Of a stretch of 64,000 nucleotides of DNA, positions 1 through 64,000 are shown in pieces. The notes below the pieces were generated by a model. It saw only the letters and a list, made by a program, of their open reading frames with translations, did not search any database and had not been told where the DNA came from. The stretch lies in NCBI GenBank assembly GCA_032718475.1, contig JAUCBJ010007477.1, positions 62,001 to 126,000 on the forward strand. Reading direction: 5' to 3'. Both the position numbers and the translations under genes were made by a program. The stretch comes from Nemertoderma westbladi (taxonomy: Eukaryota > Animalia > Xenacoelomorpha). How positions within the stretch are numbered: the first letter of the stretch is position 1; each line of letters begins with the position of its first letter.

Positions 1-79
1 GACCACTTTTAGAACTTTGAGACACTTTTAGTTCTTTGAGAAAATCTCAAAGAACAGATGCACTTTGAGACCCCGACTG
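1..79. mobile_element. End of a Tc1/mariner-like DNA transposon inserted at a TA in the penton gene
   Basis: Sequence ends ...GAGACCCCGACTG|TA (reverse complement TA|CAGTCGGGG, a typical Tc1/mariner terminus). The intact duplicate has TA at the equivalent site (1888-1889). The other end lies outside the window. Confidence 0.6.
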
Positions 80-83
80 TACG

Positions 84-770
84 TTGCCGTCCATGTATAA
101 CAATGTAGAGAATGTTATTTTATTAAAAAAAGGAAAAAAAAATTTTGAGGATACACTTCCATCCGGTTTGTTCTACAGTATCAATGACATTATAGATTAT
201 TTTAACACAGGGGCATTGAAAGATAAATTACAAATAGTTGAAAATACTCAGCAAAATAGGTTGCAATTTATTTTAGGGAAAACTGTGCGAGAGTTATTTA
301 TAGGTCAACAATTAGCCTATTATTTTGGAATTACTGAAAATAATCTCGGCGCGAATTTAAATCCAAATTTTAAAATTATTTTGAAGACAAAAAATAATAT
401 AAAGGGTTATTTAATAAAGGTTATCGGAAATGGAGAAAAAGCTTACCAGATGGTATTTTTATGCCCTCAACCACCCAATTCTATTCCAGAACCTAAGTCG
501 AACATGTACGTGACTACTAATATAATTGAAAATCAATATATTAATGACTTTGGTTTAGCTTTACTTCGTCGTGTTGCGATACCTGATGACGTGAAATATG
601 GTAGCGTAATAAATAAAGAATTTGTCAAGGATACAATTCATTATATCCCTGTAAAAAAATCATATAAGATAACATACATTCATATTGAAATAACAGACAA
701 AGAAGGAAAAGATTTGAATTTTGAATACGGGACAACATCTATTACATTACACTTTAAACGTATAAATTAA
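84..770 (+). pseudogene. Minor capsid (penton-like) protein, 5'-interrupted duplicate
   Basis: Identical to the C-terminal part of 1733-2578; the 5' end is cut by a mariner-like insertion. Confidence 0.8.
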
Positions 771-771
771 A

Positions 772-1740
772 ATGGATTCTGATTTATTTCAAAGATTAAG
801 TAAACCTCAATATGGCGGTTCAGACTCGAATCTTGCTGTTTTTAAAGGTGGTAGAAGTACCAGAGGTTCGACGCAAGTTCCTGTTTTTCGAGGTGGTTCA
901 TATATTGACCCTTACGGTCAACAAATTGGCACATTTGGTCCAAACTTAAAACAACGTCGTTTTCAGCGTTATTGTAGAGGTATGCAGGCAAATCAACACG
1001 GAGAAGGTATATTTACAGACGCCTTATCGACATTGAAAAAATTTGGTAAGCCATTAGCTAAAAAAGTTTTACAGAAAGCTTTACCATTTACCACAAAATT
1101 TATGAGACAACACGTAATACCAAAAGGTAAGCGGGTCTTACATCAGCAGGCTAATACGGTTATTAATAAAGCGTTAAATAAAATGAAACCGTCAACCAGG
1201 TCAGTTGTAGAAAAAGTTTATAAAGATTTAAAGCGACCCACTAGACCAATGTCTATGAACATACATCATCGATTAATACAAATTCTAGGCTTAAAACCGT
1301 TATTGGATCGGAATCATCCGGATATTCCGAATTGGGATATATACAGTACCACTACAGTAGATGAATTAAGCAATATAGAACAGCCAATATTAATTTTAAA
1401 TTATAGCGGGCCAAAAATTTTGGAAATTGGCATTTTAGATTTTCCAGCTCCCACGAATATAACTCGTAATAAAGACACTATCTTTATATACACAGATATT
1501 ATTAAGAGCTCATTTGTTGGCGACGCTTTAGCACCGCTCTTAAGAACCTGCCCTTTAACGCAATTAAATCGAAAATATATTAATCACGAATACGAGAGCA
1601 TTTGCTATTACCCGTTGTTGAATAAAAAACTAAAAACAATATTAATTACTTTACGTGACGGCCAAGGCGAATTAATTAACTTTAGCGGAGGTCGCACTGT
1701 TATAACACTTAAGTTAATACGGGGTGGCAGCGATGGATGA
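772..1740 (+). CDS. In-frame chimera: core protein N-terminus fused to the C-terminus of penton paralogue 1
   Basis: The N-terminal half equals 2580-3140 up to MNIHHR. The remainder carries Polinton penton motifs IFIYTDII..VGDALAPLLR..YYPL..ITLRD..G..INF.GG.TVITL. Confidence 0.8.
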   Translation: MDSDLFQRLSKPQYGGSDSNLAVFKGGRSTRGSTQVPVFRGGSYIDPYGQQIGTFGPNLKQRRFQRYCRGMQANQHGEGIFTDALSTLKKFGKPLAKKVLQKALPFTTKFMRQHVIPKGKRVLHQQANTVINKALNKMKPSTRSVVEKVYKDLKRPTRPMSMNIHHRLIQILGLKPLLDRNHPDIPNWDIYSTTTVDELSNIEQPILILNYSGPKILEIGILDFPAPTNITRNKDTIFIYTDIIKSSFVGDALAPLLRTCPLTQLNRKYINHEYESICYYPLLNKKLKTILITLRDGQGELINFSGGRTVITLKLIRGGSDG

Positions 1741-2578
1741 ATTCTACGTAAGACTACCAAGTAATTCCTGTCCAATTGATTTTCCCCGCAATAGCGCTAG
1801 TAATTATCAGATAAATTTCCATGGCGCCTTACCTATAAACCCAAACGAAAACTGGGTGGTAGGTATAAAAAGTATATTTTACTTAGCTACGTTGCCGTCC
1901 ATGTATAACAATGTAGAGAATGTTATTTTATTAAAAAAAGGAAAAAAAAATTTTGAGGATACACTTCCATCCGGTTTGTTCTACAGTATCAATGACATTA
2001 TAGATTATTTTAACACAGGGGCATTGAAAGATAAATTACAAATAGTTGAAAATACTCAGCAAAATAGGTTGCAATTTATTTTAGGGAAAACTGTGCGAGA
2101 GTTATTTATAGGTCAACAATTAGCCTATTATTTTGGAATTACTGAAAATAATCTCGGCGCGAATTTAAATCCAAATTTTAAAATTATTTTGAAGACGAAA
2201 AATAATATAAAGGGTTATTTAATAAAGGTTATCGGAAATGGAGAAAAAGCTTACCAGATGGTATTTTTATGCCCTCAACCACCCAATTCTATTCCAGAAC
2301 CTAAGTCGAACATGTACGTGACTACTAATATAATTGAAAATCAATATATTAATGACTTTGGTTTAGCTTTACTTCGTCGTGTTGCGATACCTGATGACGT
2401 GAAATATGGTAGCGTAATAAATAAAGAATTTGTCAAGGATACAATTCATTATATCCCTGTAAAAAAATCATATAAGATAACATACATTCATATTGAAATA
2501 ACAGACAAAGAAGGAAAAGATTTGAATTTTGAATACGGGACAACATCTATTACATTACACTTTAAACGTATAAATTAA
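1733..2578 (+). CDS. Minor capsid (penton-like) protein, paralogue 2
   Basis: N-terminal FYVRLPSNS..FPRN.ASNY..WVVG and C-terminal YVTTNII..LLR..HYIPV..IEITD..G..F..G.TSITLHF are typical of Polinton minor capsid proteins. Confidence 0.85.
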   Translation: MDEFYVRLPSNSCPIDFPRNSASNYQINFHGALPINPNENWVVGIKSIFYLATLPSMYNNVENVILLKKGKKNFEDTLPSGLFYSINDIIDYFNTGALKDKLQIVENTQQNRLQFILGKTVRELFIGQQLAYYFGITENNLGANLNPNFKIILKTKNNIKGYLIKVIGNGEKAYQMVFLCPQPPNSIPEPKSNMYVTTNIIENQYINDFGLALLRRVAIPDDVKYGSVINKEFVKDTIHYIPVKKSYKITYIHIEITDKEGKDLNFEYGTTSITLHFKRIN

Positions 2579-2579
2579 A

Positions 2580-3140
2580 ATGGATTCTGATTTATTTCAA
2601 AGATTAAGTAAACCTCAATATGGCGGTTCAGACTCGAATCTTGCTGTTTTTAAAGGTGGTAGAAGTACCAGAGGTTCGACGCAAGTTCCTGTTTTTCGAG
2701 GTGGTTCATATATTGACCCTTACGGTCAACAAATTGGCACATTTGGTCCAAACTTAAAACAACGTCGTTTTCAGCGTTATTGTAGAGGTATGCAGGCAAA
2801 TCAACATGGAGAAGGTATATTTACAGACGCCTTATCGACATTGAAAAAATTTGGTAAGCCATTAGCTAAAAAAGTTTTACAGAAAGCTTTACCATTTACC
2901 ACAAAATTTATGAGACAACACGTAATACCAAAAGGTAAGCGGGTCTTACATCAGCAGGCTAATACGGTTATTAATAAAGCGTTAAATAAAATGAAACCGT
3001 CAACCAGGTCAGTTGTAGAAAAAGTTTATAAAGATTTAAAGCGACCCACTAGACCAATGTCTATGAACATACATCATCGACGTAGTAAAAAGAGAAATAT
3101 AAAGGGCAAACTGAAACACTGCGAAAAAAGTATTTTTTAA
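2580..3140 (+). CDS. Basic virion core protein (pVII/pX-like) with adenain-type cleavage motifs
   Basis: K/R-rich. Contains QYGG|S, FKGG|R, FRGG|S and QHGE|G motifs, followed by an amphipathic helix GIFTDALSTLKKFGK. Located between penton and MCP. Confidence 0.7.
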   Translation: MDSDLFQRLSKPQYGGSDSNLAVFKGGRSTRGSTQVPVFRGGSYIDPYGQQIGTFGPNLKQRRFQRYCRGMQANQHGEGIFTDALSTLKKFGKPLAKKVLQKALPFTTKFMRQHVIPKGKRVLHQQANTVINKALNKMKPSTRSVVEKVYKDLKRPTRPMSMNIHHRRSKKRNIKGKLKHCEKSIF

Positions 3141-3142
3141 TA

Positions 3143-4390
3143 ATGTCAATTATTAAGGAATTAGATTTATTTTCTACACAGCCAATACAGACTGAATTTA
3201 AAGCAAAGCATTATGAAACAATTTACCCCGTATCTAATCTCAGAAGTGAATCTAGGGAGGTCACCTTCCTTGTACCAAGATCCAATGAATTCTATACGAA
3301 ACTGCAAGATGCGTTATTAATTACAAAATGTACTGTACGCTGGGATAGGCGACTTGAAAACTCTCATATATATATGCTGAATTACCCCACTGAAACTATG
3401 TGGAGTGATATTAAAATAGACCTTAATGAGAAGCAGGTTGAAAATAGCAATAACCATTATTTCTACAAGTCGTACTTATCCAATTTATTATTTACAACTT
3501 ACGAGGATAAAAATGGGCTACTGGGTGCGGGTGGCTTTCATCAACCTTTATCTGAACATGGAAATGAAATTAATGTCGGCGCGCATCCTATTGACGATGC
3601 CTTTAGTAAACAAATGCAATTTGTAAGTGGATTGACGATTGATTTTGATACTGAAACTAAAATAATACAACCCGGGTATGATTTAAGAATGCATTTTAGA
3701 AAAGTATCAAATTCGTTTATTTTTAAAATCACTCCAAACGCAAACGCCGTGACAAATCTTCGGCTAGAATTAGATGAAATAAAGATTCTAATCCCTAGAA
3801 TGGAGGTTAATCCAGTAATAGAAAGCAGTCACCTAAAAGGTTTAGAGAGCTACGATATTGAATATCAATTTCAAAAGAAAGAGGTGACAACATTTACTAT
3901 TCCCGCACAAACCACAAATTACACTCAAACAAACATATTTGATGGTAAAAAACCCAAATTAGTTATTATCGGCTTCATAACAAATAACGCTTATTCGGGA
4001 GAATTAATTAGCAATCCCTTGAAATTTGAACATTTTAACCTTATACGCGCGGAACTGATTGTAGACGGTCTTCCAGTAGGGGGTGTAATATACGAGCCTA
4101 ATTTTACAGATGGAACATATATTTTTGAGTATACTCAATTAATGAAGAACATTAATACATAATATTAACGGTTATGGAGGTAATAATATAGACCATTCCT
4201 GGACCATTACCTATCCTGGGACCTAACCGCCGACGGCTATGTTAGAGATCCGCAACCGTCGATATATACTAACGGCCAATTAAAATTAAGATTTGCCGAA
4301 CCGTTGGTTGAAACCATAAATGTAATCGTTTTTAATATTTATGATCAATCATTAAGTTTAAATAGCAGGAATGAAATACATATCGATTAA
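3143..4390 (+). pseudogene. Major capsid protein (double jelly-roll, hexon-like), disrupted near the C-terminus
   Basis: ELDLF..IYPVS..YFYKSYL..PKLVIIGF..AYSG...NPLKFEHFNL motifs. The same frame resumes after four stops (4160-4186) as WDLTADG..QPSIYTNGQLKLRF..TINVIVF, matching the C-terminus of the paralogue at 47720. Confidence 0.85.
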
Positions 4391-4392
4391 GT

Positions 4393-4848
4393 ATGTTATC
4401 TACAGAGGACCTTGATATGTTTCCAGTGGGCGGTCACTATTTGGGAGCGTTTCCAGCTAACAAATTACCTAAATTAGATAATAATAATAAGCGGCGGGAT
4501 TATGGGTTAATAGTAAATACCGATAAAGAGCATCTGCCCGGGATTCATTGGATCGCGATATATATACGAGATAATGAGGCCGAAGTATTTGACTCGTTTG
4601 GACCAAAATATCCAAACAGATGCATCGAAAAATGGCTTGAGAAAAATTCCGCGAGGTGGCGTACTACCCGCAAACAATTTCAAGACCCCCGGAGGACCAC
4701 ATGCGGTCTGTACTGTCTTTATTATTTGGTAAATCGTATTCACACAATCTATCCAATGAGTGCGTTTACAAATAATGTGGAAATAAATGAAATAATATTA
4801 TATAAATGGCTTGTTAATTATTATAAATTAAACCAACAAACTTTGTAA
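4393..4848 (+). CDS. Adenain-like cysteine protease
   Basis: IVNTD..PGIHWIA (His), FDSFG (Asp), FQ....TCGLYC (Gln, Cys). Confidence 0.92.
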   Translation: MLSTEDLDMFPVGGHYLGAFPANKLPKLDNNNKRRDYGLIVNTDKEHLPGIHWIAIYIRDNEAEVFDSFGPKYPNRCIEKWLEKNSARWRTTRKQFQDPRRTTCGLYCLYYLVNRIHTIYPMSAFTNNVEINEIILYKWLVNYYKLNQQTL

Positions 4849-4879
4849 TTAATTATTTAACTTTTGTTTATCAGATAAA

Positions 4880-5473
4880 ATGGATAATATTATTTTTGTT
4901 GATTTTCAATATTATAAGATAGACAATAAAGAGTATCCGGTAGTATTTAAAGAATTTGCTATATTCGATTCTAATTACTCCAAAACTAATATAAAGACGT
5001 TTTTAATTAAAGGCCCACCTAATATTAAGTTATCAGCATTAGATGCAGCCCACGTAAACAATTTACGGGATATGACTTCTCACTTGTCCTGGGACTATGG
5101 GGACATTTCGCAAGATGACTTTAAAAAATATATGAAGAGACATTTAAAATATAAAAAAAATATTCATGTATTTGGGTTGATGAAGCGGGCAATATTAGTT
5201 TCCCAACTCGATGTTCTCGCGCCAAATTCGATGGAGAAATTGGGAATATATAAGCAATATCACGAATATTTAACTCCTTGTCGGTTCCACGACCGATTTA
5301 TTCCGCTAGAAAATAAATGCGCGTTCCACTTAAACATAGGGGATAACTGTCTGCGATACTGCTCAGCAACTGGGGCGTATGAGATGCTACATTTTTTCAT
5401 GAGAAAACATTTAACTGCGACTGATGATGATGATAAACAGAAAGAAATAACCGCGGTGGAAGATGTACTGTAG
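4880..5473 (+). CDS. Uncharacterised protein, DnaQ/DEDD exonuclease-like fold
   Basis: N-terminal IIFVDFQ..FKEFAI resembles a degenerate ExoI motif. LSWDYGD and a C-terminal C..H....CA cluster follow. A pyrimidine tract plus AG lies just upstream (4862-4874). Confidence 0.5.
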   Translation: MDNIIFVDFQYYKIDNKEYPVVFKEFAIFDSNYSKTNIKTFLIKGPPNIKLSALDAAHVNNLRDMTSHLSWDYGDISQDDFKKYMKRHLKYKKNIHVFGLMKRAILVSQLDVLAPNSMEKLGIYKQYHEYLTPCRFHDRFIPLENKCAFHLNIGDNCLRYCSATGAYEMLHFFMRKHLTATDDDDKQKEITAVEDVL

Positions 5474-5589
5474 GTTTACTCTAAGCATGTAATGTGATGG
5501 GATAATATAATTGTTTTAATGTCAATAAAAATAATAAAAACATTAAAATCTATTTTTTAATATCTCAATTTGACTGAAGGTGTAGGGCT

Positions 5590-7720
5590 TAAGTTTACAC
5601 TCACAAACACACCGTACCTACCGGTAGCCGGCTGTTGTATCAGAGTTTAACTACCAGTAGCTAGCTGATTTTACTGCATATACCAACAACGCTAAACTGT
5701 AGAACGGCAGAATGGCCCCGACAGCAACCACAGAGCTTTAGCGTTACCGGTACCATACTTACTAATAATAAAATTAAATTAAGTCGACATAGGGGTTCGT
5801 GAATGCAGCATTAGAGGAGGCCCACCTAACAATAGGCCTACTGGTACCGGCACCGTAGCACTCTTGTACCTGTATACTTGAATAGAGCAAGAGCATACTG
5901 GACTGCCGGTTTCTTTGATTTAAGGATTACGCTATTACACTTGAATGCTTCCAATTTTCTGTTTACAACTTTAATTGGTCTAATCTACATTACTGCGGGT
6001 GGGTGGGCTACTACTGTCACATAGGTAAGCCTATACAGCTATAGTTAACTTTATGCGGGGCCCTTTTTCGAATGTTGACTCAATATGGTTTATGGTTAAC
6101 CTTTAGTACTCACGGATAGGTAAGGTACACTTTCATTTGGTTAGGCATATAGGCCTAATGACTACTCCTCAACTGAAAGTTGACTAGCTCATTGATACAA
6201 TAGGTGTGGTTAGGTACCGGTAGGGCTATAGGTCCTATAAAATCCCCTCACACTCTCTGTTACTAACTTTCTACATTCACTCCTGAGCGACATCATTCAA
6301 CCAGTCATATAATGACTCCACTCGGATACAATAGGTGTGGCTCTCAGTATACCTAATTAAGCCTATATAAAATCCACCTCATTCTCTGTTACTAACATTC
6401 ACTCTATGTTGACTGTGGGACTATATAAAACATAGTTAATTTATTTATGTATTCGCTTTTTTTAATTATATAAAATAGATTCGGTCTACTAAGTTTTATA
6501 AGCAACAATAACCGATAGGCCTAACAATAACAATAACAATAACAACAACCCTAAATTTATTACTGTATTAGGCTAGGCGTATACCTTTTATAGTCCTATA
6601 TGTGGATCCGCCTGTAGAGTTTCCTCCATTGCCGGTACCTGTAAATGGTTGTTTATAGGCCGGCTAACTTCTACCGGTCTTTGTGTTGGTATATTGAAGT
6701 GAAGTGTGTCATCAACATCATTCTCCCAATTTTCGCTAGAGGGTGAGCTTCCCGATATTCGCGATGGTTGTATCTTTATAACAAGCGAGAAATCTTTTGA
6801 AATTTCAACCGTTGTAGGCGATAAAGGTAGACCATCTACTTGACCTACTCCATATTCTATATGCGGATTAGCGATATATGCTCTGGTCGTTGTTCTATTC
6901 TGAATGTAGGGAGATGCATAGCCGATGTTTTAATGATATGTACCGGTATACAGACTAGTAACAGATAGGAGGGCATCGTCTTTGACTATGAATACCAGCA
7001 CATAGCCCTAATCTTTTCTCACCGAGCTTAGCGTTGCCCACCGCACTCTCGCACACTCATAAGTAACAGATGCGCTATTGTAACTCACTCGTGAGCAACA
7101 ATGCCAAGTTAGCTAGCTAGCTACAGCCTCTGAGTATACTATGCCTACTTGAGTGTTACAAGCAACAATTGCTCTACCGAAGTTAATTTCCTCTCAAACT
7201 AGGTGTGATTTTAAAAAAATATTCATAATTTTTTTCCAACCAATTTAATATATATATATATTTTACAGTAAAAATCTCCACCACCAAACAGCAACAACAA
7301 CAATAAATTTCACTCACACTAATTATATTTTACAACAAAAACGCTCGCATCAAACAATAATAAATTATTAACCAGTTTGTTGAATATAGGGTAATATATA
7401 TGAAATTTAAACGGGGAACACATTAATGTACATTTACCTGTGTAGAAGCAGCAAACAACAACATTATTATTTATTCTGACTTTACAGTTATTGAATATTT
7501 CAGGTTCATATATAACTTGAAGTTGCACATTATCAAAGACAACATAAAACCCAGTATTGTTTATCAATAACCTATAGACTACAGACTTAATACTAAAAAT
7601 ATAAGTACATAAATTAACAGATTTTAAAATCAAATTAATACTAGTTTTATCAAATATATGCTTTTTTACTTTTTGGAAATTATACTTACTGCCTAATAAT
7701 GTAATACGACCATTTTTAAA
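5590..7720. repeat. Convergence region of element A, homologous to 38830-41020
   Basis: Colinear shared blocks in the same orientation, e.g. AATTAAATTAA.TCGACAT, CCCTTTTTCGAATG, GACTATGAATACCAG.ACATAGCCC, and the TBP-like 3' end. Confidence 0.85.
6588..6860 (-). pseudogene. Remnant of an ENWE-motif protein, homologue of 39567-39953
   Basis: Hand translation ISKDFSLVIKIQPS..SENWENDVD aligns with MKNFTLNVRIQPG..QENWEDG. Confidence 0.55.
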
Positions 7721-7900
7721 TATTAATAATGTGGCACCAAATATCTTATATATAAATTGATTTGGTTTGAGTATGTGTTTACCAGATAATTGATTTTTTA
7801 ATTCTTTAAAATTAATCGCTAACACTTGCTGGCAACTTATATTTTTATTTACTATTTGATAATTCATCATCATCAATACCATCGTCTTTTGGTTCTTCAT
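7319..7900 (-). CDS. TATA-binding protein (TBP)-like protein, copy 1
   Basis: Two TBP-type repeats: IVN..PNQF..ATLLIFKNGRITLLGSK and SVN..YEPEIF..VVCCFYTGKCTL. The probable start (about 7870) overlaps the pPolB stop. Confidence 0.8.
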   Translation of the reverse strand: MKNQKTMVLMMMNYQIVNKNISCQQVLAINFKELKNQLSGKHILKPNQFIYKIFGATLLIFKNGRITLLGSKYNFQKVKKHIFDKTSINLILKSVNLCTYIFSIKSVVYRLLINNTGFYVVFDNVQLQVIYEPEIFNNCKVRINNNVVVCCFYTGKCTLMCSPFKFHIYYPIFNKLVNNLLLFDASVFVVKYN

Positions 7901-10900
7901 AAATTGGTATATTTGATATTTTTATAGGTTTTTTGAGGTTTGTTTTATAGTGCCCCCAAGGAAGCGAATGATTTTTATTAACCCAATAAAGTTTATCGTC
8001 AAAGCTACTGAGTGCAAATTTATTTTGCTTTAAGGTATAAATACGATGTAATTTAGATTGAAATCTGTGTATGTTTTTTTTTATTTCTTCATTTGAGTTA
8101 TAGGCTTTTAAATATTCTTCATGTGTAATATTCGTTTCCACAACAGCTCTTGTAATACCTTTTGCTCTACGAATATTTTTGTTATTCCATTCCAAAATTG
8201 AATATAATTTTGGTCTTAAAAGTACTGCTTGTTTAATTTCACGTGAGGCTAGTTCGTCTTTACAGTAATAGAGTTGGGATTTATTTTTATCGCTGTAGAG
8301 AGGGTGATCCTTAGGGTAATTGGAAGTATCTAAAATATTATTTTTAATTAATGCTTTTAAAAAATTATTCTGCGATGTATTATAATAACAACCTATCAAA
8401 GAGTCAGTGTCTGATGCAGCAATTTCAATACGGCAGTTTAATTCTTTCTCAATAGGTAGCAATTTATTGTAAAACAGCTCATACATATCCAATTTAGCCA
8501 AGTCCAACATAGCGCTACCAATAAATATAGGCTTATCGAGAGTTACAGAGTCTTTCACTAATAAATGTCCCGATAATGTATTATTGTATATTATAAATTG
8601 TTCATGATTAATACGATTTACCAATTGATCGCATTTATCGTTGCTATTTGCGATACGAAAGTTACATCAATCTCTTATCTTTTCTATTGATTTGCCAAAC
8701 AGCGAATTATTGAGCAATTTCGCGACGGCAGTTTCAATGTAACTTTTTGCTAGGCGCCTTTGATTAATATTAAAATCTATGTAATTTTTAAATACAAATT
8801 CTTGTTGAAAAGAATATAATTTATGGAGCTTAGTAACAATTAATCCATGTTTTATATAAAATTTTAACAGTTTCAAATGTAAATGATAAAACTCTTTATC
8901 AAATTGCGTCAGCAAGAGTTTTGGTGTAGACATCCTATATTTACGGGAGGTACCTCTTTGTATCGATAAATTATTAAATTGTTCCCGCATATAAGGCGAA
9001 AGCATTGTTTCATTTATACTTAAATGCTCTGGGGCTAACAGTAATTGTAATGTTTGATCGTGAATAGCCTTGGGATAATTTAAATCACATATTAAAAAAT
9101 ATCCAGTAGATCCATCAATGTCTAAATCTACCAAGTACTCGATTAGTTTTTCTGGAATTGCATTCTCTAAATGTTTAATACTTACTTCTTTGAATTGCGA
9201 GGTGGGTAATTTTTTACTTAAATTCCCAGAATATAAAGAGTTGAAATCAATATTAAAAATATGGCATTCTTCCTTAGTAGAATCATATGTGTTTGTTCCA
9301 GGTATATTTGATTCTATATAATGCTTTCGACAAAATGAAACACCACCCCTAATTGATTTTTCAAAATCTCTATATGTTTGATAATCCTTTATTAATTCTA
9401 TTTTACATTTATTATATTTTAGTGCGCAATCATAGGTAAATGACGCAATACTACAGTAAAAAACCACTTCTAAATCGTAATTTTGTTTACAAACATTCCT
9501 AAAATTCTCAAATATATCAGCAAGCAAACAAACATCGAGTTTTAAATAGGCTAAAAGATAATCTTTGAGATTCACACAGTCGAATTCTACCCATGATAAT
9601 CCAGCAAACCTATAATCTTCAATTGTGCATGTTTTTTGTGTTAAGTTACTAAAAAAATTATTTATAGACGGCAAACCAGTATCATTAAATTTATTAATAT
9701 CTGTCAAGTACTCGTATGGAAATACTCCTTTCCGTTTAATTGTTGAGTTATTCAAGTTTGGATAAAAATATTTCATTTCTTGTAGAGTAATAGGTAAAAT
9801 TTAGCTTATATCATGACTCGCTACATCCTTTGTTGAACACTCAACTAAATTTCTTAGGGAAAAGCTTAAAAATTGATATGTGTCTAAGAAACGTAACTCA
9901 ATTTTTTTAGAAGTGTTTTTAATTGGGATAAACGCACTCAGTGAAATATATCGTTCTGTATTTTTCAGTATAACCTTTATATCCCAATTGGTGTATTTCT
10001 TATCTCTAAATCCGGTTTGTAATATACAATGTATATCATAATTACTGGAATTGTGCCCGCAAAGTACATACAGGTATCGTTTCAATGATAAACTTCGGTT
10101 ACAACTATTACAGGCTGCTGCAATATATTTACCAGTAATATGTGAATGATGTCTGTTTTTCCCAACATTATTATTTAAAGTAACATTACAATAGAAACAA
10201 AATTTTGCTTGTTCAAAATTTACAAAATCAATATTAGTAAATGACATAGTTTTATGAGTGTATATGTCTGACCAACAACATAATTCAGTTAAATCAAAAT
10301 ATAATGAATCTAAGAAATCTTGAATACAATTATTATTATTATTTGACTTTACGAATGTTTTCAAATGACATTTTGGGGGGTTAATTAATTCAGTATTGGG
10401 AACAATTAAATAACTCGCAGCACACGGTATATGCTCCTGTATAAATTGATTATTAACTGAAGGTTGTAAGATACATTCTATATCAAAGTAGGTGACAAAC
10501 AATGGGGATAAGGTTCTATCTAAATTTGTAAAACTAATGTGTGTTCTTTTTTTATTAGGTAGTTTCTCGCGCTGACTTCTTCCTTGGTAGCATGCAAGAC
10601 GGTGTCGTTGGAGAACTTCCGATTGAAAAAAATGAGCCAAACACCTTTCACAATATTTCCTACTCCCGATATGAAGAGCTCTCGTATTCAGCAATCGATT
10701 CAAGTTAGTTATGCAAACATAATGATTCGGTTTAGGTACATTGTTATTTTTTACTACAAGTAATATATTTAATAACTCTTTATCAGGTGTAATTTTACTA
10801 AACGGTGGTTGTCTTAATATAGATACAGGGGCGCGTTTGTTGTCGTTATTCCAATATAGTAAATTAATTATATATTTTGAATTTTGTTTTTCAAAAAGTT

Positions 10901-11909
10901 TAATCGCTAACACCCACTCTGTTGGATAATCTTTGTTCCCGTTGTCAAAAATGAAATGACTCATATAATTTTTGTACGATGAAGTACGGTTTTTGTGATC
11001 TTTCACTTTGCTACTAAATTTTGCGGATATAATTGCCCATTTAAAACAGTCATTATCAGACGATTGTACATTTATAACACATTGTTTACCTGTTAGAGCC
11101 TTAGGTAATTCCATATATCCATGCCCCTTATATAGTAACGACCTACACTTAGATGCAGCTAATTTAATTTCAACCCTTAATAAAGATTTAATACGCCATC
11201 CCGAACCACGTGTGTTAAAGATGGCTATTTTTTGTAATATATTTCCCAGCACATACTCAAACCAAGTGTCAAAACTTTGCGGTGAATCTACAGTATTAAT
11301 AGCACCACCGGAAGAATTAAAATCAAAGGTTTCCAATTGCTCACCTTCTGAAAAATGTGATCTGTACATTAATACATTTAGACCTAACCACAGTCTAAGA
11401 ACATTCATTTCTTTCAATCTATCTAATATTAACTGAAGAATATTACCTCGAATTTGCGTTACTGCTGTTTCTACATCGGGATAATCTCTAGAAGTTGGGA
11501 GGTCATGGACATAAATTGCAAGACGATTATCGTGAGCTTCTTGTTCCCGCGTAAAAATTGTTGCGCATGTACCAAGAGCCACCCTTAAGTTTTTTCTGGA
11601 TATTATATTTTTATGTTGCGGAAATTTACGCTTTCTTGTGTAGTAACATTTCAAGTGACAGTCGTGTCGTATATAATTCTCATATGTATACTCTTTATTA
11701 CAGGTAGAACAAGTCAATTGATAGGTGCGGAAGTCCATTTCTTTACAACCAGTAGTCGATTCATGTCGTTTACAAATTTCGCTGCATGAAGTCACAACAT
11801 GACACTTAAAACAAGAATAACTTTCAAAATGTGACCATAGGTGGTGTAAGTAATTATGTCTAGTTACATTCATATGACAGAATGAACAACATATTGTTAT
11901 TTTATCCAT
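7845..11909 (-). pseudogene. Protein-primed DNA polymerase B, lineage A (single frame, two nonsense codons)
   Basis: ExoI YFDIE, ExoII HNSSNYD, ExoIII YLKLD, motif A DFNSLY, motif B KLLNNSLFGK, motif C SDTDS and RAKG. The N-terminus has Zn fingers, RGSGW, CFKWA..HY and an endonuclease VII-like C..C..RHHSHITG..ACNSCN. The three track ORFs are in frame, separated by TAA (9801-9803) and TGA (8667-8669). Confidence 0.95.
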
Positions 11910-12165
11910 GTTGAAGTTTGTTAGTTTGTTTAGATAAATAATAATAATAATAAAATATCTCCAAAGATTAAAATGAAATGAAATGAAATTAAATGTTATT
12001 GACTACATCTAAACATTTATATGCTAGCGAGGGAAATAATTTTAAACCAATCACAAATCACCAATCGCTTATGACTATTGGAAACCGCAAAGAGTTTAAC
12101 TTATGATTAGGCTTACATGTTAGGATAATAATCTGGTTTCCATGGAGAATTAGTAACAGGCTCTA

Positions 12166-13176
12166 CTAGAACTGGGTTACTGACAACTTCTGTTTCTTTG
12201 CAGGTGATGCGTTGGTAAATTTACTCGATGATCTTGGCTTCCGAGGTAATATTTCAGGAAAGACCTGTTGCGGTTGAGAGCAAATCTCTTCAACATCCGG
12301 ATTAGGTGATGGGATCTCTACAAAAGCTTTAGGTTTATCCAAAAGGACAAAACCGTCAACATGGGCTTCAGTAAGAGAAACGCCATCCAGTGATTCTTTG
12401 AGAAAACTAATATGGGCTTTATCATTCAAGTAATGCAACTCGATAGAATTTCCGCCGGCACCTACTTCAGTAGAATTATCGGTGTTGGTGATAATAATTT
12501 TTTTATTATTGGTTTTAATCATTTTGAGACGGTCTGATAATTGAATGATATTTTTATCAAAAAGATGCTTGTCTGTTTCATCGACTTGGATGTCCCACTC
12601 TCGCAACAAAACGGTTAGTTCCTGTTTTGACAAATTGAAACCCGTATAATAGTTAAAACCAACACTATCAGTGTATCTGAGGCTGATTTTCCATAAGCCA
12701 ACATAGTTGGTTCCTTTAAAAGCTGTTACAAATCCAATAAACTCTGGATTTGATAATTCAATGTAGAATTGATCGCTAATAATCTCTAGCGGTGGAGAGA
12801 GAAATTGCAATAATTTCCCTCTGTATTGAATTAGAACTTCAGTAAAAGCTTTGTTGAGAACTTTACATTTGCCTTGTTTCTGAACGTAAACATCACCCGA
12901 TGTGGGGTTGATGGAAATATTCAAATTTCCCCGCGCAAAACGAAGAGTGGGATATATCCTACCTGGTATAATTGCTGGTCTGGATTGATGTTGGTTTTTG
13001 TTGGTTGTTTCTAGAATGTCTAACAAATAGCGGGTATCTTGATGGGAAAAACAAATTGATTCGTTGTCCTCCTGAGATTCCACAATAAAATACTTGCTGT
13101 GAACGACGGTACAAGTATATTTATTGTAAGTAAATTTCCAGCTATTTGTTGCTCCGGTTTTTTGCGTTAAGGCCAT
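12166..13176 (-). CDS. Hypothetical protein with PC4/p15-like ssDNA-binding domain and C-terminal NLS-like tract
   Basis: FVTAFKGTNYVGLW..YYTGFNLSKQEL resembles the PC4 V..FKG...I.I..G.SL..EQW pattern. Homologous to 28407-29729. Ends SPAKKQKL. Confidence 0.55.
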   Translation of the reverse strand: MALTQKTGATNSWKFTYNKYTCTVVHSKYFIVESQEDNESICFSHQDTRYLLDILETTNKNQHQSRPAIIPGRIYPTLRFARGNLNISINPTSGDVYVQKQGKCKVLNKAFTEVLIQYRGKLLQFLSPPLEIISDQFYIELSNPEFIGFVTAFKGTNYVGLWKISLRYTDSVGFNYYTGFNLSKQELTVLLREWDIQVDETDKHLFDKNIIQLSDRLKMIKTNNKKIIITNTDNSTEVGAGGNSIELHYLNDKAHISFLKESLDGVSLTEAHVDGFVLLDKPKAFVEIPSPNPDVEEICSQPQQVFPEILPRKPRSSSKFTNASPAKKQKLSVTQF

Positions 13177-13273
13177 AATAATAATAATAAATACGAAAAA
13201 TATTACAAGTGATAAATTTTAAACCGTATCGCTGTAATAAATTGACACCATAGTTCTCACTCTAAAATTGTGA

Positions 13274-13433
13274 TGGTCGGAAGACGACACCAGAGAAAAA
13301 TGATGCTGAATTCGACATTAGGTATCGACTCAAAAACAAAAATCGGGTGAGACGCGTAGCTCAGATTTTCGTTTTTAGGTCGATACCCAATGCTGGAATC
13401 AGTATCATTTTATGTGGTGTCGTTTTCCGACCA
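13274..13433. other. Imperfect ~160-bp hairpin (inverted repeat)
   Basis: TGGTCGGAAGACGACACC..AGGTATCGAC..AAAAAC pairs with GTTTTTAGGTCGATACC..GGTGTCGTTTTCCGACCA. Confidence 0.9.
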
Positions 13434-13519
13434 ACAAATATACAACGAGTAAGATAATGTAGAAATTATTAAGGAAATAACACAATGTCAGAGTGAGAAC
13501 AAAAAAAATTAGATATGGT

Positions 13520-14461
13520 ATCAATATATTACCATAAAGATTACAAGTGATGAATTTTATTAAAAACATTCAGTTATATATAAATTTGTGATGGGGCATA
13601 GTCAACGAAGAAGAGTTGGGACGTGTCATAATCATCGACGAATAAGAAAAGAGATGAGGTGCAACGTGGTTGAATGGTTGGTTGGTTACGTGGATAGGAA
13701 ATATGTGAAAGAATATGAATCATAGGGTTGTGTATAATAATAATCAATAATTATTATAAAAACGCACAGTATAATGTTAGTAGTAGTAGTAGCCTTTCAA
13801 TACGGCACAGATGCTGCGGGATCGGTTAGCTTGAGTAACTACTTGGAAATGTTCGTATACGTTTAGCTGGAACGTGGCGGAATTTCATGCACATGTATCA
13901 TACTGTGTGGTTGGTTTGTTGGTTTGGCGACAGCAGTTGAGTAGCTCTATCAACGGAGAGACGTAAATCGTTGAGTTGGCAATCGATATAATATACTGTA
14001 ATATAACGACTTGGTATATGCATCGTGTAGATGGTCACGTTATCGTTTTAGTCACCATATACAGTATGTGGAGGTGGTAGCGTGGCGAAAAGGGGAATAA
14101 TTGGAGGGTGTATCGCTGTTGGTTGGCTGGTGAGTTGGGGGCTAGCCATGCGTCGAGAAGTTAGGCTACGCGAAGATGAATATGTAATGGATGGTTGTTG
14201 CAGCAGTGATACGAATCAATACTATCGGATGGTAGGTAGGTAACAGCTGCCGATGAGTAAGGTGGGCAACGCGAGGTTAGGCTACGTGTAGGTGAATACG
14301 CTACGATTGGTTGATGGTAACTACCTCGATGGTGACAGATGTGGCCAATTAAACACCGTAATTTAGCATCGGAATTTGGCGTTTTTAATAGTCCTCCGAG
14401 TGGTATGGCCATAGCCCAAGCTAGGGAGGACTTCCTCGGGGTCACCTCTTCTTCTACTACT
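13520..14461 (-). repeat. Polinton TIR (right end of element A)
   Basis: Homologous to 61770-62535 (direct) and to 41313-41830 and 63348-63905 (inverted). Homology stops at ACTACT, the reverse complement of the 5'-AGTAGT Polinton terminus. Confidence 0.85.
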
Positions 14462-15329
14462 TACAGCCTAAGTTCAATAAACCATCATCTTCGTTGTAGT
14501 GTATTGCCCAAAGCGCCCCAAGACCCATTAAATTATTTTTTAAACTCGATAACCCGAAAATATTTATTATATCTCCATAGAATTGGAAATAGCGACCTTT
14601 CTCACAATGTAGACGAATTTTTGATGTATGTTTTTGGTAGTTAAACTTAACATCTTTGAAACCGTGGTGGGATATTGAGGGATTTTTCAAATAAACACTA
14701 ATATGGTTTAAAATTGACTCAATAGAAGCATATAGCCCAAGATTGTATGGAGCTATATGAAATTCCAAATCCTCATCATACATATATTCACCAATTCTAA
14801 TTCCAGATCTTTGTTCAATATTTCTATAGGTCGACACATACTGTACAATGCACACATCTCCAACCAGACACTATATAACATTGGAGGTGTCTCATTGGTT
14901 CCCCCAAGCTTGACACTAGAACAAAATCGCCTCCGCTTTGCAGGACATTGCTTTCGCCGTGAGGACCAGCCTGTGCATAATCTTGTACTTTGGCAGCCTC
15001 ATGGAGTGAATAAGCATGGTGGACAGCCCATGACTTTCTTGAGACGCATCTTAAAGGACACTGGCCTTAAAGATGCGGATGATCTAGCAAATGTCATGGG
15101 TGATAGGGAGTTGTGGCGGTGCAATTTTGTTGACAAGCCGGCACAGCATTCTTAAAAATGCAGCTGCAATGCAGCATGCCGATCCTAGTAGTATTTCCTT
15201 TAGACCCACGACCCAATCTGTGCTGACGGGGATAGGTTTGGACAACTCAATCGTGAAATCGCTGGGAGTGTTATCGGGATATTTATCTAGACTGGCGTTG
15301 GAAGTCAACGTTAAATGTAAGTAATCCAT
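14462..15329 (-). pseudogene. Penton paralogue 1 of element B, split by a LINE fragment and truncated by the element A terminus
   Basis: MDYLHLTLTSNAS..YPDNTPSDFTIEL..WVVGLKEI, then the LINE insert, then GLYASIESIL..FGL. Confidence 0.75.
14835..15192 (+). mobile_element. 5'-truncated RTE-like non-LTR retrotransposon (3' end)
   Basis: HISNQTLY..RLRFAGHCFR..LVLWQP..DRELWR is the C-terminal tail of RTE-clade reverse transcriptases. Ends in a (TAG)n tail. Confidence 0.85.
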
Positions 15330-15343
15330 AATAATATAATTAA

Positions 15344-15998
15344 TTATTGTACGTGATCAACCCACCGATGTGCTGCAAAACCAACAAATTTAACCAAATA
15401 TTGCTTTTTGCCGCTTTTATTTACTTTTTCTTTAATTATTTTTTCAATTGGTAGGAATTGAAATGGTTCTATTACCTTTTGGATTTCATGTCGATAAAAT
15501 GTCCCCTTTATAACGCGCCCATTCGAGTCCACAACTTCGTACATAGGGTACGGCTCTCGATCCAATCTTATTCTATAAATTTCGAAAATTTCTACTGTAT
15601 AATTAGGTGTATAACCTTTGTCAAATGGCTTTCTAGCTAAACTCAGCCGCACCTTATCACCAACCTTGAAATGAACTCGACACTGTGCGCGACATTTTCT
15701 TTTATTGGGATGACCCACACTCCCATATAGTTTTAAAAATAGGTCAGTTTCATTCTTTTTATTGACAGAGTTTGGTGCCATACCAATGGTTCTATGTATT
15801 GAATTATTATATGCAACCAATATTTTTGGCAATATACTCATCCATTCTCTATTCTGTCTCCTCGTGAAAATTCTGTACATGCGAGATTTGAGGGTGTGAT
15901 TCAGCCTTTCACAGATACTAGCTTTAAATTGGCTAACTAATGTATAAAAATGAACATTATTATTCTGTAAGAAATCTTTCACCAATTTATTAACAAAC
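15344..15998 (-). pseudogene. Retroviral-like (rve) integrase with C-terminal chromodomain, N-terminal half deleted
   Basis: EFVN..KASICERLNHTLK..YNNSIHRTIGMAP..FKVGDKVR..KGYTPNYT.E.F..IEKIIK..YLVKFVGF..WV. Both catalytic Asp residues are missing. Confidence 0.9.
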
Positions 15999-16691
15999 TC
16001 AGGTGTGGTGTTGGTGAGGTGTGTTAGAGTTCATATTCGCGGGTTGATAAACAGTTTGCCCTAATGGGTTGAAAATATCACCCCTAACTCTTATACTATC
16101 ATCCGTTTTTTGATGAAAGTCTAAGAGAAGGTGTGTGAATGGTTTTTGTGTGGCGTCACTATATGCTTGAACAATAAAATTGCTATTTTTTGGGTACACT
16201 TGCCGCGCTATATAGCTTATTTGACTTGCGTCGCGGGGATTTTTTGTGAAAATACAATATTGGGCATTTAGACTTCTAGTCCGTGTTTCCGCCCCTTTAC
16301 TGAAGAAATTTTGTGTTATATAGATAATGAAACAGGAAGTATGATGGCAGGTTTTTGTGAAGCTTTCTGTCAAACTCTCATCACTCTTACTTTCGCTTAA
16401 CAAGTCGTCTATAATAATTAGATCGTTTTCGCGGAAAATAGAATTAATTTTTTGCGGTAAACCTTTGAATAGATGTGTTATACCCGGGAATTCTGGTGGG
16501 GTGGCGCCATAAAAGAATAATACACGGTTCGGGGTTATATCAAAAACTAATTTTTTATTTTTTACAATTTTTGATACCAACACTGTTTTTCCGGAAGAAC
16601 TTGGACCCGCAATAATCATGGCCGAACCCATCTTGAAAGAGGCGTCGTATGATGTGATTGGTTCCCGTGATATCGTCGGCTCTCGGGACAT
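15999..16691 (-). CDS. A32/FtsK-like genome packaging ATPase
   Basis: Walker A GPSSSGKT, Walker B LIIIDD, then IYITQN, RSLNAQY and KNPRD. Confidence 0.92.
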   Translation of the reverse strand: MSREPTISREPITSYDASFKMGSAMIIAGPSSSGKTVLVSKIVKNKKLVFDITPNRVLFFYGATPPEFPGITHLFKGLPQKINSIFRENDLIIIDDLLSESKSDESLTESFTKTCHHTSCFIIYITQNFFSKGAETRTRSLNAQYCIFTKNPRDASQISYIARQVYPKNSNFIVQAYSDATQKPFTHLLLDFHQKTDDSIRVRGDIFNPLGQTVYQPANMNSNTPHQHHT

Positions 16692-16708
16692 TGTTGATAG
16701 GTAGCCAC

Positions 16709-17170
16709 TCAGTAGATCGGAAACCTAGAAACTTGATGGTTGACGCGTGTGCCAGAGGTAGTAGGTCTATACCCCCGGCGGGATTGGGCTAATTTTCTGC
16801 CTCTTACAGCCGTTATTATGGGTGATATTTTCTGATAAGCGTTAAGCCCACTCATTAAACCAGAGATTAGTAGATTTATAAATCCGCCCCTTTGCACCAA
16901 TCGTTTACGATAAATTCGAATGGAATACTTGGCTTTTGGTTTTTTAGCGATCTCGCGTATTGTTTTTTTATGGCGTTTTAACCTCGCGATTGTTTGCTCA
17001 GGAATTTTTACGTTACCATTTAATACATTTAGAATAATATTAATTAGAAAACTTATAAGTTCGTCGGTTCCGCCGACACGTAAGAAGGTTTTTCTACAGT
17101 TGGGGGAGGCGTTAGATAAGAACATTAAATCCCCATCAAATTGTTTAATTAAAGCTTTGAGTGATTTCAT
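16709..17170 (-). CDS. Conserved Polinton virion protein with QRGG|F cleavage site and amphipathic helix
   Basis: LNVLNGNV.I...LKRHK..IR..A..LVQRGGFINLLISGL, located upstream of the ATPase. Confidence 0.7.
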   Translation of the reverse strand: MKSLKALIKQFDGDLMFLSNASPNCRKTFLRVGGTDELISFLINIILNVLNGNVKIPEQTIARLKRHKKTIREIAKKPKAKYSIRIYRKRLVQRGGFINLLISGLMSGLNAYQKISPIITAVRGRKLAQSRRGYRPTTSGTRVNHQVSRFPIY

Positions 17171-17329
17171 TACATATATTAATAACTTATATAAACGAGA
17201 ACAATAATAGTAAGTAATAAAACACCACCACCGTTATAAATAGTATCGATTATATGCGTGGGTGGGGTTTTTCACGCGATAAAACCGAGCAATTATAGAA
17301 ACCGGCACTCTTTAAAACCTAACATCAAT

Positions 17330-18770
17330 AATTAAGAACACAAATCCACGTTTAAAAAACCAAACGAGATCCCACAGGACAAACCTACAAAATTTCGAAA
17401 TTATTCAAAAATGAAACTTTTAATTTTTCGAAAAATTTTATGAAATTTCTAATTAAATATTACTACCCAAATTACTAATAAAATTCAAACTTTTTTAAGT
17501 TTTAACAGACTGACTGACTGACAGACCGACAGACAGACAGACTAGATTTATGTAAATGTAAAAACTGACATCAGAAATGAAATCAGCACCCCCTAAAACC
17601 CAAGACCATCAATAAAACACATTATATACAGTATATATATATCAAGGGAACAATGATAATATCCGCATTTAAAAACCAAACGAGATCCTAAAGGGCAAAC
17701 TTTCAAAATTTTTAAATTTTTCAAAAACGAACATTTTAATTTTTCGAAAAATTTTTATGAAATTTCTAATTAAATATTACTACCCAAATTACTAATAAAA
17801 TTCAAACTTTTTTAAGTTTTGACAGACTGGCTGACTGACAGAAAGACTGACAAACCGAAGACAGACAGACTAGATTTATGTAAATTTAAAACTGACATCA
17901 GAAATGAAATCAGCACCCTTGACAACCTAAGACTACCGATAAAACACGTTATATATATAATGTGAATAATGGTAATATCCACGTTTATTTAAAAACCTAA
18001 CGAGATCCCACCGGACAAACCTAAAACTGACACCAAAAAATGAAAAAATTAAATATTTCTACCTATTATACATTTTTATGGCGTTTTAACCTCACGATTG
18101 TTTGCTCAGGAATTTTTACGTTACCATTTAATACATTTAGAATAATATTAATTAGAAAACTTATAAGTTCGTCGGTTCCACCAACGCGTAAGAAGGTTTT
18201 TCTACGGTTGAGGGGGGCGTTAGATAAGAACTTTAAATCCCCATCAAATTGTTTAATTAAAGCTTTGAGTGATTTCATTACATATATTAATAACTTATAT
18301 AAACGAGAACAATAATTGTAAGTAATAAAACACCACCACCGTTATAAATAGTATTGATTATATGCGTGGGTGGGGTTTTTCACGCGATAAAACCGAGCAA
18401 TTATAGAAACCGTCACTCTTTAAACCTAACATCAATAATAATTAATAAAATATATTATATAACGCGAACAATGAATTAATTTTGACATACTGACGGACAG
18501 AAAGACCGACAAATAGACAGATAGACTAGATTTATGTAAATATAAACCGACATCAGAAATGAAATTGACGCCCTTGACAACCTAAGACTACCGATAAAAC
18601 ACGTTATATATATATATAATGCGAATAATGTTAATATCTGCGTTTATTTAAAAACCTAACGAGATCCCACTGGACAAACCTAAAACTGGCGCCAGAAATG
18701 AAAAAATTAAATATTAAATATTTCTACCTAAATGACTATCTAAATTACCAATAAAATTCAAAAACTTTGG
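17330..18770. repeat. Tandem ~330-bp non-coding units with (GACA/GACT)n, plus a duplicate of 16965-17335 at 18073-18440
   Basis: AACGAGATCC..CAAAC, AGACTAGATTTATGTAAAT and GACATCAGAAATGAAAT each recur three to four times. Confidence 0.8.
18066..18278 (-). pseudogene. Truncated duplicate of 16709-17170
   Basis: The first ~68 aa are nearly identical. Confidence 0.85.
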
Positions 18771-18779
18771 AAAAAATAC

Positions 18780-19274
18780 TCAAAATATCCCGGGTCTTGC
18801 CATACACACAACATTTCGTGTGTAAAAAACGCAAAATGTTATGATATTAGAACTAGTTTTACCCCGACGATAAAACTGCACAAGAATATTATTAAATAAC
18901 TCCGGCTCATATTTCACCTCCACATTATAATAATTATCTAAAAAATGAAACCCAACCGTTTTCATTAATTTGCTATAGTCTATGTCTAGATTGTTAATAA
19001 TATAAGTTTGGCTATTGATTGAAATAAAAGTTAGTTTATAATCAGTATGCTTATATATATACTTAATAATTTTTTTTATTTTAGGTGATTTACCGAGTAC
19101 AGTGACCTTACCGCTCGGGAAAAAGAGACACGTCCATCCGCAAATTTTGGCGATATATTGAAAAGGCTTTAAGATGAGTTTTCCATTTCGAATTCGTTTA
19201 GCCAGCACATCGAATGATATGCACCCATCACCCAACCTCAAACTTATATTACTGTTGACAACGCTAAAAGACAT
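18780..19274 (-). CDS. TBP-like protein, copy 2 (divergent)
   Basis: VVNSN..KPFQY..TCLFFPSGKVTVLG and SIN..YEPELF..FCVFYT. The start overlaps the pPolB stop; the 3' end may be truncated. Confidence 0.8.
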   Translation of the reverse strand: MSFSVVNSNISLRLGDGCISFDVLAKRIRNGKLILKPFQYIAKICGWTCLFFPSGKVTVLGKSPKIKKIIKYIYKHTDYKLTFISINSQTYIINNLDIDYSKLMKTVGFHFLDNYYNVEVKYEPELFNNILVQFYRRGKTSSNIITFCVFYTRNVVCMARPGIF

Positions 19275-21027
19275 CGCAATCCGCTATTCTATAATGGGCG
19301 GCAGGCATATAAAGCTTAGGAGCGGGCGCTTTACGATCCAAATGTGTTTTATAATGGCCGTAAGGTAGACTTTCATTAGTCGATGTGTAGTACCTTTTAT
19401 CTTCCCACAGTGTTAGCGATTTTTTTCTTTGTGAAACGGTGTATATTTTATGTAAATTAGATTGAAACCTTTGACTGTATTCGTAATGCTCGCTAACCTC
19501 GTTATATACTTTTAAATATGATTCGTGGGAGAGTTTCTTTTTTATAACCATTTTTCCTACGCCTTTAGCGGCACGTTTTGGAACTGACCCCCCGCGAAAG
19601 CTATAACATTTTGGTCTAAGTAAAATAACCTGGTCAAACGGGATAGACTTCCCTTCATCCTTTAAATATCTATATTTCCCTTTCTGTTCTACTGTATACA
19701 ACGGATGTGTAATAGGATAATTTGAACAGTCTAAAACTTTTTTTGATTGTAACGCAGATAAAAATTGGTGTTGGGATAAACCAACACACTGTAAAAAAAA
19801 AGAATCCGTGTCCCCACCTAACAAATTTATACTACAATTTAATTCGGCTTCCATGGGCTTTAACTTATCGTAGAAAAAAGTGTAGTAATCTAACTTTGAC
19901 AAGTCCAACACAGCTTGGCCTAAAAAAATAGGTTTATGCAAACAAACCGCAGTCTTAGATAGGACGTGACCTGATAATGAATCAGTGAACATAATTAAAT
20001 TTTCGTGATTCGGCTTGGATAATAATAAGTCACATTTCTCGATTGAATTACATAAGCGAAATGAGACACGGTCCCGTATATTCTCCATGCTTTTCCCGAA
20101 AAGCGCGCAATTTTTCTTTGCTGAGTGTTATATTCAATAAAATCCTTAAAAATGTAACCTTGCTTAAATCTAATAAGTTTATGAACTTTAATCAAGCGCA
20201 TACCATGATGAATATAAAAGCGCAATAATTTTAGATGCACACCGTACTCATACTTATCAAATTGGGTTAACATCAATTTTTTTGCTGGGCTATTGAAAAT
20301 TTTATCGCCATTATAATGTCGCCAAAGACTAATGCCTAATGTGTGGGCTGAGATACCTACTATCGAGTTTAATATGCTCCGGTGCAAATGGAAGCTCAGC
20401 TGTGGCATCATGAATAGTCATTGGGTATTCAAGGTCTACAATTGCGAAGTATCCATATATATCGTCAATTTCCAGACTCATGATATCGACACTATCAACA
20501 TCCAACCATTCAAAGTCAGAATAAGGAAGTTTCTCTGACAAAGAACCGCTATATAAACTGTTGAAATCTAAATTATATAAATGAGCTTCAGGTTTATTAG
20601 GGTCGTATGTTTCTGTGCCTGGTATATTCGCATTTGCCACATGAAGGTTGGTGTAAGAAACTCCACCCCTAATGGAATTTTCGAATGTTAAATACATTTC
20701 ATGGTCTGCAAGTATGGCGTCTGATTTGAGCCAAAATACCTTAGAATTACAAATGTGTACCTTACATTTTTCATTAGCTTATATTTATAAGCATCGCTTA
20801 AAAGTATGGTATTTTATTTCATTTGAATTTATACATCGCTTAAAAGTAAGCTATGTTTATGTAGTTGACATTAATAAATCGCTTAAAAGTAAGGTATTTT
20901 TTACAAGTTCTGTTAAAACATCGCTTAAAAGTAAGCTATGTTTATGTAGTTGACTTTATTAAATTGCTTTAAATATGGTATTTAATTGCAGTTCTGTTCC
21001 AACATTGCTTAAAATTGTTTGCAGTAA

Positions 21028-21225
21028 TATAGTTTAAAGTAAGCGATGTTTATACAGTGTCGTTTAAACATAGTTTAAAGTAAGCGATGTTTTTACAGTG
21101 TCATTTAAACATAGTTTAAAGTAAGCTATGTTTTTACAGTGTCGTTTAAACATAGTTTAAAGTAAGCTATGTTTTTACAGTGTCGTTTAAACATAGTTTA
21201 AAGTAAGCTATGTTTTTGCAGTGTT
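21028..21225. repeat. 41-bp tandem repeat (about 5 units), mirrored at 22880-23040
   Basis: Unit ATAGTTTAAAGTAAGC(G/T)ATGTTTTTACAGTGTCGTTTAAAC. Confidence 0.9.
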
Positions 21226-23099
21226 TTATCCAATCAAATGCATTGTTGACAATATCTGCAATTAGTAAATAGATCACAAGAGGGCGCTGTTGAGCAATTG
21301 TTGTATTCCAGTATATGAACAGCTAGATCGAATTTCTGATATGTAGGGTACACGGTAAGGACAGTACGGTTAACAGTATACAGTAGTTACACTGCAGTAC
21401 GTACAGCATCCGAAAATTTCATCTCGGAAATTGTTAACCTAATACGGAGGTGCCAACAAATTTCAGAAGATGAGACATTTTCAAACTTAAATATAATAGT
21501 ATTGTAGTAAATATATAAAGTATTGGCCACAATCATCTACAACACATAACCGAATGTAATTCTTCTGCCTTGTAATGGTATGTTACCAATGCAGCTGTTG
21601 TTGGTGTATTATTCACCTATTGGGCCATTGTATTTGCTAGTTCATGACAAATACATGGTGAAATTGGAAGTTCTAGAGAAACATCGACTTAATGAAATGG
21701 TGATAAAACATTTTGGTTTTATTTATAACTAATATAGTTATAATTAAAAAGGTTCCTATTTAAGAAAACATAATATTTGGGCCCATTAAACTTGAATAAA
21801 TTTAAATAAATATAATAATTGTCACATTACGAGCAAATTATCCTCGCAAAGCTTTACTTTTCCACAGCTTTTCTTTCTATTATGATATCATAATTAATAG
21901 TATCGGAAGGTATATACTTCATTGGGTATGGAAATTAGTCAATAATATGTGAAAGTTATTTACCTTTGTTTGTTACACATAAAATATCTGACAAGTGGGT
22001 GGTGAAAAAAACAGCCTTTATTGTGTCTAAAACATTTAAATACTTAATGTGTGCTGGTTATGATTAATTTTGAAAATTGAACTTTTAAATTGAATAATAT
22101 ATACTGAAGAAGGCATGGGTGGGATCCGAAACTTGTCATGCATGTTTCCCTTATCCATGTTACTACTCATGATTCATTTCAAGCACCCATCTTTTATCAG
22201 ACGCTTGCAGTGATGTTCTGAAGTATGGCGATTTTTGAAAGTTTCAATTTTCCAGATGATGGTATGGAAGTCTGACTTGCTGGTGGTACATGAAAATTGT
22301 ACCACAGAACCCACCTTTGGTATATCTAACTATTTACTAAATGTTTTGGGCTACCCACTAATCAGACCACTCTAACTCAAGCCTCAAAAATACAAAATTT
22401 GTCGAAAAGTCCAATCTTTGCCCATATAGAAAAGTTGGTCTGACAAGTGGGTGGTATTTATTCATGGTTTTAATGTGTATGAGACCTATTTATGTGTACA
22501 ATAAACATAAAATGACACTCCACCCACTATAGTCAGAAAGATTTCCTGTAGATTTCATTGGGGATATGTTCGAGTAAATCGCAAACTTTGAACTGCAATA
22601 TCTCGAAAACCAATACACCATCATCAGAAATATTTCATCAGGTGTCATTTTATACCATTTCCGACCATATATCCAAAAATAAACGAAATCGATGACCCCA
22701 TGCCACCGTGATTTATCGAATTTGGATGGAATTACCCCGTACTGTCCGTACCGTGTCCCTTCATATCAGAAATTCGATTTTGCTGATCGAATACTGGAAT
22801 ACAACAATTGCTCAACAGCGCCCTCTCGTGATCTATTTACTAATTGCAGATATTGTCAACAACGCATTTGATTGGACAAAACACTGCAAAAACATAGCTT
22901 ACTTTAAACTATGTTTAAACGACACTGTAAAAACATCGCTTACTTTAAACTATGTTTAAACGACACTGTCAAAAACATAGCTTACTTTAAACTATGTTTA
23001 AACGAAACTGTAAAAACATCGCTTACTTTAAACTATATTACTGCATAAACACATACTTCATTTTAAGCAATGTTGGAAGAGAACTGCAATTAAATAAAT

Positions 23100-23912
23100 G
23101 TGGCTGGCCACGAGAAAAGGGACCTTATGTCACCGGAGGTCGATTTTGAGTTATTAGGCCTATGAGATGCAGAATTTTCCAGAGATTTTAACAAAAAAAA
23201 CGGTGTCTCAATATCTATTTCCAAAAAAAAGTTATAGCGATATATGTGAAGGTGAATCGGGTAGCAAAAAAGATTTTATTAATAGCGGTTATAATAAGCG
23301 ATTATTAAAAAAAATGGAAAATATTAATAATATCATAGCGATTCTTACTATATAGTTAGGCAGCTCAATGTTATTCGGCTTTTTATACAACATTTAACAC
23401 TTTGAAACTATTAATATTGTTCATGAACTATTTTAAAAAAAAATTTTGCAAAATTTTTTTTTAATTTAAAATTTTTTCAAAAAGATAAATTTTTTTAACA
23501 AAATTTAAAATTATCTGTATTTTGAATTCTTTATTAGGATTATAAAATTTAAGAACTAACGAAGACAAAATTAAGAAAATGACAGCCATATCGCATTTAA
23601 AAAATAACTGTAGGCCTACAGTACCTACATATTACAGTAGTACAATTACAATTTATTACAGTCCTAAATTCAGACATGAAAACCCTAAGACAGTGTTATA
23701 TACAACACTGCAACATCTTATATTGCTTCCTGTAATTAGTTATTTCCTAGGTATCTTGAATATCAGAACCAATTTGAATTTCCCTCATCGTTTTATGCAT
23801 TTCTAAATTGATAATCCAATTAAATTTGTTCAAAAATAGAGGGAAACTTTAAACGCGATTATCTCAGAATCAGGTTTTGCGACATAAGGTCCCTTTTCTC
23901 GTGGCCAGCCAC
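23100..23912. mobile_element. MITE with 32-bp TIRs and AAAT TSD (Sola-like), nested in the foldback arm
   Basis: AAAT|GTGGCTGGCCACGAGAAAAGGGACCTTATGTC ... GACATAAGGTCCCTTTTCTCGTGGCCAGCCAC|AAAT. The superfamily call is tentative. Confidence 0.85.
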
Positions 23913-26900
23913 AAATACCTTATTTAAAGCGATTTATTACAGTCAATTACATAAACATAGCTTTCTTTTAAGCGATGTTTTAACAGAACTTGTAAAAAAT
24001 ATCTTAATTTTAAGCAATTTAATAAAGTCAACTACATAAACATAGCTTACTTTTAAGCAATGTTTTAACAGAACTTGTAAAAAATACCATACTTTTAAGC
24101 GATTTATTAAAGTCAACTACGTAAAACATAGCTTACTTTTAAGCGATGTATAAATTCAAATGCAATAAAATACCATACTTTTAAGCGATGCTTATAAATA
24201 TAAGCTAATGAAAAATGTAAGGTACACATTTGTAATTCTAAGGTATTTTGGCTCAAATTAGACGCCATATGCAAGTAGACGAATATGTGACTTGGAAAAT
24301 CTCATACCCGCGTCCCAACTAACCCCCGCCATCGTGTAATAGTTCGACACCTCAAGCGAATAATGTTTAGTACAATATGCACGAAAATTTTCAAAAATAT
24401 CGGCTAGCAGCAACACGTCAAGATGTAAGTAAGCTTCCAAATAATCAAAAAGTGTCTTACATTGAAATTGCTCCCACGAAAGATGTGCAAATGTATATTC
24501 TTCAGGGCTAATAGATGATAATGTTAATTCACTGCAAAACTCTTTTGGATGCGGTAATTTAGTATCCCCCAATTTACTTAAGGAATCGACATATTCGTAA
24601 GGAAAAACTGACTTATGGCGTAAAATTTCGTCGGTAACATTTGGATATAATTTTCTCATTTGCTTCACGGTGTGTGGAATAATGGTTGTTAAATCTGACA
24701 CATCTTTTGTCAAAAACCCAGCCAAAGCAGAAAGGGAAAATCCCATAAACGCGAATGAATCAATAAACTGTATAGTTATTGATTTGCTGGTTGGGAGCCC
24801 TCTTACGTCCTTTTCTGGAATAGCATAACCAAGCACGCTAAGTGCTTCTGACGTTGGAATATCGATGCGGAGTGAGATATATCTTTCAGTATTTTTTGCA
24901 ATGGTTTCAATGTTCCAATTTTTATATTTACTACCAGCAAACCCTTTTTGTAAAATTAAATGTGAATCATAAAAAAAAAAAATTATGACAGACAACTGGG
25001 AATAGGTGACATTTAACGCTTAATTGTTTATTACAGGAAATACACGCCGCACCAATGAAAGCCCCGTTGTAATGGTTGTGATGCATCACACTTGGATTTA
25101 TATCTTTCCGAAAAAATGATTTACAATTAAAGCAATTTGTGGTACGCATATAAGCTTGGTATTGTGTGTGATCCAGGTGTTTGGGGTGGTGTGTGTTAAA
25201 GGTAGACCATTCATAACACTTAAATAAATCAAAAACCAGACTATCGATAAAATTCTGTACCGAGTTATTATCGATATTTTGTCTAAATGTAGACAAAAAA
25301 TAATTTGGGGGGTTAATTAATTCACCGTTGGAGACAATCAAATATGAAACAGCCGACGGGAGATGTTCGGCTATATAATATTTTTTTACATTATTTGTTG
25401 GGGCTAGTACCACTTCGAAATCCATATATACTATGAAAGGTGTGCTCACAGACTTATAGTAATTAGTAAAGCGTAAATTCAGTTTAGATGGCATCTCCTC
25501 TATTTGGCGCCCGTCTTGCCAACACCCTAATCTATGGCGTTCTAACGCATTTGGACTGTAGAAACCGCGAATACACCACTCACAACGATGACAATGATAC
25601 TCGCTATTGCCTTCCCCACGACCATTAAATAATCTATTTAAGTTAGAAACCCCGACGATGTGATTTGTTGAGGTTAAATTTTGACGTTCAATAAGCAATA
25701 AATTTAGCAATCTTTTGCCTTCAGCTTTTTTAGCGCTTGGTTGCCGTAGAAAGGAAATTTTTTCACTACTTCTATCAAAATACAATAAATTTATTAAATA
25801 ATTTGGATTATTTTTTTCAAACTTTAGAATATTTAGTTTCCATGATAGGGTAGAGTCTAATTCGCTTAAATTAAAAAACCCTAAATACTGATTATAAGAA
25901 CTTTGGCGTGAAACATGGCGCAGTGTGTGATCATCCGATATATGTTTTGAAAATTTTGCTGTCAGGACCGCCCACTTAAAACATTCACCTTCATTACACG
26001 GTACATTTATTATACAATGTTTATTTTTTAATTTTGTTGGGATTGATTGGTTGGCATCACCGCTATGTCCGAAACGATATACCGATCGCAAGTATGACGC
26101 AATAGTAAGTTTGATGCGCGATAGAGTTACAAGTTTCCAGCCGCTACCCCGCCTAATAAATTGCGATATTTTTTCACCGATATGGGAAATGACTGTGTAG
26201 TACCATTCGTCAGAATCCGAGCTATTTTCAATATAATTATCTGTACCGATCGAAGTAAAATGGAATTCTTCTTGTAGAGTATAATTAGCATCATCGCGTT
26301 CCATTATCACCGAAGCAATTAACCACACTTTATAAAACATATCAATAAAAGCCGATGCCGCCGTGTTAAAAGCGCGTGAAGCATATAACCCCATATAATT
26401 TAAATAATTCGGCACATCTGGATACATCTCATTAGATGACACATTATGGGTATATTCCTGAACGCGTGATTCGTGGCATGTTTTTGATAGATGAAAACCT
26501 TCGTTCGGTGTATCTGAGCTGTTTGTAATGCTTACAGGCGAACCAACGTTGAGATCCGGTTGAAATGTCGGTTCTGATTGTTTTTGGTTATGTTTGCGTT
26601 TGCGGGAATTGTAATGGTTTTGATGGCAACTATGTTCGATATATGAATCGAAGTTTTCAAAATCATCAGAGCATGTCGGGCAGGATAGCGTGTAACCGCA
26701 GTAGGTGTAATTCGGACGAGACAACCCGCAACATCTATTACTGTGAAATATTGCTATTCTTTCGAGTACAGTAGTTCGGCAATTACAATTATCGCAAACA
26801 TACCCATCGAAATGTGTGCGTAAATGCCGTAAATAATTTTTCTTAAGTATAGTACAACCGCAAAAAACGCAATTAATCTCCATCATTATAATTATTATTA

Positions 26901-27179
26901 TTACGATTATAATATATTTATTAACGTAGGTACAGAAAACATATTTACAATATGCCGATGAAAGAGATGCGGCAGATTTTATGTAGATAAATATATCCAA
27001 TACCCAGTCAACCAGCCACCCACGCTAGAAACCGTTTAACCAACCAAAATTTACTGAACTGACATTATCCTATTTATATGCTCTATTAACTATGTTGTAT
27101 AATCGCGTGTAAGAGTATTGAAATAGTATTGACATGTGTCACCACCCGAGTTTGGTGTTATGCGTTTAATGTCACATAT

Positions 27180-27812
27180 TTAATATGCGCGGTAAAATGC
27201 CGAATTAATCTCTTCCCCATACGGCGTTAAATTCGTCGGTAAAACCCCAAAATAATCATCCGAATAAATATTAGAAACGTAGAGTATTGCCGCATTACAT
27301 TGTTGGCATATAAGCTGGCATATTTTATCGCCCGATGTTACAACGTATTCCTTAGATGTGTTGTTAATCAATATAATTACAAGTTGATCTATATTACCGC
27401 GCGCGACGCTGGAATCGACCGCACATTCTGCAACATCAATGCCAATTTTTGCCAAGCTAAAAGTCGGTGTAATTCTTCCAAAATAATTGGCGGGTAAATA
27501 TATTTTAACACCCGTCTCAATTAACATTCGTGAGTGCGGCTCTATTGTTCTATTCACGGCGCTATATATGTCAATCCCAGCTGGACTATATGAACCGCAT
27601 ACAGGCGCCCGAGCTGCTGGGCTTAACAATTCAATTTTAATTGGAATAATTGAATTAGGACCGCGGTAACTATTTTCAGCTTGTATTATTGGAAACATTT
27701 TTTCATTACGACGTATTTTACCTAAAAAAATACCAAAAAGAAAGGTAACAATGAAAAATATATTTGAAAAAATAATCTTATCTATAGACTCAAGCTGCCC
27801 TAGTATTGCCAT
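27180..27812 (-). CDS. dUTPase-like protein (trimeric family, degenerate motifs)
   Basis: AGIDIYS (motif 1), FGRITPTFSLA (altered motif 2), AVDS (altered motif 3), GDKICQLI (motif 4). No clear Gly-rich motif 5. Hydrophobic N-terminal segment. Confidence 0.8.
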   Translation of the reverse strand: MAILGQLESIDKIIFSNIFFIVTFLFGIFLGKIRRNEKMFPIIQAENSYRGPNSIIPIKIELLSPAARAPVCGSYSPAGIDIYSAVNRTIEPHSRMLIETGVKIYLPANYFGRITPTFSLAKIGIDVAECAVDSSVARGNIDQLVIILINNTSKEYVVTSGDKICQLICQQCNAAILYVSNIYSDDYFGVLPTNLTPYGEEINSAFYRAY

Positions 27813-28406
27813 GTCGCTTAATCAATAATATTTTGACCAATGGGTATATTTATAATGGGTGTGTCTTTAAAATGTCGTTCGCGCGCCGCAATCGTTCGTT
27901 TTTAGTAAAAATGATTACAGAAAAATATCTATCGGGAGAGAAAAGTTTGCGATGCCAACATTAAATTAAATTCGCTCATGCTTAAAATTATGAAACTTCT
28001 AAGAAGCTACACAGTTAATACAGTTGACGTCAATCAATTTAACCGTGAGTAATATTCTGCGGAATTTCTGGGGTGTGTCTTATAAAAATTTATATAGACC
28101 GCATTAATCGCCACCGCAAGCTGTTACCACTTACGTCAACCAATTTAAGCGTAAATAAATATTTCCCTCGAAATTTGTAGGAAGTTTTTCAAAAAAATTC
28201 TCTCAGGACAATAGCGATTAATCCGGTTGAATGGTTAAAATATACCCGTTTTCCCGATAGCCCATCATTATATTATAAATACGTCGTAAATATACTTTAT
28301 TTCGTCATTCGGGTTAATTCATTCATTATCATATTTTTCGCACATTGTATAGCGTGATATTATTGTATTTTTATTTTTACACTTAATTATTAATATTTCG
28401 CAAAAT

Positions 28407-29729
28407 TTGTTGATGGAATCTGTGAAACCATCACAACCAAAAATGATGTCATTAAGCGGTAGCTCTACTGATAGCGCGCCCGCCCCATACGTATCGGTGA
28501 TTACAGGTAAGAGTGTGTGGGGCCTCGAGTGTTTGGGGGAAGGAATAGAAATAAAAGCATTTAACGGGAAATACGTTCGATTCAACCGTTGGGGTGATAC
28601 CAAAGGACGCAACATCGTGCAAGAATCGGTAAGTCTTACTTACCAGAACATAAGATTCCTGTTTGACTTCCTCAATTATAATAAAATAGCCGTTGAATAT
28701 TACAAGGAATACACATACAATACACAATACAGGAATACACAATACAATTTGCTTATAACACCGATAAATCATGCGTACTTACGCATTGGGAAAAACGGCG
28801 CATCAATTTTTATCTCGCGAAAAATTCTAGATGTCTTACAAAGCATCTACGGCAAAGTCGTTCTTTCCCGTATTGAACCAAAAAAGAAGGAAATTCATGA
28901 TGAGAATTTTATGGAGTTCGAAGATTGTGGGTACATTGGATATATCTACGACTTTGAAGGGCAACGATTTGTCGGCGTTTGGGAAGCGGATGATATAGGT
29001 AGACAGCGGAAGGGTGTTCTATATTACGATGGGTTGAATCTCAGAGCGGATGAATTCTGTTTGCTCGACTTTAACATAGATAAGAATGTTAACGAGAATA
29101 TCGATGAGGTTAGTATGAGGTACACATCAACCGTTAACAAAAACGGGATATATTTGTCCCACAACTTCGACACCAAGGTTATTTTCATCCCTCGAAACAA
29201 CACAAATGTCAAGATAATTAAGCAATTACAGAAGTACGCGGACCACGATATTCCGTCTGGGTGTGAGTTTCTACCGATTAAAAAGTTAGTTGTTGAGGCT
29301 GCGATTGATGAATTAGTGGACGAGGAACTAATGAAAGTGGTAATGCCGAACAACGCTAGTCAGCTGAAGACGTCCGAAGCAGTAAAAGTCGCTGCTAAGA
29401 AAATGGATGAGAAAAAAATCTGGTTGCCTGCGATTGCAGAAAATGAACGGGTAGACGGCGCTGAAAAAAAGAATGATTATAAGGATATTGATACCCTCGT
29501 TGGGGGTGTGAGCGCTCAGATGAAGATGAAAACACCTAAAGCCATGAAAGAACAAGCGCTTAAGCGAAAAATTGATCTCATCGTGAATAAAACACCTAGC
29601 TATGAGTATGAAGATATCAGCGACTTCGAAGAGGACATCGTCAATGATACGGATGATGGTGAAGACATTTTCAATGAAATCGAGACTAATGGGCAACCTC
29701 AAATAAAGAAGAATAAACATTCAGTGTGA
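28407..29729 (+). CDS. PC4-like repeat protein with acidic/basic tail
   Basis: IKAFNGKYVRF..SVSLTYQN and IYDFEGQRFVGVW..DGLNLRADEF. Homologous to 12166-13176. Acidic tail followed by KKNK. Confidence 0.55.
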   Translation: MLMESVKPSQPKMMSLSGSSTDSAPAPYVSVITGKSVWGLECLGEGIEIKAFNGKYVRFNRWGDTKGRNIVQESVSLTYQNIRFLFDFLNYNKIAVEYYKEYTYNTQYRNTQYNLLITPINHAYLRIGKNGASIFISRKILDVLQSIYGKVVLSRIEPKKKEIHDENFMEFEDCGYIGYIYDFEGQRFVGVWEADDIGRQRKGVLYYDGLNLRADEFCLLDFNIDKNVNENIDEVSMRYTSTVNKNGIYLSHNFDTKVIFIPRNNTNVKIIKQLQKYADHDIPSGCEFLPIKKLVVEAAIDELVDEELMKVVMPNNASQLKTSEAVKVAAKKMDEKKIWLPAIAENERVDGAEKKNDYKDIDTLVGGVSAQMKMKTPKAMKEQALKRKIDLIVNKTPSYEYEDISDFEEDIVNDTDDGEDIFNEIETNGQPQIKKNKHSV

Positions 29730-29928
29730 ATCTTCGAGCGGTAGAAACTTTATTATATAAATAGACCATGTTTCTGGTTGGTGTCATGGTAACGGTTAAA
29801 TTATTATTTGTGGGTTTAATGAATTATCGATTGAAATAAAAATGTTATATAGATTTAGTTATTTATTTATTATACATGCATTTACCGGTATTTATTATTA
29901 TTATTATTATACATATTATTTATTATAC

Positions 29929-30370
29929 ATGGATGTGGTTAGAGAAGATGAGATTGCAGAGGATGAGATTGTGGAGGATGATGAGAGTATCGAGGATGAT
30001 GAGATTGTGGAGGATGGAGATGATAATGAGAACGAAATGATACTGGTAGCAATGTATGTTGACAGAAAAAGAAGAAGCGCGAGTGCAGAGATTGTTAGAG
30101 CCTAGGAATGCGTGGGAGGTGATAGAAAAAAAGTATTATATGGAGGAAGAGGCGAAGAAAAACAAGAGTGTGTGGGGGGAAGATTGGGAGTTGGAGATGG
30201 CGGCTGAGGGGGATAGGAGAGCAAAGGAGGCTGAGAGGTGCGCGCGGGAGAAGGCAATGGAAGAAAGGATTGAGATGTTGATGGGAATGTTAGAGATGTT
30301 AGGCGGTGGCGGAGGTAATGGCAATAATGTGGTGGATGTAGATAGCGAGGATAGTGGGATAAATGGGTGA
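29929..30370 (+). pseudogene. Acidic WGEDW-family protein, copy 1 (frameshift about 30060)
   Basis: D/E-rich N-terminus, then RL..PRN.WE.IEK.YY.EEEA....WGEDW.LEM. Confidence 0.7.
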
Positions 30371-30693
30371 GGTGGTGGAAGAAATTTTAAAATAGTAATG
30401 GTGATGGATTTAAGTATAATAATCAAATTTGTTGGTATAATGATAATATTATAAATACAATAACCTTACTTCGCCGTAGCTCGCCCCACAACTCATTAAT
30501 GGCGCCCATATGCTAAGGCTTCACTCGCTTCATGGCTCGCCCCATTTTTTCAATGTTGGAAAGGAATGAAGGGGATGTTGGGTGATGGTGGTAGTGGTAA
30601 TGATGTTGTGGATGAGGAAGAAGATTGGGTAGATTATATACCACCACCACCTACCGAAAATTAATGTAAGTAATAATTTCAAGGAACAAGGAA

Positions 30694-31130
30694 CTAATGA
30701 AAGTGGAAATGCCGAACAACGCTAGTCAGCTGAAGACGTACGAAGCAGTAAAAGTCACTGCTAAGAAGATGGATGAGAAAAAAATCTGGTTGCCCACGAT
30801 TGCAGAAAATGAACGGGTAGACGGCGCTGAAAAAAAGAATGATTATAAGGATATTGATACCCTCGTTGGGGGTGTGAGCGCTCAGATGAAGATGAAAATA
30901 CCTAAAGCCATGAAAGAACAAGCGCTTAGGCGAAAAATTGATCTCATCGTGAATAAAACACCTAGCTATGCGTATGAAGATAACTTTGAAGAGGACATCG
31001 TCAATGATACGGATGATGGTGAAGACATTTTCAATGAAATCGAGACTAATGGGCAACCTCAAATAAAGAAGAATAAACATTCAGTGTGAATCTTCGAGCG
31101 GTAGAAACTTTATTATATAAATAGACCATG
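30694..31130 (+). pseudogene. Duplicate of the 3' end of 28407-29729
   Basis: Nearly identical last ~130 aa and downstream UTR. Confidence 0.9.
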
Positions 31131-31313
31131 TTCGTAGGCAGTGTTGCTGCAACGAGCCGGACATGGTTAAATTATTATTATTATTTTGTGGTGGTAAATT
31201 ATTTGTTGGTATAATGAATTATCGATTGAAATAAATATTATATAAATTTATTTGTTTATAGTATTATACATTATTATTATTATTATATACACATTTATTT
31301 ATTATACGTGAAT

Positions 31314-31764
31314 ATGTTGGGAGAAAATGAGCTTGTGGTGGATGAAGTGGATATGGATATGGAGGAAGAGGAGGAAGATGAGGATGTAGCGAAGGAGAAC
31401 GAAGAGATATTGGTAGCGATGAATGATGAGGGAGAGAGAAGAAGCGTGGCTAGAAAGATTGATAAATCCAAGGAATGAGCTGGAGGAGATAGAAAAAAAA
31501 CATTATTTGGAGGAAGAGGCGAGGAAGGACAGCGCGTGGGGAGAAGATTGGACATTAGAAATGGAGGCGGAGGGGGACAGGAGAGCGCAGGAGGCGGAGA
31601 GATGTGCGCGGGAGAAAGCAATGGAGGAGAGAATCAATATGTTGGAAGGAATGATGGGGATGTTGGGTGATGGTGGTGGTGGTAATGATGTTGAGGATGA
31701 GGAAGAAGATTGGGCAGATGGTGATAGCGGGATAAGCGGGTGGGGTGGCGGGAGAAATTTTTAA
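31314..31764 (+). pseudogene. Acidic WGEDW-family protein, copy 2 (frameshift about 31425)
   Basis: Matches the intact copy 56263-56703; AWGEDW, DWADG and GWGG motifs. Confidence 0.75.
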
Positions 31765-32049
31765 ATAAAGCGGTGCCGGATTTAAGTAAATGATCAAATT
31801 AAAATAACCTTACTTCGATGCTATCACTCACTTCATGGCTCGCCCCATAGGTAGAATAATCAAATTAAAATAATATTATAAATACTATAACCTTATACTC
31901 ACTTCGCGGCTCGCCCCACAACTTGTTGCGTAGTGATAAGTATAAATACAATAACCTTACTTCGATGCTATCACTCACTTCATGGCTCGCCCCATAGGTA
32001 GAATAATCAAATTAAAATAATATTATAAATACCTTATTCTCACTTCGCG

Positions 32050-32560
32050 GCTCGCCCCCACAACTTATTGCTTGACAATATTGGTAGCCACCGTTAGTCT
32101 GTGTTTATTCACCTTTTTTAGTTGTTGCGTCTGTAATAGTCTATCATGTTAAAGACTTTTATAACAAACGTCTGCAACCCACTTACTATATTGGGTTTTA
32201 CCTATTGCGGTTCAAGGTCAAACGCCAACCGGTAGACACGAATTAATTAAATTACTTCCGTCTGCGAACTGGCCTTATACCGCATATGTCACATATACAC
32301 AGTGGTGACATATGTTACATATGCACAATGGTAACCATGGTAACCATAGTAAGTGGGTGGGGCAACAATGGTAATCATAGTAAGTAGGCGGGGCAAGAAT
32401 GGTAACCATGGTAACCATAGTAAGTGGGTGGGGCAACAATGGTAATTATAGTAAGTAGGCGGGGCAAGAGCCGTTCGGCAAATTCTTTAACATGGTAGAC
32501 TATGGCAGACACTGTCTTATTCCAGGTGTTTACCATACTACTCACTGTGGAATAATGCAA
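32050..32560. repeat. Dispersed non-coding block (inverted copies at 34310-34560, 41055-41310, 55715-56030)
   Basis: Shared TGCAACCCACTTACTATATTGGGTT, GCGGTTCAAGGTCAAAC and CATGGTAGACTATGGCAGAC. Internal 71-bp tandem duplication at 32327-32470. Confidence 0.85.
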
Positions 32561-32915
32561 GAATAAATACATAGAGTAATAAAAGCATGCAAAATGTTGA
32601 CTTATATATACAGTAAGTATTTAGCCTAACAATAACACTTTAACACTTTTCAAATAATATATAGGGAGGGTTTCATAAATTGATAAAATATTACGTGGTG
32701 TTCGAAAAAGTTCCATGATACTCAGCAACAAGCTACCCTTAGCAGAGTAAAAGAGTAAAATGTTCATTAGGGCAACTGTGAATAGGGATAACATATCCCA
32801 TATAACATCAAACTAGATAAACAGATAAAATTGTTTTTTTTAGTTTTAAATGTTGGGGGTAATGGTCCCCTTAAATGAACAGTTTTATTGCTTTATAACA
32901 AGTCCATTAACTATA

Positions 32916-33167
32916 TACTACTACTACAATCGGTGTGCTGCATTGCAGCTGCATATTATGTATTTTTTTACATATATATTAAGATGTTGTGCCGGCTTGT
33001 CGACAAATTTGCACCGCCACAACTCCCTATCGACCATGACATTTGTTAGATCATCTGCATCTTTAAGGTCAGTGTCCTTTAAGATGTGTCTCAAGAAAGT
33101 CATGGGAAGGTTCACCATGCTTATTCACTCCATAAGGCCACCAAAGCAAAGCAACAGCAAAGCGCAG
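32916..33167 (-). mobile_element. RTE-like LINE 3' fragment, second copy
   Basis: PMTFLRHILKDTDLKDADDL..DRELWR followed by a (TAG)n tail. Confidence 0.85.
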
Positions 33168-33755
33168 CTGGATTCCTCAGAGAATGGGGGGTTGAGGTAA
33201 AGGTGTTCTCCATACCAGCTGGTGGGGTTATATAGATGCTCCACCTGCTCATAGACCTCGAGAGAGGCTGCATAGATTTCCTCCATCCACGCCTTATCTC
33301 CTCAGATTCGTCCCTCCAATAGTGGAGGTATGGGGTCACTGGTTCCAGCCTGATTTCTTCACTCTGGGTACTGAGGGGTGTGGTTAGATCAATGATGGTA
33401 GGATCGGTTGAGGTGAAGACTAGTGTGGTGGTTGGGGAGATGAGTGTGGTGTCAATGCTGATGGTGTGAGCGGTTGAGGTGGAGGCTGGTGTGATGGTTG
33501 GGGAACGAGTGTGGTGTCAATGCTGATGGTGGGAGCAGTAGTGTAGAGTGTAGTAGCCGGCTTTGTGACAGTTGGACTACACTGACACCACACCCATTGG
33601 GTGTCATATGACACCCAATTGTCACCCAATGGGTGTCATTGGTGCCAGAATGCATATAATTAATTCCTGTTCAATCTGCATATTGCTTTAACCTACTTTT
33701 GTATACTATAACATTAATTTATTATATCATATTATTTAAGGAATGTCAATATTAA

Positions 33756-34145
33756 TTATAACTCACACCATGGTTCCTCCCTAAAATTTTTGGGGGTCTC
33801 CCAGTTATCCTGAGGGAATGGATTTTTATTGCGGTTCTCCTTGGCCACCGCTTTCTCAACTTCCCGATATTCTTGATAAAAATATTGGTAGTACCAATTG
33901 GAGGAGGTCCGGAGGCGCTCCAACCTCTCCTCCTCCAATGCCCGAATCTCGAGCTACCACTCAAACATCTCGTTGTCCCACCCCATTTCCTCCTCCTGTT
34001 CTTTAATGAATTGAAGGTAGAGAGTGACCACTTCCGGTCTACTTTCCACGGTCTGAGTACTGACGCTTGTGGATGTGGTGGTGTTGGGCGCGGCTGACTG
34101 ACTGTTGGTGATGGACGCCGTTGAGGTTAAAATGATGGTGGCCAT
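33756..34145 (-). pseudogene. Ser/Thr-rich, acidic Trp-motif protein with one in-frame stop
   Basis: ORFs 33954-34145 and 33756-33938 are in frame. Motifs EEMGWDNEMFEW, DNWE and EEPW. A related remnant lies at 33170-33650 (VTPYLHYWRDESEE). Confidence 0.55.
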
Positions 34146-34721
34146 GTTAAATAGTAAGTAGGTAAAATAAGAAGTTTAAAATAAATTATCAAAATGTGAT
34201 GTTTAAAATTGTAAAAGTTTCTACAATCATATGAAACATCATAAATAGATTATTTACTCCTTTTTTTTTAAATATAAAATATCCCTATAACACTGTTAAC
34301 ATTAACACCAACAGTAGTATGGTAAACAACTTAAATGAAACAGCGTCTGCCATAGTCTACCATGTATATAAACCCAATATAGTAAGTGGGTTGCTGACGT
34401 TTGTGTCTTTAACATGATAGACTATTACAGACGCAACAACTAAAAAAGGTGAATAAACACAGACTAACGGTGGCTACCAATATTGCAATTAATTCTACAG
34501 TTATTGTCAAGCAATAAGTTGTGGGGGCGAGCCGCAAAGTGAGAATAATGCGGTATAAGGCCAGTCCACAGACGGAAGTAATTTAATTATATCGCTAAGC
34601 AACAGGTTGTGGGGTGAGCCGCAAAGTGAGTGTAAGGTTATAGTATTTATAATATTATTTTTAATTTGATTATTATACTTAAATCCATCACCATTACTAT
34701 TTTAAAATTTCTTCCACCACC

Positions 34722-35151
34722 TCACCCATTTATCCCGCAATCCTCGCTATCTACATCCTCCACATTATTACCATTACCACCACCACCACCCAACATCTCC
34801 AACATTCCCATCAACATCTCCTCAATCCTTTCTTTCATCGCCTTCTCCCGCGCACACCTCTCAGCCTCCCTCATTCTCCTAACCCCCTCAGCCGCCATCT
34901 CCAACTCCCAATCTTCTCCCCACACATTCAGGTTCTTTTTCGCCTCTTCCTCCAAATAATAATTTTTCTCTATCTCTTCCCACTCATTTCTCGGATTCAA
35001 CAATCTCTCCACCCGCGCTTCTTCTTTTTCTCTCTCGTAAATCGCCACCAGTATCATCTCATCAATTTCATCCGCTACAATCTCATTTTCCTCCTCCTCC
35101 TCCTCCATCAACCTCATCCACCACAATCTCATTTTCTCCCTCCTCATCCAT
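34722..35151 (-). pseudogene. Acidic WGEDW-family protein, copy 3
   Basis: Inverted paralogue of copy 1; probable frameshift near the N-terminus. Confidence 0.7.
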
Positions 35152-35399
35152 GTATAATAAATAAAATAAATATGTGTATAATAATAAATGTATGATACTA
35201 TAAATAAATATATTTATATAACATTTTAATAATATTTATTTCAATCGATAATTCATTATACCAACAAATAATTTAACAAATTAAAATTTTCCACCACAAA
35301 ATAATAATAATTAGTTAACCATGTCTGGCTCGTTACAGCGACACTGCCTACGAACGTGGACTATTTATATAATAAAGTTTCTACCACTCGAAGATTTAC

Positions 35400-36445
35400 A
35401 CTGAAGGTTTATTCTTCTTCATCCGTATCATTGACGATGTCCTCTTCAAAGTCGCTGATATCTTCATACACATAGCTAGGTGTTTTATTCACGATGAGAT
35501 CAATTTTTCGCTTAAGCGCTTGTTCTTTTATCGCTTGAGGTGTTTTCATCTTCATCTGAGCGCTCACACCCCCCAACGAGGGTATCAATATCCTTATAAT
35601 CATTCTTTTTTTCAGCGCCGTCTACCCGTTCATTTTCTGCAATTGCGGGCAACCAGATTTTATTCTCATCCATTTTCTTAGCAGTGACTTTTACTGCTTC
35701 GTACGTCTTCAGCTGACTAGCGTTGTTCGGCATTTGCACTTTCATTAGTTCCTTGTCTGCTAATTCATCAATCGCAGCCTCAACAACTAACTTTTTAATC
35801 GGTAGAAACTCACACCCAGACGGAATATCGTGGCCCGCGTACTTCTGTAATTCCTTAATTATCTTGACATTTGTGTTGTTTCGAGGGATGAAAATAACCT
35901 TGGTGTCGAAGTTGTGGGACAAACATATCCCGTTTTCATTAACGGTTGATGTTTAATGTTTAATGTTTAAGGTATTAGAAAGCCTAAGCTTGTTGAACCT
36001 GTACAAGTAAAATCAACAATCGAACAATAATACAAAATAAATCTAAGTACGTTGATATATGTAAATAAGTTATGTTAGAACTACATAAATTATATTTAAA
36101 ATAGCATATGTAATGGTTAAAATCTGGTTAAAACTACTAGTTCGCGAATAATAGTTAAAAAAAAAAAAGTTTAACCTCTAAGTAAAATAATTATATGTTG
36201 AATAAAAATTGGAGGATCAGTAGATTACACTAAAAGGTTTTACATATAATAGGTATAACATATCTTTGAATTCATAGAGATTATTTAAAACCTCGTTTGT
36301 AAAAAAGGTTTGTTAAAAAATGAAATAAAATTAATTAAAAATATAAAAAATATATGATAAAACAACGAATGAAAGTTGGTGTACCTCATACTAACCTCAT
36401 CGATATTCTTGTTAACATTCTTATATATGTTAAAGTCGAGCAAAC
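35400..36445 (-). pseudogene. Inverted partial copy of the PC4-like gene, interrupted by an AT-rich insert (about 35953-36375)
   Basis: Matches 29060-29660. The insert is flanked by GTTGATGT / GTTGGTGT. Confidence 0.8.
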
Positions 36446-38800
36446 GATTTTCGAGTTTAAGATCTGGCATATGGTGGCGCAGTATTTTCTGATTACAGTT
36501 GTACGAATTAACTCAGGCTTTTGGCAGCCAGCTGCTTCAGAATATTTATTTAATACGTCGTGACCTCTGATAGGCTGTAACCCATCCGACTTAAATACAC
36601 GTTCGTGGGGACTTCGCGCAGCACGAGGCCTAGTTATTATATACAAATTAAAATGCAGCGACTGTATCACAAAATCAGGTTTTGAGAAATTTACCCACAC
36701 CACCAATCAATCAAAGAAAGGTGGACAGTACGTGTTCACCCCTTTTAATCTCCCCCCCCCCCCCCCCACCCTTCCCAACCACCAATACATAACCGCGACA
36801 TCTACCACCCACGGAAGGGTAGCACGAACTTATTTCCAATCGCACGTTAAATATGCAAAGCCAGGTGGTTTATAGGAATATAATAAACGCAGTACTCGTT
36901 TTCATTATAAGCCTCTTTGCGTTCGTCCTGTTTTGTATTTAAATATATTTCTTAAACGCAAGCTAGGACAATCTTTATAATAATAATAACTAGGGATGCG
37001 ATCAATATGTGAAGCCAGGTGGTTTATATAATAATTTAGTCAACGCAGTACTCGTCTTCATTATATGCCTCGTTGCGCTCGTCGCTTGTCCTGTTTTGTC
37101 ATAAAATATTTTTCCTAAACGCAGACTGACGATCTTTATACAGTTATAACTATGCGAAGTTTCGAAACTGTGCGAGTAACTGTTGATACATCTATGTGGA
37201 GATGTGTGATATGTGGAGATGTGTGATACAACGCCAACGCATCTTATGCCGATGTAGTAATATGGGTATTGAAATAATATTAAATCAATGTACACTCTTA
37301 AAGCTGCAGCGAAAAAATGTAGCTAATTTCCTAGGTTACATATAAAATAATAATATTATTTTTAAGAACATTAATTTTACTACTTTGCAAAAATTCAATT
37401 AAAAAATAACCAGACATATACATTGTGGAATAAACTATTTCAGAAGCCTACAACAGCCATGCCATGGATTGTATTTATGTTATTATATCTGTCATTTAAC
37501 TGAGATAGCAATAGTAGTAATAGTCGAACGGTTATGCGGCCCGTCCAGCCTATAATAAACACAATTCAGTGATTGGGCTGGAATAGCAATACTGGTTGCC
37601 TCTATTACAATTCCTCTCAGGTTAGTCTACAGCCACAACTCCCAGCAGCTAGCTCCACACCAGCAGAGACTTGACCAATAATGGGAAGGATTAAATTTGT
37701 ACTCAATAATTGTGCGGTTTAATTACGTTTAGATCAATTAAAGACACATTTATTAAAGCAAATCACTTAAACTAATTAAAAACTATAATAGAATGGCGTA
37801 TGGGGATTATATCTGTATAATTTTTAAGTATAATTATTTAAATCTTATACTGTAAAACAATTAATTTCCTTTAAAAGGCAGGTTGAAAATGGCGTTTTCA
37901 CCGCAATCAACTTAATTAACTAATTAACTGCTATTATCTTAGCTTCTCGAAGGCCACACGGAAATTCTACTTGGAAAATTTCTAAACTTTTGCCAAACAA
38001 CATGTGTACCAAGTTTGGATAGATTTCATCAAAGATTGGCCGAGTTATTAACGTTTAAAATTGAACACGACAGAACGACAGAACGACAGAACGACAGAAC
38101 GACAGGTTGATTAATGGTACCACTACGCTAAGGCTCACTCACTTCGTGGCTCGCCCCACAAAGTCATTATTATCCAGACCCTTACAAAGAAAGAGCAACA
38201 GAGGCCTTACTTCTGGTGTAACCAACACGGGAACTGGATTACGCTTTCCAATGGTAGTAAGAAGTCCCATACGCTTTGTTAGCTCCATCTCTAAGGGATT
38301 TAAACATTTCTTAACCTCTTCTGAAGTATGGGCTGTAACATCCCGGTTTAGACCATTTAAAACAGTGCCATATCTCATGGAACTCGGTTCCCTTGACCTC
38401 TTCTTATTAAATAATAAAAGTTGTACAAGTACACATTCCTTGACATCCCGAATGTTGCAATTTCCTGGTATGATTTGTGTATGATGTTTGATGAGTGTAT
38501 CAATATATGATCTTAGTGCTATTATGTCTTTAGTTAGTGGTATCTCATTAATTTTATTGAATTTAGCCTTCTCTAGCGCATACTTAGCAATTCTTGATAC
38601 AACAAAAGTCCATTCAGAGCCATGTAGATGAAGAAACGAGTCTATTTTCCTTTGTAGGTCGATATCATCATCTCTAACAACCTGATTGCGAATAAATTCT
38701 GCAAACTTCCTCAAAGACTGGCCAAATTTGATCTTAGCAGAAGAACTTTAAACTTATTAGCAGCACAAAGCACCTTGTCAAAGTTTTTAGGGTTAATCAA
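36445..38800 (-). pseudogene. Tyrosine-recombinase-like gene fragment split by an insertion
   Basis: LLLFNKKRSRE, GKRNPVPVL and LIRTTVIRKYCAT motifs. Removing the insert and one ACA restores DNNDFVFKSDG. Confidence 0.55.
36600..38157. mobile_element. Non-autonomous Helentron/DINE-like insertion
   Basis: Flanked by ACA, with GC-rich short hairpin-like ends (CGTGGGGACTTCGCGCAGCACG; CACTTCGTGGCTCGCCCC) and a subterminal (CGACAGAA)n microsatellite. Confidence 0.55.
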
Positions 38801-39566
38801 GGCTACTGTCGTATTATAATTAAGTTGGTCATAACACACCCCCCCCCCCACACACACACACACACCTACCGGTAGCTAGCTAGCTGTTGCATCTGACTTT
38901 ACATACACTGACATATAACACAGCTATAAACTGCAGACACCTACCGGTAGCTAGCTGACTTTACACACTGACATATAACAAGACTAAACTGTAGAAGGGC
39001 TCCCCTTCTAGACTGACAAAGTACCGTTGGCTTGCTTTAGCGATACTAATAATAATAAAATTAAATTAACTCGACATGTGGTTCACGAATGCGGCATTAG
39101 AGTGGCCCGCCTAACAAAAGACTTAGTGGTACTGTATGCCCCTTTTTCGAATGTAGGCCCAATATGGTTTACGGTTAACCTTTAGAACTCACGGACAGGC
39201 ACGCACGCCTTCATTCAGCCAGTCATATAATGACTCCTCAACTGAAAGCCGGCTAGCTCATGGATACAATAGGTGTGGCTAGCAATATATAAAATCCACC
39301 GCACACAACATTCACTCCATGTTGTAGGCCTATATAAAACATAGTTAGTTTATTTATGTAAGTTTATTTATTATTTTTAAATTAGATATAAAACAGACTG
39401 ATAACATTTAATGAGTTGAAATTTGAACTTCTCTCCAACTGTTACAATCAGGAACACTGGTCACAATTTGACAAATTTAGTAGGTACCGATAGGGGCTAA
39501 TTAAGACAGTAACTACCATTTAATAGGTCAGTTAGTCAGTTAGTCAGTATCGATAAATCTGTCTCA

Positions 39567-39953
39567 TTACCGGTACCATTTATAAATTGGTTGCTGTTGC
39601 GGTTCCGGTTCCGGTTGTGAATGTGTCACAACAACATCATTATCATCATCTTCCCATGGGTTGTTTGGGGGTAACATTGGATTTGTTATACCATCCTCCC
39701 AATTTTCTTGAGAAATTATACCGGTATCGCATGTATGAATTTCGCTATCGCCGGGTTGAATTCTCACATTTAATGTGAAATTTTTCATTGTTTTAAAATC
39801 AGTTATTTCGTTTCCTCTGTTATTTTTAATTGCCATATGGAATTTGCCATCTTCAAGTTTTATACTAATGTCGACTATATTTGCCGCTTGAATGTATACA
39901 TCACCAGCTTCAAGATCGAATTTCATAGAACAACTCATCACACTTGCTGTCAT
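39567..39953 (-). CDS. Hypothetical protein with acidic Trp motifs (ENWED, NPWEDDD)
   Basis: Intact 128-aa ORF with a positional homologue in element A (6588-6860). Confidence 0.6.
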   Translation of the reverse strand: MTASVMSCSMKFDLEAGDVYIQAANIVDISIKLEDGKFHMAIKNNRGNEITDFKTMKNFTLNVRIQPGDSEIHTCDTGIISQENWEDGITNPMLPPNNPWEDDDNDVVVTHSQPEPEPQQQPIYKWYR

Positions 39954-40616
39954 TTTACTGTTACAGGTTGGTTATGATTATAATATAGTATAGTATAGGC
40001 TAGAGTATACAGGTATTTTTTTTTCTTATTTTCGTTAACAAAATTATAGTTCACTGTTAGAAAAATTGAGTTTATATATATTTTTTTAGAGGGTCGCAGA
40101 TGTTTACATTACAAAATTCACATAGTTAACAAAATGCCTAACATAAACTTTTCCCATTCGGATTAGCGATATATGCTCTGTTCATTATTCTATTCTATTC
40201 TGAATAATGTAGTGAAATGCATAGCCAATGTTTTAATAATATGTATACAGGCTAGTAACAGATAGGGGGGCTTCGACTTTGACTATGAATACCAGTACAT
40301 AGCCCTAAACTTTTCTCACCAGGCTTAGTGATGTGTAATTTAGCCAGCAATAGCGATGCTCTCTGCTCACAGTCATAACTAACAGATGCGCAACCGTAGC
40401 TCACTCGCTAGCTGCGATGTTTAGCTAGCCACTGTCTCTGGGTATACTATGCATACTAGGCTGTTACAAGCAGTCGCTCTGCTGAAGTTAGTTAGTTTCC
40501 CCAACTAGTTGTTGATTTAAAAAATATTCATAAATTTCTTCTCCCTCAAATTAATATATATATATATTTTACAGTAAAAAACCTCCATCACCAAACAACA
40601 ATAAATTTCACTCTCT

Positions 40617-41030
40617 CTAATTATATTTTACATCCAAAAACCCTCCACCAAACAACAATAAATTATTAACCAGTTTGTTGAATATAGGATAATATATATG
40701 AAATTTAAACGGAGAACACATTAATGTATATTTACTGGTATAGAAACAGCAAACAACAACAATATTATTTAATCTGACTTTACAGTTATTGAATATTTCT
40801 GGCTCGTATGAAATTTCTAGTTTGACATTATCAAATATAACATAAAACCCGATATTGTTTATAAGTAACCTATAGATTACAGTGTCAATACTAAAAATAT
40901 AAGCACATAAATTAATAGATTTAAAAATCAAATTAATGTTTGTTTTTTCAAATATATGCTTTTTAACTTTATTAAAATTATATTTTCTACCAAGAATTGT
41001 TATTCGTCCATTTGTAAACATTAATAATTA
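40617..41030 (-). pseudogene. TBP-like protein, copy 3 (5'-truncated)
   Basis: MFTNGRITILG..YEPEIFNNCKVRL..CCFYT; close to copy 1. Confidence 0.8.
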
Positions 41031-41312
41031 ATTAATTAATTAATTAATTAATTCGTGTCTACTGCTTGGCGTTTGACCTTGAAAAGTAGGTGGGTTGCAG
41101 ACATTAATTTGTGTCTACTGGTTGGTGTTTGACCTTGAACCGCAATAGGTAAAACCCAATATAGTAAGTGGGTTGCAGACGTTTGTTATAAAGACTTTAA
41201 TATGATAGACTATGACAGATGCAACATCTAAAGAAGGTGAATAAACACCAACTAACGACAGCCACCAATATTAAAATTCTACAGTTATTGCTAAGCAACT
41301 AGTTGTGGGGCG

Positions 41313-41830
41313 AGTAGTAGGAGAAGAAGTGTCCTCACCATAGTCCTCCCTAGCTTGGGCTATGGGCTACTTCTCGGAGGGCTATTAAAAAATGCCAAAT
41401 TCCGGTGCTAAATTGCGGTGCATGCCATATGTCACCATCGGCAGTTGCCATCAACCAATCGTAGCGTAGCCTTACTCGACTAACTGACTGCTGTTACCTA
41501 CTAACTAACCCTAATGTTATTCCCCTTTTCGCCACGCTACCACCACCACCACCACCACCACCACTGTATACTGTATATGGTGACGACAATGACGACGTAG
41601 CCATCTACACGCACCACGCATATACCCTCCCTCGATATTATATATTATATTATATCGATTGCCAACTCAACGATTTACCTACCGCCAGCTAGAGCTACTC
41701 CTCGACTGCTGTCGCCAAACCAACAAACCAACCAACCAGCCAGTATGATACATGAAATTCCATCACGTTCCCGCTATGCGTATACGTACATTAGTGATTA
41801 TTATTATTATTACGCAGAACCAAATAATTT
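41313..41830 (+). repeat. Polinton TIR (left-type end)
   Basis: Begins AGTAGTAGGAGAAGAAGTGTCC; highly similar to the reverse complement of 62100-62535. Confidence 0.85.
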
Positions 41831-41988
41831 TTAATTATACTGTATTTCCCTACCGGCTAATCAACCAATCAATAAACCGAATTTAGGCTAATAACTCGGT
41901 TATACAGTAGTAGTAATGGTTTACCCTATTTCTGCGACAATTGGACCTACTTCACACCTTGGGTGTTAAGTAGGTCATTAATTAATTA

Positions 41989-42092
41989 ACCAATTAATTA
42001 ATTGGTCGATTAAACAATTAATTAATTGTTTAATCAATCGATTTGTATCAAATAATGTTGCCAAAGGCAATTTAATTTGATACAAATCAATC
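41989..42092. other. Cluster of three palindromes/hairpins
   Basis: ACCAATTAATTAATTGGT; GATTAAACAATTAATTAATTGTTTAATC; GATTTGTATCAAAT..GCCAAAGGC..ATTTGATACAAATC. Confidence 0.85.
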
Positions 42093-42432
42093 AGATAGGG
42101 ACGCGCGATGAATAAATTGTACTACAGCAAACGAAATATACAATACAATATACAATACATTTGTATTATTTTTGCCATACAATAGGTAAAGGTAGAATTA
42201 AATAAAAAGACACAATCGAGACCCAAAACATAAATTACCCTCACACAAAAATAAAGTGGCCCCAGTTTGACTAATCCCTTTGAATCCATAGCTTCGTTAT
42301 TACATCAATTCATCCAAGAAATTAGAATAATCATCTACTCTTGCAATAGTTTGTATTCTTTTGCGTTATACTTATGAAGCAGTCCACGCGCATATTAACT
42401 CAAAGACAAACCCCTACCCAAACACCATGTGA

Positions 42433-42732
42433 TCAATCCCACACCTCTTCTCCCCACGCCATTGAACATTCTCCCTTCTTCTCTTCTTTCTCTTCTTTTT
42501 TCTCTTCTTTTTTCTGTTCTTTTATTATATGAAAAATTGAGTTCCTGGACCTATATTCGCAAAACCGCAAATGGTGATCCTTTTCAGCTTCTCTAAAGCT
42601 GTGTGCGGCTTGAAAAGGACACTGAACCATTTTTTGATTCGAAAAGTTCTTACGACATTTTCTTAAATGCGTAACATATTTTTCTGAATGAATTCTGTGC
42701 GTGGCATCATAAGGACATATGAAATATTCCAT
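42433..42732 (-). CDS. GTSF1/Asterix-like protein (two CHHC U11-48K-type zinc fingers, acidic Trp tail), intact
   Basis: CPYDATH-x9-H-LRKC-RKN and QCPFQAAH-x9-H-LRFC, then a K/E-rich linker and AWGEEVWD. 99 aa, intronless. TATATAAA lies about 110 nt upstream. Confidence 0.88.
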   Translation of the reverse strand: MEYFICPYDATHRIHSEKYVTHLRKCRKNFSNQKMVQCPFQAAHSFREAEKDHHLRFCEYRSRNSIFHIIKEQKKEEKKEEKEEKKGECSMAWGEEVWD

Positions 42733-43038
42733 AGTAACAAAAGACAAAAAACAAAATTTATTGAGATATACTTTTTAAAAAACTTTTAAAAACCTCACTT
42801 AATATTTTTAGAGATAATGATCTAACTTTACATGGTTTTATTTATATAGAAAGGTCCACCTTAACATTTCAAACAGAACCATAGTTTTTGGTATGGCATG
42901 CGTGAAGGATTAAGCATCCCATGGAATCCCTTGTTGAGTTATACTCTACAATGAAATATAAAGACGCAATCGAGGCCCAAAACATAAATTACCCTCACAC
43001 GAAAATAAAGTGGCCCCAGTTTGGCCCCGAGTCATCCC

Positions 43039-43310
43039 TCAATAATCTATGGCTGGTTGGGCTCTTATTAACCGTAGCATGACTAACCCAAACATCAATG
43101 CGTGAATGGGGCCTGCGTGAATGGGGCCTGCCACAGAGCTTAAATTATTCAAACCCACAGCTTCGTTATTACACCAATTCATCCAAGAAATTAGAATAAA
43201 CATCTGCTCTTGCAATAGATTGCATTCTTTCGCATTGTATTGCGAAGCAGTCCACGCATGCATTAGCTCAACAACAAAGGCAATATCCAAACGCCATATG
43301 TCAAATTAAT
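43039..43310 (-). CDS. Small hypothetical protein; decayed direct copy at 42205-42428
   Basis: Shared DNA GCGTGGACTGCTTC..TTATTCTAATTTCTTGGATGAATT..TAATAACGAAGCT on both sides of the GTSF1-like gene. Confidence 0.45.
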
Positions 43311-43793
43311 TCCCAACCATCTCTTTACTACAGTGGATACTGCAGTTTTTTGTTTGAAGTAATTTCAGAGATGCTCTAGTATAACATTAATTAACATACC
43401 CATTCATTCATTACACACACTTTTCTCCAACGCACCCCCCGCTTCTCAATTCATCCCATTTCCCAACCTAACTAATGTTTTACATTTAATTAACCCAATG
43501 AAATGTGTTTATTATTCCCTCAATCCAATAGCGCGTCTCTCTCTCTCTCTCTTTTTATTTCTATTGGTTCCCACAAGCTTCACTTTTATTTTCATTGGTT
43601 ATCCTTTCCCTTATAAACCCCCACCCTTCGCTTCGAACTTTACTTACAAAAATATTATTGACAATTTTACTTTTTATTTAAAGTTATAATACATTTATTG
43701 TTATACATAATATTATATTTTCTTCAAGATTGTTATACGTAATACATTTATTGTTATACATAATATATTGTTGCAAACATCATCAATCTGCAG

Positions 43794-43917
43794 GTAAGAA
43801 CAATAAATTTGTGTTTTTATGAATTCGTTTAGTTTTAACATTATTACCTCAAAATAAATATCAACCCCGCGAAACCTGCCCAAACTTATTATTATTATTT
43901 AGTTTTTTATTTTATAG
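43794..43917 (+). promoter_or_regulatory. Candidate 5'-UTR intron of pPolB lineage D
   Basis: CAG|GTAAGA ... TTTTTTATTTTATAG|CAAACATG, with TATAAA at about 43612. Confidence 0.5.
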
Positions 43918-43922
43918 CAAAC

Positions 43923-45695
43923 ATGCCTAGATCATCAACATTCGTTGACTGTCCTGTCTGCAATAAGAACATGCGCAGTGACAATCTCAACAAACATCTC
44001 GCATCTCATTTTAAACAATATTCATGCGATTGTTGTGGCACCTGGTCCTCCGATAAGAAAACTATGGTTAGCCATCTAGCGCTATGTACGCAAGGTGGGA
44101 CTGGGTTCAGATTTATCAACGAAGAAAACACTTGCAAGTGTGGCGAATCATTCACTCTATCAGCCTTTAAAGAACACGATTGCTATACGCGTCTCTTCTC
44201 TCGGAAACGCAAACAATCTCAAACGCCCTTGTCACCACCACCACCACCTCCACCACCAAACATTCAATCTCCTAGGGTTGGCCCTTCTACTTCAAGACAA
44301 CAGACTGGAGGTTCGACCAACAACCCATTTTTACCATCAGTGAATAGCTCATCCCACAACCGCTTATTTACATATACAAACACGTTACTTACACCACAAT
44401 TAGATGTAGAGTTAACACTTAGAGAAAATGAAAGTTATATTTGGGATAGAGTGAGTCAACATTTTAATAATGAATTTAATTTTATAAAAGTTTGGTTAAC
44501 TATTTCTATCTTAATGGAAAGGGAGACATCTGAGGGTACTCAATTAGAAACCTTCTGTTTCAAATCAAACGCTTCAAATAATCAAATAACTTCTAATTTA
44601 GATTTTGAAAACTGGTTTTCGCAAACTATCGAACGAATAGATGAATTAATAGCAGTCTTTGTTTGCATGGGCAGTGGTTGGAATATTGTTTCAATTAAAG
44701 AAATCAATTTACAAATTTCTACCTTCAATCGCAACCCCTATTTAAAAGGACACGGTGGTGGTTATATTCCTAAAATTTTAGCAAAGAAGAAGTGCATTAT
44801 TAACTTAGATTGTCCCATCGGGGAATGTTTTAAGTACGCAGTAGTTGCTGCTGCTTGTTATAAAAAAATTGAAAGAAAGAAACAAAACATTAGTCGATTG
44901 TCAACATATACCCCATAATGTCCATGTTTGATTTCAGTACGATGAGTTTCCCAGTAGATAGAGTAGTAGGCATCCCACGTTTTTTAGAAACCAACCCTTT
45001 GTACTGCATTAATTTATTATTTTGGAGTACTGATAACACATTGAGCATTCTATCACAACCAGATTCAGAACATTGCTTCCAAAAAACTGTTTTAAATTTA
45101 ATGTTTATAGAAGGTAATCAAAACAATCCAGGACATTACTGCGCAATTGTCAACTTAAATAGACTTATTAAAAAATCAGGACAAAAGAACAAATCAATTT
45201 GTGAGCGTTGTCTGAGAGCTTTTTATACTATTAACTCATTGCAAACTCACCGAGAACTATGTTACTCGAGCAAACGACAATTGGAACAAATGCCTACACC
45301 AGATAAATTAAAAATTAAATTCAATCGATTAGATAAAACATTATCCCCTCCCTTTTGCATATATGCCGATATTGAAAGCGTTTTAGAACCTACATCAAAC
45401 CCTAAATTAGTTCAAAAGCACATTGCTAGCGCCGCCGCATTTTATACAGTACCAAATCGCGAGCTAATAAATCCCCCACAAACATCATTACAAATGTTTA
45501 GAGACACTGGAACAAACCATGTTATAGACGATTTTCTCACTGCCCTCGAATCACACTGTAGGGAATTATACGAGTGGACTATTTCTGGTACAAACACCAA
45601 TGTTCCTAAACATTTGACTCGAGCACAGCAACAAAATTTTGATAATGCTACAAACTGTTACACTTGTAACTGTTCTCTAACCCCCGATTCACATG
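43923..45695 (+). pseudogene. pPolB lineage D, N-terminal region only
   Basis: CPVC..MRSDNLNKHLASH zinc finger, MGSGW, CFKYA, GHY, CERCL and YADIE. Frameshift at about 44915; truncated by rearrangement. Confidence 0.9.
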
Positions 45696-45880
45696 GACCC
45701 CCCCCCCCCCGCTGTCCCCTCACCGAAAGTTTGGGGCACCCTGCCGGAAACAGGTACTTGTTGGATGGGGTCGTCTGCTTCTGGATTTGGCTTTGCTTCG
45801 CTTCGTAGCTCTTGCCGCCGTCTCACCCACAATAAAGTTGCGGCAATCTTCGAGGTTGATTTATCACCGCCTGTAGCCAT
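45689..45880 (-). pseudogene. MATG/QQVPVSGRVPQT family protein fragment
   Basis: Shares IAATLLW.RRRQE and PIQQVPVSGRVPQT with 57317-57750 and 62719-63096. Confidence 0.6.
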
Positions 45881-45949
45881 TATGTCGATATGTTTTAGTT
45901 TATTTAGATAGTTTATAATTTAATAATTTAATTAATAAAGTGATGCCGT

Positions 45950-46170
45950 TATCACTATTCCCGATGTTAATATAGTAAATTATTATAACAGAACTAGCTA
46001 ATTTGGTAAGGCTAATTATCTATGCTTTGTATATGGCTTATTTCTTCTTTTGTGAAACCGGTCACATATGTAAGTAAATTGAACCCAGACCTTTGATTGT
46101 CGTTAGAGCGTTTAATTATTGTCTAATGCGCGTAGCGTGGATAGAGATTCTGGCCTTTGTGATTCTGGCC
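45950..46170 (-). promoter_or_regulatory. Conserved ~220-bp upstream cassette (also 46625-46838, 57830-58045)
   Basis: Three near-identical non-coding copies, each just 5' of an ATG-GCT-initiated ORF of one family. Confidence 0.55.
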
Positions 46171-46286
46171 TCTGAGCCTTCACGCAGCACGAAGTAAGCA
46201 AGCATTTAGCATGTAGGTACTATTGTTGAATTTGTTGATTTTATTTATTAATGTTATTATATTAATTGTCGAAATTATTACTTACA

Positions 46287-46562
46287 TTAATTTTCGGTTG
46301 GAGGTGGCGTATGCGTTTCATCGATCATCCGTGGTGGGCACACGCACATCGGTCGTCCCCCGGCGATCGGCAAGACGATCGCCGGGCGTGCCGGGACCAA
46401 ATCATCTTTATACCACCAGTTTACCTCCGGCGAGTGCATCGCCCGCACCCTTTGTGCCCACATAACTCTGATTAGATTCATCCTGTTCAATTTTTTAAAT
46501 GTTGAAGGATGATGCACGAAGGGTTGAACAACTAACGTTGGTTTCTTACCGCCTTCAGCCAT
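46287..46562 (-). CDS. Small Pro-rich protein (C.CPPRM..ET.TPPPT family)
   Basis: C-terminus homologous to 57317-57736. Confidence 0.55.
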   Translation of the reverse strand: MAEGGKKPTLVVQPFVHHPSTFKKLNRMNLIRVMWAQRVRAMHSPEVNWWYKDDLVPARPAIVLPIAGGRPMCVCPPRMIDETHTPPPTEN

Positions 46563-47185
46563 TGAAATTGAAATTAATAAATTAAGAATAATATTATAAT
46601 TTAAATATTAAAGTGATTTTGGTATAGCTATTCCCAATGTTAATATAGTAAACTATTATAACAGAACTAGCTAATTTTGGTAAGGCTAATTATCTATGCT
46701 TCGTATCTATATATGGCTTATTTCTTTTGTGAAACCGGTCACATATGTGAGTAAATTGAACCCAGACCTTTGATTGTCGTTAGAGCGTTTAATTATTGTC
46801 TAATGCGCGTAGCGTGGATAGAGATTCTGGCCTTTGTGTTAACCACATAGGTTGGGCGGCAGATGCTTGGTATATAATGGAAAGAATTGGGCCCCCAATA
46901 TGGCTATGTCTGATTATTCCGGTTTTACTGGTGCCCACACGCTAAAGACTTCACCTCACTTGTTGCCGCGTGAAGGTTTCAGCGATTGACGATGAAAATT
47001 AAAAAAATTAAAAAAAGAATAGTGCTGCGTGAAGACCCCACCCACGTCACTTACCACGTCCCATATATTTATTAAAAATATTGCTAATACTATACACCCA
47101 AGAAATAAATATTTATTATTAATATTAATGCTAATAATATTTTCACACACCGCAATTGAATATACCCATAACCGAAATAAATAAA

Positions 47186-47625
47186 TTATTTTATTAATGA
47201 AAGTGTCCACAGTAATAACAATAAATCATTGTACCGCAAATTAGAGGTGAATATATTCATTGCTCCGGGATTTTTCGGCACCTCGGTTAGATAATACAGA
47301 CAAAATAGACCACACTGAGTCGAATGTGGCGCTTGAAACATTTTACAATTCCAAGTATGCCTTTGGGTATATTTATGCAACCAATAGGATATTTTCGGTG
47401 GTGGGGCTTTACCAAACGAATCTAAATAATAAGCAATTCTGTTAACCACGCGTACGCAAGACCAGTGTTGCCCCGGTAGGCCTATACGTTGATTATTAAT
47501 AATAAATGAATAATTTTGTTTATGCTTATTTTTTTTTACGTGTATTAGGTGTAATTGGTCGATTGCGTAAACACCGATGTATTCGGGCCCCACCGGGAAT
47601 TTCGCTAATTGTATAGATCCAACAT
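47186..47625 (-). pseudogene. Adenain-like protease, copy 2
   Basis: PGQHW, LDSFG and FQ....QCGLFC; 1-nt deletion near the start relative to copy 3. Confidence 0.9.
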
Positions 47626-47719
47626 CTCAGCGTGCGCGTATCATTAAAAGTTTAAGATAATTTTTCTAATTCCATAGGCGGTGCGGCTTCGCTTACATTG
47701 TACTATGCGAGATCTTTAT

Positions 47720-48980
47720 TTATTCGGTTATTATTTCCTTGGCTTCCGAAATAGATAGAAGAGCGTCATAGCTTGCCATTAATATAACGTTAATAGTGTT
47801 AACTAGGGCATAACTAAATTTCAGAATCAAATGCCCGCTTGTATGTATACTAGGTTGAATCTCATGGCTTTGATCGCCTCCAGCGGTAAGATCTAATACA
47901 ATCAAAGGAAATTGGGTACAAAACCGTTCTGGTGTTAGTGAGCAAAATACGCTGCTCAAGCTCTTGAACACGTTCATTAAACTTTCGAATTCTAACATAA
48001 AATTGTTTTCCGGAAAGTTAGGGCGATATGGATACCCATGTATAATACGGGAGTCGATGTTTAGTTCAGCATAATTTAAACCGAAATGGTTAAAATGTAG
48101 CGGATTACTGCTTAATTCCCCGTTGAAGCTGGCGTTGGTAAGCCTTCCAATCAAAATATACTTAGGTAATTTCCCTTGGATTATGTTCGATTCCATATAA
48201 CTGGACTGTCCGCCACCAATAGTGAAGCTTTTCACTTTTTGTTTTAACAAGTTATAAATAAAGTCATTTTTTTGTGACCCCAACAAATGCGCGCGCATAA
48301 CCTCGGCATCAATCCTGTGGCGTTTTTTTTTTTTAAATTAATATTCATGATTTCAACTCTTGGGTTTGCCAAGCTTGCGGAGGGTTCAACTTTCAAAAAA
48401 AAATTATTCGATACTCGGTCTATACGAAGTCGAATGTTAATTCCTGGCGGCAGTAATTTGTCCTGACTTGTTAGGTCTAAAAAATTTGGGGCCACAACGA
48501 ATTTAACATAATTCCCCCGAACGCCGTTCCCATTAGCGACAGGTACCCCGCCTAGATTATTATCTGTATCTTCATAACCGCCAGCTCTTAAAATACCGCT
48601 TTTTTCGTTAGCATCTGTCAACAGTAATGTCTGAAACGTAGACTTATAGGCGTAGAACCCATTCGAGGTTTCAACTAGCTTTTCATTTAGGTACAACGAA
48701 CAATTCTCAAACAGCGATCCACCCGGGTAATTGAGATGGTGGAGGGTTGTATCGTCGTTAGCCCTATCACCATCCCATGTAATTTTATATTTAATGTGAA
48801 ATTTCGAATTCTTTAAATCAGTATATAGAACATTTATTTGACTGGGGTATTAAGAACTCTATTTGCCTGGCATTCGCGTCAAGAGTAGAAATCAGGTAGA
48901 TATCCAATAAATGTGAAGATGTATATTCTTGCTGATTTGTTTTACTCGAGAATAATGATAATTCTAATTTACACATTGTT
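47720..48980 (-). pseudogene. Major capsid protein, copy 2 (frameshifted)
   Basis: ELSLF..FYAYKS..LPKYILIG..ASFNG...NPLHFNHF..DLTAGG. Confidence 0.9.
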
Positions 48981-48983
48981 AAG

Positions 48984-49505
48984 TTACATGAAAATATCAC
49001 GACATTTATTATTTAGATTTTTACGTTTGCGGGCAACGTTCATACCCACACTTGGGTGTCGCCGTTTCCCGCTCCTCTTTTTTTTTACTTTTTGGGTTTG
49101 TAAATTCACCCGTTGGGCGATTTGGCGTGTCTTTGGATGAGGTTCTAACCGCGCAGCGACTTTATTTATCAAATCATCTGATTTAATGCGTAAAATACGT
49201 TTTCCTTCCGGTATTATGTATTTCTGCGCCGCTTTTGCTGCTTTGGGGAGTGCTTTAGTTAGCACCTTTCTCCCTAACTTGCGCACTAATATACCGAGGC
49301 CAGTTGTTAATATTCCACGCCCACGCTGACGATTTTGGGCGTGTCGCTGGCTGAATTTATTATTCTTATTATTCCATACACCAGTAGAAGGGCCAAACCC
49401 GGGGAGAATGCTTCCAACCTTAAAAACGGGTATATCGCTATAATTCCCACTTCCCAGTTGGATTTGTGGGGTGCTATATAATTTAAACAAATTAGAATCT
49501 GACAT
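48984..49505 (-). CDS. Basic core protein, copy 2
   Basis: Homologous to 2580-3140; QLGS|G and QRGR|G motifs, K/R-rich. Confidence 0.7.
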   Translation of the reverse strand: MSDSNLFKLYSTPQIQLGSGNYSDIPVFKVGSILPGFGPSTGVWNNKNNKFSQRHAQNRQRGRGILTTGLGILVRKLGRKVLTKALPKAAKAAQKYIIPEGKRILRIKSDDLINKVAARLEPHPKTRQIAQRVNLQTQKVKKKRSGKRRHPSVGMNVARKRKNLNNKCRDIFM

Positions 49506-49737
49506 TATTATTATGAGTATTTATTATAACGTATAATAATAATTCTTTACTACATACGTATATGTGTAATCAACAAATAATATATGTACCACATAATAAT
49601 ACAATATAATTAATAAATATATATACATTAATTTGATGACAACCATTTCCCATAACCAACTGCGAGTTTCATAGAACAGTAATTAAAACAAGAATCTTTA
49701 TCAGAATGGTAGGCACAATTTGTTATTGCCGAATAAT

Positions 49738-50167
49738 GTATGTTTCTGTGCCAGGTATATTGGCATTTGCCATATGAAGGTTGGTGTAAGAAACTCCGCC
49801 CCTAATGGAATTTTCGAATGTTAAATACATTTCATGGTCTGCAAGTAGACGAATATGTGACTTGGAAAATCTCAAAGCCGCGTCCCAACTAACCCTCGCC
49901 ATCGTGTAATAGTTCGAAACCTCAAGCGAATAATGTTTAGTACAATAAGCATGAAAATTTTCAAAAATATCGGCTAGCAGCAACACGGCAAGATGTAAGT
50001 AAGCTTCCAAATAATCAAAAAGTGTCTCACATTCAAATTGTTCCCACGAAAGATGAGCAAATGTATATTCTTCAGGGCTAATAGATGATAATGTTAATTC
50101 GCTGTAAAACTCTTTTGGAAGCGGTAATTTAGTATGGCCCAATTTACTTAAGGAATCGACATATTCG
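49738..50167 (-). pseudogene. Duplicated fragment of pPolB lineage C lacking the foldback insertion
   Basis: Near-identical to 24270-24597 joined to 20606-20712. Confidence 0.9.
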
Positions 50168-50199
50168 AGTAGTATGGGTATAGCCTTCTTTGGCCCATT

Positions 50200-50610
50200 G
50201 TCTGCCATAGCCCATCATTGATGTCAATCATTGAATGCCTGCGTGTGTATGCCATAGCCCATCATTGATGTCAATCATCTAATGCCTGCGTATTGACGAC
50301 TATTACCTACCAATAGGAACGCAGGAATAATCACAGTTTAACCAATAGGAATGTAGGAATGTAGGAATGTGATGGCGGCAATATCCTACATTCCATTCCC
50401 GGTCATTGACCTCAACAGATTTAGCGCTTCCTTACTCGAATGCTTGCATGTGTCTGCCATACTTTATATCATAGATATCAATCATTGAATGCCTGCGTAT
50501 TGACAACTATTATCAACCAATAGGAATGCTTACAGTTAAAGAATGTAGGAATAAATCACAGTTTAACCAATAGGAATGTAGGAATATGATAGCAGTAAAA
50601 TCCTACATTG
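50200..50610. repeat. Complex short tandem repeats
   Basis: Recurrent GCCATAGCCCATCATTGATGTCAATCAT, AATGCCTGCGT and CCAATAGGAATGTAGGAAT. Confidence 0.7.
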
Positions 50611-51692
50611 AACAGTTTAATCAATTAGTAAGTCGTAGGACTTGATTACTGTAAGAATTGTTGACTGATTGATTGATTGACTGGCTGGCTGGCTGGCTGA
50701 TCTACAGCTAAAACTACTCTAACGATTTTGTAGGAATGTTTGTAGATCTCTCATTCTATCCCCAATTATTACCCTCAATTGATTTACTGATTCTTCTCAA
50801 TAGTGGGCTATGGCAGACACTGTAATTGATATGTTATTGACTTTTAATTAACTTGTAATTGATATGTTATTGACATTTTAATTAACTTATCTTTTCTGCT
50901 AGGTGAGTAGTACAGAACCTCGAGTATAATATAATATAATTTATTGAGTAATAAATTAATTCTAATTATTTTTTCGCTGAGGGGAGGATTTCGTACAGCA
51001 CAAGTGCTACGTAACTGTAATAGAATAACAATAACCCTGTTGATTAGAGCCAGTCTTTTATTACATAATAATATAATAATAATAATACAGAACTAACAAC
51101 TACTATTTGTTTTACAGTTAAACAGTTTTACAGAATCACCATCCACCAATATTTAATGCCAAATCAAATTGTCTATATGTTGTTGTAGATGGATGATGCA
51201 GTGGTTCCTTCTCGATGATGGAGTTGTTATCTTAACCTATATAATTCAACAAAGTTTAAAGTTTTACTTTGTGTCTCTGATGAAGTCTATTTTATTAAAT
51301 TATTTATATTTATACAGTATTTATATATTAAAAACGGATATGGAGAGGGAGTGTGTTATTGAAACAGTTGTCAATTATTGTTTTACTTACCTTCTGTATA
51401 TGTAATTATACTGAGTATTGTAAAACTAAAGATGTCATACTTAACTTAAATAGCCCTAGTTAGAAGGTTTACAAATGACAGTTAAAGTGTGTAAGGGCAA
51501 ACTGAAATGGATCTCTGTTTCTACAACTAGTTTACTAGCATCGCCTTCACTCATACATTTTTGGGAAACACTCATACATTTTTGGGAAAGACGGTTTTCT
51601 TATATCTAACAGAGATTAGTATAATGTACTCTCTAATATAGGCTCTCGTGCCGCGCGAAGGCCCCACGAATGTGTTTTATTTACCGTGTTAA

Positions 51693-52066
51693 TCAGTCCC
51701 ACGCTTCTTCTGGCCATTCCATTCTTTTTTCGTCTTTCTTTTCCTCTTCTTTCATTGCACCTTTTTCATAAATTGATTTACCATTTCTGTATTGACAGTA
51801 TCTCAAATGATGCTCTTGTTCCGCTTCAGCAAAGAAGTGTGAGTCAATATTTGGACATTGAATAATTTTCTGATATGGCTGATTTTTTCGACATTTTCTT
51901 ATATGTCTGACGAATCTGTCCCCATGGATCAGCTCTCGATCAACCTTATCAAGCCGGCACAGCATTCTTAAAAATGCAGCTGCAATGCAGCATGCCGATC
52001 CTAGTAGTAGTCCCCATGGATCCTATGGCAAGGGTCATATGGACAGACGATGTATTCGTTATCCAT
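51693..52066 (-). pseudogene. GTSF1/Asterix-like protein, copy 2, disrupted by a LINE insertion
   Basis: Removing the insert and one TSD gives MDNEYIVCPYDPCHRIHGDRFVRHIRKCRKN..QCPNIDSH..EHHLRYC..EWPEEAWD (93 aa). Confidence 0.88.
51931..52009 (+). mobile_element. 79-bp RTE-like LINE 3' tip with 13-bp TSD
   Basis: TSD GTCCCCATGGATC at 51918-51930 and 52010-52022. Most of the body is identical to 15134-15193. Confidence 0.92.
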
Positions 52067-52497
52067 TATATTATTATTATTAAAATGTTAACTAATTAAT
52101 TAATAAAATTAGACTGTAAAAATTAGACTAAAATTTCTAATACTGTAAATGTATCGATAAGTTGTTAACAGCAAAACTAAAAGGAACTAATATTTTAATA
52201 TACCTTTTTTGTATAAATTAATTATGCACACATCTGACGGTTGTATTCATTATAACCATAATTAACCATGAATAGTTCGTTCACCACCCCAATATAGAAG
52301 ATGGCACATTTTTCCCAAGTTAATTGCGGAAACACGCGTGAGGAGCGATGGTTGATATAGCTCGAGTAGATCTGATGCTTTAAGTTATAACTAATTAGTC
52401 ACACACACACATGTTATATGTAATTTTTGTTAAGATTTACACTGCTCGGTTGAATGAATTTATATTAACTAGCGGTGGGGCATGACTCATATATTGA

Positions 52498-53263
52498 TTG
52501 TGGGACGGTTGTAAGTATTTGGCTACCATTATGTACATTTTGGCTAGCAAACTTGACAATAATACGACTGACAATGCATTATTGAAAGACATCTGTATCC
52601 GTAATGCTATTGTAAATGTATCGCCACACCTGATTACTTTCCCCTCCGATGACAATTTTTTTTATTTCCATGTATATGGGTGTATATTTAACGACTCAAA
52701 AAGGAGTTACGGATACATTTTAGAATTAGTGCTGGACCCACTTAGCAATAAATATATTGTATTCATGGATGACCTTTGTCGAGCTATCACGGATACAGAT
52801 ATTCTAGAAAGCAATGAAGATTGCGACCTCATAATGCTTGGGTTAGAAGTCCATTCGAATGCTCAGCTGAAAAAACTGACAACATTAAATTGCGAGAAAA
52901 CGAGCATTGTTTTAAGCCAGTATGAACCCGGATACGACACGGTCCAAATAACTCTGGAACGTACCCCTTAGAACAGTTGGGCCGCTGGCAGTCTCTACGG
53001 CCATTTTAGATTGTGGGAAATATTGACCACGGGTTTGGGCTATACTACAGATGGACGGAATATATGTGGCACGGAAACAATTCCGATGTGGGCTGGGAAT
53101 GCACGGGACTTCGATGGGCAATTACCTCTAACAGGCTCGGATTGCATGGATAAAATAAAAGAATGGAGTTTAGAGGCCATTAGAGATCGTGTTTCAAATA
53201 ATATCTATGTTTTGGGTTTAAGCACCATAGACCGCATTATAAACAATATTACCATGGTTGAAT
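52498..53263 (+). pseudogene. Unknown ~260-codon gene with one in-frame stop
   Basis: ORFs 52498-52971 and 53011 onward are in frame. After MITE removal it ends MVELD*. No family recognised. Confidence 0.45.
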
Positions 53264-53976
53264 GGATATATCTTTTTACAGAACATAGCAGAACACAGTA
53301 GAACACAGCAGAACACAATAGAATACAGGCGGAACATAGGCGAACACAGCTGTAATTAAAATCTACACCAAAAAATAACACACTTTGGAAAGTACCGGAT
53401 TTAATCATACAACTGTAAGATGTCAATTACATATTTAAATTAAATGGCGGTTTTCCATATCCTCCAAAATAAATTACTTCTCATTATCCTGTAACCATGG
53501 AGAGTTGGTTAGTTCTACAGCAGTACAGTACCGGTAGCTGAGTAGGCCTACATCAGTACATTGGTAATATACTCTACACTGTGCCCGGTAATTGCCGGTA
53601 AATGCCTACATCTGTCTGTCTGTACAATGTACAGTCTGTCAGTCTGTACATGTCTCTACAGCACTAGGCCTACTGCAGTACTGGAACAGGCTGACAGGCA
53701 GACAGCTGGACTAGTAACAGGTACAGGCCTAACCGAACAGCTGATCGGGCAACTCTGATCAGGTAATTTATTTTGGAGGATATGGAAAACCGCCATTTAA
53801 TTTAAATATGTAATTGACATCTTACAGTTGTATGATTAAGTCCGGTACTTTCCCAAGTGTGTTATTTTTTGGTGTAGATTTTAATTACAGCTGTGTTCGC
53901 CTATGTTCCGCCTGTATTCTATTGTGTTCTGCTGTGTTCTACTGTGTTCTGCTGTGTTCTGTAAAAAGAACTATCC
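53264..53976. mobile_element. MULE-like MITE with ~210-bp TIRs and 9-bp TSD
   Basis: TGGTTGAAT|GGATA ... TATCC|TGGTTGAAT. Arms at 53264-53477 and 53763-53976. Confidence 0.9.
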
Positions 53977-54332
53977 TGGTTGAATTGGATTAATATCTTT
54001 GGCCTCTGGTGAAGGTGTTTTTATTTGTGCTTTATGTTAGAATTAGATTAATATCTTTGGCCTTTGGTGAATGTGGTTTTTTTTTTTTTATTTGTACTTC
54101 ATGTTTATTTATAAATATTTACTTTCAACAACTAATATAGTATAATATCCATATAAATATCATTATAAATATTTCACCAATACACCAATAACTACAACAA
54201 CAACAACAACGACAAGTTATATATGTAATTGTAATATAATTGTTAAATATATATTCCCGACCTAAAATAAATTATTTTATTAATAACAGTCCATAAACCC
54301 ATTTCAATAATAATAAATCATTATAATTTAGA

Positions 54333-55337
54333 TTATTGGAAGTGATTTTCACCGAAGTTGGGTCTATAAGGGTAGCCATGTACCACCTTCAAATCAACAT
54401 TCAATTCCCCATAGTTTAAGTTGAAATGATTGAAATTTAGCGGATTGCTACCCAATTCTCCATTAAAGCTGGCATTAGTGAGCATGCCCAACAGAATATA
54501 TTTCGGTAACCTCCCTTGAATTATACTTGAGTGAGTATAACTTGACTGCCCACCCGCTATTGTGAAGGTCTTCACATCTCGCTTCAATAAGTTATATATA
54601 AAGTCATTTTTCTGTGAACCTACAAGATGCGCTCGTGCCACTTCGTTATCGATTTTATGGCGTTTTATCTTTAGATTGATGGCCATTATTTCTACTATCG
54701 CATTTGTTAATCCGGCAGGAGGCTCAACCTTCAGGAAAAAATTATTCGACACGCGGTCCATACGAATTCGAGCAGAAATTCCAGGTGGCAGAAGTTTATC
54801 CTGAGCAGCCAAATCCATAAAGAGTGGCACAATGACGAATTTGATAAAGAGTGGCGCAATGACGAATTTGATATAATTCCCACGGATGTTGTTGTCAGTG
54901 CCAACAGGGACACCACCCTGGTTATTCTCATTATTCTCATAGCCACCAGCCCTCAAGATGACACTTTTTTCATTTGCATCTGTCAGTAGCAATGTTTGAA
55001 ATATAGACTTATAAGCATAGAACCCATTCGAGGTTTCGACAAGTTTTTCGTTTAAATATAAAGAGCAATTTTCAAAGAGTGTGCCACCAGGATAATTGAG
55101 ATGGTGGAGGATAGTATTGTCATTAGCTCTATCACCGTCCCAGGTAATTTTATATTTGATGTGGAATTTGGAATTTTTCAAATCTGTATAAAGAATGTTT
55201 GATTCGGGTACAAAAAATTCGATTTGGCACGCATTTGCGTCGAGAGTAGAAATCGGGTAAATGTCCAACCAGTGTGAAGATGTGTATTCTCTTTGATTAG
55301 CTTTACTCAAAAATAAAGATAATTCTCTTTTGCTCAT
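54333..55337 (-). pseudogene. Major capsid protein, copy 3 (C-terminally truncated)
   Basis: Close paralogue of copy 2 with an internal 27-nt duplication (IKFVIAPLF twice). Confidence 0.9.
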
Positions 55338-55360
55338 AGTTTCAGTTTTATTTTCATTTA

Positions 55361-55714
55361 TTATGCAAATACATCATTGCAATGATTATTTCGCTTTTTA
55401 CGCCTAACATTCATACCCACAGTTGGGTGTCGCCGTTTGCCCCCCTTCTTTTTTTTAGTTGCTGGCTTGTTGAATTCGTCGTATACGCGCTGGGCAATTC
55501 TACGCGTCTTAGGCCTCATACGGCCCGCCGCTTTATTCAACAAATCATCCGCTTTGCGACGCAAGAAACGTTTACCTTCGGGAATTATATATTTTCGTGC
55601 TGCTTTTGCCACTTTTGGAAGTGCTTTAGTTAGTACTTTACGTCCTAACTTACGGGCTAATAATCCAAGCCCAGTTGTAAGCATTCCTTTTCCCCGCTGT
55701 TTATTGGCTCGCCA
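55361..55714 (-). pseudogene. Basic core protein, copy 3 (5'-truncated)
   Basis: QRGK|GMLTTGLGLLARKLGRK; homologous to 48984-49505. Confidence 0.75.
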
Positions 55715-56262
55715 GTAGTATGATAAACAACTTAAATAAAACAGCGTCTGCCATAGTCTACCATGTTAAAGAATTTCCCGAATGGCTCTTGCCCCGCCTA
55801 CTTACTATGATTACCATTGTGTCACCCCACCCACTTACTATGGTTACCATTGTGCATATGTAACATATGTCACCACTGTGTATATGTGACATATGTGGTA
55901 TAAGGCCAGTCCGCAGACGGAAGTAATTTAATTAATTTGTTTCTACCAGTTGGTGTTTGACCTTGAACCGCAATAGGTAAAACCCAATATAGTAAATGTG
56001 TTGCAGACGTTTGTTATATATTCTTTAACATGATTTCGTGATTTGATGAAAAAATGGGGCGAGCCATGAAGCCTTAGCATATGGGTTAAAGTTATAGTAT
56101 TTATAATATTATTTTAATTTGATTATTCTACCTATGGGGCGAGCCATGAAGTGAGTGATAGCATCGAAGTAAGGAAGGTTATTGTATTTATAATATCATT
56201 ATTTTAATTTGATCATTTACTTAAATCCGTCACCGCTTTATTTAAAGATTTCTCCCACCACC

Positions 56263-56703
56263 TTACCCGCTTATCCCGCTATCACCATCCGCCCAATCTT
56301 CTTCCTGATCCTCAGCATCATTACCACCACCACCATCACCCAACATCTCCATCATTCCTTCCAACATATTGATTCTCTCCTCCATCGCTTTCTCCCGCGC
56401 ACATCTCTCCGCCTCCCGCACTCTCCTATCCCCCTCCGCCTCCATTTCTAATGTCCAATCTTCTCCCCACGCGCTGTTCTTCCTTGCCTCTTCCTCCAAA
56501 TAATGTTTTTTTTCTATCTCCTCCCACTCATTCCTTGGATTTAACAATCTTTCTAGCCGCGCTTCTTCTCTCTCCCTCACATACATCGCTACCAATATCT
56601 CTTCGTTCTCCTTCGCTACATCCTCATCTTCCTCCTCTTCCTCCACATCCATATCCACTTCATCCACCGCAAGCTCATTTTCTCCCAACATATTCACATT
56701 CAT
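56263..56703 (-). CDS. Acidic WGEDW-family protein, copy 4 (intact)
   Basis: 146-aa uninterrupted ORF; inverted copy of the 31095-31990 region. Confidence 0.75.
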   Translation of the reverse strand: MNVNMLGENELAVDEVDMDVEEEEEDEDVAKENEEILVAMYVREREEARLERLLNPRNEWEEIEKKHYLEEEARKNSAWGEDWTLEMEAEGDRRVREAERCAREKAMEERINMLEGMMEMLGDGGGGNDAEDQEEDWADGDSGISG

Positions 56704-57316
56704 TCATAATAATAATAATGTATAATACTATAAATAAATAAATTTATATAATATTTATTTCAATCGATAATTCATTATACCAACAAATAATTTACCACCA
56801 CAAAATAATAATAATAATAATTTAACCGTGTCCGGCTCGTTGCAGCGACACTGCCTACGAACATGGTCTATTTATATAATAAAGTTTCTACCGCTCGAGA
56901 ACGAAGCTTGTTATGTTAAAGTTCTTTTACTGGTATCGGTGGCGTGTGGTTCAGTGATTCGATAATGCAAGAGGCATTCCCTGCCTGTACACAGATGCCG
57001 AGGCGCTGGTTATTATAATAATTGTCGAAATTATTACTTACATTAATTTTCAGTAGGTGGCGGTATATATATAGGCACTATCGGTGAGTTGTCTTATCAC
57101 CGTCCGGCGCCAACATAAATTTTAATTGCTAATAACTCGGTTATACAGTGATTTGATGAAAAAATAGGATGAGCCATGAATTGAACGAAGCCTTAGAATA
57201 TGGGTACCCACGCGGCGCGGAGTGAGCAAAGCCTTTAGCGTGTGGGTACTATTGTTGAATTTTGGCAATTATTTATTGTTATTATATTAATTGTTGAAAT
57301 TAAATTATTACTTACA

Positions 57317-57750
57317 TTAATGTTGGGTGGGAGGCGGCGTTCTTGTTTCCCCCACCATTCTTGGGGGGCAGGCACAAGTCGGGCGGACTACCCCACCAAC
57401 AATTCTACATGGCTCCGCAGGGACTACCCCTTCTTGCGGCGGATCCGGGGGGAACCACGGCGATAAGCCACGACCACGCCCTCGGGGCTGCCTATTTGGA
57501 AATACCGCGGCAATAGGCCTAAGAGGCCTACCAATCGCCGGATAAAAATTGATAGGCCTATACAACGTTGCCATCGGCGTATTAGGCCTTCTAAGGGGTT
57601 CGGGTTCAATGGTACCCCCGCGACTCCCCACACCGTAAGTTTGGGGCACCCTACCGGAAACAGGTACTTGTTGGATGGCGGCTGGATGGACGGGATTGTT
57701 GTTGGTGGCAACGCTCCGAGACTGATTTATTATCACTGCCTGTAGCCATT
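57317..57750 (-). pseudogene. MATG/QQVPVSGRVPQT..CPPRM family protein
   Basis: Carries both family motifs and is preceded by the conserved cassette. Confidence 0.6.
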
Positions 57751-58372
57751 ATATGTTTTAGTTTATAATAATTTAATAATGTAACTTTATAATAATTTAA
57801 TAATGTAATTAATAATAAAGTGAATTCGGTATCGCTATTCCCGATGTTAATATAGTAAATAAACTATAACAGAACTAGCTAATTTTTTGGTAAGGCTAAT
57901 TATCTATGCTTCGTATATGGCTTATTTCTTCTTTTGTGAAACCGCCCGCATATGCGAGTAAATTGAACCCAGACCTTTGATTGTCGTTAGAGCGTTTAAT
58001 TATTGTCTAATGCGCGTAGCATGGATTGAGATTCTGGCCTTTGTGTTAACCACATAGGTTGGGCGGCAGATGCTTGTTATATAACGGAAAGAGTTGGGTC
58101 CCAATGTGCTCTATACCAATTATTATTATTCCAGTTTTACCAGCCGCCCACACGTTAAAGTTGCGGGGTTTCTGTGATTGGCGATGAAAATTAAAAACGA
58201 ATAGTGCGGCGTGAAGACCCCAACCCGCGTCACTTGTCGTGTCCCATATATTTATTAAAAATATTGCTATTACTATATACCCAAGAAATAAATATTTATT
58301 ATTAATTAATATTAACGCTAATAATATGTTCACGCACTGCAATTGAATATACCCATAACCGAAATAAATAAA

Positions 58373-58815
58373 TTATTTTATTAATGAAAGTGTCCACAGT
58401 AATAACAATAAATCATTGTACCGCAAATTAGAGGTGAATATATTCATTGCTCCAGGATTTTTCGGCACCTCGGTTAAATAATACAGACAAAATAGACCAC
58501 ACTGAGTCGATTGCGGCGCTTGAAATATTTTACGATTCCAAGTATGCCTTTGGGTATATTTATGCAACCAATATGATATTTTCGGTGGAGGAGCTTTACC
58601 AAACGAATCTAAATAATAAGCAATTCTCTTAACCACGTGTACGCAAGACCAGTGTTGCCCTGGTAGGCCTATACGTTGATTATTAATAATAAATGAATAA
58701 TTTTGTTTATGCTTATTATTTTTTTTGCGTATATTAGGTGTAATTGGTCGATTGCGTAAACACCGATGTATTCGGGCCCCACCGGGAATTTCGCTAATTG
58801 TATAGAGTCCAACAT
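58373..58815 (-). pseudogene. Adenain-like protease, copy 3
   Basis: Near-identical to copy 2; frameshift in a homopolymer at about 58720. Confidence 0.9.
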
Positions 58816-58909
58816 CTTAGCGTGAGCGTATCATTAAAAGTTTAAGAGAATTTTTCTAATTCCGCAGGCGGTGTGGCTTCGCTTACTTTGTACTATGCGA
58901 GATCTTTAT

Positions 58910-61090
58910 TTATTCGGTTATTATTTCCTTGGCTTCCGAAATAGATAGAAGAGCGTCATAGCTTGCCATTAATATAACGTTAATAGTGTTAACTAGCGCA
59001 TTACTAAATTTCAGAATCAAATGCCCGCTTGTATGAATACTAGGTTGAATCTCATGGCTTTGGTCGCCTCCCGCAGTAAGATCGAATACGATCAAAGGAA
59101 ATTGGGTACGAAACCGTTCTGGTGTTAGCGAGCAAAATACACCGCTCAAGCTCTTGAACACATATATCGACAACTGTATACCTTTAAAATGTATGGTTAT
59201 ATTACCAGAGCGTGCTGTATTATCAATTATATTAATTTGGCCTTTAATAAGGCTTTTGTTGAAGTACTCAATGATCCTTTCCAATGATAGGAAAGATCCT
59301 TCGGGGAGAGTAACATCTCTTGTAAACATTTTTTTATTTTTTATGGCCTTTATATAAATGTCGCTATTGTCATACCTGATACTAGATACGTACGTTAAAC
59401 CGGTTAACCCTATTAGTACCGGGCTATAAAATGTTGTACAAATACCGGGGAGGGGTCATATTGACCCCCCCCTCTAAAATCTACAAATATTTACGAAAAC
59501 GTCTGATTTTTTGTTTGTACGTAGGTATCACTTGTCTGGATCCGACCGAAAAAAAAAAATTTCGAAAAAATGTACTGCGGTGGTTATATTGCAGCACCAA
59601 AATTACAAGTAGTGCACAATTTTCACCAAATTTGAAAGTTACATTTTCGGCTAATTATTTTTCAATACAGGTTTTCTGGGGTGCAAAATACATTGGAAAA
59701 TATTAAAAAATGATATGATTACTATAAATGGCTGTTTAGTCCTCTCTGCGTAGGAAAAAAATGAAAAAAACAAGTAACCAGCACTTTTCAGTTAGAACAC
59801 AAAATTTGTAATTCACTTATACGATGCTATAAATTCACATTTTCAGGTTTTCGAGGGCGCTGATTCTAATGGAATACATTTCTAATATGCCAGATCATTG
59901 CTACTTGTATTTTTCGGCGTAATTTGGCAAATTTTGGTGCTGGCACCAAATTTCGTACCCATCACCAAAAAGTACAAGTTTGCGATGTTCAGTGCTGTTT
60001 TATTGATTCCATCGGATTCAGGACCCTCATAAACCCGTATAACGCAAGAAACAAGGTGATACTATCTACTTATCAATTTGCATATTTTCCGAAATTTGGT
60101 GCTGGCACAACAATTTTCACCCACCGGCGAAAAATACAAGTTTGAGAACTCTTATGAAATTTTTACTGATTCCATTGAATTCAGAACCATCACAAACCCG
60201 TATAACGCAAGAAACAAGGTGACACAATCAATTGATATATTTGATGGTTTTCAAAATTTGGTGCTAGCACCAAATTTTGCACCCACATCCGAAAAATACA
60301 AGTTTGAGATGTCTAGATCGATAATTATATTTTCCATTGAATTCAGAACAGCCATAAACCTCTAAAACGCAAGAAATAAATTGTCACAAGCAATTTTATC
60401 TATTGAATGGATTTTCAAAATTTCGTGCTAGCACCAAAATTTGCACACAGCACCGAAAAATACAAGTTTGATACGCTTGGTGCAACTCGTATATATTTCA
60501 TCGAATCCAGAAACCCAAAAAACCCCAATTGCGTAAAAAACAAGTTTCAAACGATCAATTTACAAAATTGACTTATTTCGAAATTTGGTGCTGGCACCAA
60601 AATTTGGCACCCACCGAAAAAAACAGGTTTGAAATTTCTAAATCAATTTATATGAATTCCATCAAATTTCTAACACCAAAAAACCGGTGTAAATCAAAAA
60701 TAGAGATGTTACAATCATATTTAATGAAATGTAATTTTCAAAAAACGTCTCAAAAAAAGTGCCAAAAGTAGGGTTAAAAAATGGTGCTATAACTCGAAAA
60801 GTACCCAATATTTTTGAAAACGGTTTTCACTACTAGGAAGACAATAGATTTTTAGGAAAAGTCATAAAATTTCAGATTCCCAACTGCGTTTGTTTCAGAA
60901 TTATAATAAAAAAACCACGGGGGGGGTCATATTGACCCCCCCCCGGGTTTAATAGGGTTAAACCTATTAACCATTGCCCTTTAGCGAAAGGTAAAGGAAT
61001 TTGCAAATTTGTTTGGAAATCGCTGGCGCTATTACGTGGGAATTCTATGGGGTTTGCGTTTGAGGGTAGTACAACGTAATAACTGTTCAT
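58910..61090 (-). pseudogene. Penton paralogue 2 N-terminus (split by piggyBac) fused in frame to MCP C-terminus
   Basis: MNSYYVVLPSNANPIEFPRNSASDF..WLIGLT|GLTYVSS..LPEGSF, then at about 59160 it switches to VFKSLSGVF..DLTAGG. Confidence 0.8.
59408..60957. mobile_element. Non-autonomous piggyBac element
   Basis: TTAA|CCCTATTA ... TAATAGGG|TTAA. Subterminal palindrome GGGGTCATATTGACCCC at both ends and internal ~165-bp tandem repeats. Excision restores the penton frame. Confidence 0.92.
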
Positions 61091-61518
61091 TCTTGTAGTT
61101 TTTGTCGCCGTTGTTGTTTTTTGAGTTCTAGAACTAAAATTGTTTTACCTCCATGAAAGACTATATGCTTTCCTTTATGGTCGCGAAGCGTTATACTAAT
61201 TGTATCGAGCACTTTTTTATTTCTTAATTGTTTGTAATGTGTGTTTTTGAATTCCAGGTTGATGAATGAGTATGGTTCCCATTTCAAAGGGATTATCCGC
61301 AAAAGAGGCGCCATCGAATGTCCTACGTGAGAAGATTCAATCATATCTGTATATATAAACATTGTGTGTCTATCCCTCGTTATATCGCAAGGTTCGGGGA
61401 ATTCGTTGTCCTCCTGAGATTCCACAATAAAATACTTGCTGTGAACGACGGTGCAAGTATATTTATTGTAAGTAAATTTCCAGCTATTTGTTGCTCCAGT
61501 TTTTTGCGTTAAGGCCAT
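61087..61518 (-). CDS. In-frame chimera: PC4-like gene N-terminus fused to penton paralogue 1 C-terminus
   Basis: The first 39 aa are identical to 12166-13176, followed by FPEPCDITR..FIYTDMI..VGHSMAPLLR. Confidence 0.8.
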   Translation of the reverse strand: MALTQKTGATNSWKFTYNKYTCTVVHSKYFIVESQEDNEFPEPCDITRDRHTMFIYTDMIESSHVGHSMAPLLRIIPLKWEPYSFINLEFKNTHYKQLRNKKVLDTISITLRDHKGKHIVFHGGKTILVLELKKQQRRQKLQE

Positions 61519-61589
61519 AATAATAAATACGAAAAATATTACAAGTGATAAATTTTAAACCGTATCGCTGTAATAAATTGACACGACAT

Positions 61590-61750
61590 GTTTGGATTTA
61601 CCAATAACCGATATGATACCTAAAAACACTGAACGGTATATTGTAATAAAAAAAATGTAGATCGTACTTTATTGATAACATATAGTCAAGAATAGTGAAA
61701 TATAATATTTTGTATTTTTAGGTATCACATTTATTATTGTAAACCCCAAC
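61590..61750. other. Imperfect inverted repeat at the position equivalent to 13274-13433
   Basis: TTTACCAATAA..TGATACCTAAAAA pairs with TTTTTAGGTATCA..TTATTGTAAA. Confidence 0.7.
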
Positions 61751-61769
61751 TTGATTGAGTCAATTTATT

Positions 61770-62535
61770 ACCATGAATATTAAAAGTGATGAATTTTAAT
61801 AAAAACAAATTACAAGTGATGAATTTTAATAAAAACATTCAGTTATATATAATTTCTGAGTATAACACGTAAGCAACAAATACTGTATGTAGCATAGTCA
61901 ACGACGAATAAGAAAAGAGATGGGATGCAATGTGGATAAATGGTTGGTTGGTTGGTTGGTTGGTTGCATGGATAGGAAATACGTGAAAGAATATGAAACA
62001 TAGGGTTGTGCGTAATAATAATCAATAATTATAATATGGCACAGATGCTGAGGGATCGGTTAGGATGAGTAACTACTATGGAAATGCGAGAACGTGTAGT
62101 TGACGCGTGGCGGAATTTCATGTATCATACTGGCTGGTTGGTTGGTTTGTTGGTTTGGCGACAGCAGTCGAGGAGTTGGCAATCGATATAATATAATATA
62201 TAATATCGAGGGAGGGTATATGCGTGATGCGTGTAGATGGCCACGTCGTCGTTGTCGTCACCATATACAGTATACAGTGGTGGTAGCGTGGCGGTGGTGG
62301 TGGTAACGTGGCGAAAAGGTGAATAACATTAGGGTTAGTTAGTCAGTAGTCGAGTAAGGCGGGCATCGCAAGGTTAGGCTACGCTACGATTGGTTGATGG
62401 CAACTGCCGATGGTGACATATGGCGCGCACCGTAATTTAGCACCGGAATTTGGCATTTTGTAAAGGCCTCCGAATGGAATGCCCATAGCCCAAGCTAGGG
62501 AGGACTATGGTGGGGACACTTCTTCTCCTACTACT
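61770..62535 (-). repeat. Polinton TIR (right-type end)
   Basis: Ends GGACACTTCTTCTCCTACTACT. Confidence 0.85.
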
Positions 62536-62718
62536 ATAGGGTGGGCAGCAGATGCTTGGTATATAATATTAATATGTAACATGGAAAGAGTTGGGCCCAC
62601 TATGGCTATGTCCAAATTTCCCGGTTTTACTGGCAAGTTGTTATTAATGGCGCCCACGCGCTAAAGACTTTGCCTCACTTGTTGCCGCGTGAAGGTCTCA
62701 TGAATGCGTTTAACTTTG

Positions 62719-63096
62719 TTAACTCTCCACAAACGACGCGTTATAACGAATTACGCGAAGGCTCCGCGAATGAGTTTTAAGATGGTTCTTTCGCGATGGT
62801 TCTAGCCCTCGGCCCCCCCTATTTGGCAATACCGTGGCAATAGGCCTAATAGGCCTATCAATCATCGGATGAAAATTGATAGGTCTATACGCCGTTGCCA
62901 TTGGCTTATTAGGCCTCCTAAGGGGTTCAATGGTACCTCCACGAGCCCCCTCGCAGAAAGTTTGGGGCACCCTGCCGGAAACAGGTATTTGTTGGATGGG
63001 GTCTTCTGGGTTTACTTCGCTTCATTGTTCTTGCCGCCGTCTCGCCCACAATAAAGTTGCGGCAATCTCCAACACAGGCCGTTGTTGACTCGACAT
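62719..63096 (-). pseudogene. QQ(V/I)PVSGRVPQT family protein with an internal stop
   Basis: MSSQQRPVLEIAATLLWARRRQEQ*..PIQQIPVSGRVPQTF. Confidence 0.6.
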
Positions 63097-63347
63097 TTTA
63101 TTATTATGGTGTTAAACAAAGTAAACAAAGCAAATTAAACAATAAGAACGAGTTAATAAATAAAACTAAACCTGTATTTACTGGTATAGTGTAATGATCT
63201 TTTCTTCTTAATAATCTTTTTTTTAATATTTTAAATTACACATCCTCACATAAAATACATAAAATTACATAGCACCCCATTGACATGGTTGATATAGTAT
63301 TCAGTACTGCAGTATGTGAGAGATATGTGATCTTAGATAACAGTAGG

Positions 63348-63905
63348 AGTAGTAGGAAGAAAGGGTTCCCCCACTAAGTCCTCCCTATGTTGGTTGTTCT
63401 ATGGGACTTTGCTCGGAGGGCTATTGGAACTGAGCTATTATGCACAATTTTATTGATTTTAATGACCATCTGCCACCACCATTGATTCGATTCGTTGCAT
63501 CAAACAATGATCAATATTCAACTACGCGTAGCTCAACCTCGCGATGCATGCCTAGCCCCTGTTACTCTCCCTTTCGCCTCACTACCATGACAACGACAAC
63601 GACGATGAACTAATATAGTATTCTCTCATCTTTACGATAGTCAGTGTGAGTGTTATATGAGACTTGAAATCTCGCTACGCGTACACGTTGTCACATTACA
63701 CAGTTAAGCGAATGCATTTCCATGGTTACTTAACCTAATCCTATCCCATCTGTGCCATATGATGCCTATATAGATTGCTATTATACTGTACGTTTTTATT
63801 ATAATTATTTATTATTATTATTATTACACACAACCCAATGATTTTCATTTGTACTGTATTTCCCAACCAATCAACCAACCAATAAACTGTATTTAGGCTA
63901 TTTCA
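63348..63905 (+). repeat. Divergent Polinton TIR (left-type end)
   Basis: AGTAGTAGGAAGA..AGTCCTCCCTA..CTCGGAGGGCTATT, colinear with 41313 onward. Confidence 0.7.
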
Positions 63906-64000
63906 TGGTTTAAGACCTGTATTATTTTTGAAAATATCTTATATATAATCTCTTGCTTTAATCACAATTAATCATTTATAATGGTTTTAGTTTAAAAGTT

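Follow-up and report, generated by a model that had tools for sequence, protein, structure and literature searches.

TBP-like proteins of herpesviruses have been described to bind TATT late promoters (PMC4893493). In Starrett et al. 2021 (PMC8502044; preprint 10.1101/697771), TBP appears as a label in the legend of Fig. 5, within the section on the non-animal dataset, while the text of Supp. Fig. S2 of the same paper, which presents maps of animal adintoviruses, carries no TBP label. Beyond this legend, no other link between Polintons and TBP was found in the literature searched (Repbase and subscription papers lay outside its scope), and the terms TBP and TATA do not occur in the main texts of PMC11161782, 10.1101/2023.08.22.554363, 10.64898/2026.10.13.758929 and 10.1101/2025.04.19.649669. 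An earlier note on the DNA described here had stated that TBP homologues are not core genes of Polintons; given the label in the Starrett legend, the novelty of a TBP-like gene in Polintons is reduced but not removed.

The window, which is the whole stretch of 64,000 nucleotides that was analysed, contains a TBP-like gene directly behind the gene of the protein-primed DNA polymerase (pPolB) in two Polinton lineages. It is a real, selected and divergent accessory gene of these lineages.

Broken Polintons and their TBP-like genes

Broken Polinton/Maverick pieces, densely packed in both orientations and mixed with other repeats, make up the window (GC 29-41%), in which no Polinton element is intact; this composition suggests an animal host. 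Three pPolB lineages with 30-47% mutual identity were identified, the third of which is represented at 43923-45808 by a 5' part that lacks the 3' end and is 30-39% identical to the other two. The order in lineage 1 is element end (AGTAGTAG at 14461), 336-aa ORF, pPolB, TBP, non-coding DNA and a converging structural module; in lineage 2 it is dUTPase, pPolB, TBP, small basic ORF, ATPase and integrase fragment (Table 1). The three copies of the lineage 1 end type have unrelated flanks, with no whole element inside the window.

Table 1. Features of the window that bear on the TBP-like genes
Feature	Position	Strand	Description
Structural module converging on TBP copy 1	772..5473	+	penton-like ORFs, basic core-like ORF, capsid-like ORF, protease, 197-aa ORF
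Non-coding DNA 3' of TBP	6861..7318	.	common to copies 1 and 3 (40156-40616), blastn 80%
TBP copy 1	7319..7867	-	whole ORF, 182 aa from ATG 7867; first in-frame ATG 7900
Lineage 1 pPolB	7845..11909	-	broken into three ORFs: 9801-11909, 8667-9776, 7845-8510
336-aa ORF upstream of lineage 1 pPolB	12166..13176	-	homologous to 28413-29729, tblastn E 4e-10
Lineage 1 terminal region	13540..14461	-	begins AGTAGTAG at 14461; same end type at 41313(+), 62535(-)
Small basic ORF, packaging-ATPase-like ORF and integrase 3' fragment with chromodomain	15344..17170	-	downstream of TBP copy 2
TBP copy 2	18780..19274	-	164 aa, in-frame stop before last helix
Lineage 2 pPolB	19264..26886	-	broken; inverted-repeat-bounded insertion at about 20713-24269
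dUTPase gene upstream of lineage 2 pPolB	27180..27812	-	Pfam dUTPase E 1.9e-16
TBP copy 3	40617..41021	-	5'-truncated relative of copy 1, no pPolB upstream

The pPolB pieces of the window have no direct Pfam match. The middle piece of the lineage 1 polymerase has 288 relatives at E<=1e-30, and among the 120 matches listed these are mostly of about 1200 aa and carry PF02945, some also PF03175. By way of these relatives, the pieces are classed, on sequence, as protein-primed PolB of the Polinton/Maverick (adintovirus) type. The 336-aa ORF gave no Pfam match and an Atlas score under 0.9; it is unassigned, with a PC4/SSB-like look.

The protease of the structural module is of the adenain type, with a Peptidase_C5 match of 24.3 bits against a Pfam cut-off of 21.3. 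The penton, core and capsid labels of its neighbours are presumptive, having been assigned from position; the capsid and penton ORFs have no Pfam match, and homologues of the capsid-like ORF are present in five of 54 other loci with a related pPolB. Within this module, 80-1272 and 1888-3080 form a tandem duplication (99.8% identical), which is either a very recent event or an assembly artefact. The 197-aa ORF (4880-5473) that follows the protease has no informative Pfam match and looks like a DxxF-type nuclease of the MAEL/DEDDh kind. In lineage 2, inverted repeats with tandem units of 41-42 nt stand at the borders of the insertion nested in pPolB. Of the ORFs downstream of TBP copy 2, the ATPase-like one gave a weak Pfam match to Pox_A32 (E 0.002) and the integrase fragment one to Chromo (E 8e-4), neither of which reaches the cut-off. 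Homologues of the ATPase-like ORF and the integrase fragment occur in three and 12 of the 54 loci, respectively; both adjoin lineage 2, and none were seen for lineage 1.

Three TBP copies with both repeats had been reported in the earlier note. TBP-like ORFs do occur at all three positions, but copy 2 ends early and copy 3 lacks its first ~48 residues, that is, most of repeat 1. Copy 1 matches PF00352 over two stretches with 32.6 bits (cut-off 22.9), copy 2 reaches 19.3 bits, below that cut-off, and copy 3 has no Pfam TBP match. The amino acid sequence of copy 3 is 78% identical to that of copy 1. At the nucleotide level, 6861-7730 and 40156-41028 are 80% identical (blastn), the homology ending abruptly at 41028 with no pPolB beyond. 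Rather than a complete third gene, copy 3 is a piece of lineage 1. The lineages themselves are as divergent as had been claimed: copies 1 and 2 share 37% of their amino acids, which resembles the identity of the lineage 1 and lineage 2 pPolB pieces (34-47%).

Homologous codons run on for about 22 positions beyond the stop of copy 2, to about 18714 (read with X), and codons 18714-18782 are in register with the last helix of copy 1. In a comparison with contigs of four runs, no difference is listed at this stop in the lineage 2 contigs of the two that cover it, X1 (depth 43,075) and X3 (9,615), a missing difference row not being proof of sequence identity; the stop is probably common to the amplified lineage 2 family. 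It may represent a recent nonsense change in the founder or a site of read-through. A TGA-as-Trp code for lineage 2 was considered and dropped, the 639-aa pPolB ORF having no in-frame TGA.

TBP homology, predicted fold and origin

Using a profile of the three copies, five proteins were found at E<=0.001 among 1.84 billion representatives, and all five are Pfam TBPs. A widened profile retrieved 151 proteins, with PF00352 in 119 of the 120 among the matches listed; searched against solved structures, it recovered 35 sequences, all of them TBPs or TBP fusions. TBP profiles built without the window sequences match copies 1 and 2 at E 4e-6 to 4e-15. A single-sequence homologue search gave none among 83 candidates, and the assignment to TBP clusters by Atlas (0.94) is weak, recognition 1913 being below threshold. 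A phmmer search against PDB returned only weak myosin matches, which were dismissed as chance.

The model of copy 1 built from a 71-row alignment has a pLDDT of 85.4 and a pTM of 0.71. Among 48,161 chains its top five matches are TBPs (Z 10.5-12.9, rmsd 3.5-4.6; next Z 8.0), with human TBP at Z 12.9 and rmsd 3.8 over 165 aligned residues, and Foldseek, which the earlier note had proposed, agrees. The fit to solved TBPs is loose: the saddle geometry deviates, helix 1' is absent and confidence is low at 91-110. As the input alignment consisted of TBP homologues and a single-sequence model failed (pLDDT 35, not used), the model indicates compatibility with a saddle and is not independent proof of it. 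The copy 1 protein is placed in the TBP family by its PF00352 match above cut-off and by a predicted fold, that of a two-repeat saddle.

The YEPE(I/L)F motif was confirmed in all three copies, the YEPE residues being invariant, and the acidic C-terminal stirrup of canonical TBP is retained. Its E-P-E-(I/L)-F spacing equals that of E144/E146/F148 of Arabidopsis TBP, which contact TFIIB and DNA (PMC10005294). Of the aromatic residues proposed to kink DNA, three of four phenylalanines are in place in copy 1 (F50, F125 and F141, by alignment with cellular TBPs) and the fourth is not. The first kinking position falls in the first stirrup, which is three residues shorter than in cellular TBPs and reads KPNQ in copy 1 and KPFQ in copy 2. 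The protein is a member of the TBP fold family that departs from the four-phenylalanine pattern of canonical TATA-binding TBP. In strand 1, the Asn is kept and the next DNA-facing Val is replaced by Asn; strand 1' is altered by N>L/S and V>T, and FPG of cellular TBPs has become FNN. The assignment of other positions to the DNA-facing or TFIIA-facing surface is presumptive. The first stirrup is the TFIIA side of TBP. The pI of the protein is 9.7.

Two trees were calculated as quick searches, with copy 3 and partial sequences left out. In both, the window TBPs belong to a clade whose members (hereafter mini-TBPs) are short TBPs, most of them without a name, found in metagenome and Logan contigs; this clade is split from cellular, archaeal and nine viral-contig TBPs with SH-aLRT 98-100. 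The nine viral-contig TBPs, found by cellular-type motifs with very divergent NCLDV TBPs left out, take their place with the eukaryotic TBPs and not with the window proteins. The window profile scores better to the mini-TBP clade (E 4e-12) than to cellular TBP (9e-10), and the mini-TBPs P0006-P0061 (~167-180 aa) have an N-x-N strand 1 and a short first stirrup like those of the window proteins. Many of them carry an acidic helix 2. The phylogenetic comparison put forward in the earlier note sets the window TBPs apart from the sampled cellular and giant-virus TBPs; as to TRF2, the trees do not group them with the TRF2-like row, but branches are long, and a forced grouping is not rejected (p-AU 0.133). 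The genomic context of the mini-TBP clade was sought in viral, metagenome and genome contigs and not found, the search yielding two giant-virus-like loci (viral contigs) and one archaeal-type TBP (metagenome contigs). No close relatives of TBP copy 1 or of the pPolB tail were found in the viral contigs searched.

Position behind pPolB, selection and upstream regions

The start of copy 1 overlaps the pPolB stop by 23 nt if ATG 7867, which aligns with the start of copy 2, is used, and by 56 nt from the first ATG; for copy 2 the overlap is 11 nt. The overlap to which the earlier note had drawn attention is present in both copies but is not special, since structural-gene junctions are equally tight (four of six in 93-5473 lie within 8 nt) and it represents ordinary gene packing. 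Many contigs of the lineage 2 family have a pPolB tail of another length, and in that lineage pPolB and TBP are thus more likely to lie end to end than to overlap. The informative point is that the position of TBP behind pPolB is kept across both lineages. Pfam, predicted fold and synteny support a TBP-fold accessory gene immediately 3' of pPolB in the two lineages. Single contigs bridge the junction in both, and TBP still follows in a variant whose pPolB tail has been replaced. The variant contigs from organism A, which number in the thousands, leave none of the 30 bins of 5400-13300 uncovered, those of TBP among them. A run X5 contig from organism B spans the lineage 1 junction (7778-8043; 18 differences and 6 gaps in 266 nt) and derives from a close relative, from contamination or from horizontal spread.

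In the survey of pPolB-TBP synteny, the two window lineages stand against 54 other loci with related pPolB (viral and genome contigs, six profiles), none of which has a detectable TBP gene. These loci are mostly distant (25-41% identity), 33 of them have at least 550 nt beyond pPolB, and only three share both the capsid-like and ATPase genes. TBP is on this count an accessory gene of some lineages, and such elements can do without it. No TBP fused to pPolB was found among 120 related pPolBs. Many related pPolBs (P0145-P0264) have the conserved basic sequence ..PxSGDV(E/V) at their end, which may combine an NLS with an overlapping start. At two loci (L049:3363-3830 and L074:9668-10189) pPolB is followed immediately by a Cys-rich ORF with only a weak Zn_ribbon_RRN7 match (E 0.055); by eye we take these ORFs to resemble VLTF3/TFIIB-type factors.

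Copies 1 and 3 of TBP diverged under purifying selection, with a dN/dS of 0.30 (bootstrap 0.18-0.52, 134 codons) and 18/9/34 differences at the three codon positions. A pPolB control pair gave 0.47 (0.18-1.51), being too close to be informative.

A uniform promoter box was looked for upstream of the element genes and none was found. The best 6-mer, ATAAAT, is present in seven of 12 structural-gene upstream regions, some of them homologous, where it is scattered from -11 to -79; its count was matched by the best k-mer in 10% of 300 shuffles (best-k-mer P 0.10). TATTAT is found in eight of 10 replication-module upstream regions (best-k-mer P 0.02) and in 55 of 380 non-coding background strands; as an ATT-repeat tract noticed post hoc, it is a lead only. 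TATAAAA, 59-82 nt upstream of both TBP starts, was set aside: in each lineage it falls within H-Y-K codons of pPolB, and coding accounts for its conservation. Partner factors (vPIC-like or TFIIB-like) were absent from the 30 window ORFs scanned with Pfam, the elements being incomplete.

Possible roles and comparison with described systems

The reading that we favour, at a probability of about one half, is that the TBP-like product acts as the element's own promoter factor, bringing host TFIIB and Pol II to element genes. On this reading, the small accessory gene that these adintovirus-type Polintons carry next to the 3' end of pPolB codes for a protein with the predicted fold of a TBP saddle. 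Three retained phenylalanines and the pI suggest that this saddle may bind the DNA minor groove; the substitutions in strands 1 and 1' and the shortened first stirrup point to an altered sequence preference, and the product might work independently of TFIIA/TFIID. As the stirrup that contacts TFIIB is invariant, the protein could plausibly recruit the host Pol II machinery, and the EPE residues would be the part that recruits TFIIB. The product might serve the capsid and packaging genes in the late phase of the cycle, a conjecture by analogy with herpesvirus vTBP only. The replication-linked late switch put forward in the earlier note would have that analogy in its favour, set against generic gene packing and the lack of a uniform late-promoter box among the upstream regions compared.

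The same invariant stirrup, set beside the changes in the first stirrup, in one phenylalanine and in several DNA-facing residues, would also suit a decoy that titrates host TFIIB or occupies host promoters and so damps host transcription. This is improbable: three phenylalanines, a basic pI and both saddle halves are more than a decoy needs, and a host shut-off gene would fit poorly with a very abundant germ-line element. A role in replication or integration, in which the protein assists pPolB by bending the terminal repeats or by binding displaced single strands, is suggested by its place beside pPolB in both lineages and by the deviating saddle geometry of the copy 1 model. Divergent TBPs can switch to single-stranded DNA, as in Giardia, whose TBP lacks three of four phenylalanines in an organism without TFIIB (PMC12209930). 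The window TBPs, unlike that of Giardia, keep three of four together with the TFIIB stirrup, and none of the 120 relatives tested has TBP fused to pPolB, so we consider such a role equally unlikely.

The stop in copy 2 bears on whether the gene is needed at all. Being apparently family-wide, it indicates that full-length TBP may be dispensable for spread within the genome, and it counts against an essential role. Together with the broken state of all elements in the window, it would agree with a relic that mattered in a viral ancestor and is now a dispensable passenger in endogenous families; the whole ORF of copy 1 and the dN/dS within lineage 1 speak against this, and we hold it to be no likelier than the decoy. 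Animal piRNA clusters are linked to TBP-related factors (TRF2/Moonshiner), and the earlier note had thought interference with them conceivable. In this case the protein would disturb TRF2/Moonshiner-type cluster transcription and thereby shield the element from silencing. The p-AU for grouping with the TRF2-like sequence is the sole point in its favour; the best trees place the window TBPs elsewhere, and the shortened part is the first stirrup, the TFIIA side, leaving this the most far-fetched of the explanations.

An extension of the promoter-factor reading is tentative and a good deal less probable than that reading itself. The mini-TBPs, of ~170 aa, may form a distinct, widespread clade of animal-Polinton proteins that act as a one-protein promoter switch, recognising an element-specific box, skipping TFIID/TFIIA and using host TFIIB-Pol II; in lineage 2 the switch may be tuned by stop-codon read-through. 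If true, the mini-TBP would be the smallest known viral pre-initiation system and would answer how Polintons time their capsid genes. To our knowledge, the activation of capsid and packaging genes in Polintons/Mavericks has yet to be explained, and an element-encoded minimal TBP offers a single small, testable protein. It is also a natural variant of a core transcription factor in which one stirrup is kept and the other remodelled.

Among described systems, the MELD viruses with adintovirus-like PolB are likewise labelled as having a TBP-like gene in a mid-size pPolB element (PMC8502044); there, TBP is a label in a legend, with no analysis of residues, position or function, unlike here. The vTBPs of beta- and gammaherpesviruses (BcRF1/ORF24/UL87) have a divergent viral TBP fold, the use of host Pol II and a proposed late-gene role, features also predicted or presumed for the window protein, but belong to a six-protein pre-initiation complex (PMC4893493), whereas no partners were found for the window protein. 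They are also far larger (the U58 model has 1005 aa), the window protein being a bare core of 182 aa with a cellular YEPE stirrup. It is not a member of the herpesvirus vPIC, which consists of a large vTBP and five partners. In Nucleocytoviricota a viral TBP fold likewise occurs, and 35 BFVD matches were found at E<=0.001, the named ones mostly from giant viruses. Many Nucleocytoviricota with TBP encode their own RNA polymerase. Cellular TBP and TRF2 have the two-repeat saddle, the YEPE(I/L)F stirrup and the three phenylalanines in common with the window TBPs, but are only 16-19% identical to them in structural alignments; the window proteins lack the N-terminal extension and differ in the shorter first stirrup and, from cellular TBP, in the DNA-facing residues of strands 1 and 1' and in FNN for FPG. 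Set against these systems, the window TBP most likely works like a minimal viral TBP.

Follow-up and report, generated by a model that had tools for sequence, protein, structure and literature searches.

A GTSF1/Asterix homologue in a Polinton-derived arm, possibly captured cargo that modulates PIWI

The 64,000-nucleotide stretch of DNA analysed here (the window) encodes a compact, intact homologue of GTSF1/Asterix that lies in a Polinton-derived arm and is probably a cargo gene of that element, an assignment resting on one clear junction. GTSF1 is a helper protein that animal PIWI requires for the silencing of jumping genes. Protein suppressors of silencing are encoded by plant elements and RNA viruses against their respective silencing systems, and the present case bears on whether animal transposons or germline viruses encode such suppressors of the piRNA pathway. 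No GTSF1 borne by a transposon or virus was found in the literature searched. We consider it possible, if doubtful, that a Polinton/adintovirus protein mimic of GTSF1, carried until synonymous sites became saturated, would occupy target-engaged PIWI and block silencing. Such a mimic would be a protein, encoded by the element, that suppresses the piRNA effector step; nothing of this kind was found in the literature searched.

The intact gene, denoted copy 1, and a motif upstream of it are located as follows.

42433-42732, minus strand: GTSF1-like copy 1, an intact single-exon open reading frame (ORF) of 99 amino acids with two CHHC fingers, a K/E linker and a terminal W-x4-W (EExWD)
42840-42846, minus strand: TATA-like box about 110 bp upstream of the copy 1 ATG; motif only

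The fingers, K/E linker and di-Trp tail described in an earlier, sequence-only reading of this DNA are all present in the 99-residue ORF: the two C-x5-H-x9-H-x3-C fingers start at residues 6 and 38, the linker (residues 63-90) contains 9 K+R and 8 D+E, and the C-terminus carries Trp93 and Trp98. That reading also claimed homology to GTSF1, and the profile search it proposed bears this out, with Pfam zf-U11-48K (PF05253) matching two stretches of copy 1 (E 1.2e-10; 41.5 bits against a cut-off of 21.1). A sequence search of the PDB retrieved mouse GTSF1 (6x46, E 3.6e-12), and the E values for GTSF1 were 3.6e-12 and 4.2e-9 versus 0.062 for U11-48K. The predicted fold (pLDDT 82) has 6x46 and 9nhc_E as Foldseek ranks 1 and 2, and the top Atlas clusters also place copy 1 nearer to GTSF1 than to U11-48K/TRM13. 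From the Pfam match, the PDB sequence search and the predicted fold, copy 1 is a true GTSF1/Asterix homologue. A HMMER scan with copy 1 yielded 550 relatives, with identity of at most 48% to any of the best 150 of these matches; a word-seeded protein search gave no match, a weak blank in view of the HMMER result.

The second gene that the sequence-only reading had paired with copy 1 is real but is not an intact ORF, being interrupted by a 79-bp insert.

51693-52066, minus strand: GTSF1-like copy 2, in two pieces, broken within finger 1; tblastn to copy 1 E 1e-18 and 3e-4, with profile matches
51931-52009, plus strand: 5'-truncated LINE-like insert of 79 bp ending in TAG repeats, which splits finger 1 of copy 2

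Copy 2 has two fingers as in copy 1, its C-terminal end reads EWPEEAWD, and an AATAAA directly follows its stop codon. A perfect 13-bp target-site duplication (51918-51930 and 52010-52022) bounds the insert, 60 bp of which are 100% identical to 15134-15193, with a further copy at 32917-33146. Copy 2 has been split by a recent LINE-like insertion. A GTSF profile run across the window detected no third copy, and neither start-codon context nor GC3 separated copies 1 and 2 from other AT-rich sequence.

The two copies have diverged under constraint on the protein. The estimate of about 35 identities over 62 finger residues was close to the measured value of 35 of 61 aligned codons, and all 8 zinc ligands and both tail Trp residues are common to the two copies, as claimed. 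Over these 61 codons, pS is 0.83 (synonymous sites are saturated) and pN 0.24, with a bootstrap range for pS-pN of 0.35-0.82; two capsid-like copies in the window display a similar pattern (pS 0.73, pN 0.11). Copy 1 occurs in at least five versions in public DNA runs, and in run X2, five contigs with 1 to 23 differences overlap 42614-42665. A comparison of these variants over copy 1 short of its 3' part, where the Trp tail lies, displays 19 coding differences. Of these, 14 are synonymous where 5.0 would be expected, a count reached in 0 of 200,000 simulations; none of the 5 replacements falls at a zinc ligand, and none of 12 displayed indels lies in the coding part. The family is under purifying selection at the protein level, as the sequence-only reading had proposed, rather than at a dN/dS near 1. 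The contig variants, together with the two copies in the window, show that the GTSF1-like gene is multi-copy.

Within the GTSF1 family, each window copy has the other as its most similar sequence (57% identity versus at most 47% to 143 homologues), and the two pair at 0.54 in a poorly supported, finger-only tree of 145 sequences that does not include the host GTSF1. As in GTSF1/Asterix (6x46; SIWI complexes 9nhb/9nhc; PMC9385479, PMC9539491), the copies combine tandem N-terminal CHHC fingers, a basic finger 1 surface and the predicted fold; unlike GTSF1/Asterix, they are single-exon, multi-copy and devoid of a C-terminal tail, and copy 1 lies in a Polinton arm. Mouse GTSF1 binds PIWI via central Trp residues, with a mutant binding 60-fold more weakly, and activation requires both a basic RNA-binding surface and an aromatic PIWI-binding motif (PMC9385479). 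By alignment only, the equivalents of mouse R26, R29, K36 and K39 are H15, K18, K25 and K28 in copy 1 and H, R, K and K in copy 2, so that 3 of the 4 RNA-surface positions are basic, with R13, R24 and R27 in addition; the R26 site is variable, with His in copies 1 and 2 and Arg in 32 of the 143 homologues. Finger 1 accordingly keeps the predicted basic RNA-binding surface. The EExWD motif, carried by 52 of the 143 homologues, is the predicted acidic aromatic PIWI-binding motif and stands at the usual distance for the family, 23-31 residues past the fingers in the copies compared with a median of 33 in GTSF1. Both copies end at this motif, whereas 48 of the 52 motif-bearing homologues extend at least 22 further residues (median 116). 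The remaining 4 also stop within one residue of the motif, and tail loss is therefore not unique to the window copies.

Viral contigs scanned with copy 1, with the capsid-like pair and with an alignment of short GTSF sequences yielded no relative, nor did a metagenome scan with copy 1, and a structure search returned no viral structure at E 0.001 or better. A metagenome scan with five short tail-less homologues recovered 15 cellular-looking loci, with fingers 1.6-2 kb apart in 4 of them; compared with the Polinton proteins of the window, these 15 loci gave no convincing match (2 marginal, E 0.005).

Polintons/Mavericks have long terminal inverted repeats that start with AGT-type repeats, and they generate a 6-bp target-site duplication. 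The features that bear on the setting of copy 1 are listed here.

41313-41767, plus strand: terminal inverted repeat at the left end of a Polinton, beginning with AGTAGTAG; aligns to the inverted 62106-62535 at 83.6% over 469 bp and also matches the ends at 14461 and 63348
62106-62535, minus strand: Polinton terminal repeat, oppositely oriented and probably belonging to another copy; no target-site duplication in common with 41313
42166-42436: direct repeat A (short form), making up the 3' flank of copy 1 and extending over the copy 1 stop codon; matches 42947-43304 at 92% and 82%
42946-43304: direct repeat A' (long form), which together with A encloses copy 1 and the region upstream of copy 1
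43923-45805, plus strand: N-terminal part of pPolB, in two ORFs, divergent from copy 1 and cut off near 45700
4393-4848: Peptidase_C5 (adenain-like protease), E 2.7e-5, above the cut-off; away from copy 1
16002-16691: Pox_A32 (packaging ATPase), weak, E 0.002; away from copy 1

The placement of copy 1 between a Polinton terminal repeat and a divergent pPolB, as originally described, is confirmed with qualifications: the terminal repeat is real (469 bp, 83.6%), and of pPolB there is only the N-terminal part, in no intact element. By tblastn, this polymerase part (43923-45700) is homologous to two pol genes of the window, at 9804-11909 and at 24970-26886 (E 1e-31 to 1e-49), and the sequence that continues the second of them has a Pfam DNA_pol_B_2 match just under the cut-off (E 7e-6; 25.6 bits versus 25.8); a word-seeded search with the N-terminal ORF among longer proteins gave no match, a weak blank. 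The window contains four related terminal-repeat ends (14461, 41313, 62535 and 63348). The 6-bp flanks of the repeats at 41313 and 62535 differ, and because they do not match, these repeats bound no single intact element; the missing duplication lowers the case for an intact element, not that for a Polinton-derived arm. Other element genes are less distinct. The integrase-like and capsid-like labels, for the retroviral-like integrase and jelly-roll capsid proteins of Polintons, are tentative and follow gene order; the integrase-like ORF has a chromodomain match only in a profile search, and the capsid-like ORFs have no library match and a low-quality model (pLDDT 33), one of them also giving no match in a word-seeded protein search (a weak blank). 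Overall, the window is pieced together from decayed Polintons and is not one intact element.

That tangle of fragments also fits the rather unlikely alternative that the copies are host-serving GTSF1 retrogene paralogues that expanded in Polinton-rich heterochromatin or a piRNA cluster, selected for the host, with Polintons incidental or a vehicle. Animals often have several GTSF1 genes, three in mammals and four in Drosophila (PMC9539491). Around copy 2, a profile of the terminal repeats gave no convincing match (best E 8.3), the flanks of the two copies have nothing in common, and the ORF adjoining copy 2 had no usable match; the tie of copy 2 to Polintons is by neighbourhood only. Public runs also give copy 1 a summed depth well under the depth of the arm (5-21-fold lower relative to the inner arm), although depth is not copy number. 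Against host paralogues, copy 1 lies 1.1 kb inside a terminal repeat and 1.2 kb from where the polymerase begins, and no host exon intervenes, the variant contigs of runs X1, X2 and X3, too short for linkage to Polinton ends, run across the copy 1 ATG into a common upstream flank, and copy 2 has been disabled by an insertion, as have neighbouring element genes.

Repeat A', which is far deeper than copy 1 in public DNA runs, has no further occurrence in the window, nor does A; A/A' could be an independent repeat. Run X4 has contigs over the arm repeat and none over copy 1, from which no absence follows, as contigs drop rare variants. Loose contig ends at 42950 were considered as cassette-less arms and set aside because they match the flank of repeat A.

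As cargo, copy 1 would resemble the host-derived accessory genes of Polintons and adintoviruses, in being small, host-like and located upstream of PolB within the variable region. Accessory genes reported for Polintons, Mavericks and adintoviruses include Bcl2, IAP and Oncoid genes upstream of PolB (PMC8502044), and nematode Mavericks carry wosp and krma (PMC10680173). Unlike these, copy 1 corresponds to part of the small-RNA machinery by which such elements are silenced. In one of these publications, the terms GTSF, CHHC and U11 are absent from one supplementary file, and 'piRNA' is absent from the main text. At C. elegans eri-6/7 (PMC11414722), inserted Polintons likewise affect a small-RNA pathway gene; there, as that source describes it, a host locus was rearranged by insertion and no pathway gene is carried.

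The explanation that we tentatively favour is that copy 1 is captured cargo that docks on host PIWI, competes with host GTSF1 and blunts silencing of the element. GTSF1 would have been captured through an mRNA copy, given that the copies are without introns and that the genome has an active LINE-like family, and the gene would be carried by a subfamily of the element only, as a cassette with a copy of the arm repeat on each side. By analogy with mouse and fly GTSF1, the protein would bind PIWI via its EExWD end and contact RNA via finger 1, docking on host PIWI-piRNA-target complexes in competition with full-length host GTSF1. The outcome would be inhibitory, with the element less well silenced, because nothing of the protein follows the PIWI-binding motif and weaker silencing is to the advantage of a selfish element. 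If copy 1 is cargo, it is very likely to be directed at PIWI; that it acts as a competitive PIWI modulator is a tentative proposal. Inhibition appears likelier than activation, and the inhibitory outcome is the weakest step of the explanation. The decoy reading is weakened by the apparent retention of the basic surface and the aromatic motif, both needed for activation, and copy 1 looks able to activate because the R29, K36 and K39 equivalents are basic in both copies.

With both potentiation modules kept, the cargo might instead be a working PIWI activator that raises slicing or the turnover of piRISC, for instance to counter rival LINEs that break Polinton genes, or clears piRISC from the element's own transcripts. 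LINE-like inserts do disrupt Polinton-region sequences in the window, and the central/C-terminal region of GTSF1 is poorly conserved across phyla (about 8% between mouse and insects; PMC9385479). We regard an activator as unlikely: stronger PIWI would strike the element's own transcripts too, and copies 1 and 2 both end exactly at the motif. Either outcome would be of consequence. An inhibitor would open a new class of factors that counter silencing and provide a compact tool to switch off PIWI; an activator would mean, no less surprisingly, that a selfish element supplies the host's own defence cofactor, and would define a minimal functional GTSF1. A natural 99-residue protein with a predicted PIWI-binding motif and no tail is directly testable in published PIWI slicing assays.

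It is quite improbable that the cargo is a PIWI-unrelated zinc-finger protein that binds RNA or tRNA, as GTSF1 does tRNA (PMC9539491), or one rewired like nematode GTSF-1, which switched partner to RRF-3 (PMC13650160). The nematode proteins, as described there, are without the aromatic residues and basic surface that the window copies keep, and the Trp pair has been kept across saturated synonymous divergence.

The counter-defence cases compared here act at the RNA level. Drosophila telomeric retrotransposons have captured nxf2 (TART-nxf2), piwi and aub fragments (PMC13534243, PMC7785250), and the present case resembles TART-nxf2 in that a mobile element with piRNA-pathway gene sequence is read as counter-defence. 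The same route here, with captured sequence giving rise to antisense piRNAs against host GTSF1 mRNA, is highly improbable despite this precedent, as it needs nucleotide identity and no ORF, whereas here synonymous sites are free or saturated and the whole ORF is conserved. The TART-nxf2 type, as reported, consists of fragments that source antisense piRNAs; copy 1 is a whole ORF, selected at the level of the protein, within a DNA virus-like element.

The 99-amino acid product of the intact reading frame, copy 1, belongs to the family of GTSF1/Asterix, the PIWI cofactor in piRNA silencing. The Pfam family zf-U11-48K matched it in two stretches (E 1.2e-10, far better than the cut-off), and among 41 window ORFs scanned against Pfam it was the sole carrier of this domain. 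The closest solved structures were mouse GTSF1 (6x46, E 3.6e-12) and the GTSF1 chain of 9nhb (E 4.2e-9), with U11-48K far behind in the same structure sequence search (E 0.062). A model predicted from a 33-row alignment (mean pLDDT 82, above 90 in the fingers) placed 6x46 and 9nhc_E at the top ranks in Foldseek. HMMER retrieved 550 relatives at E ≤0.001 from 1.84 billion representatives; identity to copy 1 does not exceed 48% among the best 150 of these, and the named entries among 20 inspected relatives are animal GTSF1-like or uncharacterised proteins, on which ground we take the host to be an animal. The homology proposed in the sequence-only reading is thus confirmed.

Features of the two GTSF1-like loci (window positions)
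41313-41767, terminal repeat
42166-42436, repeat A, direct repeat on one side of copy 1
42433-42732, minus strand, GTSF1-like copy 1, 99-aa ORF
42946-43304, repeat A', direct repeat on the other side of copy 1
43923, divergent polymerase 5' start, breaking off near 45700
51693-52066, minus strand, GTSF1-like copy 2, in two pieces

Copy 1 had been placed between a Polinton terminal repeat and a divergently transcribed polymerase, and the local order is clean: from the end inward come the terminal repeat, sub-terminal sequence common to the arm (Polinton end region) at 63348, repeat A, copy 1 oriented toward the Polinton end, repeat A' and the polymerase start. The polymerase is cut off. Four related terminal repeats start at 14461, 41313, 62535 and 63348, and those at 41313 and 62535, 83.6% identical, do not bound one intact element because their flanks are unmatched. 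The arrangement resembles that of adintoviruses, in which Oncoid accessory genes typically sit upstream of PolB (PMC8502044).

Both compact GTSF1-like genes are present, but only copy 1 is whole; finger 1 of copy 2 is broken by a 79-bp insert (51931-52009) flanked by a 13-bp duplication without mismatch. A stretch of 60 bases in this insert matches 15134-15193 at 100% identity, 32917-33146 holds a third relative, and the three have a common 3' end with TAG repeats and unequal 5' lengths. Given the duplication, the identity and these ends, the insert has the anatomy of a young, 5'-truncated insertion of what we take to be a LINE-like family; the ORF adjoining LINE-like sequence had no Pfam match. 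A six-frame search with the GTSF profile found no third copy in the window. Copy 2 lies between a polymerase fragment (49738-50167) and a capsid-like gene (54336-55337). A search for terminal repeats in its vicinity gave nothing convincing (best E 8.3), and its flanks showed no likeness to those of copy 1. An ORF divergent from copy 2 (52498-53298), with one internal stop and no usable library match, runs into a 713-bp element (53264-53976) whose 214-bp inverted repeats are 98% alike.

For comparison with the family we used 143 of the best 150 homologues, those with extractable tandem fingers. The two copies are nearest each other (57%, versus at most 47% for other homologues), and in a finger-only tree they pair with weak support (0.54), on branches that are not unusually long. 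According to PMC9385479, potentiation by mouse GTSF1 requires R26, R29, K36 and K39, and tight PIWI binding requires W98, W107 and W112. Aligned to these four basic residues, copy 1 has H, K, K, K and copy 2 has H, R, K, K; the position of R26 varies across the family. The motif [ED][ED]xW[DE] occurs in 52 of the 143 homologues, a median of 33 residues past the fingers; in copies 1 and 2 it lies at 31 and 23 residues, and the protein ends there. Most motif-bearing homologues (48/52) extend at least 22 residues beyond it and the other four stop at the motif, so tail-less forms exist elsewhere too. A scan seeded with short tail-less GTSF1-like proteins found no Polinton genes at its 15 loci. A separate, unnamed group of short GTSF1-like proteins (P0024, P0050, P0119, P0022 and locus L001 1638-1955; 105-126 aa) ends at or just past an acidic Trp motif. 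In nematode GTSF-1, which is no longer a PIWI partner, the aromatic residues and the basic surface are both gone (PMC13650160), whereas copies 1 and 2 retain both.

Purifying selection, previously suggested from conserved residues, is upheld. The fingers of the two copies have the same residue at 35 of 61 codons (X at the copy 2 break), in line with the earlier hand count. Synonymous divergence is saturated (pS 0.83, pN 0.24; bootstrap pS-pN 0.35-0.82), and a comparison pair of capsid-like copies gave pS 0.73 and pN 0.11. Positions 42520-43520 were also compared with four of six listed public DNA runs of the same organism; runs X1 and X3 come from a single sample, and the window itself may derive from one of the runs. 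In run X2, five contigs cross 42614-42665 with 1 to 23 differences each, more versions than two alleles allow, barring a pooled sample; some contigs diverge by 10-20%, which is high for alleles. Variant contigs from X1, X2 and X3 span the start codon into a common upstream flank. Fourteen of 19 coding differences are synonymous versus 5.0 expected (14 was reached in 0 of 200,000 simulations), the 19 being those among 40 displayed of 107, so that the remaining rows could soften the excess. All five displayed replacements spare the zinc ligands, and the coding part is free of indels among 12 displayed of 26. Compared with the gene, summed contig depth is raised 14-23-fold on repeat A' in its long form and 5-21-fold on the inner arm; as depth does not equate to copy number, this only hints that the gene is carried by a minority of arms. 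In X1 the short repeat form has a depth of 352 and contigs nearly identical to copy 1 have 334 and 355, close values that fit a cassette made up of the gene and a duplicated arm.

The original observation stands and is strengthened, and its interpretation as an anti-piRNA mimic is supported in part. We tentatively favour an account in which a Polinton captured a GTSF1 gene as cargo, whose product would bind target-engaged PIWI and compete with host GTSF1. A host-serving GTSF1 paralogue family lying amid Polinton debris seems rather unlikely to us. Within the cargo reading, the main rival is a working PIWI activator, since everything shown to be necessary for activation appears, from the alignments, to be present in the copies; we consider it unlikely as well. 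An RNA-level, TART-like route is very improbable, as free synonymous sites fit it poorly. Host-gene cargo of Polintons is a known phenomenon; what would be unusual about a captured competitor of GTSF1 is its target, which is open to direct test. Among the literature matches listed, none describes a GTSF1 gene carried by a Polinton, another transposon or a virus; the terms GTSF, CHHC and U11 are absent from the searchable, possibly incomplete text of one PMC8502044 supplementary file, and a prior annotation of such a gene is possible.

Polinton-like fragments lie tangled together in the window. Present are no fewer than three divergent polymerase 5' ends, three genes each of capsid-like and protease-like type, TBP-like genes, an ATPase, a dUTPase and an integrase-like ORF that carries a chromodomain. 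Pfam supports the polymerase (E 7e-6), protease (E 2.7e-5) and ATPase (E 0.002); the capsid and integrase labels are our presumption, guided by gene order, and library searches and a fold attempt gave them no support. At least three divergent Polinton families are densely patched across 1-64000 in both orientations, their polymerase pieces 30-47% identical, and the window could represent a graveyard in heterochromatin or a locus that gives rise to piRNAs.

Several minor features were also seen. An acidic ORF family with 'AWGEDW'-like Trp motifs (29842-31764, 34722-35147, 56263-56703; several rearranged copies) had no Pfam match in the two members scanned; its motif looks like the GTSF1-like tail and may represent a further short module for Trp-acid binding. 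The ORF fragment 38142-38747, likewise unmatched in Pfam, resembles what we take to be part of a tyrosine-recombinase-type protein. The polymerase at 26886 has upstream of it a dUTPase-like gene (27180-27812, E 1.9e-16) and a 438-aa ORF of unknown kind (28413-29729); this ORF is related to 12166-13176, itself upstream of another polymerase. A polymerase gene is interrupted by a 3.5-kb inverted-repeat element (20713-24269), which contains tandem subrepeats of 41 bp and 85 bp; the piece at 49738-50167 matches this gene and lacks the insert. A 1193-bp tandem duplication in a capsid-module region (80-1272 and 1888-3080, 99.8%) is either recent or an assembly artefact. The TBP-like genes at 7319-7900 and 18780-19274 (Pfam TBP E 7e-8 and 0.001) are each found immediately downstream of a Polinton polymerase gene, and the first is 78% identical to a third at 40617-41021.
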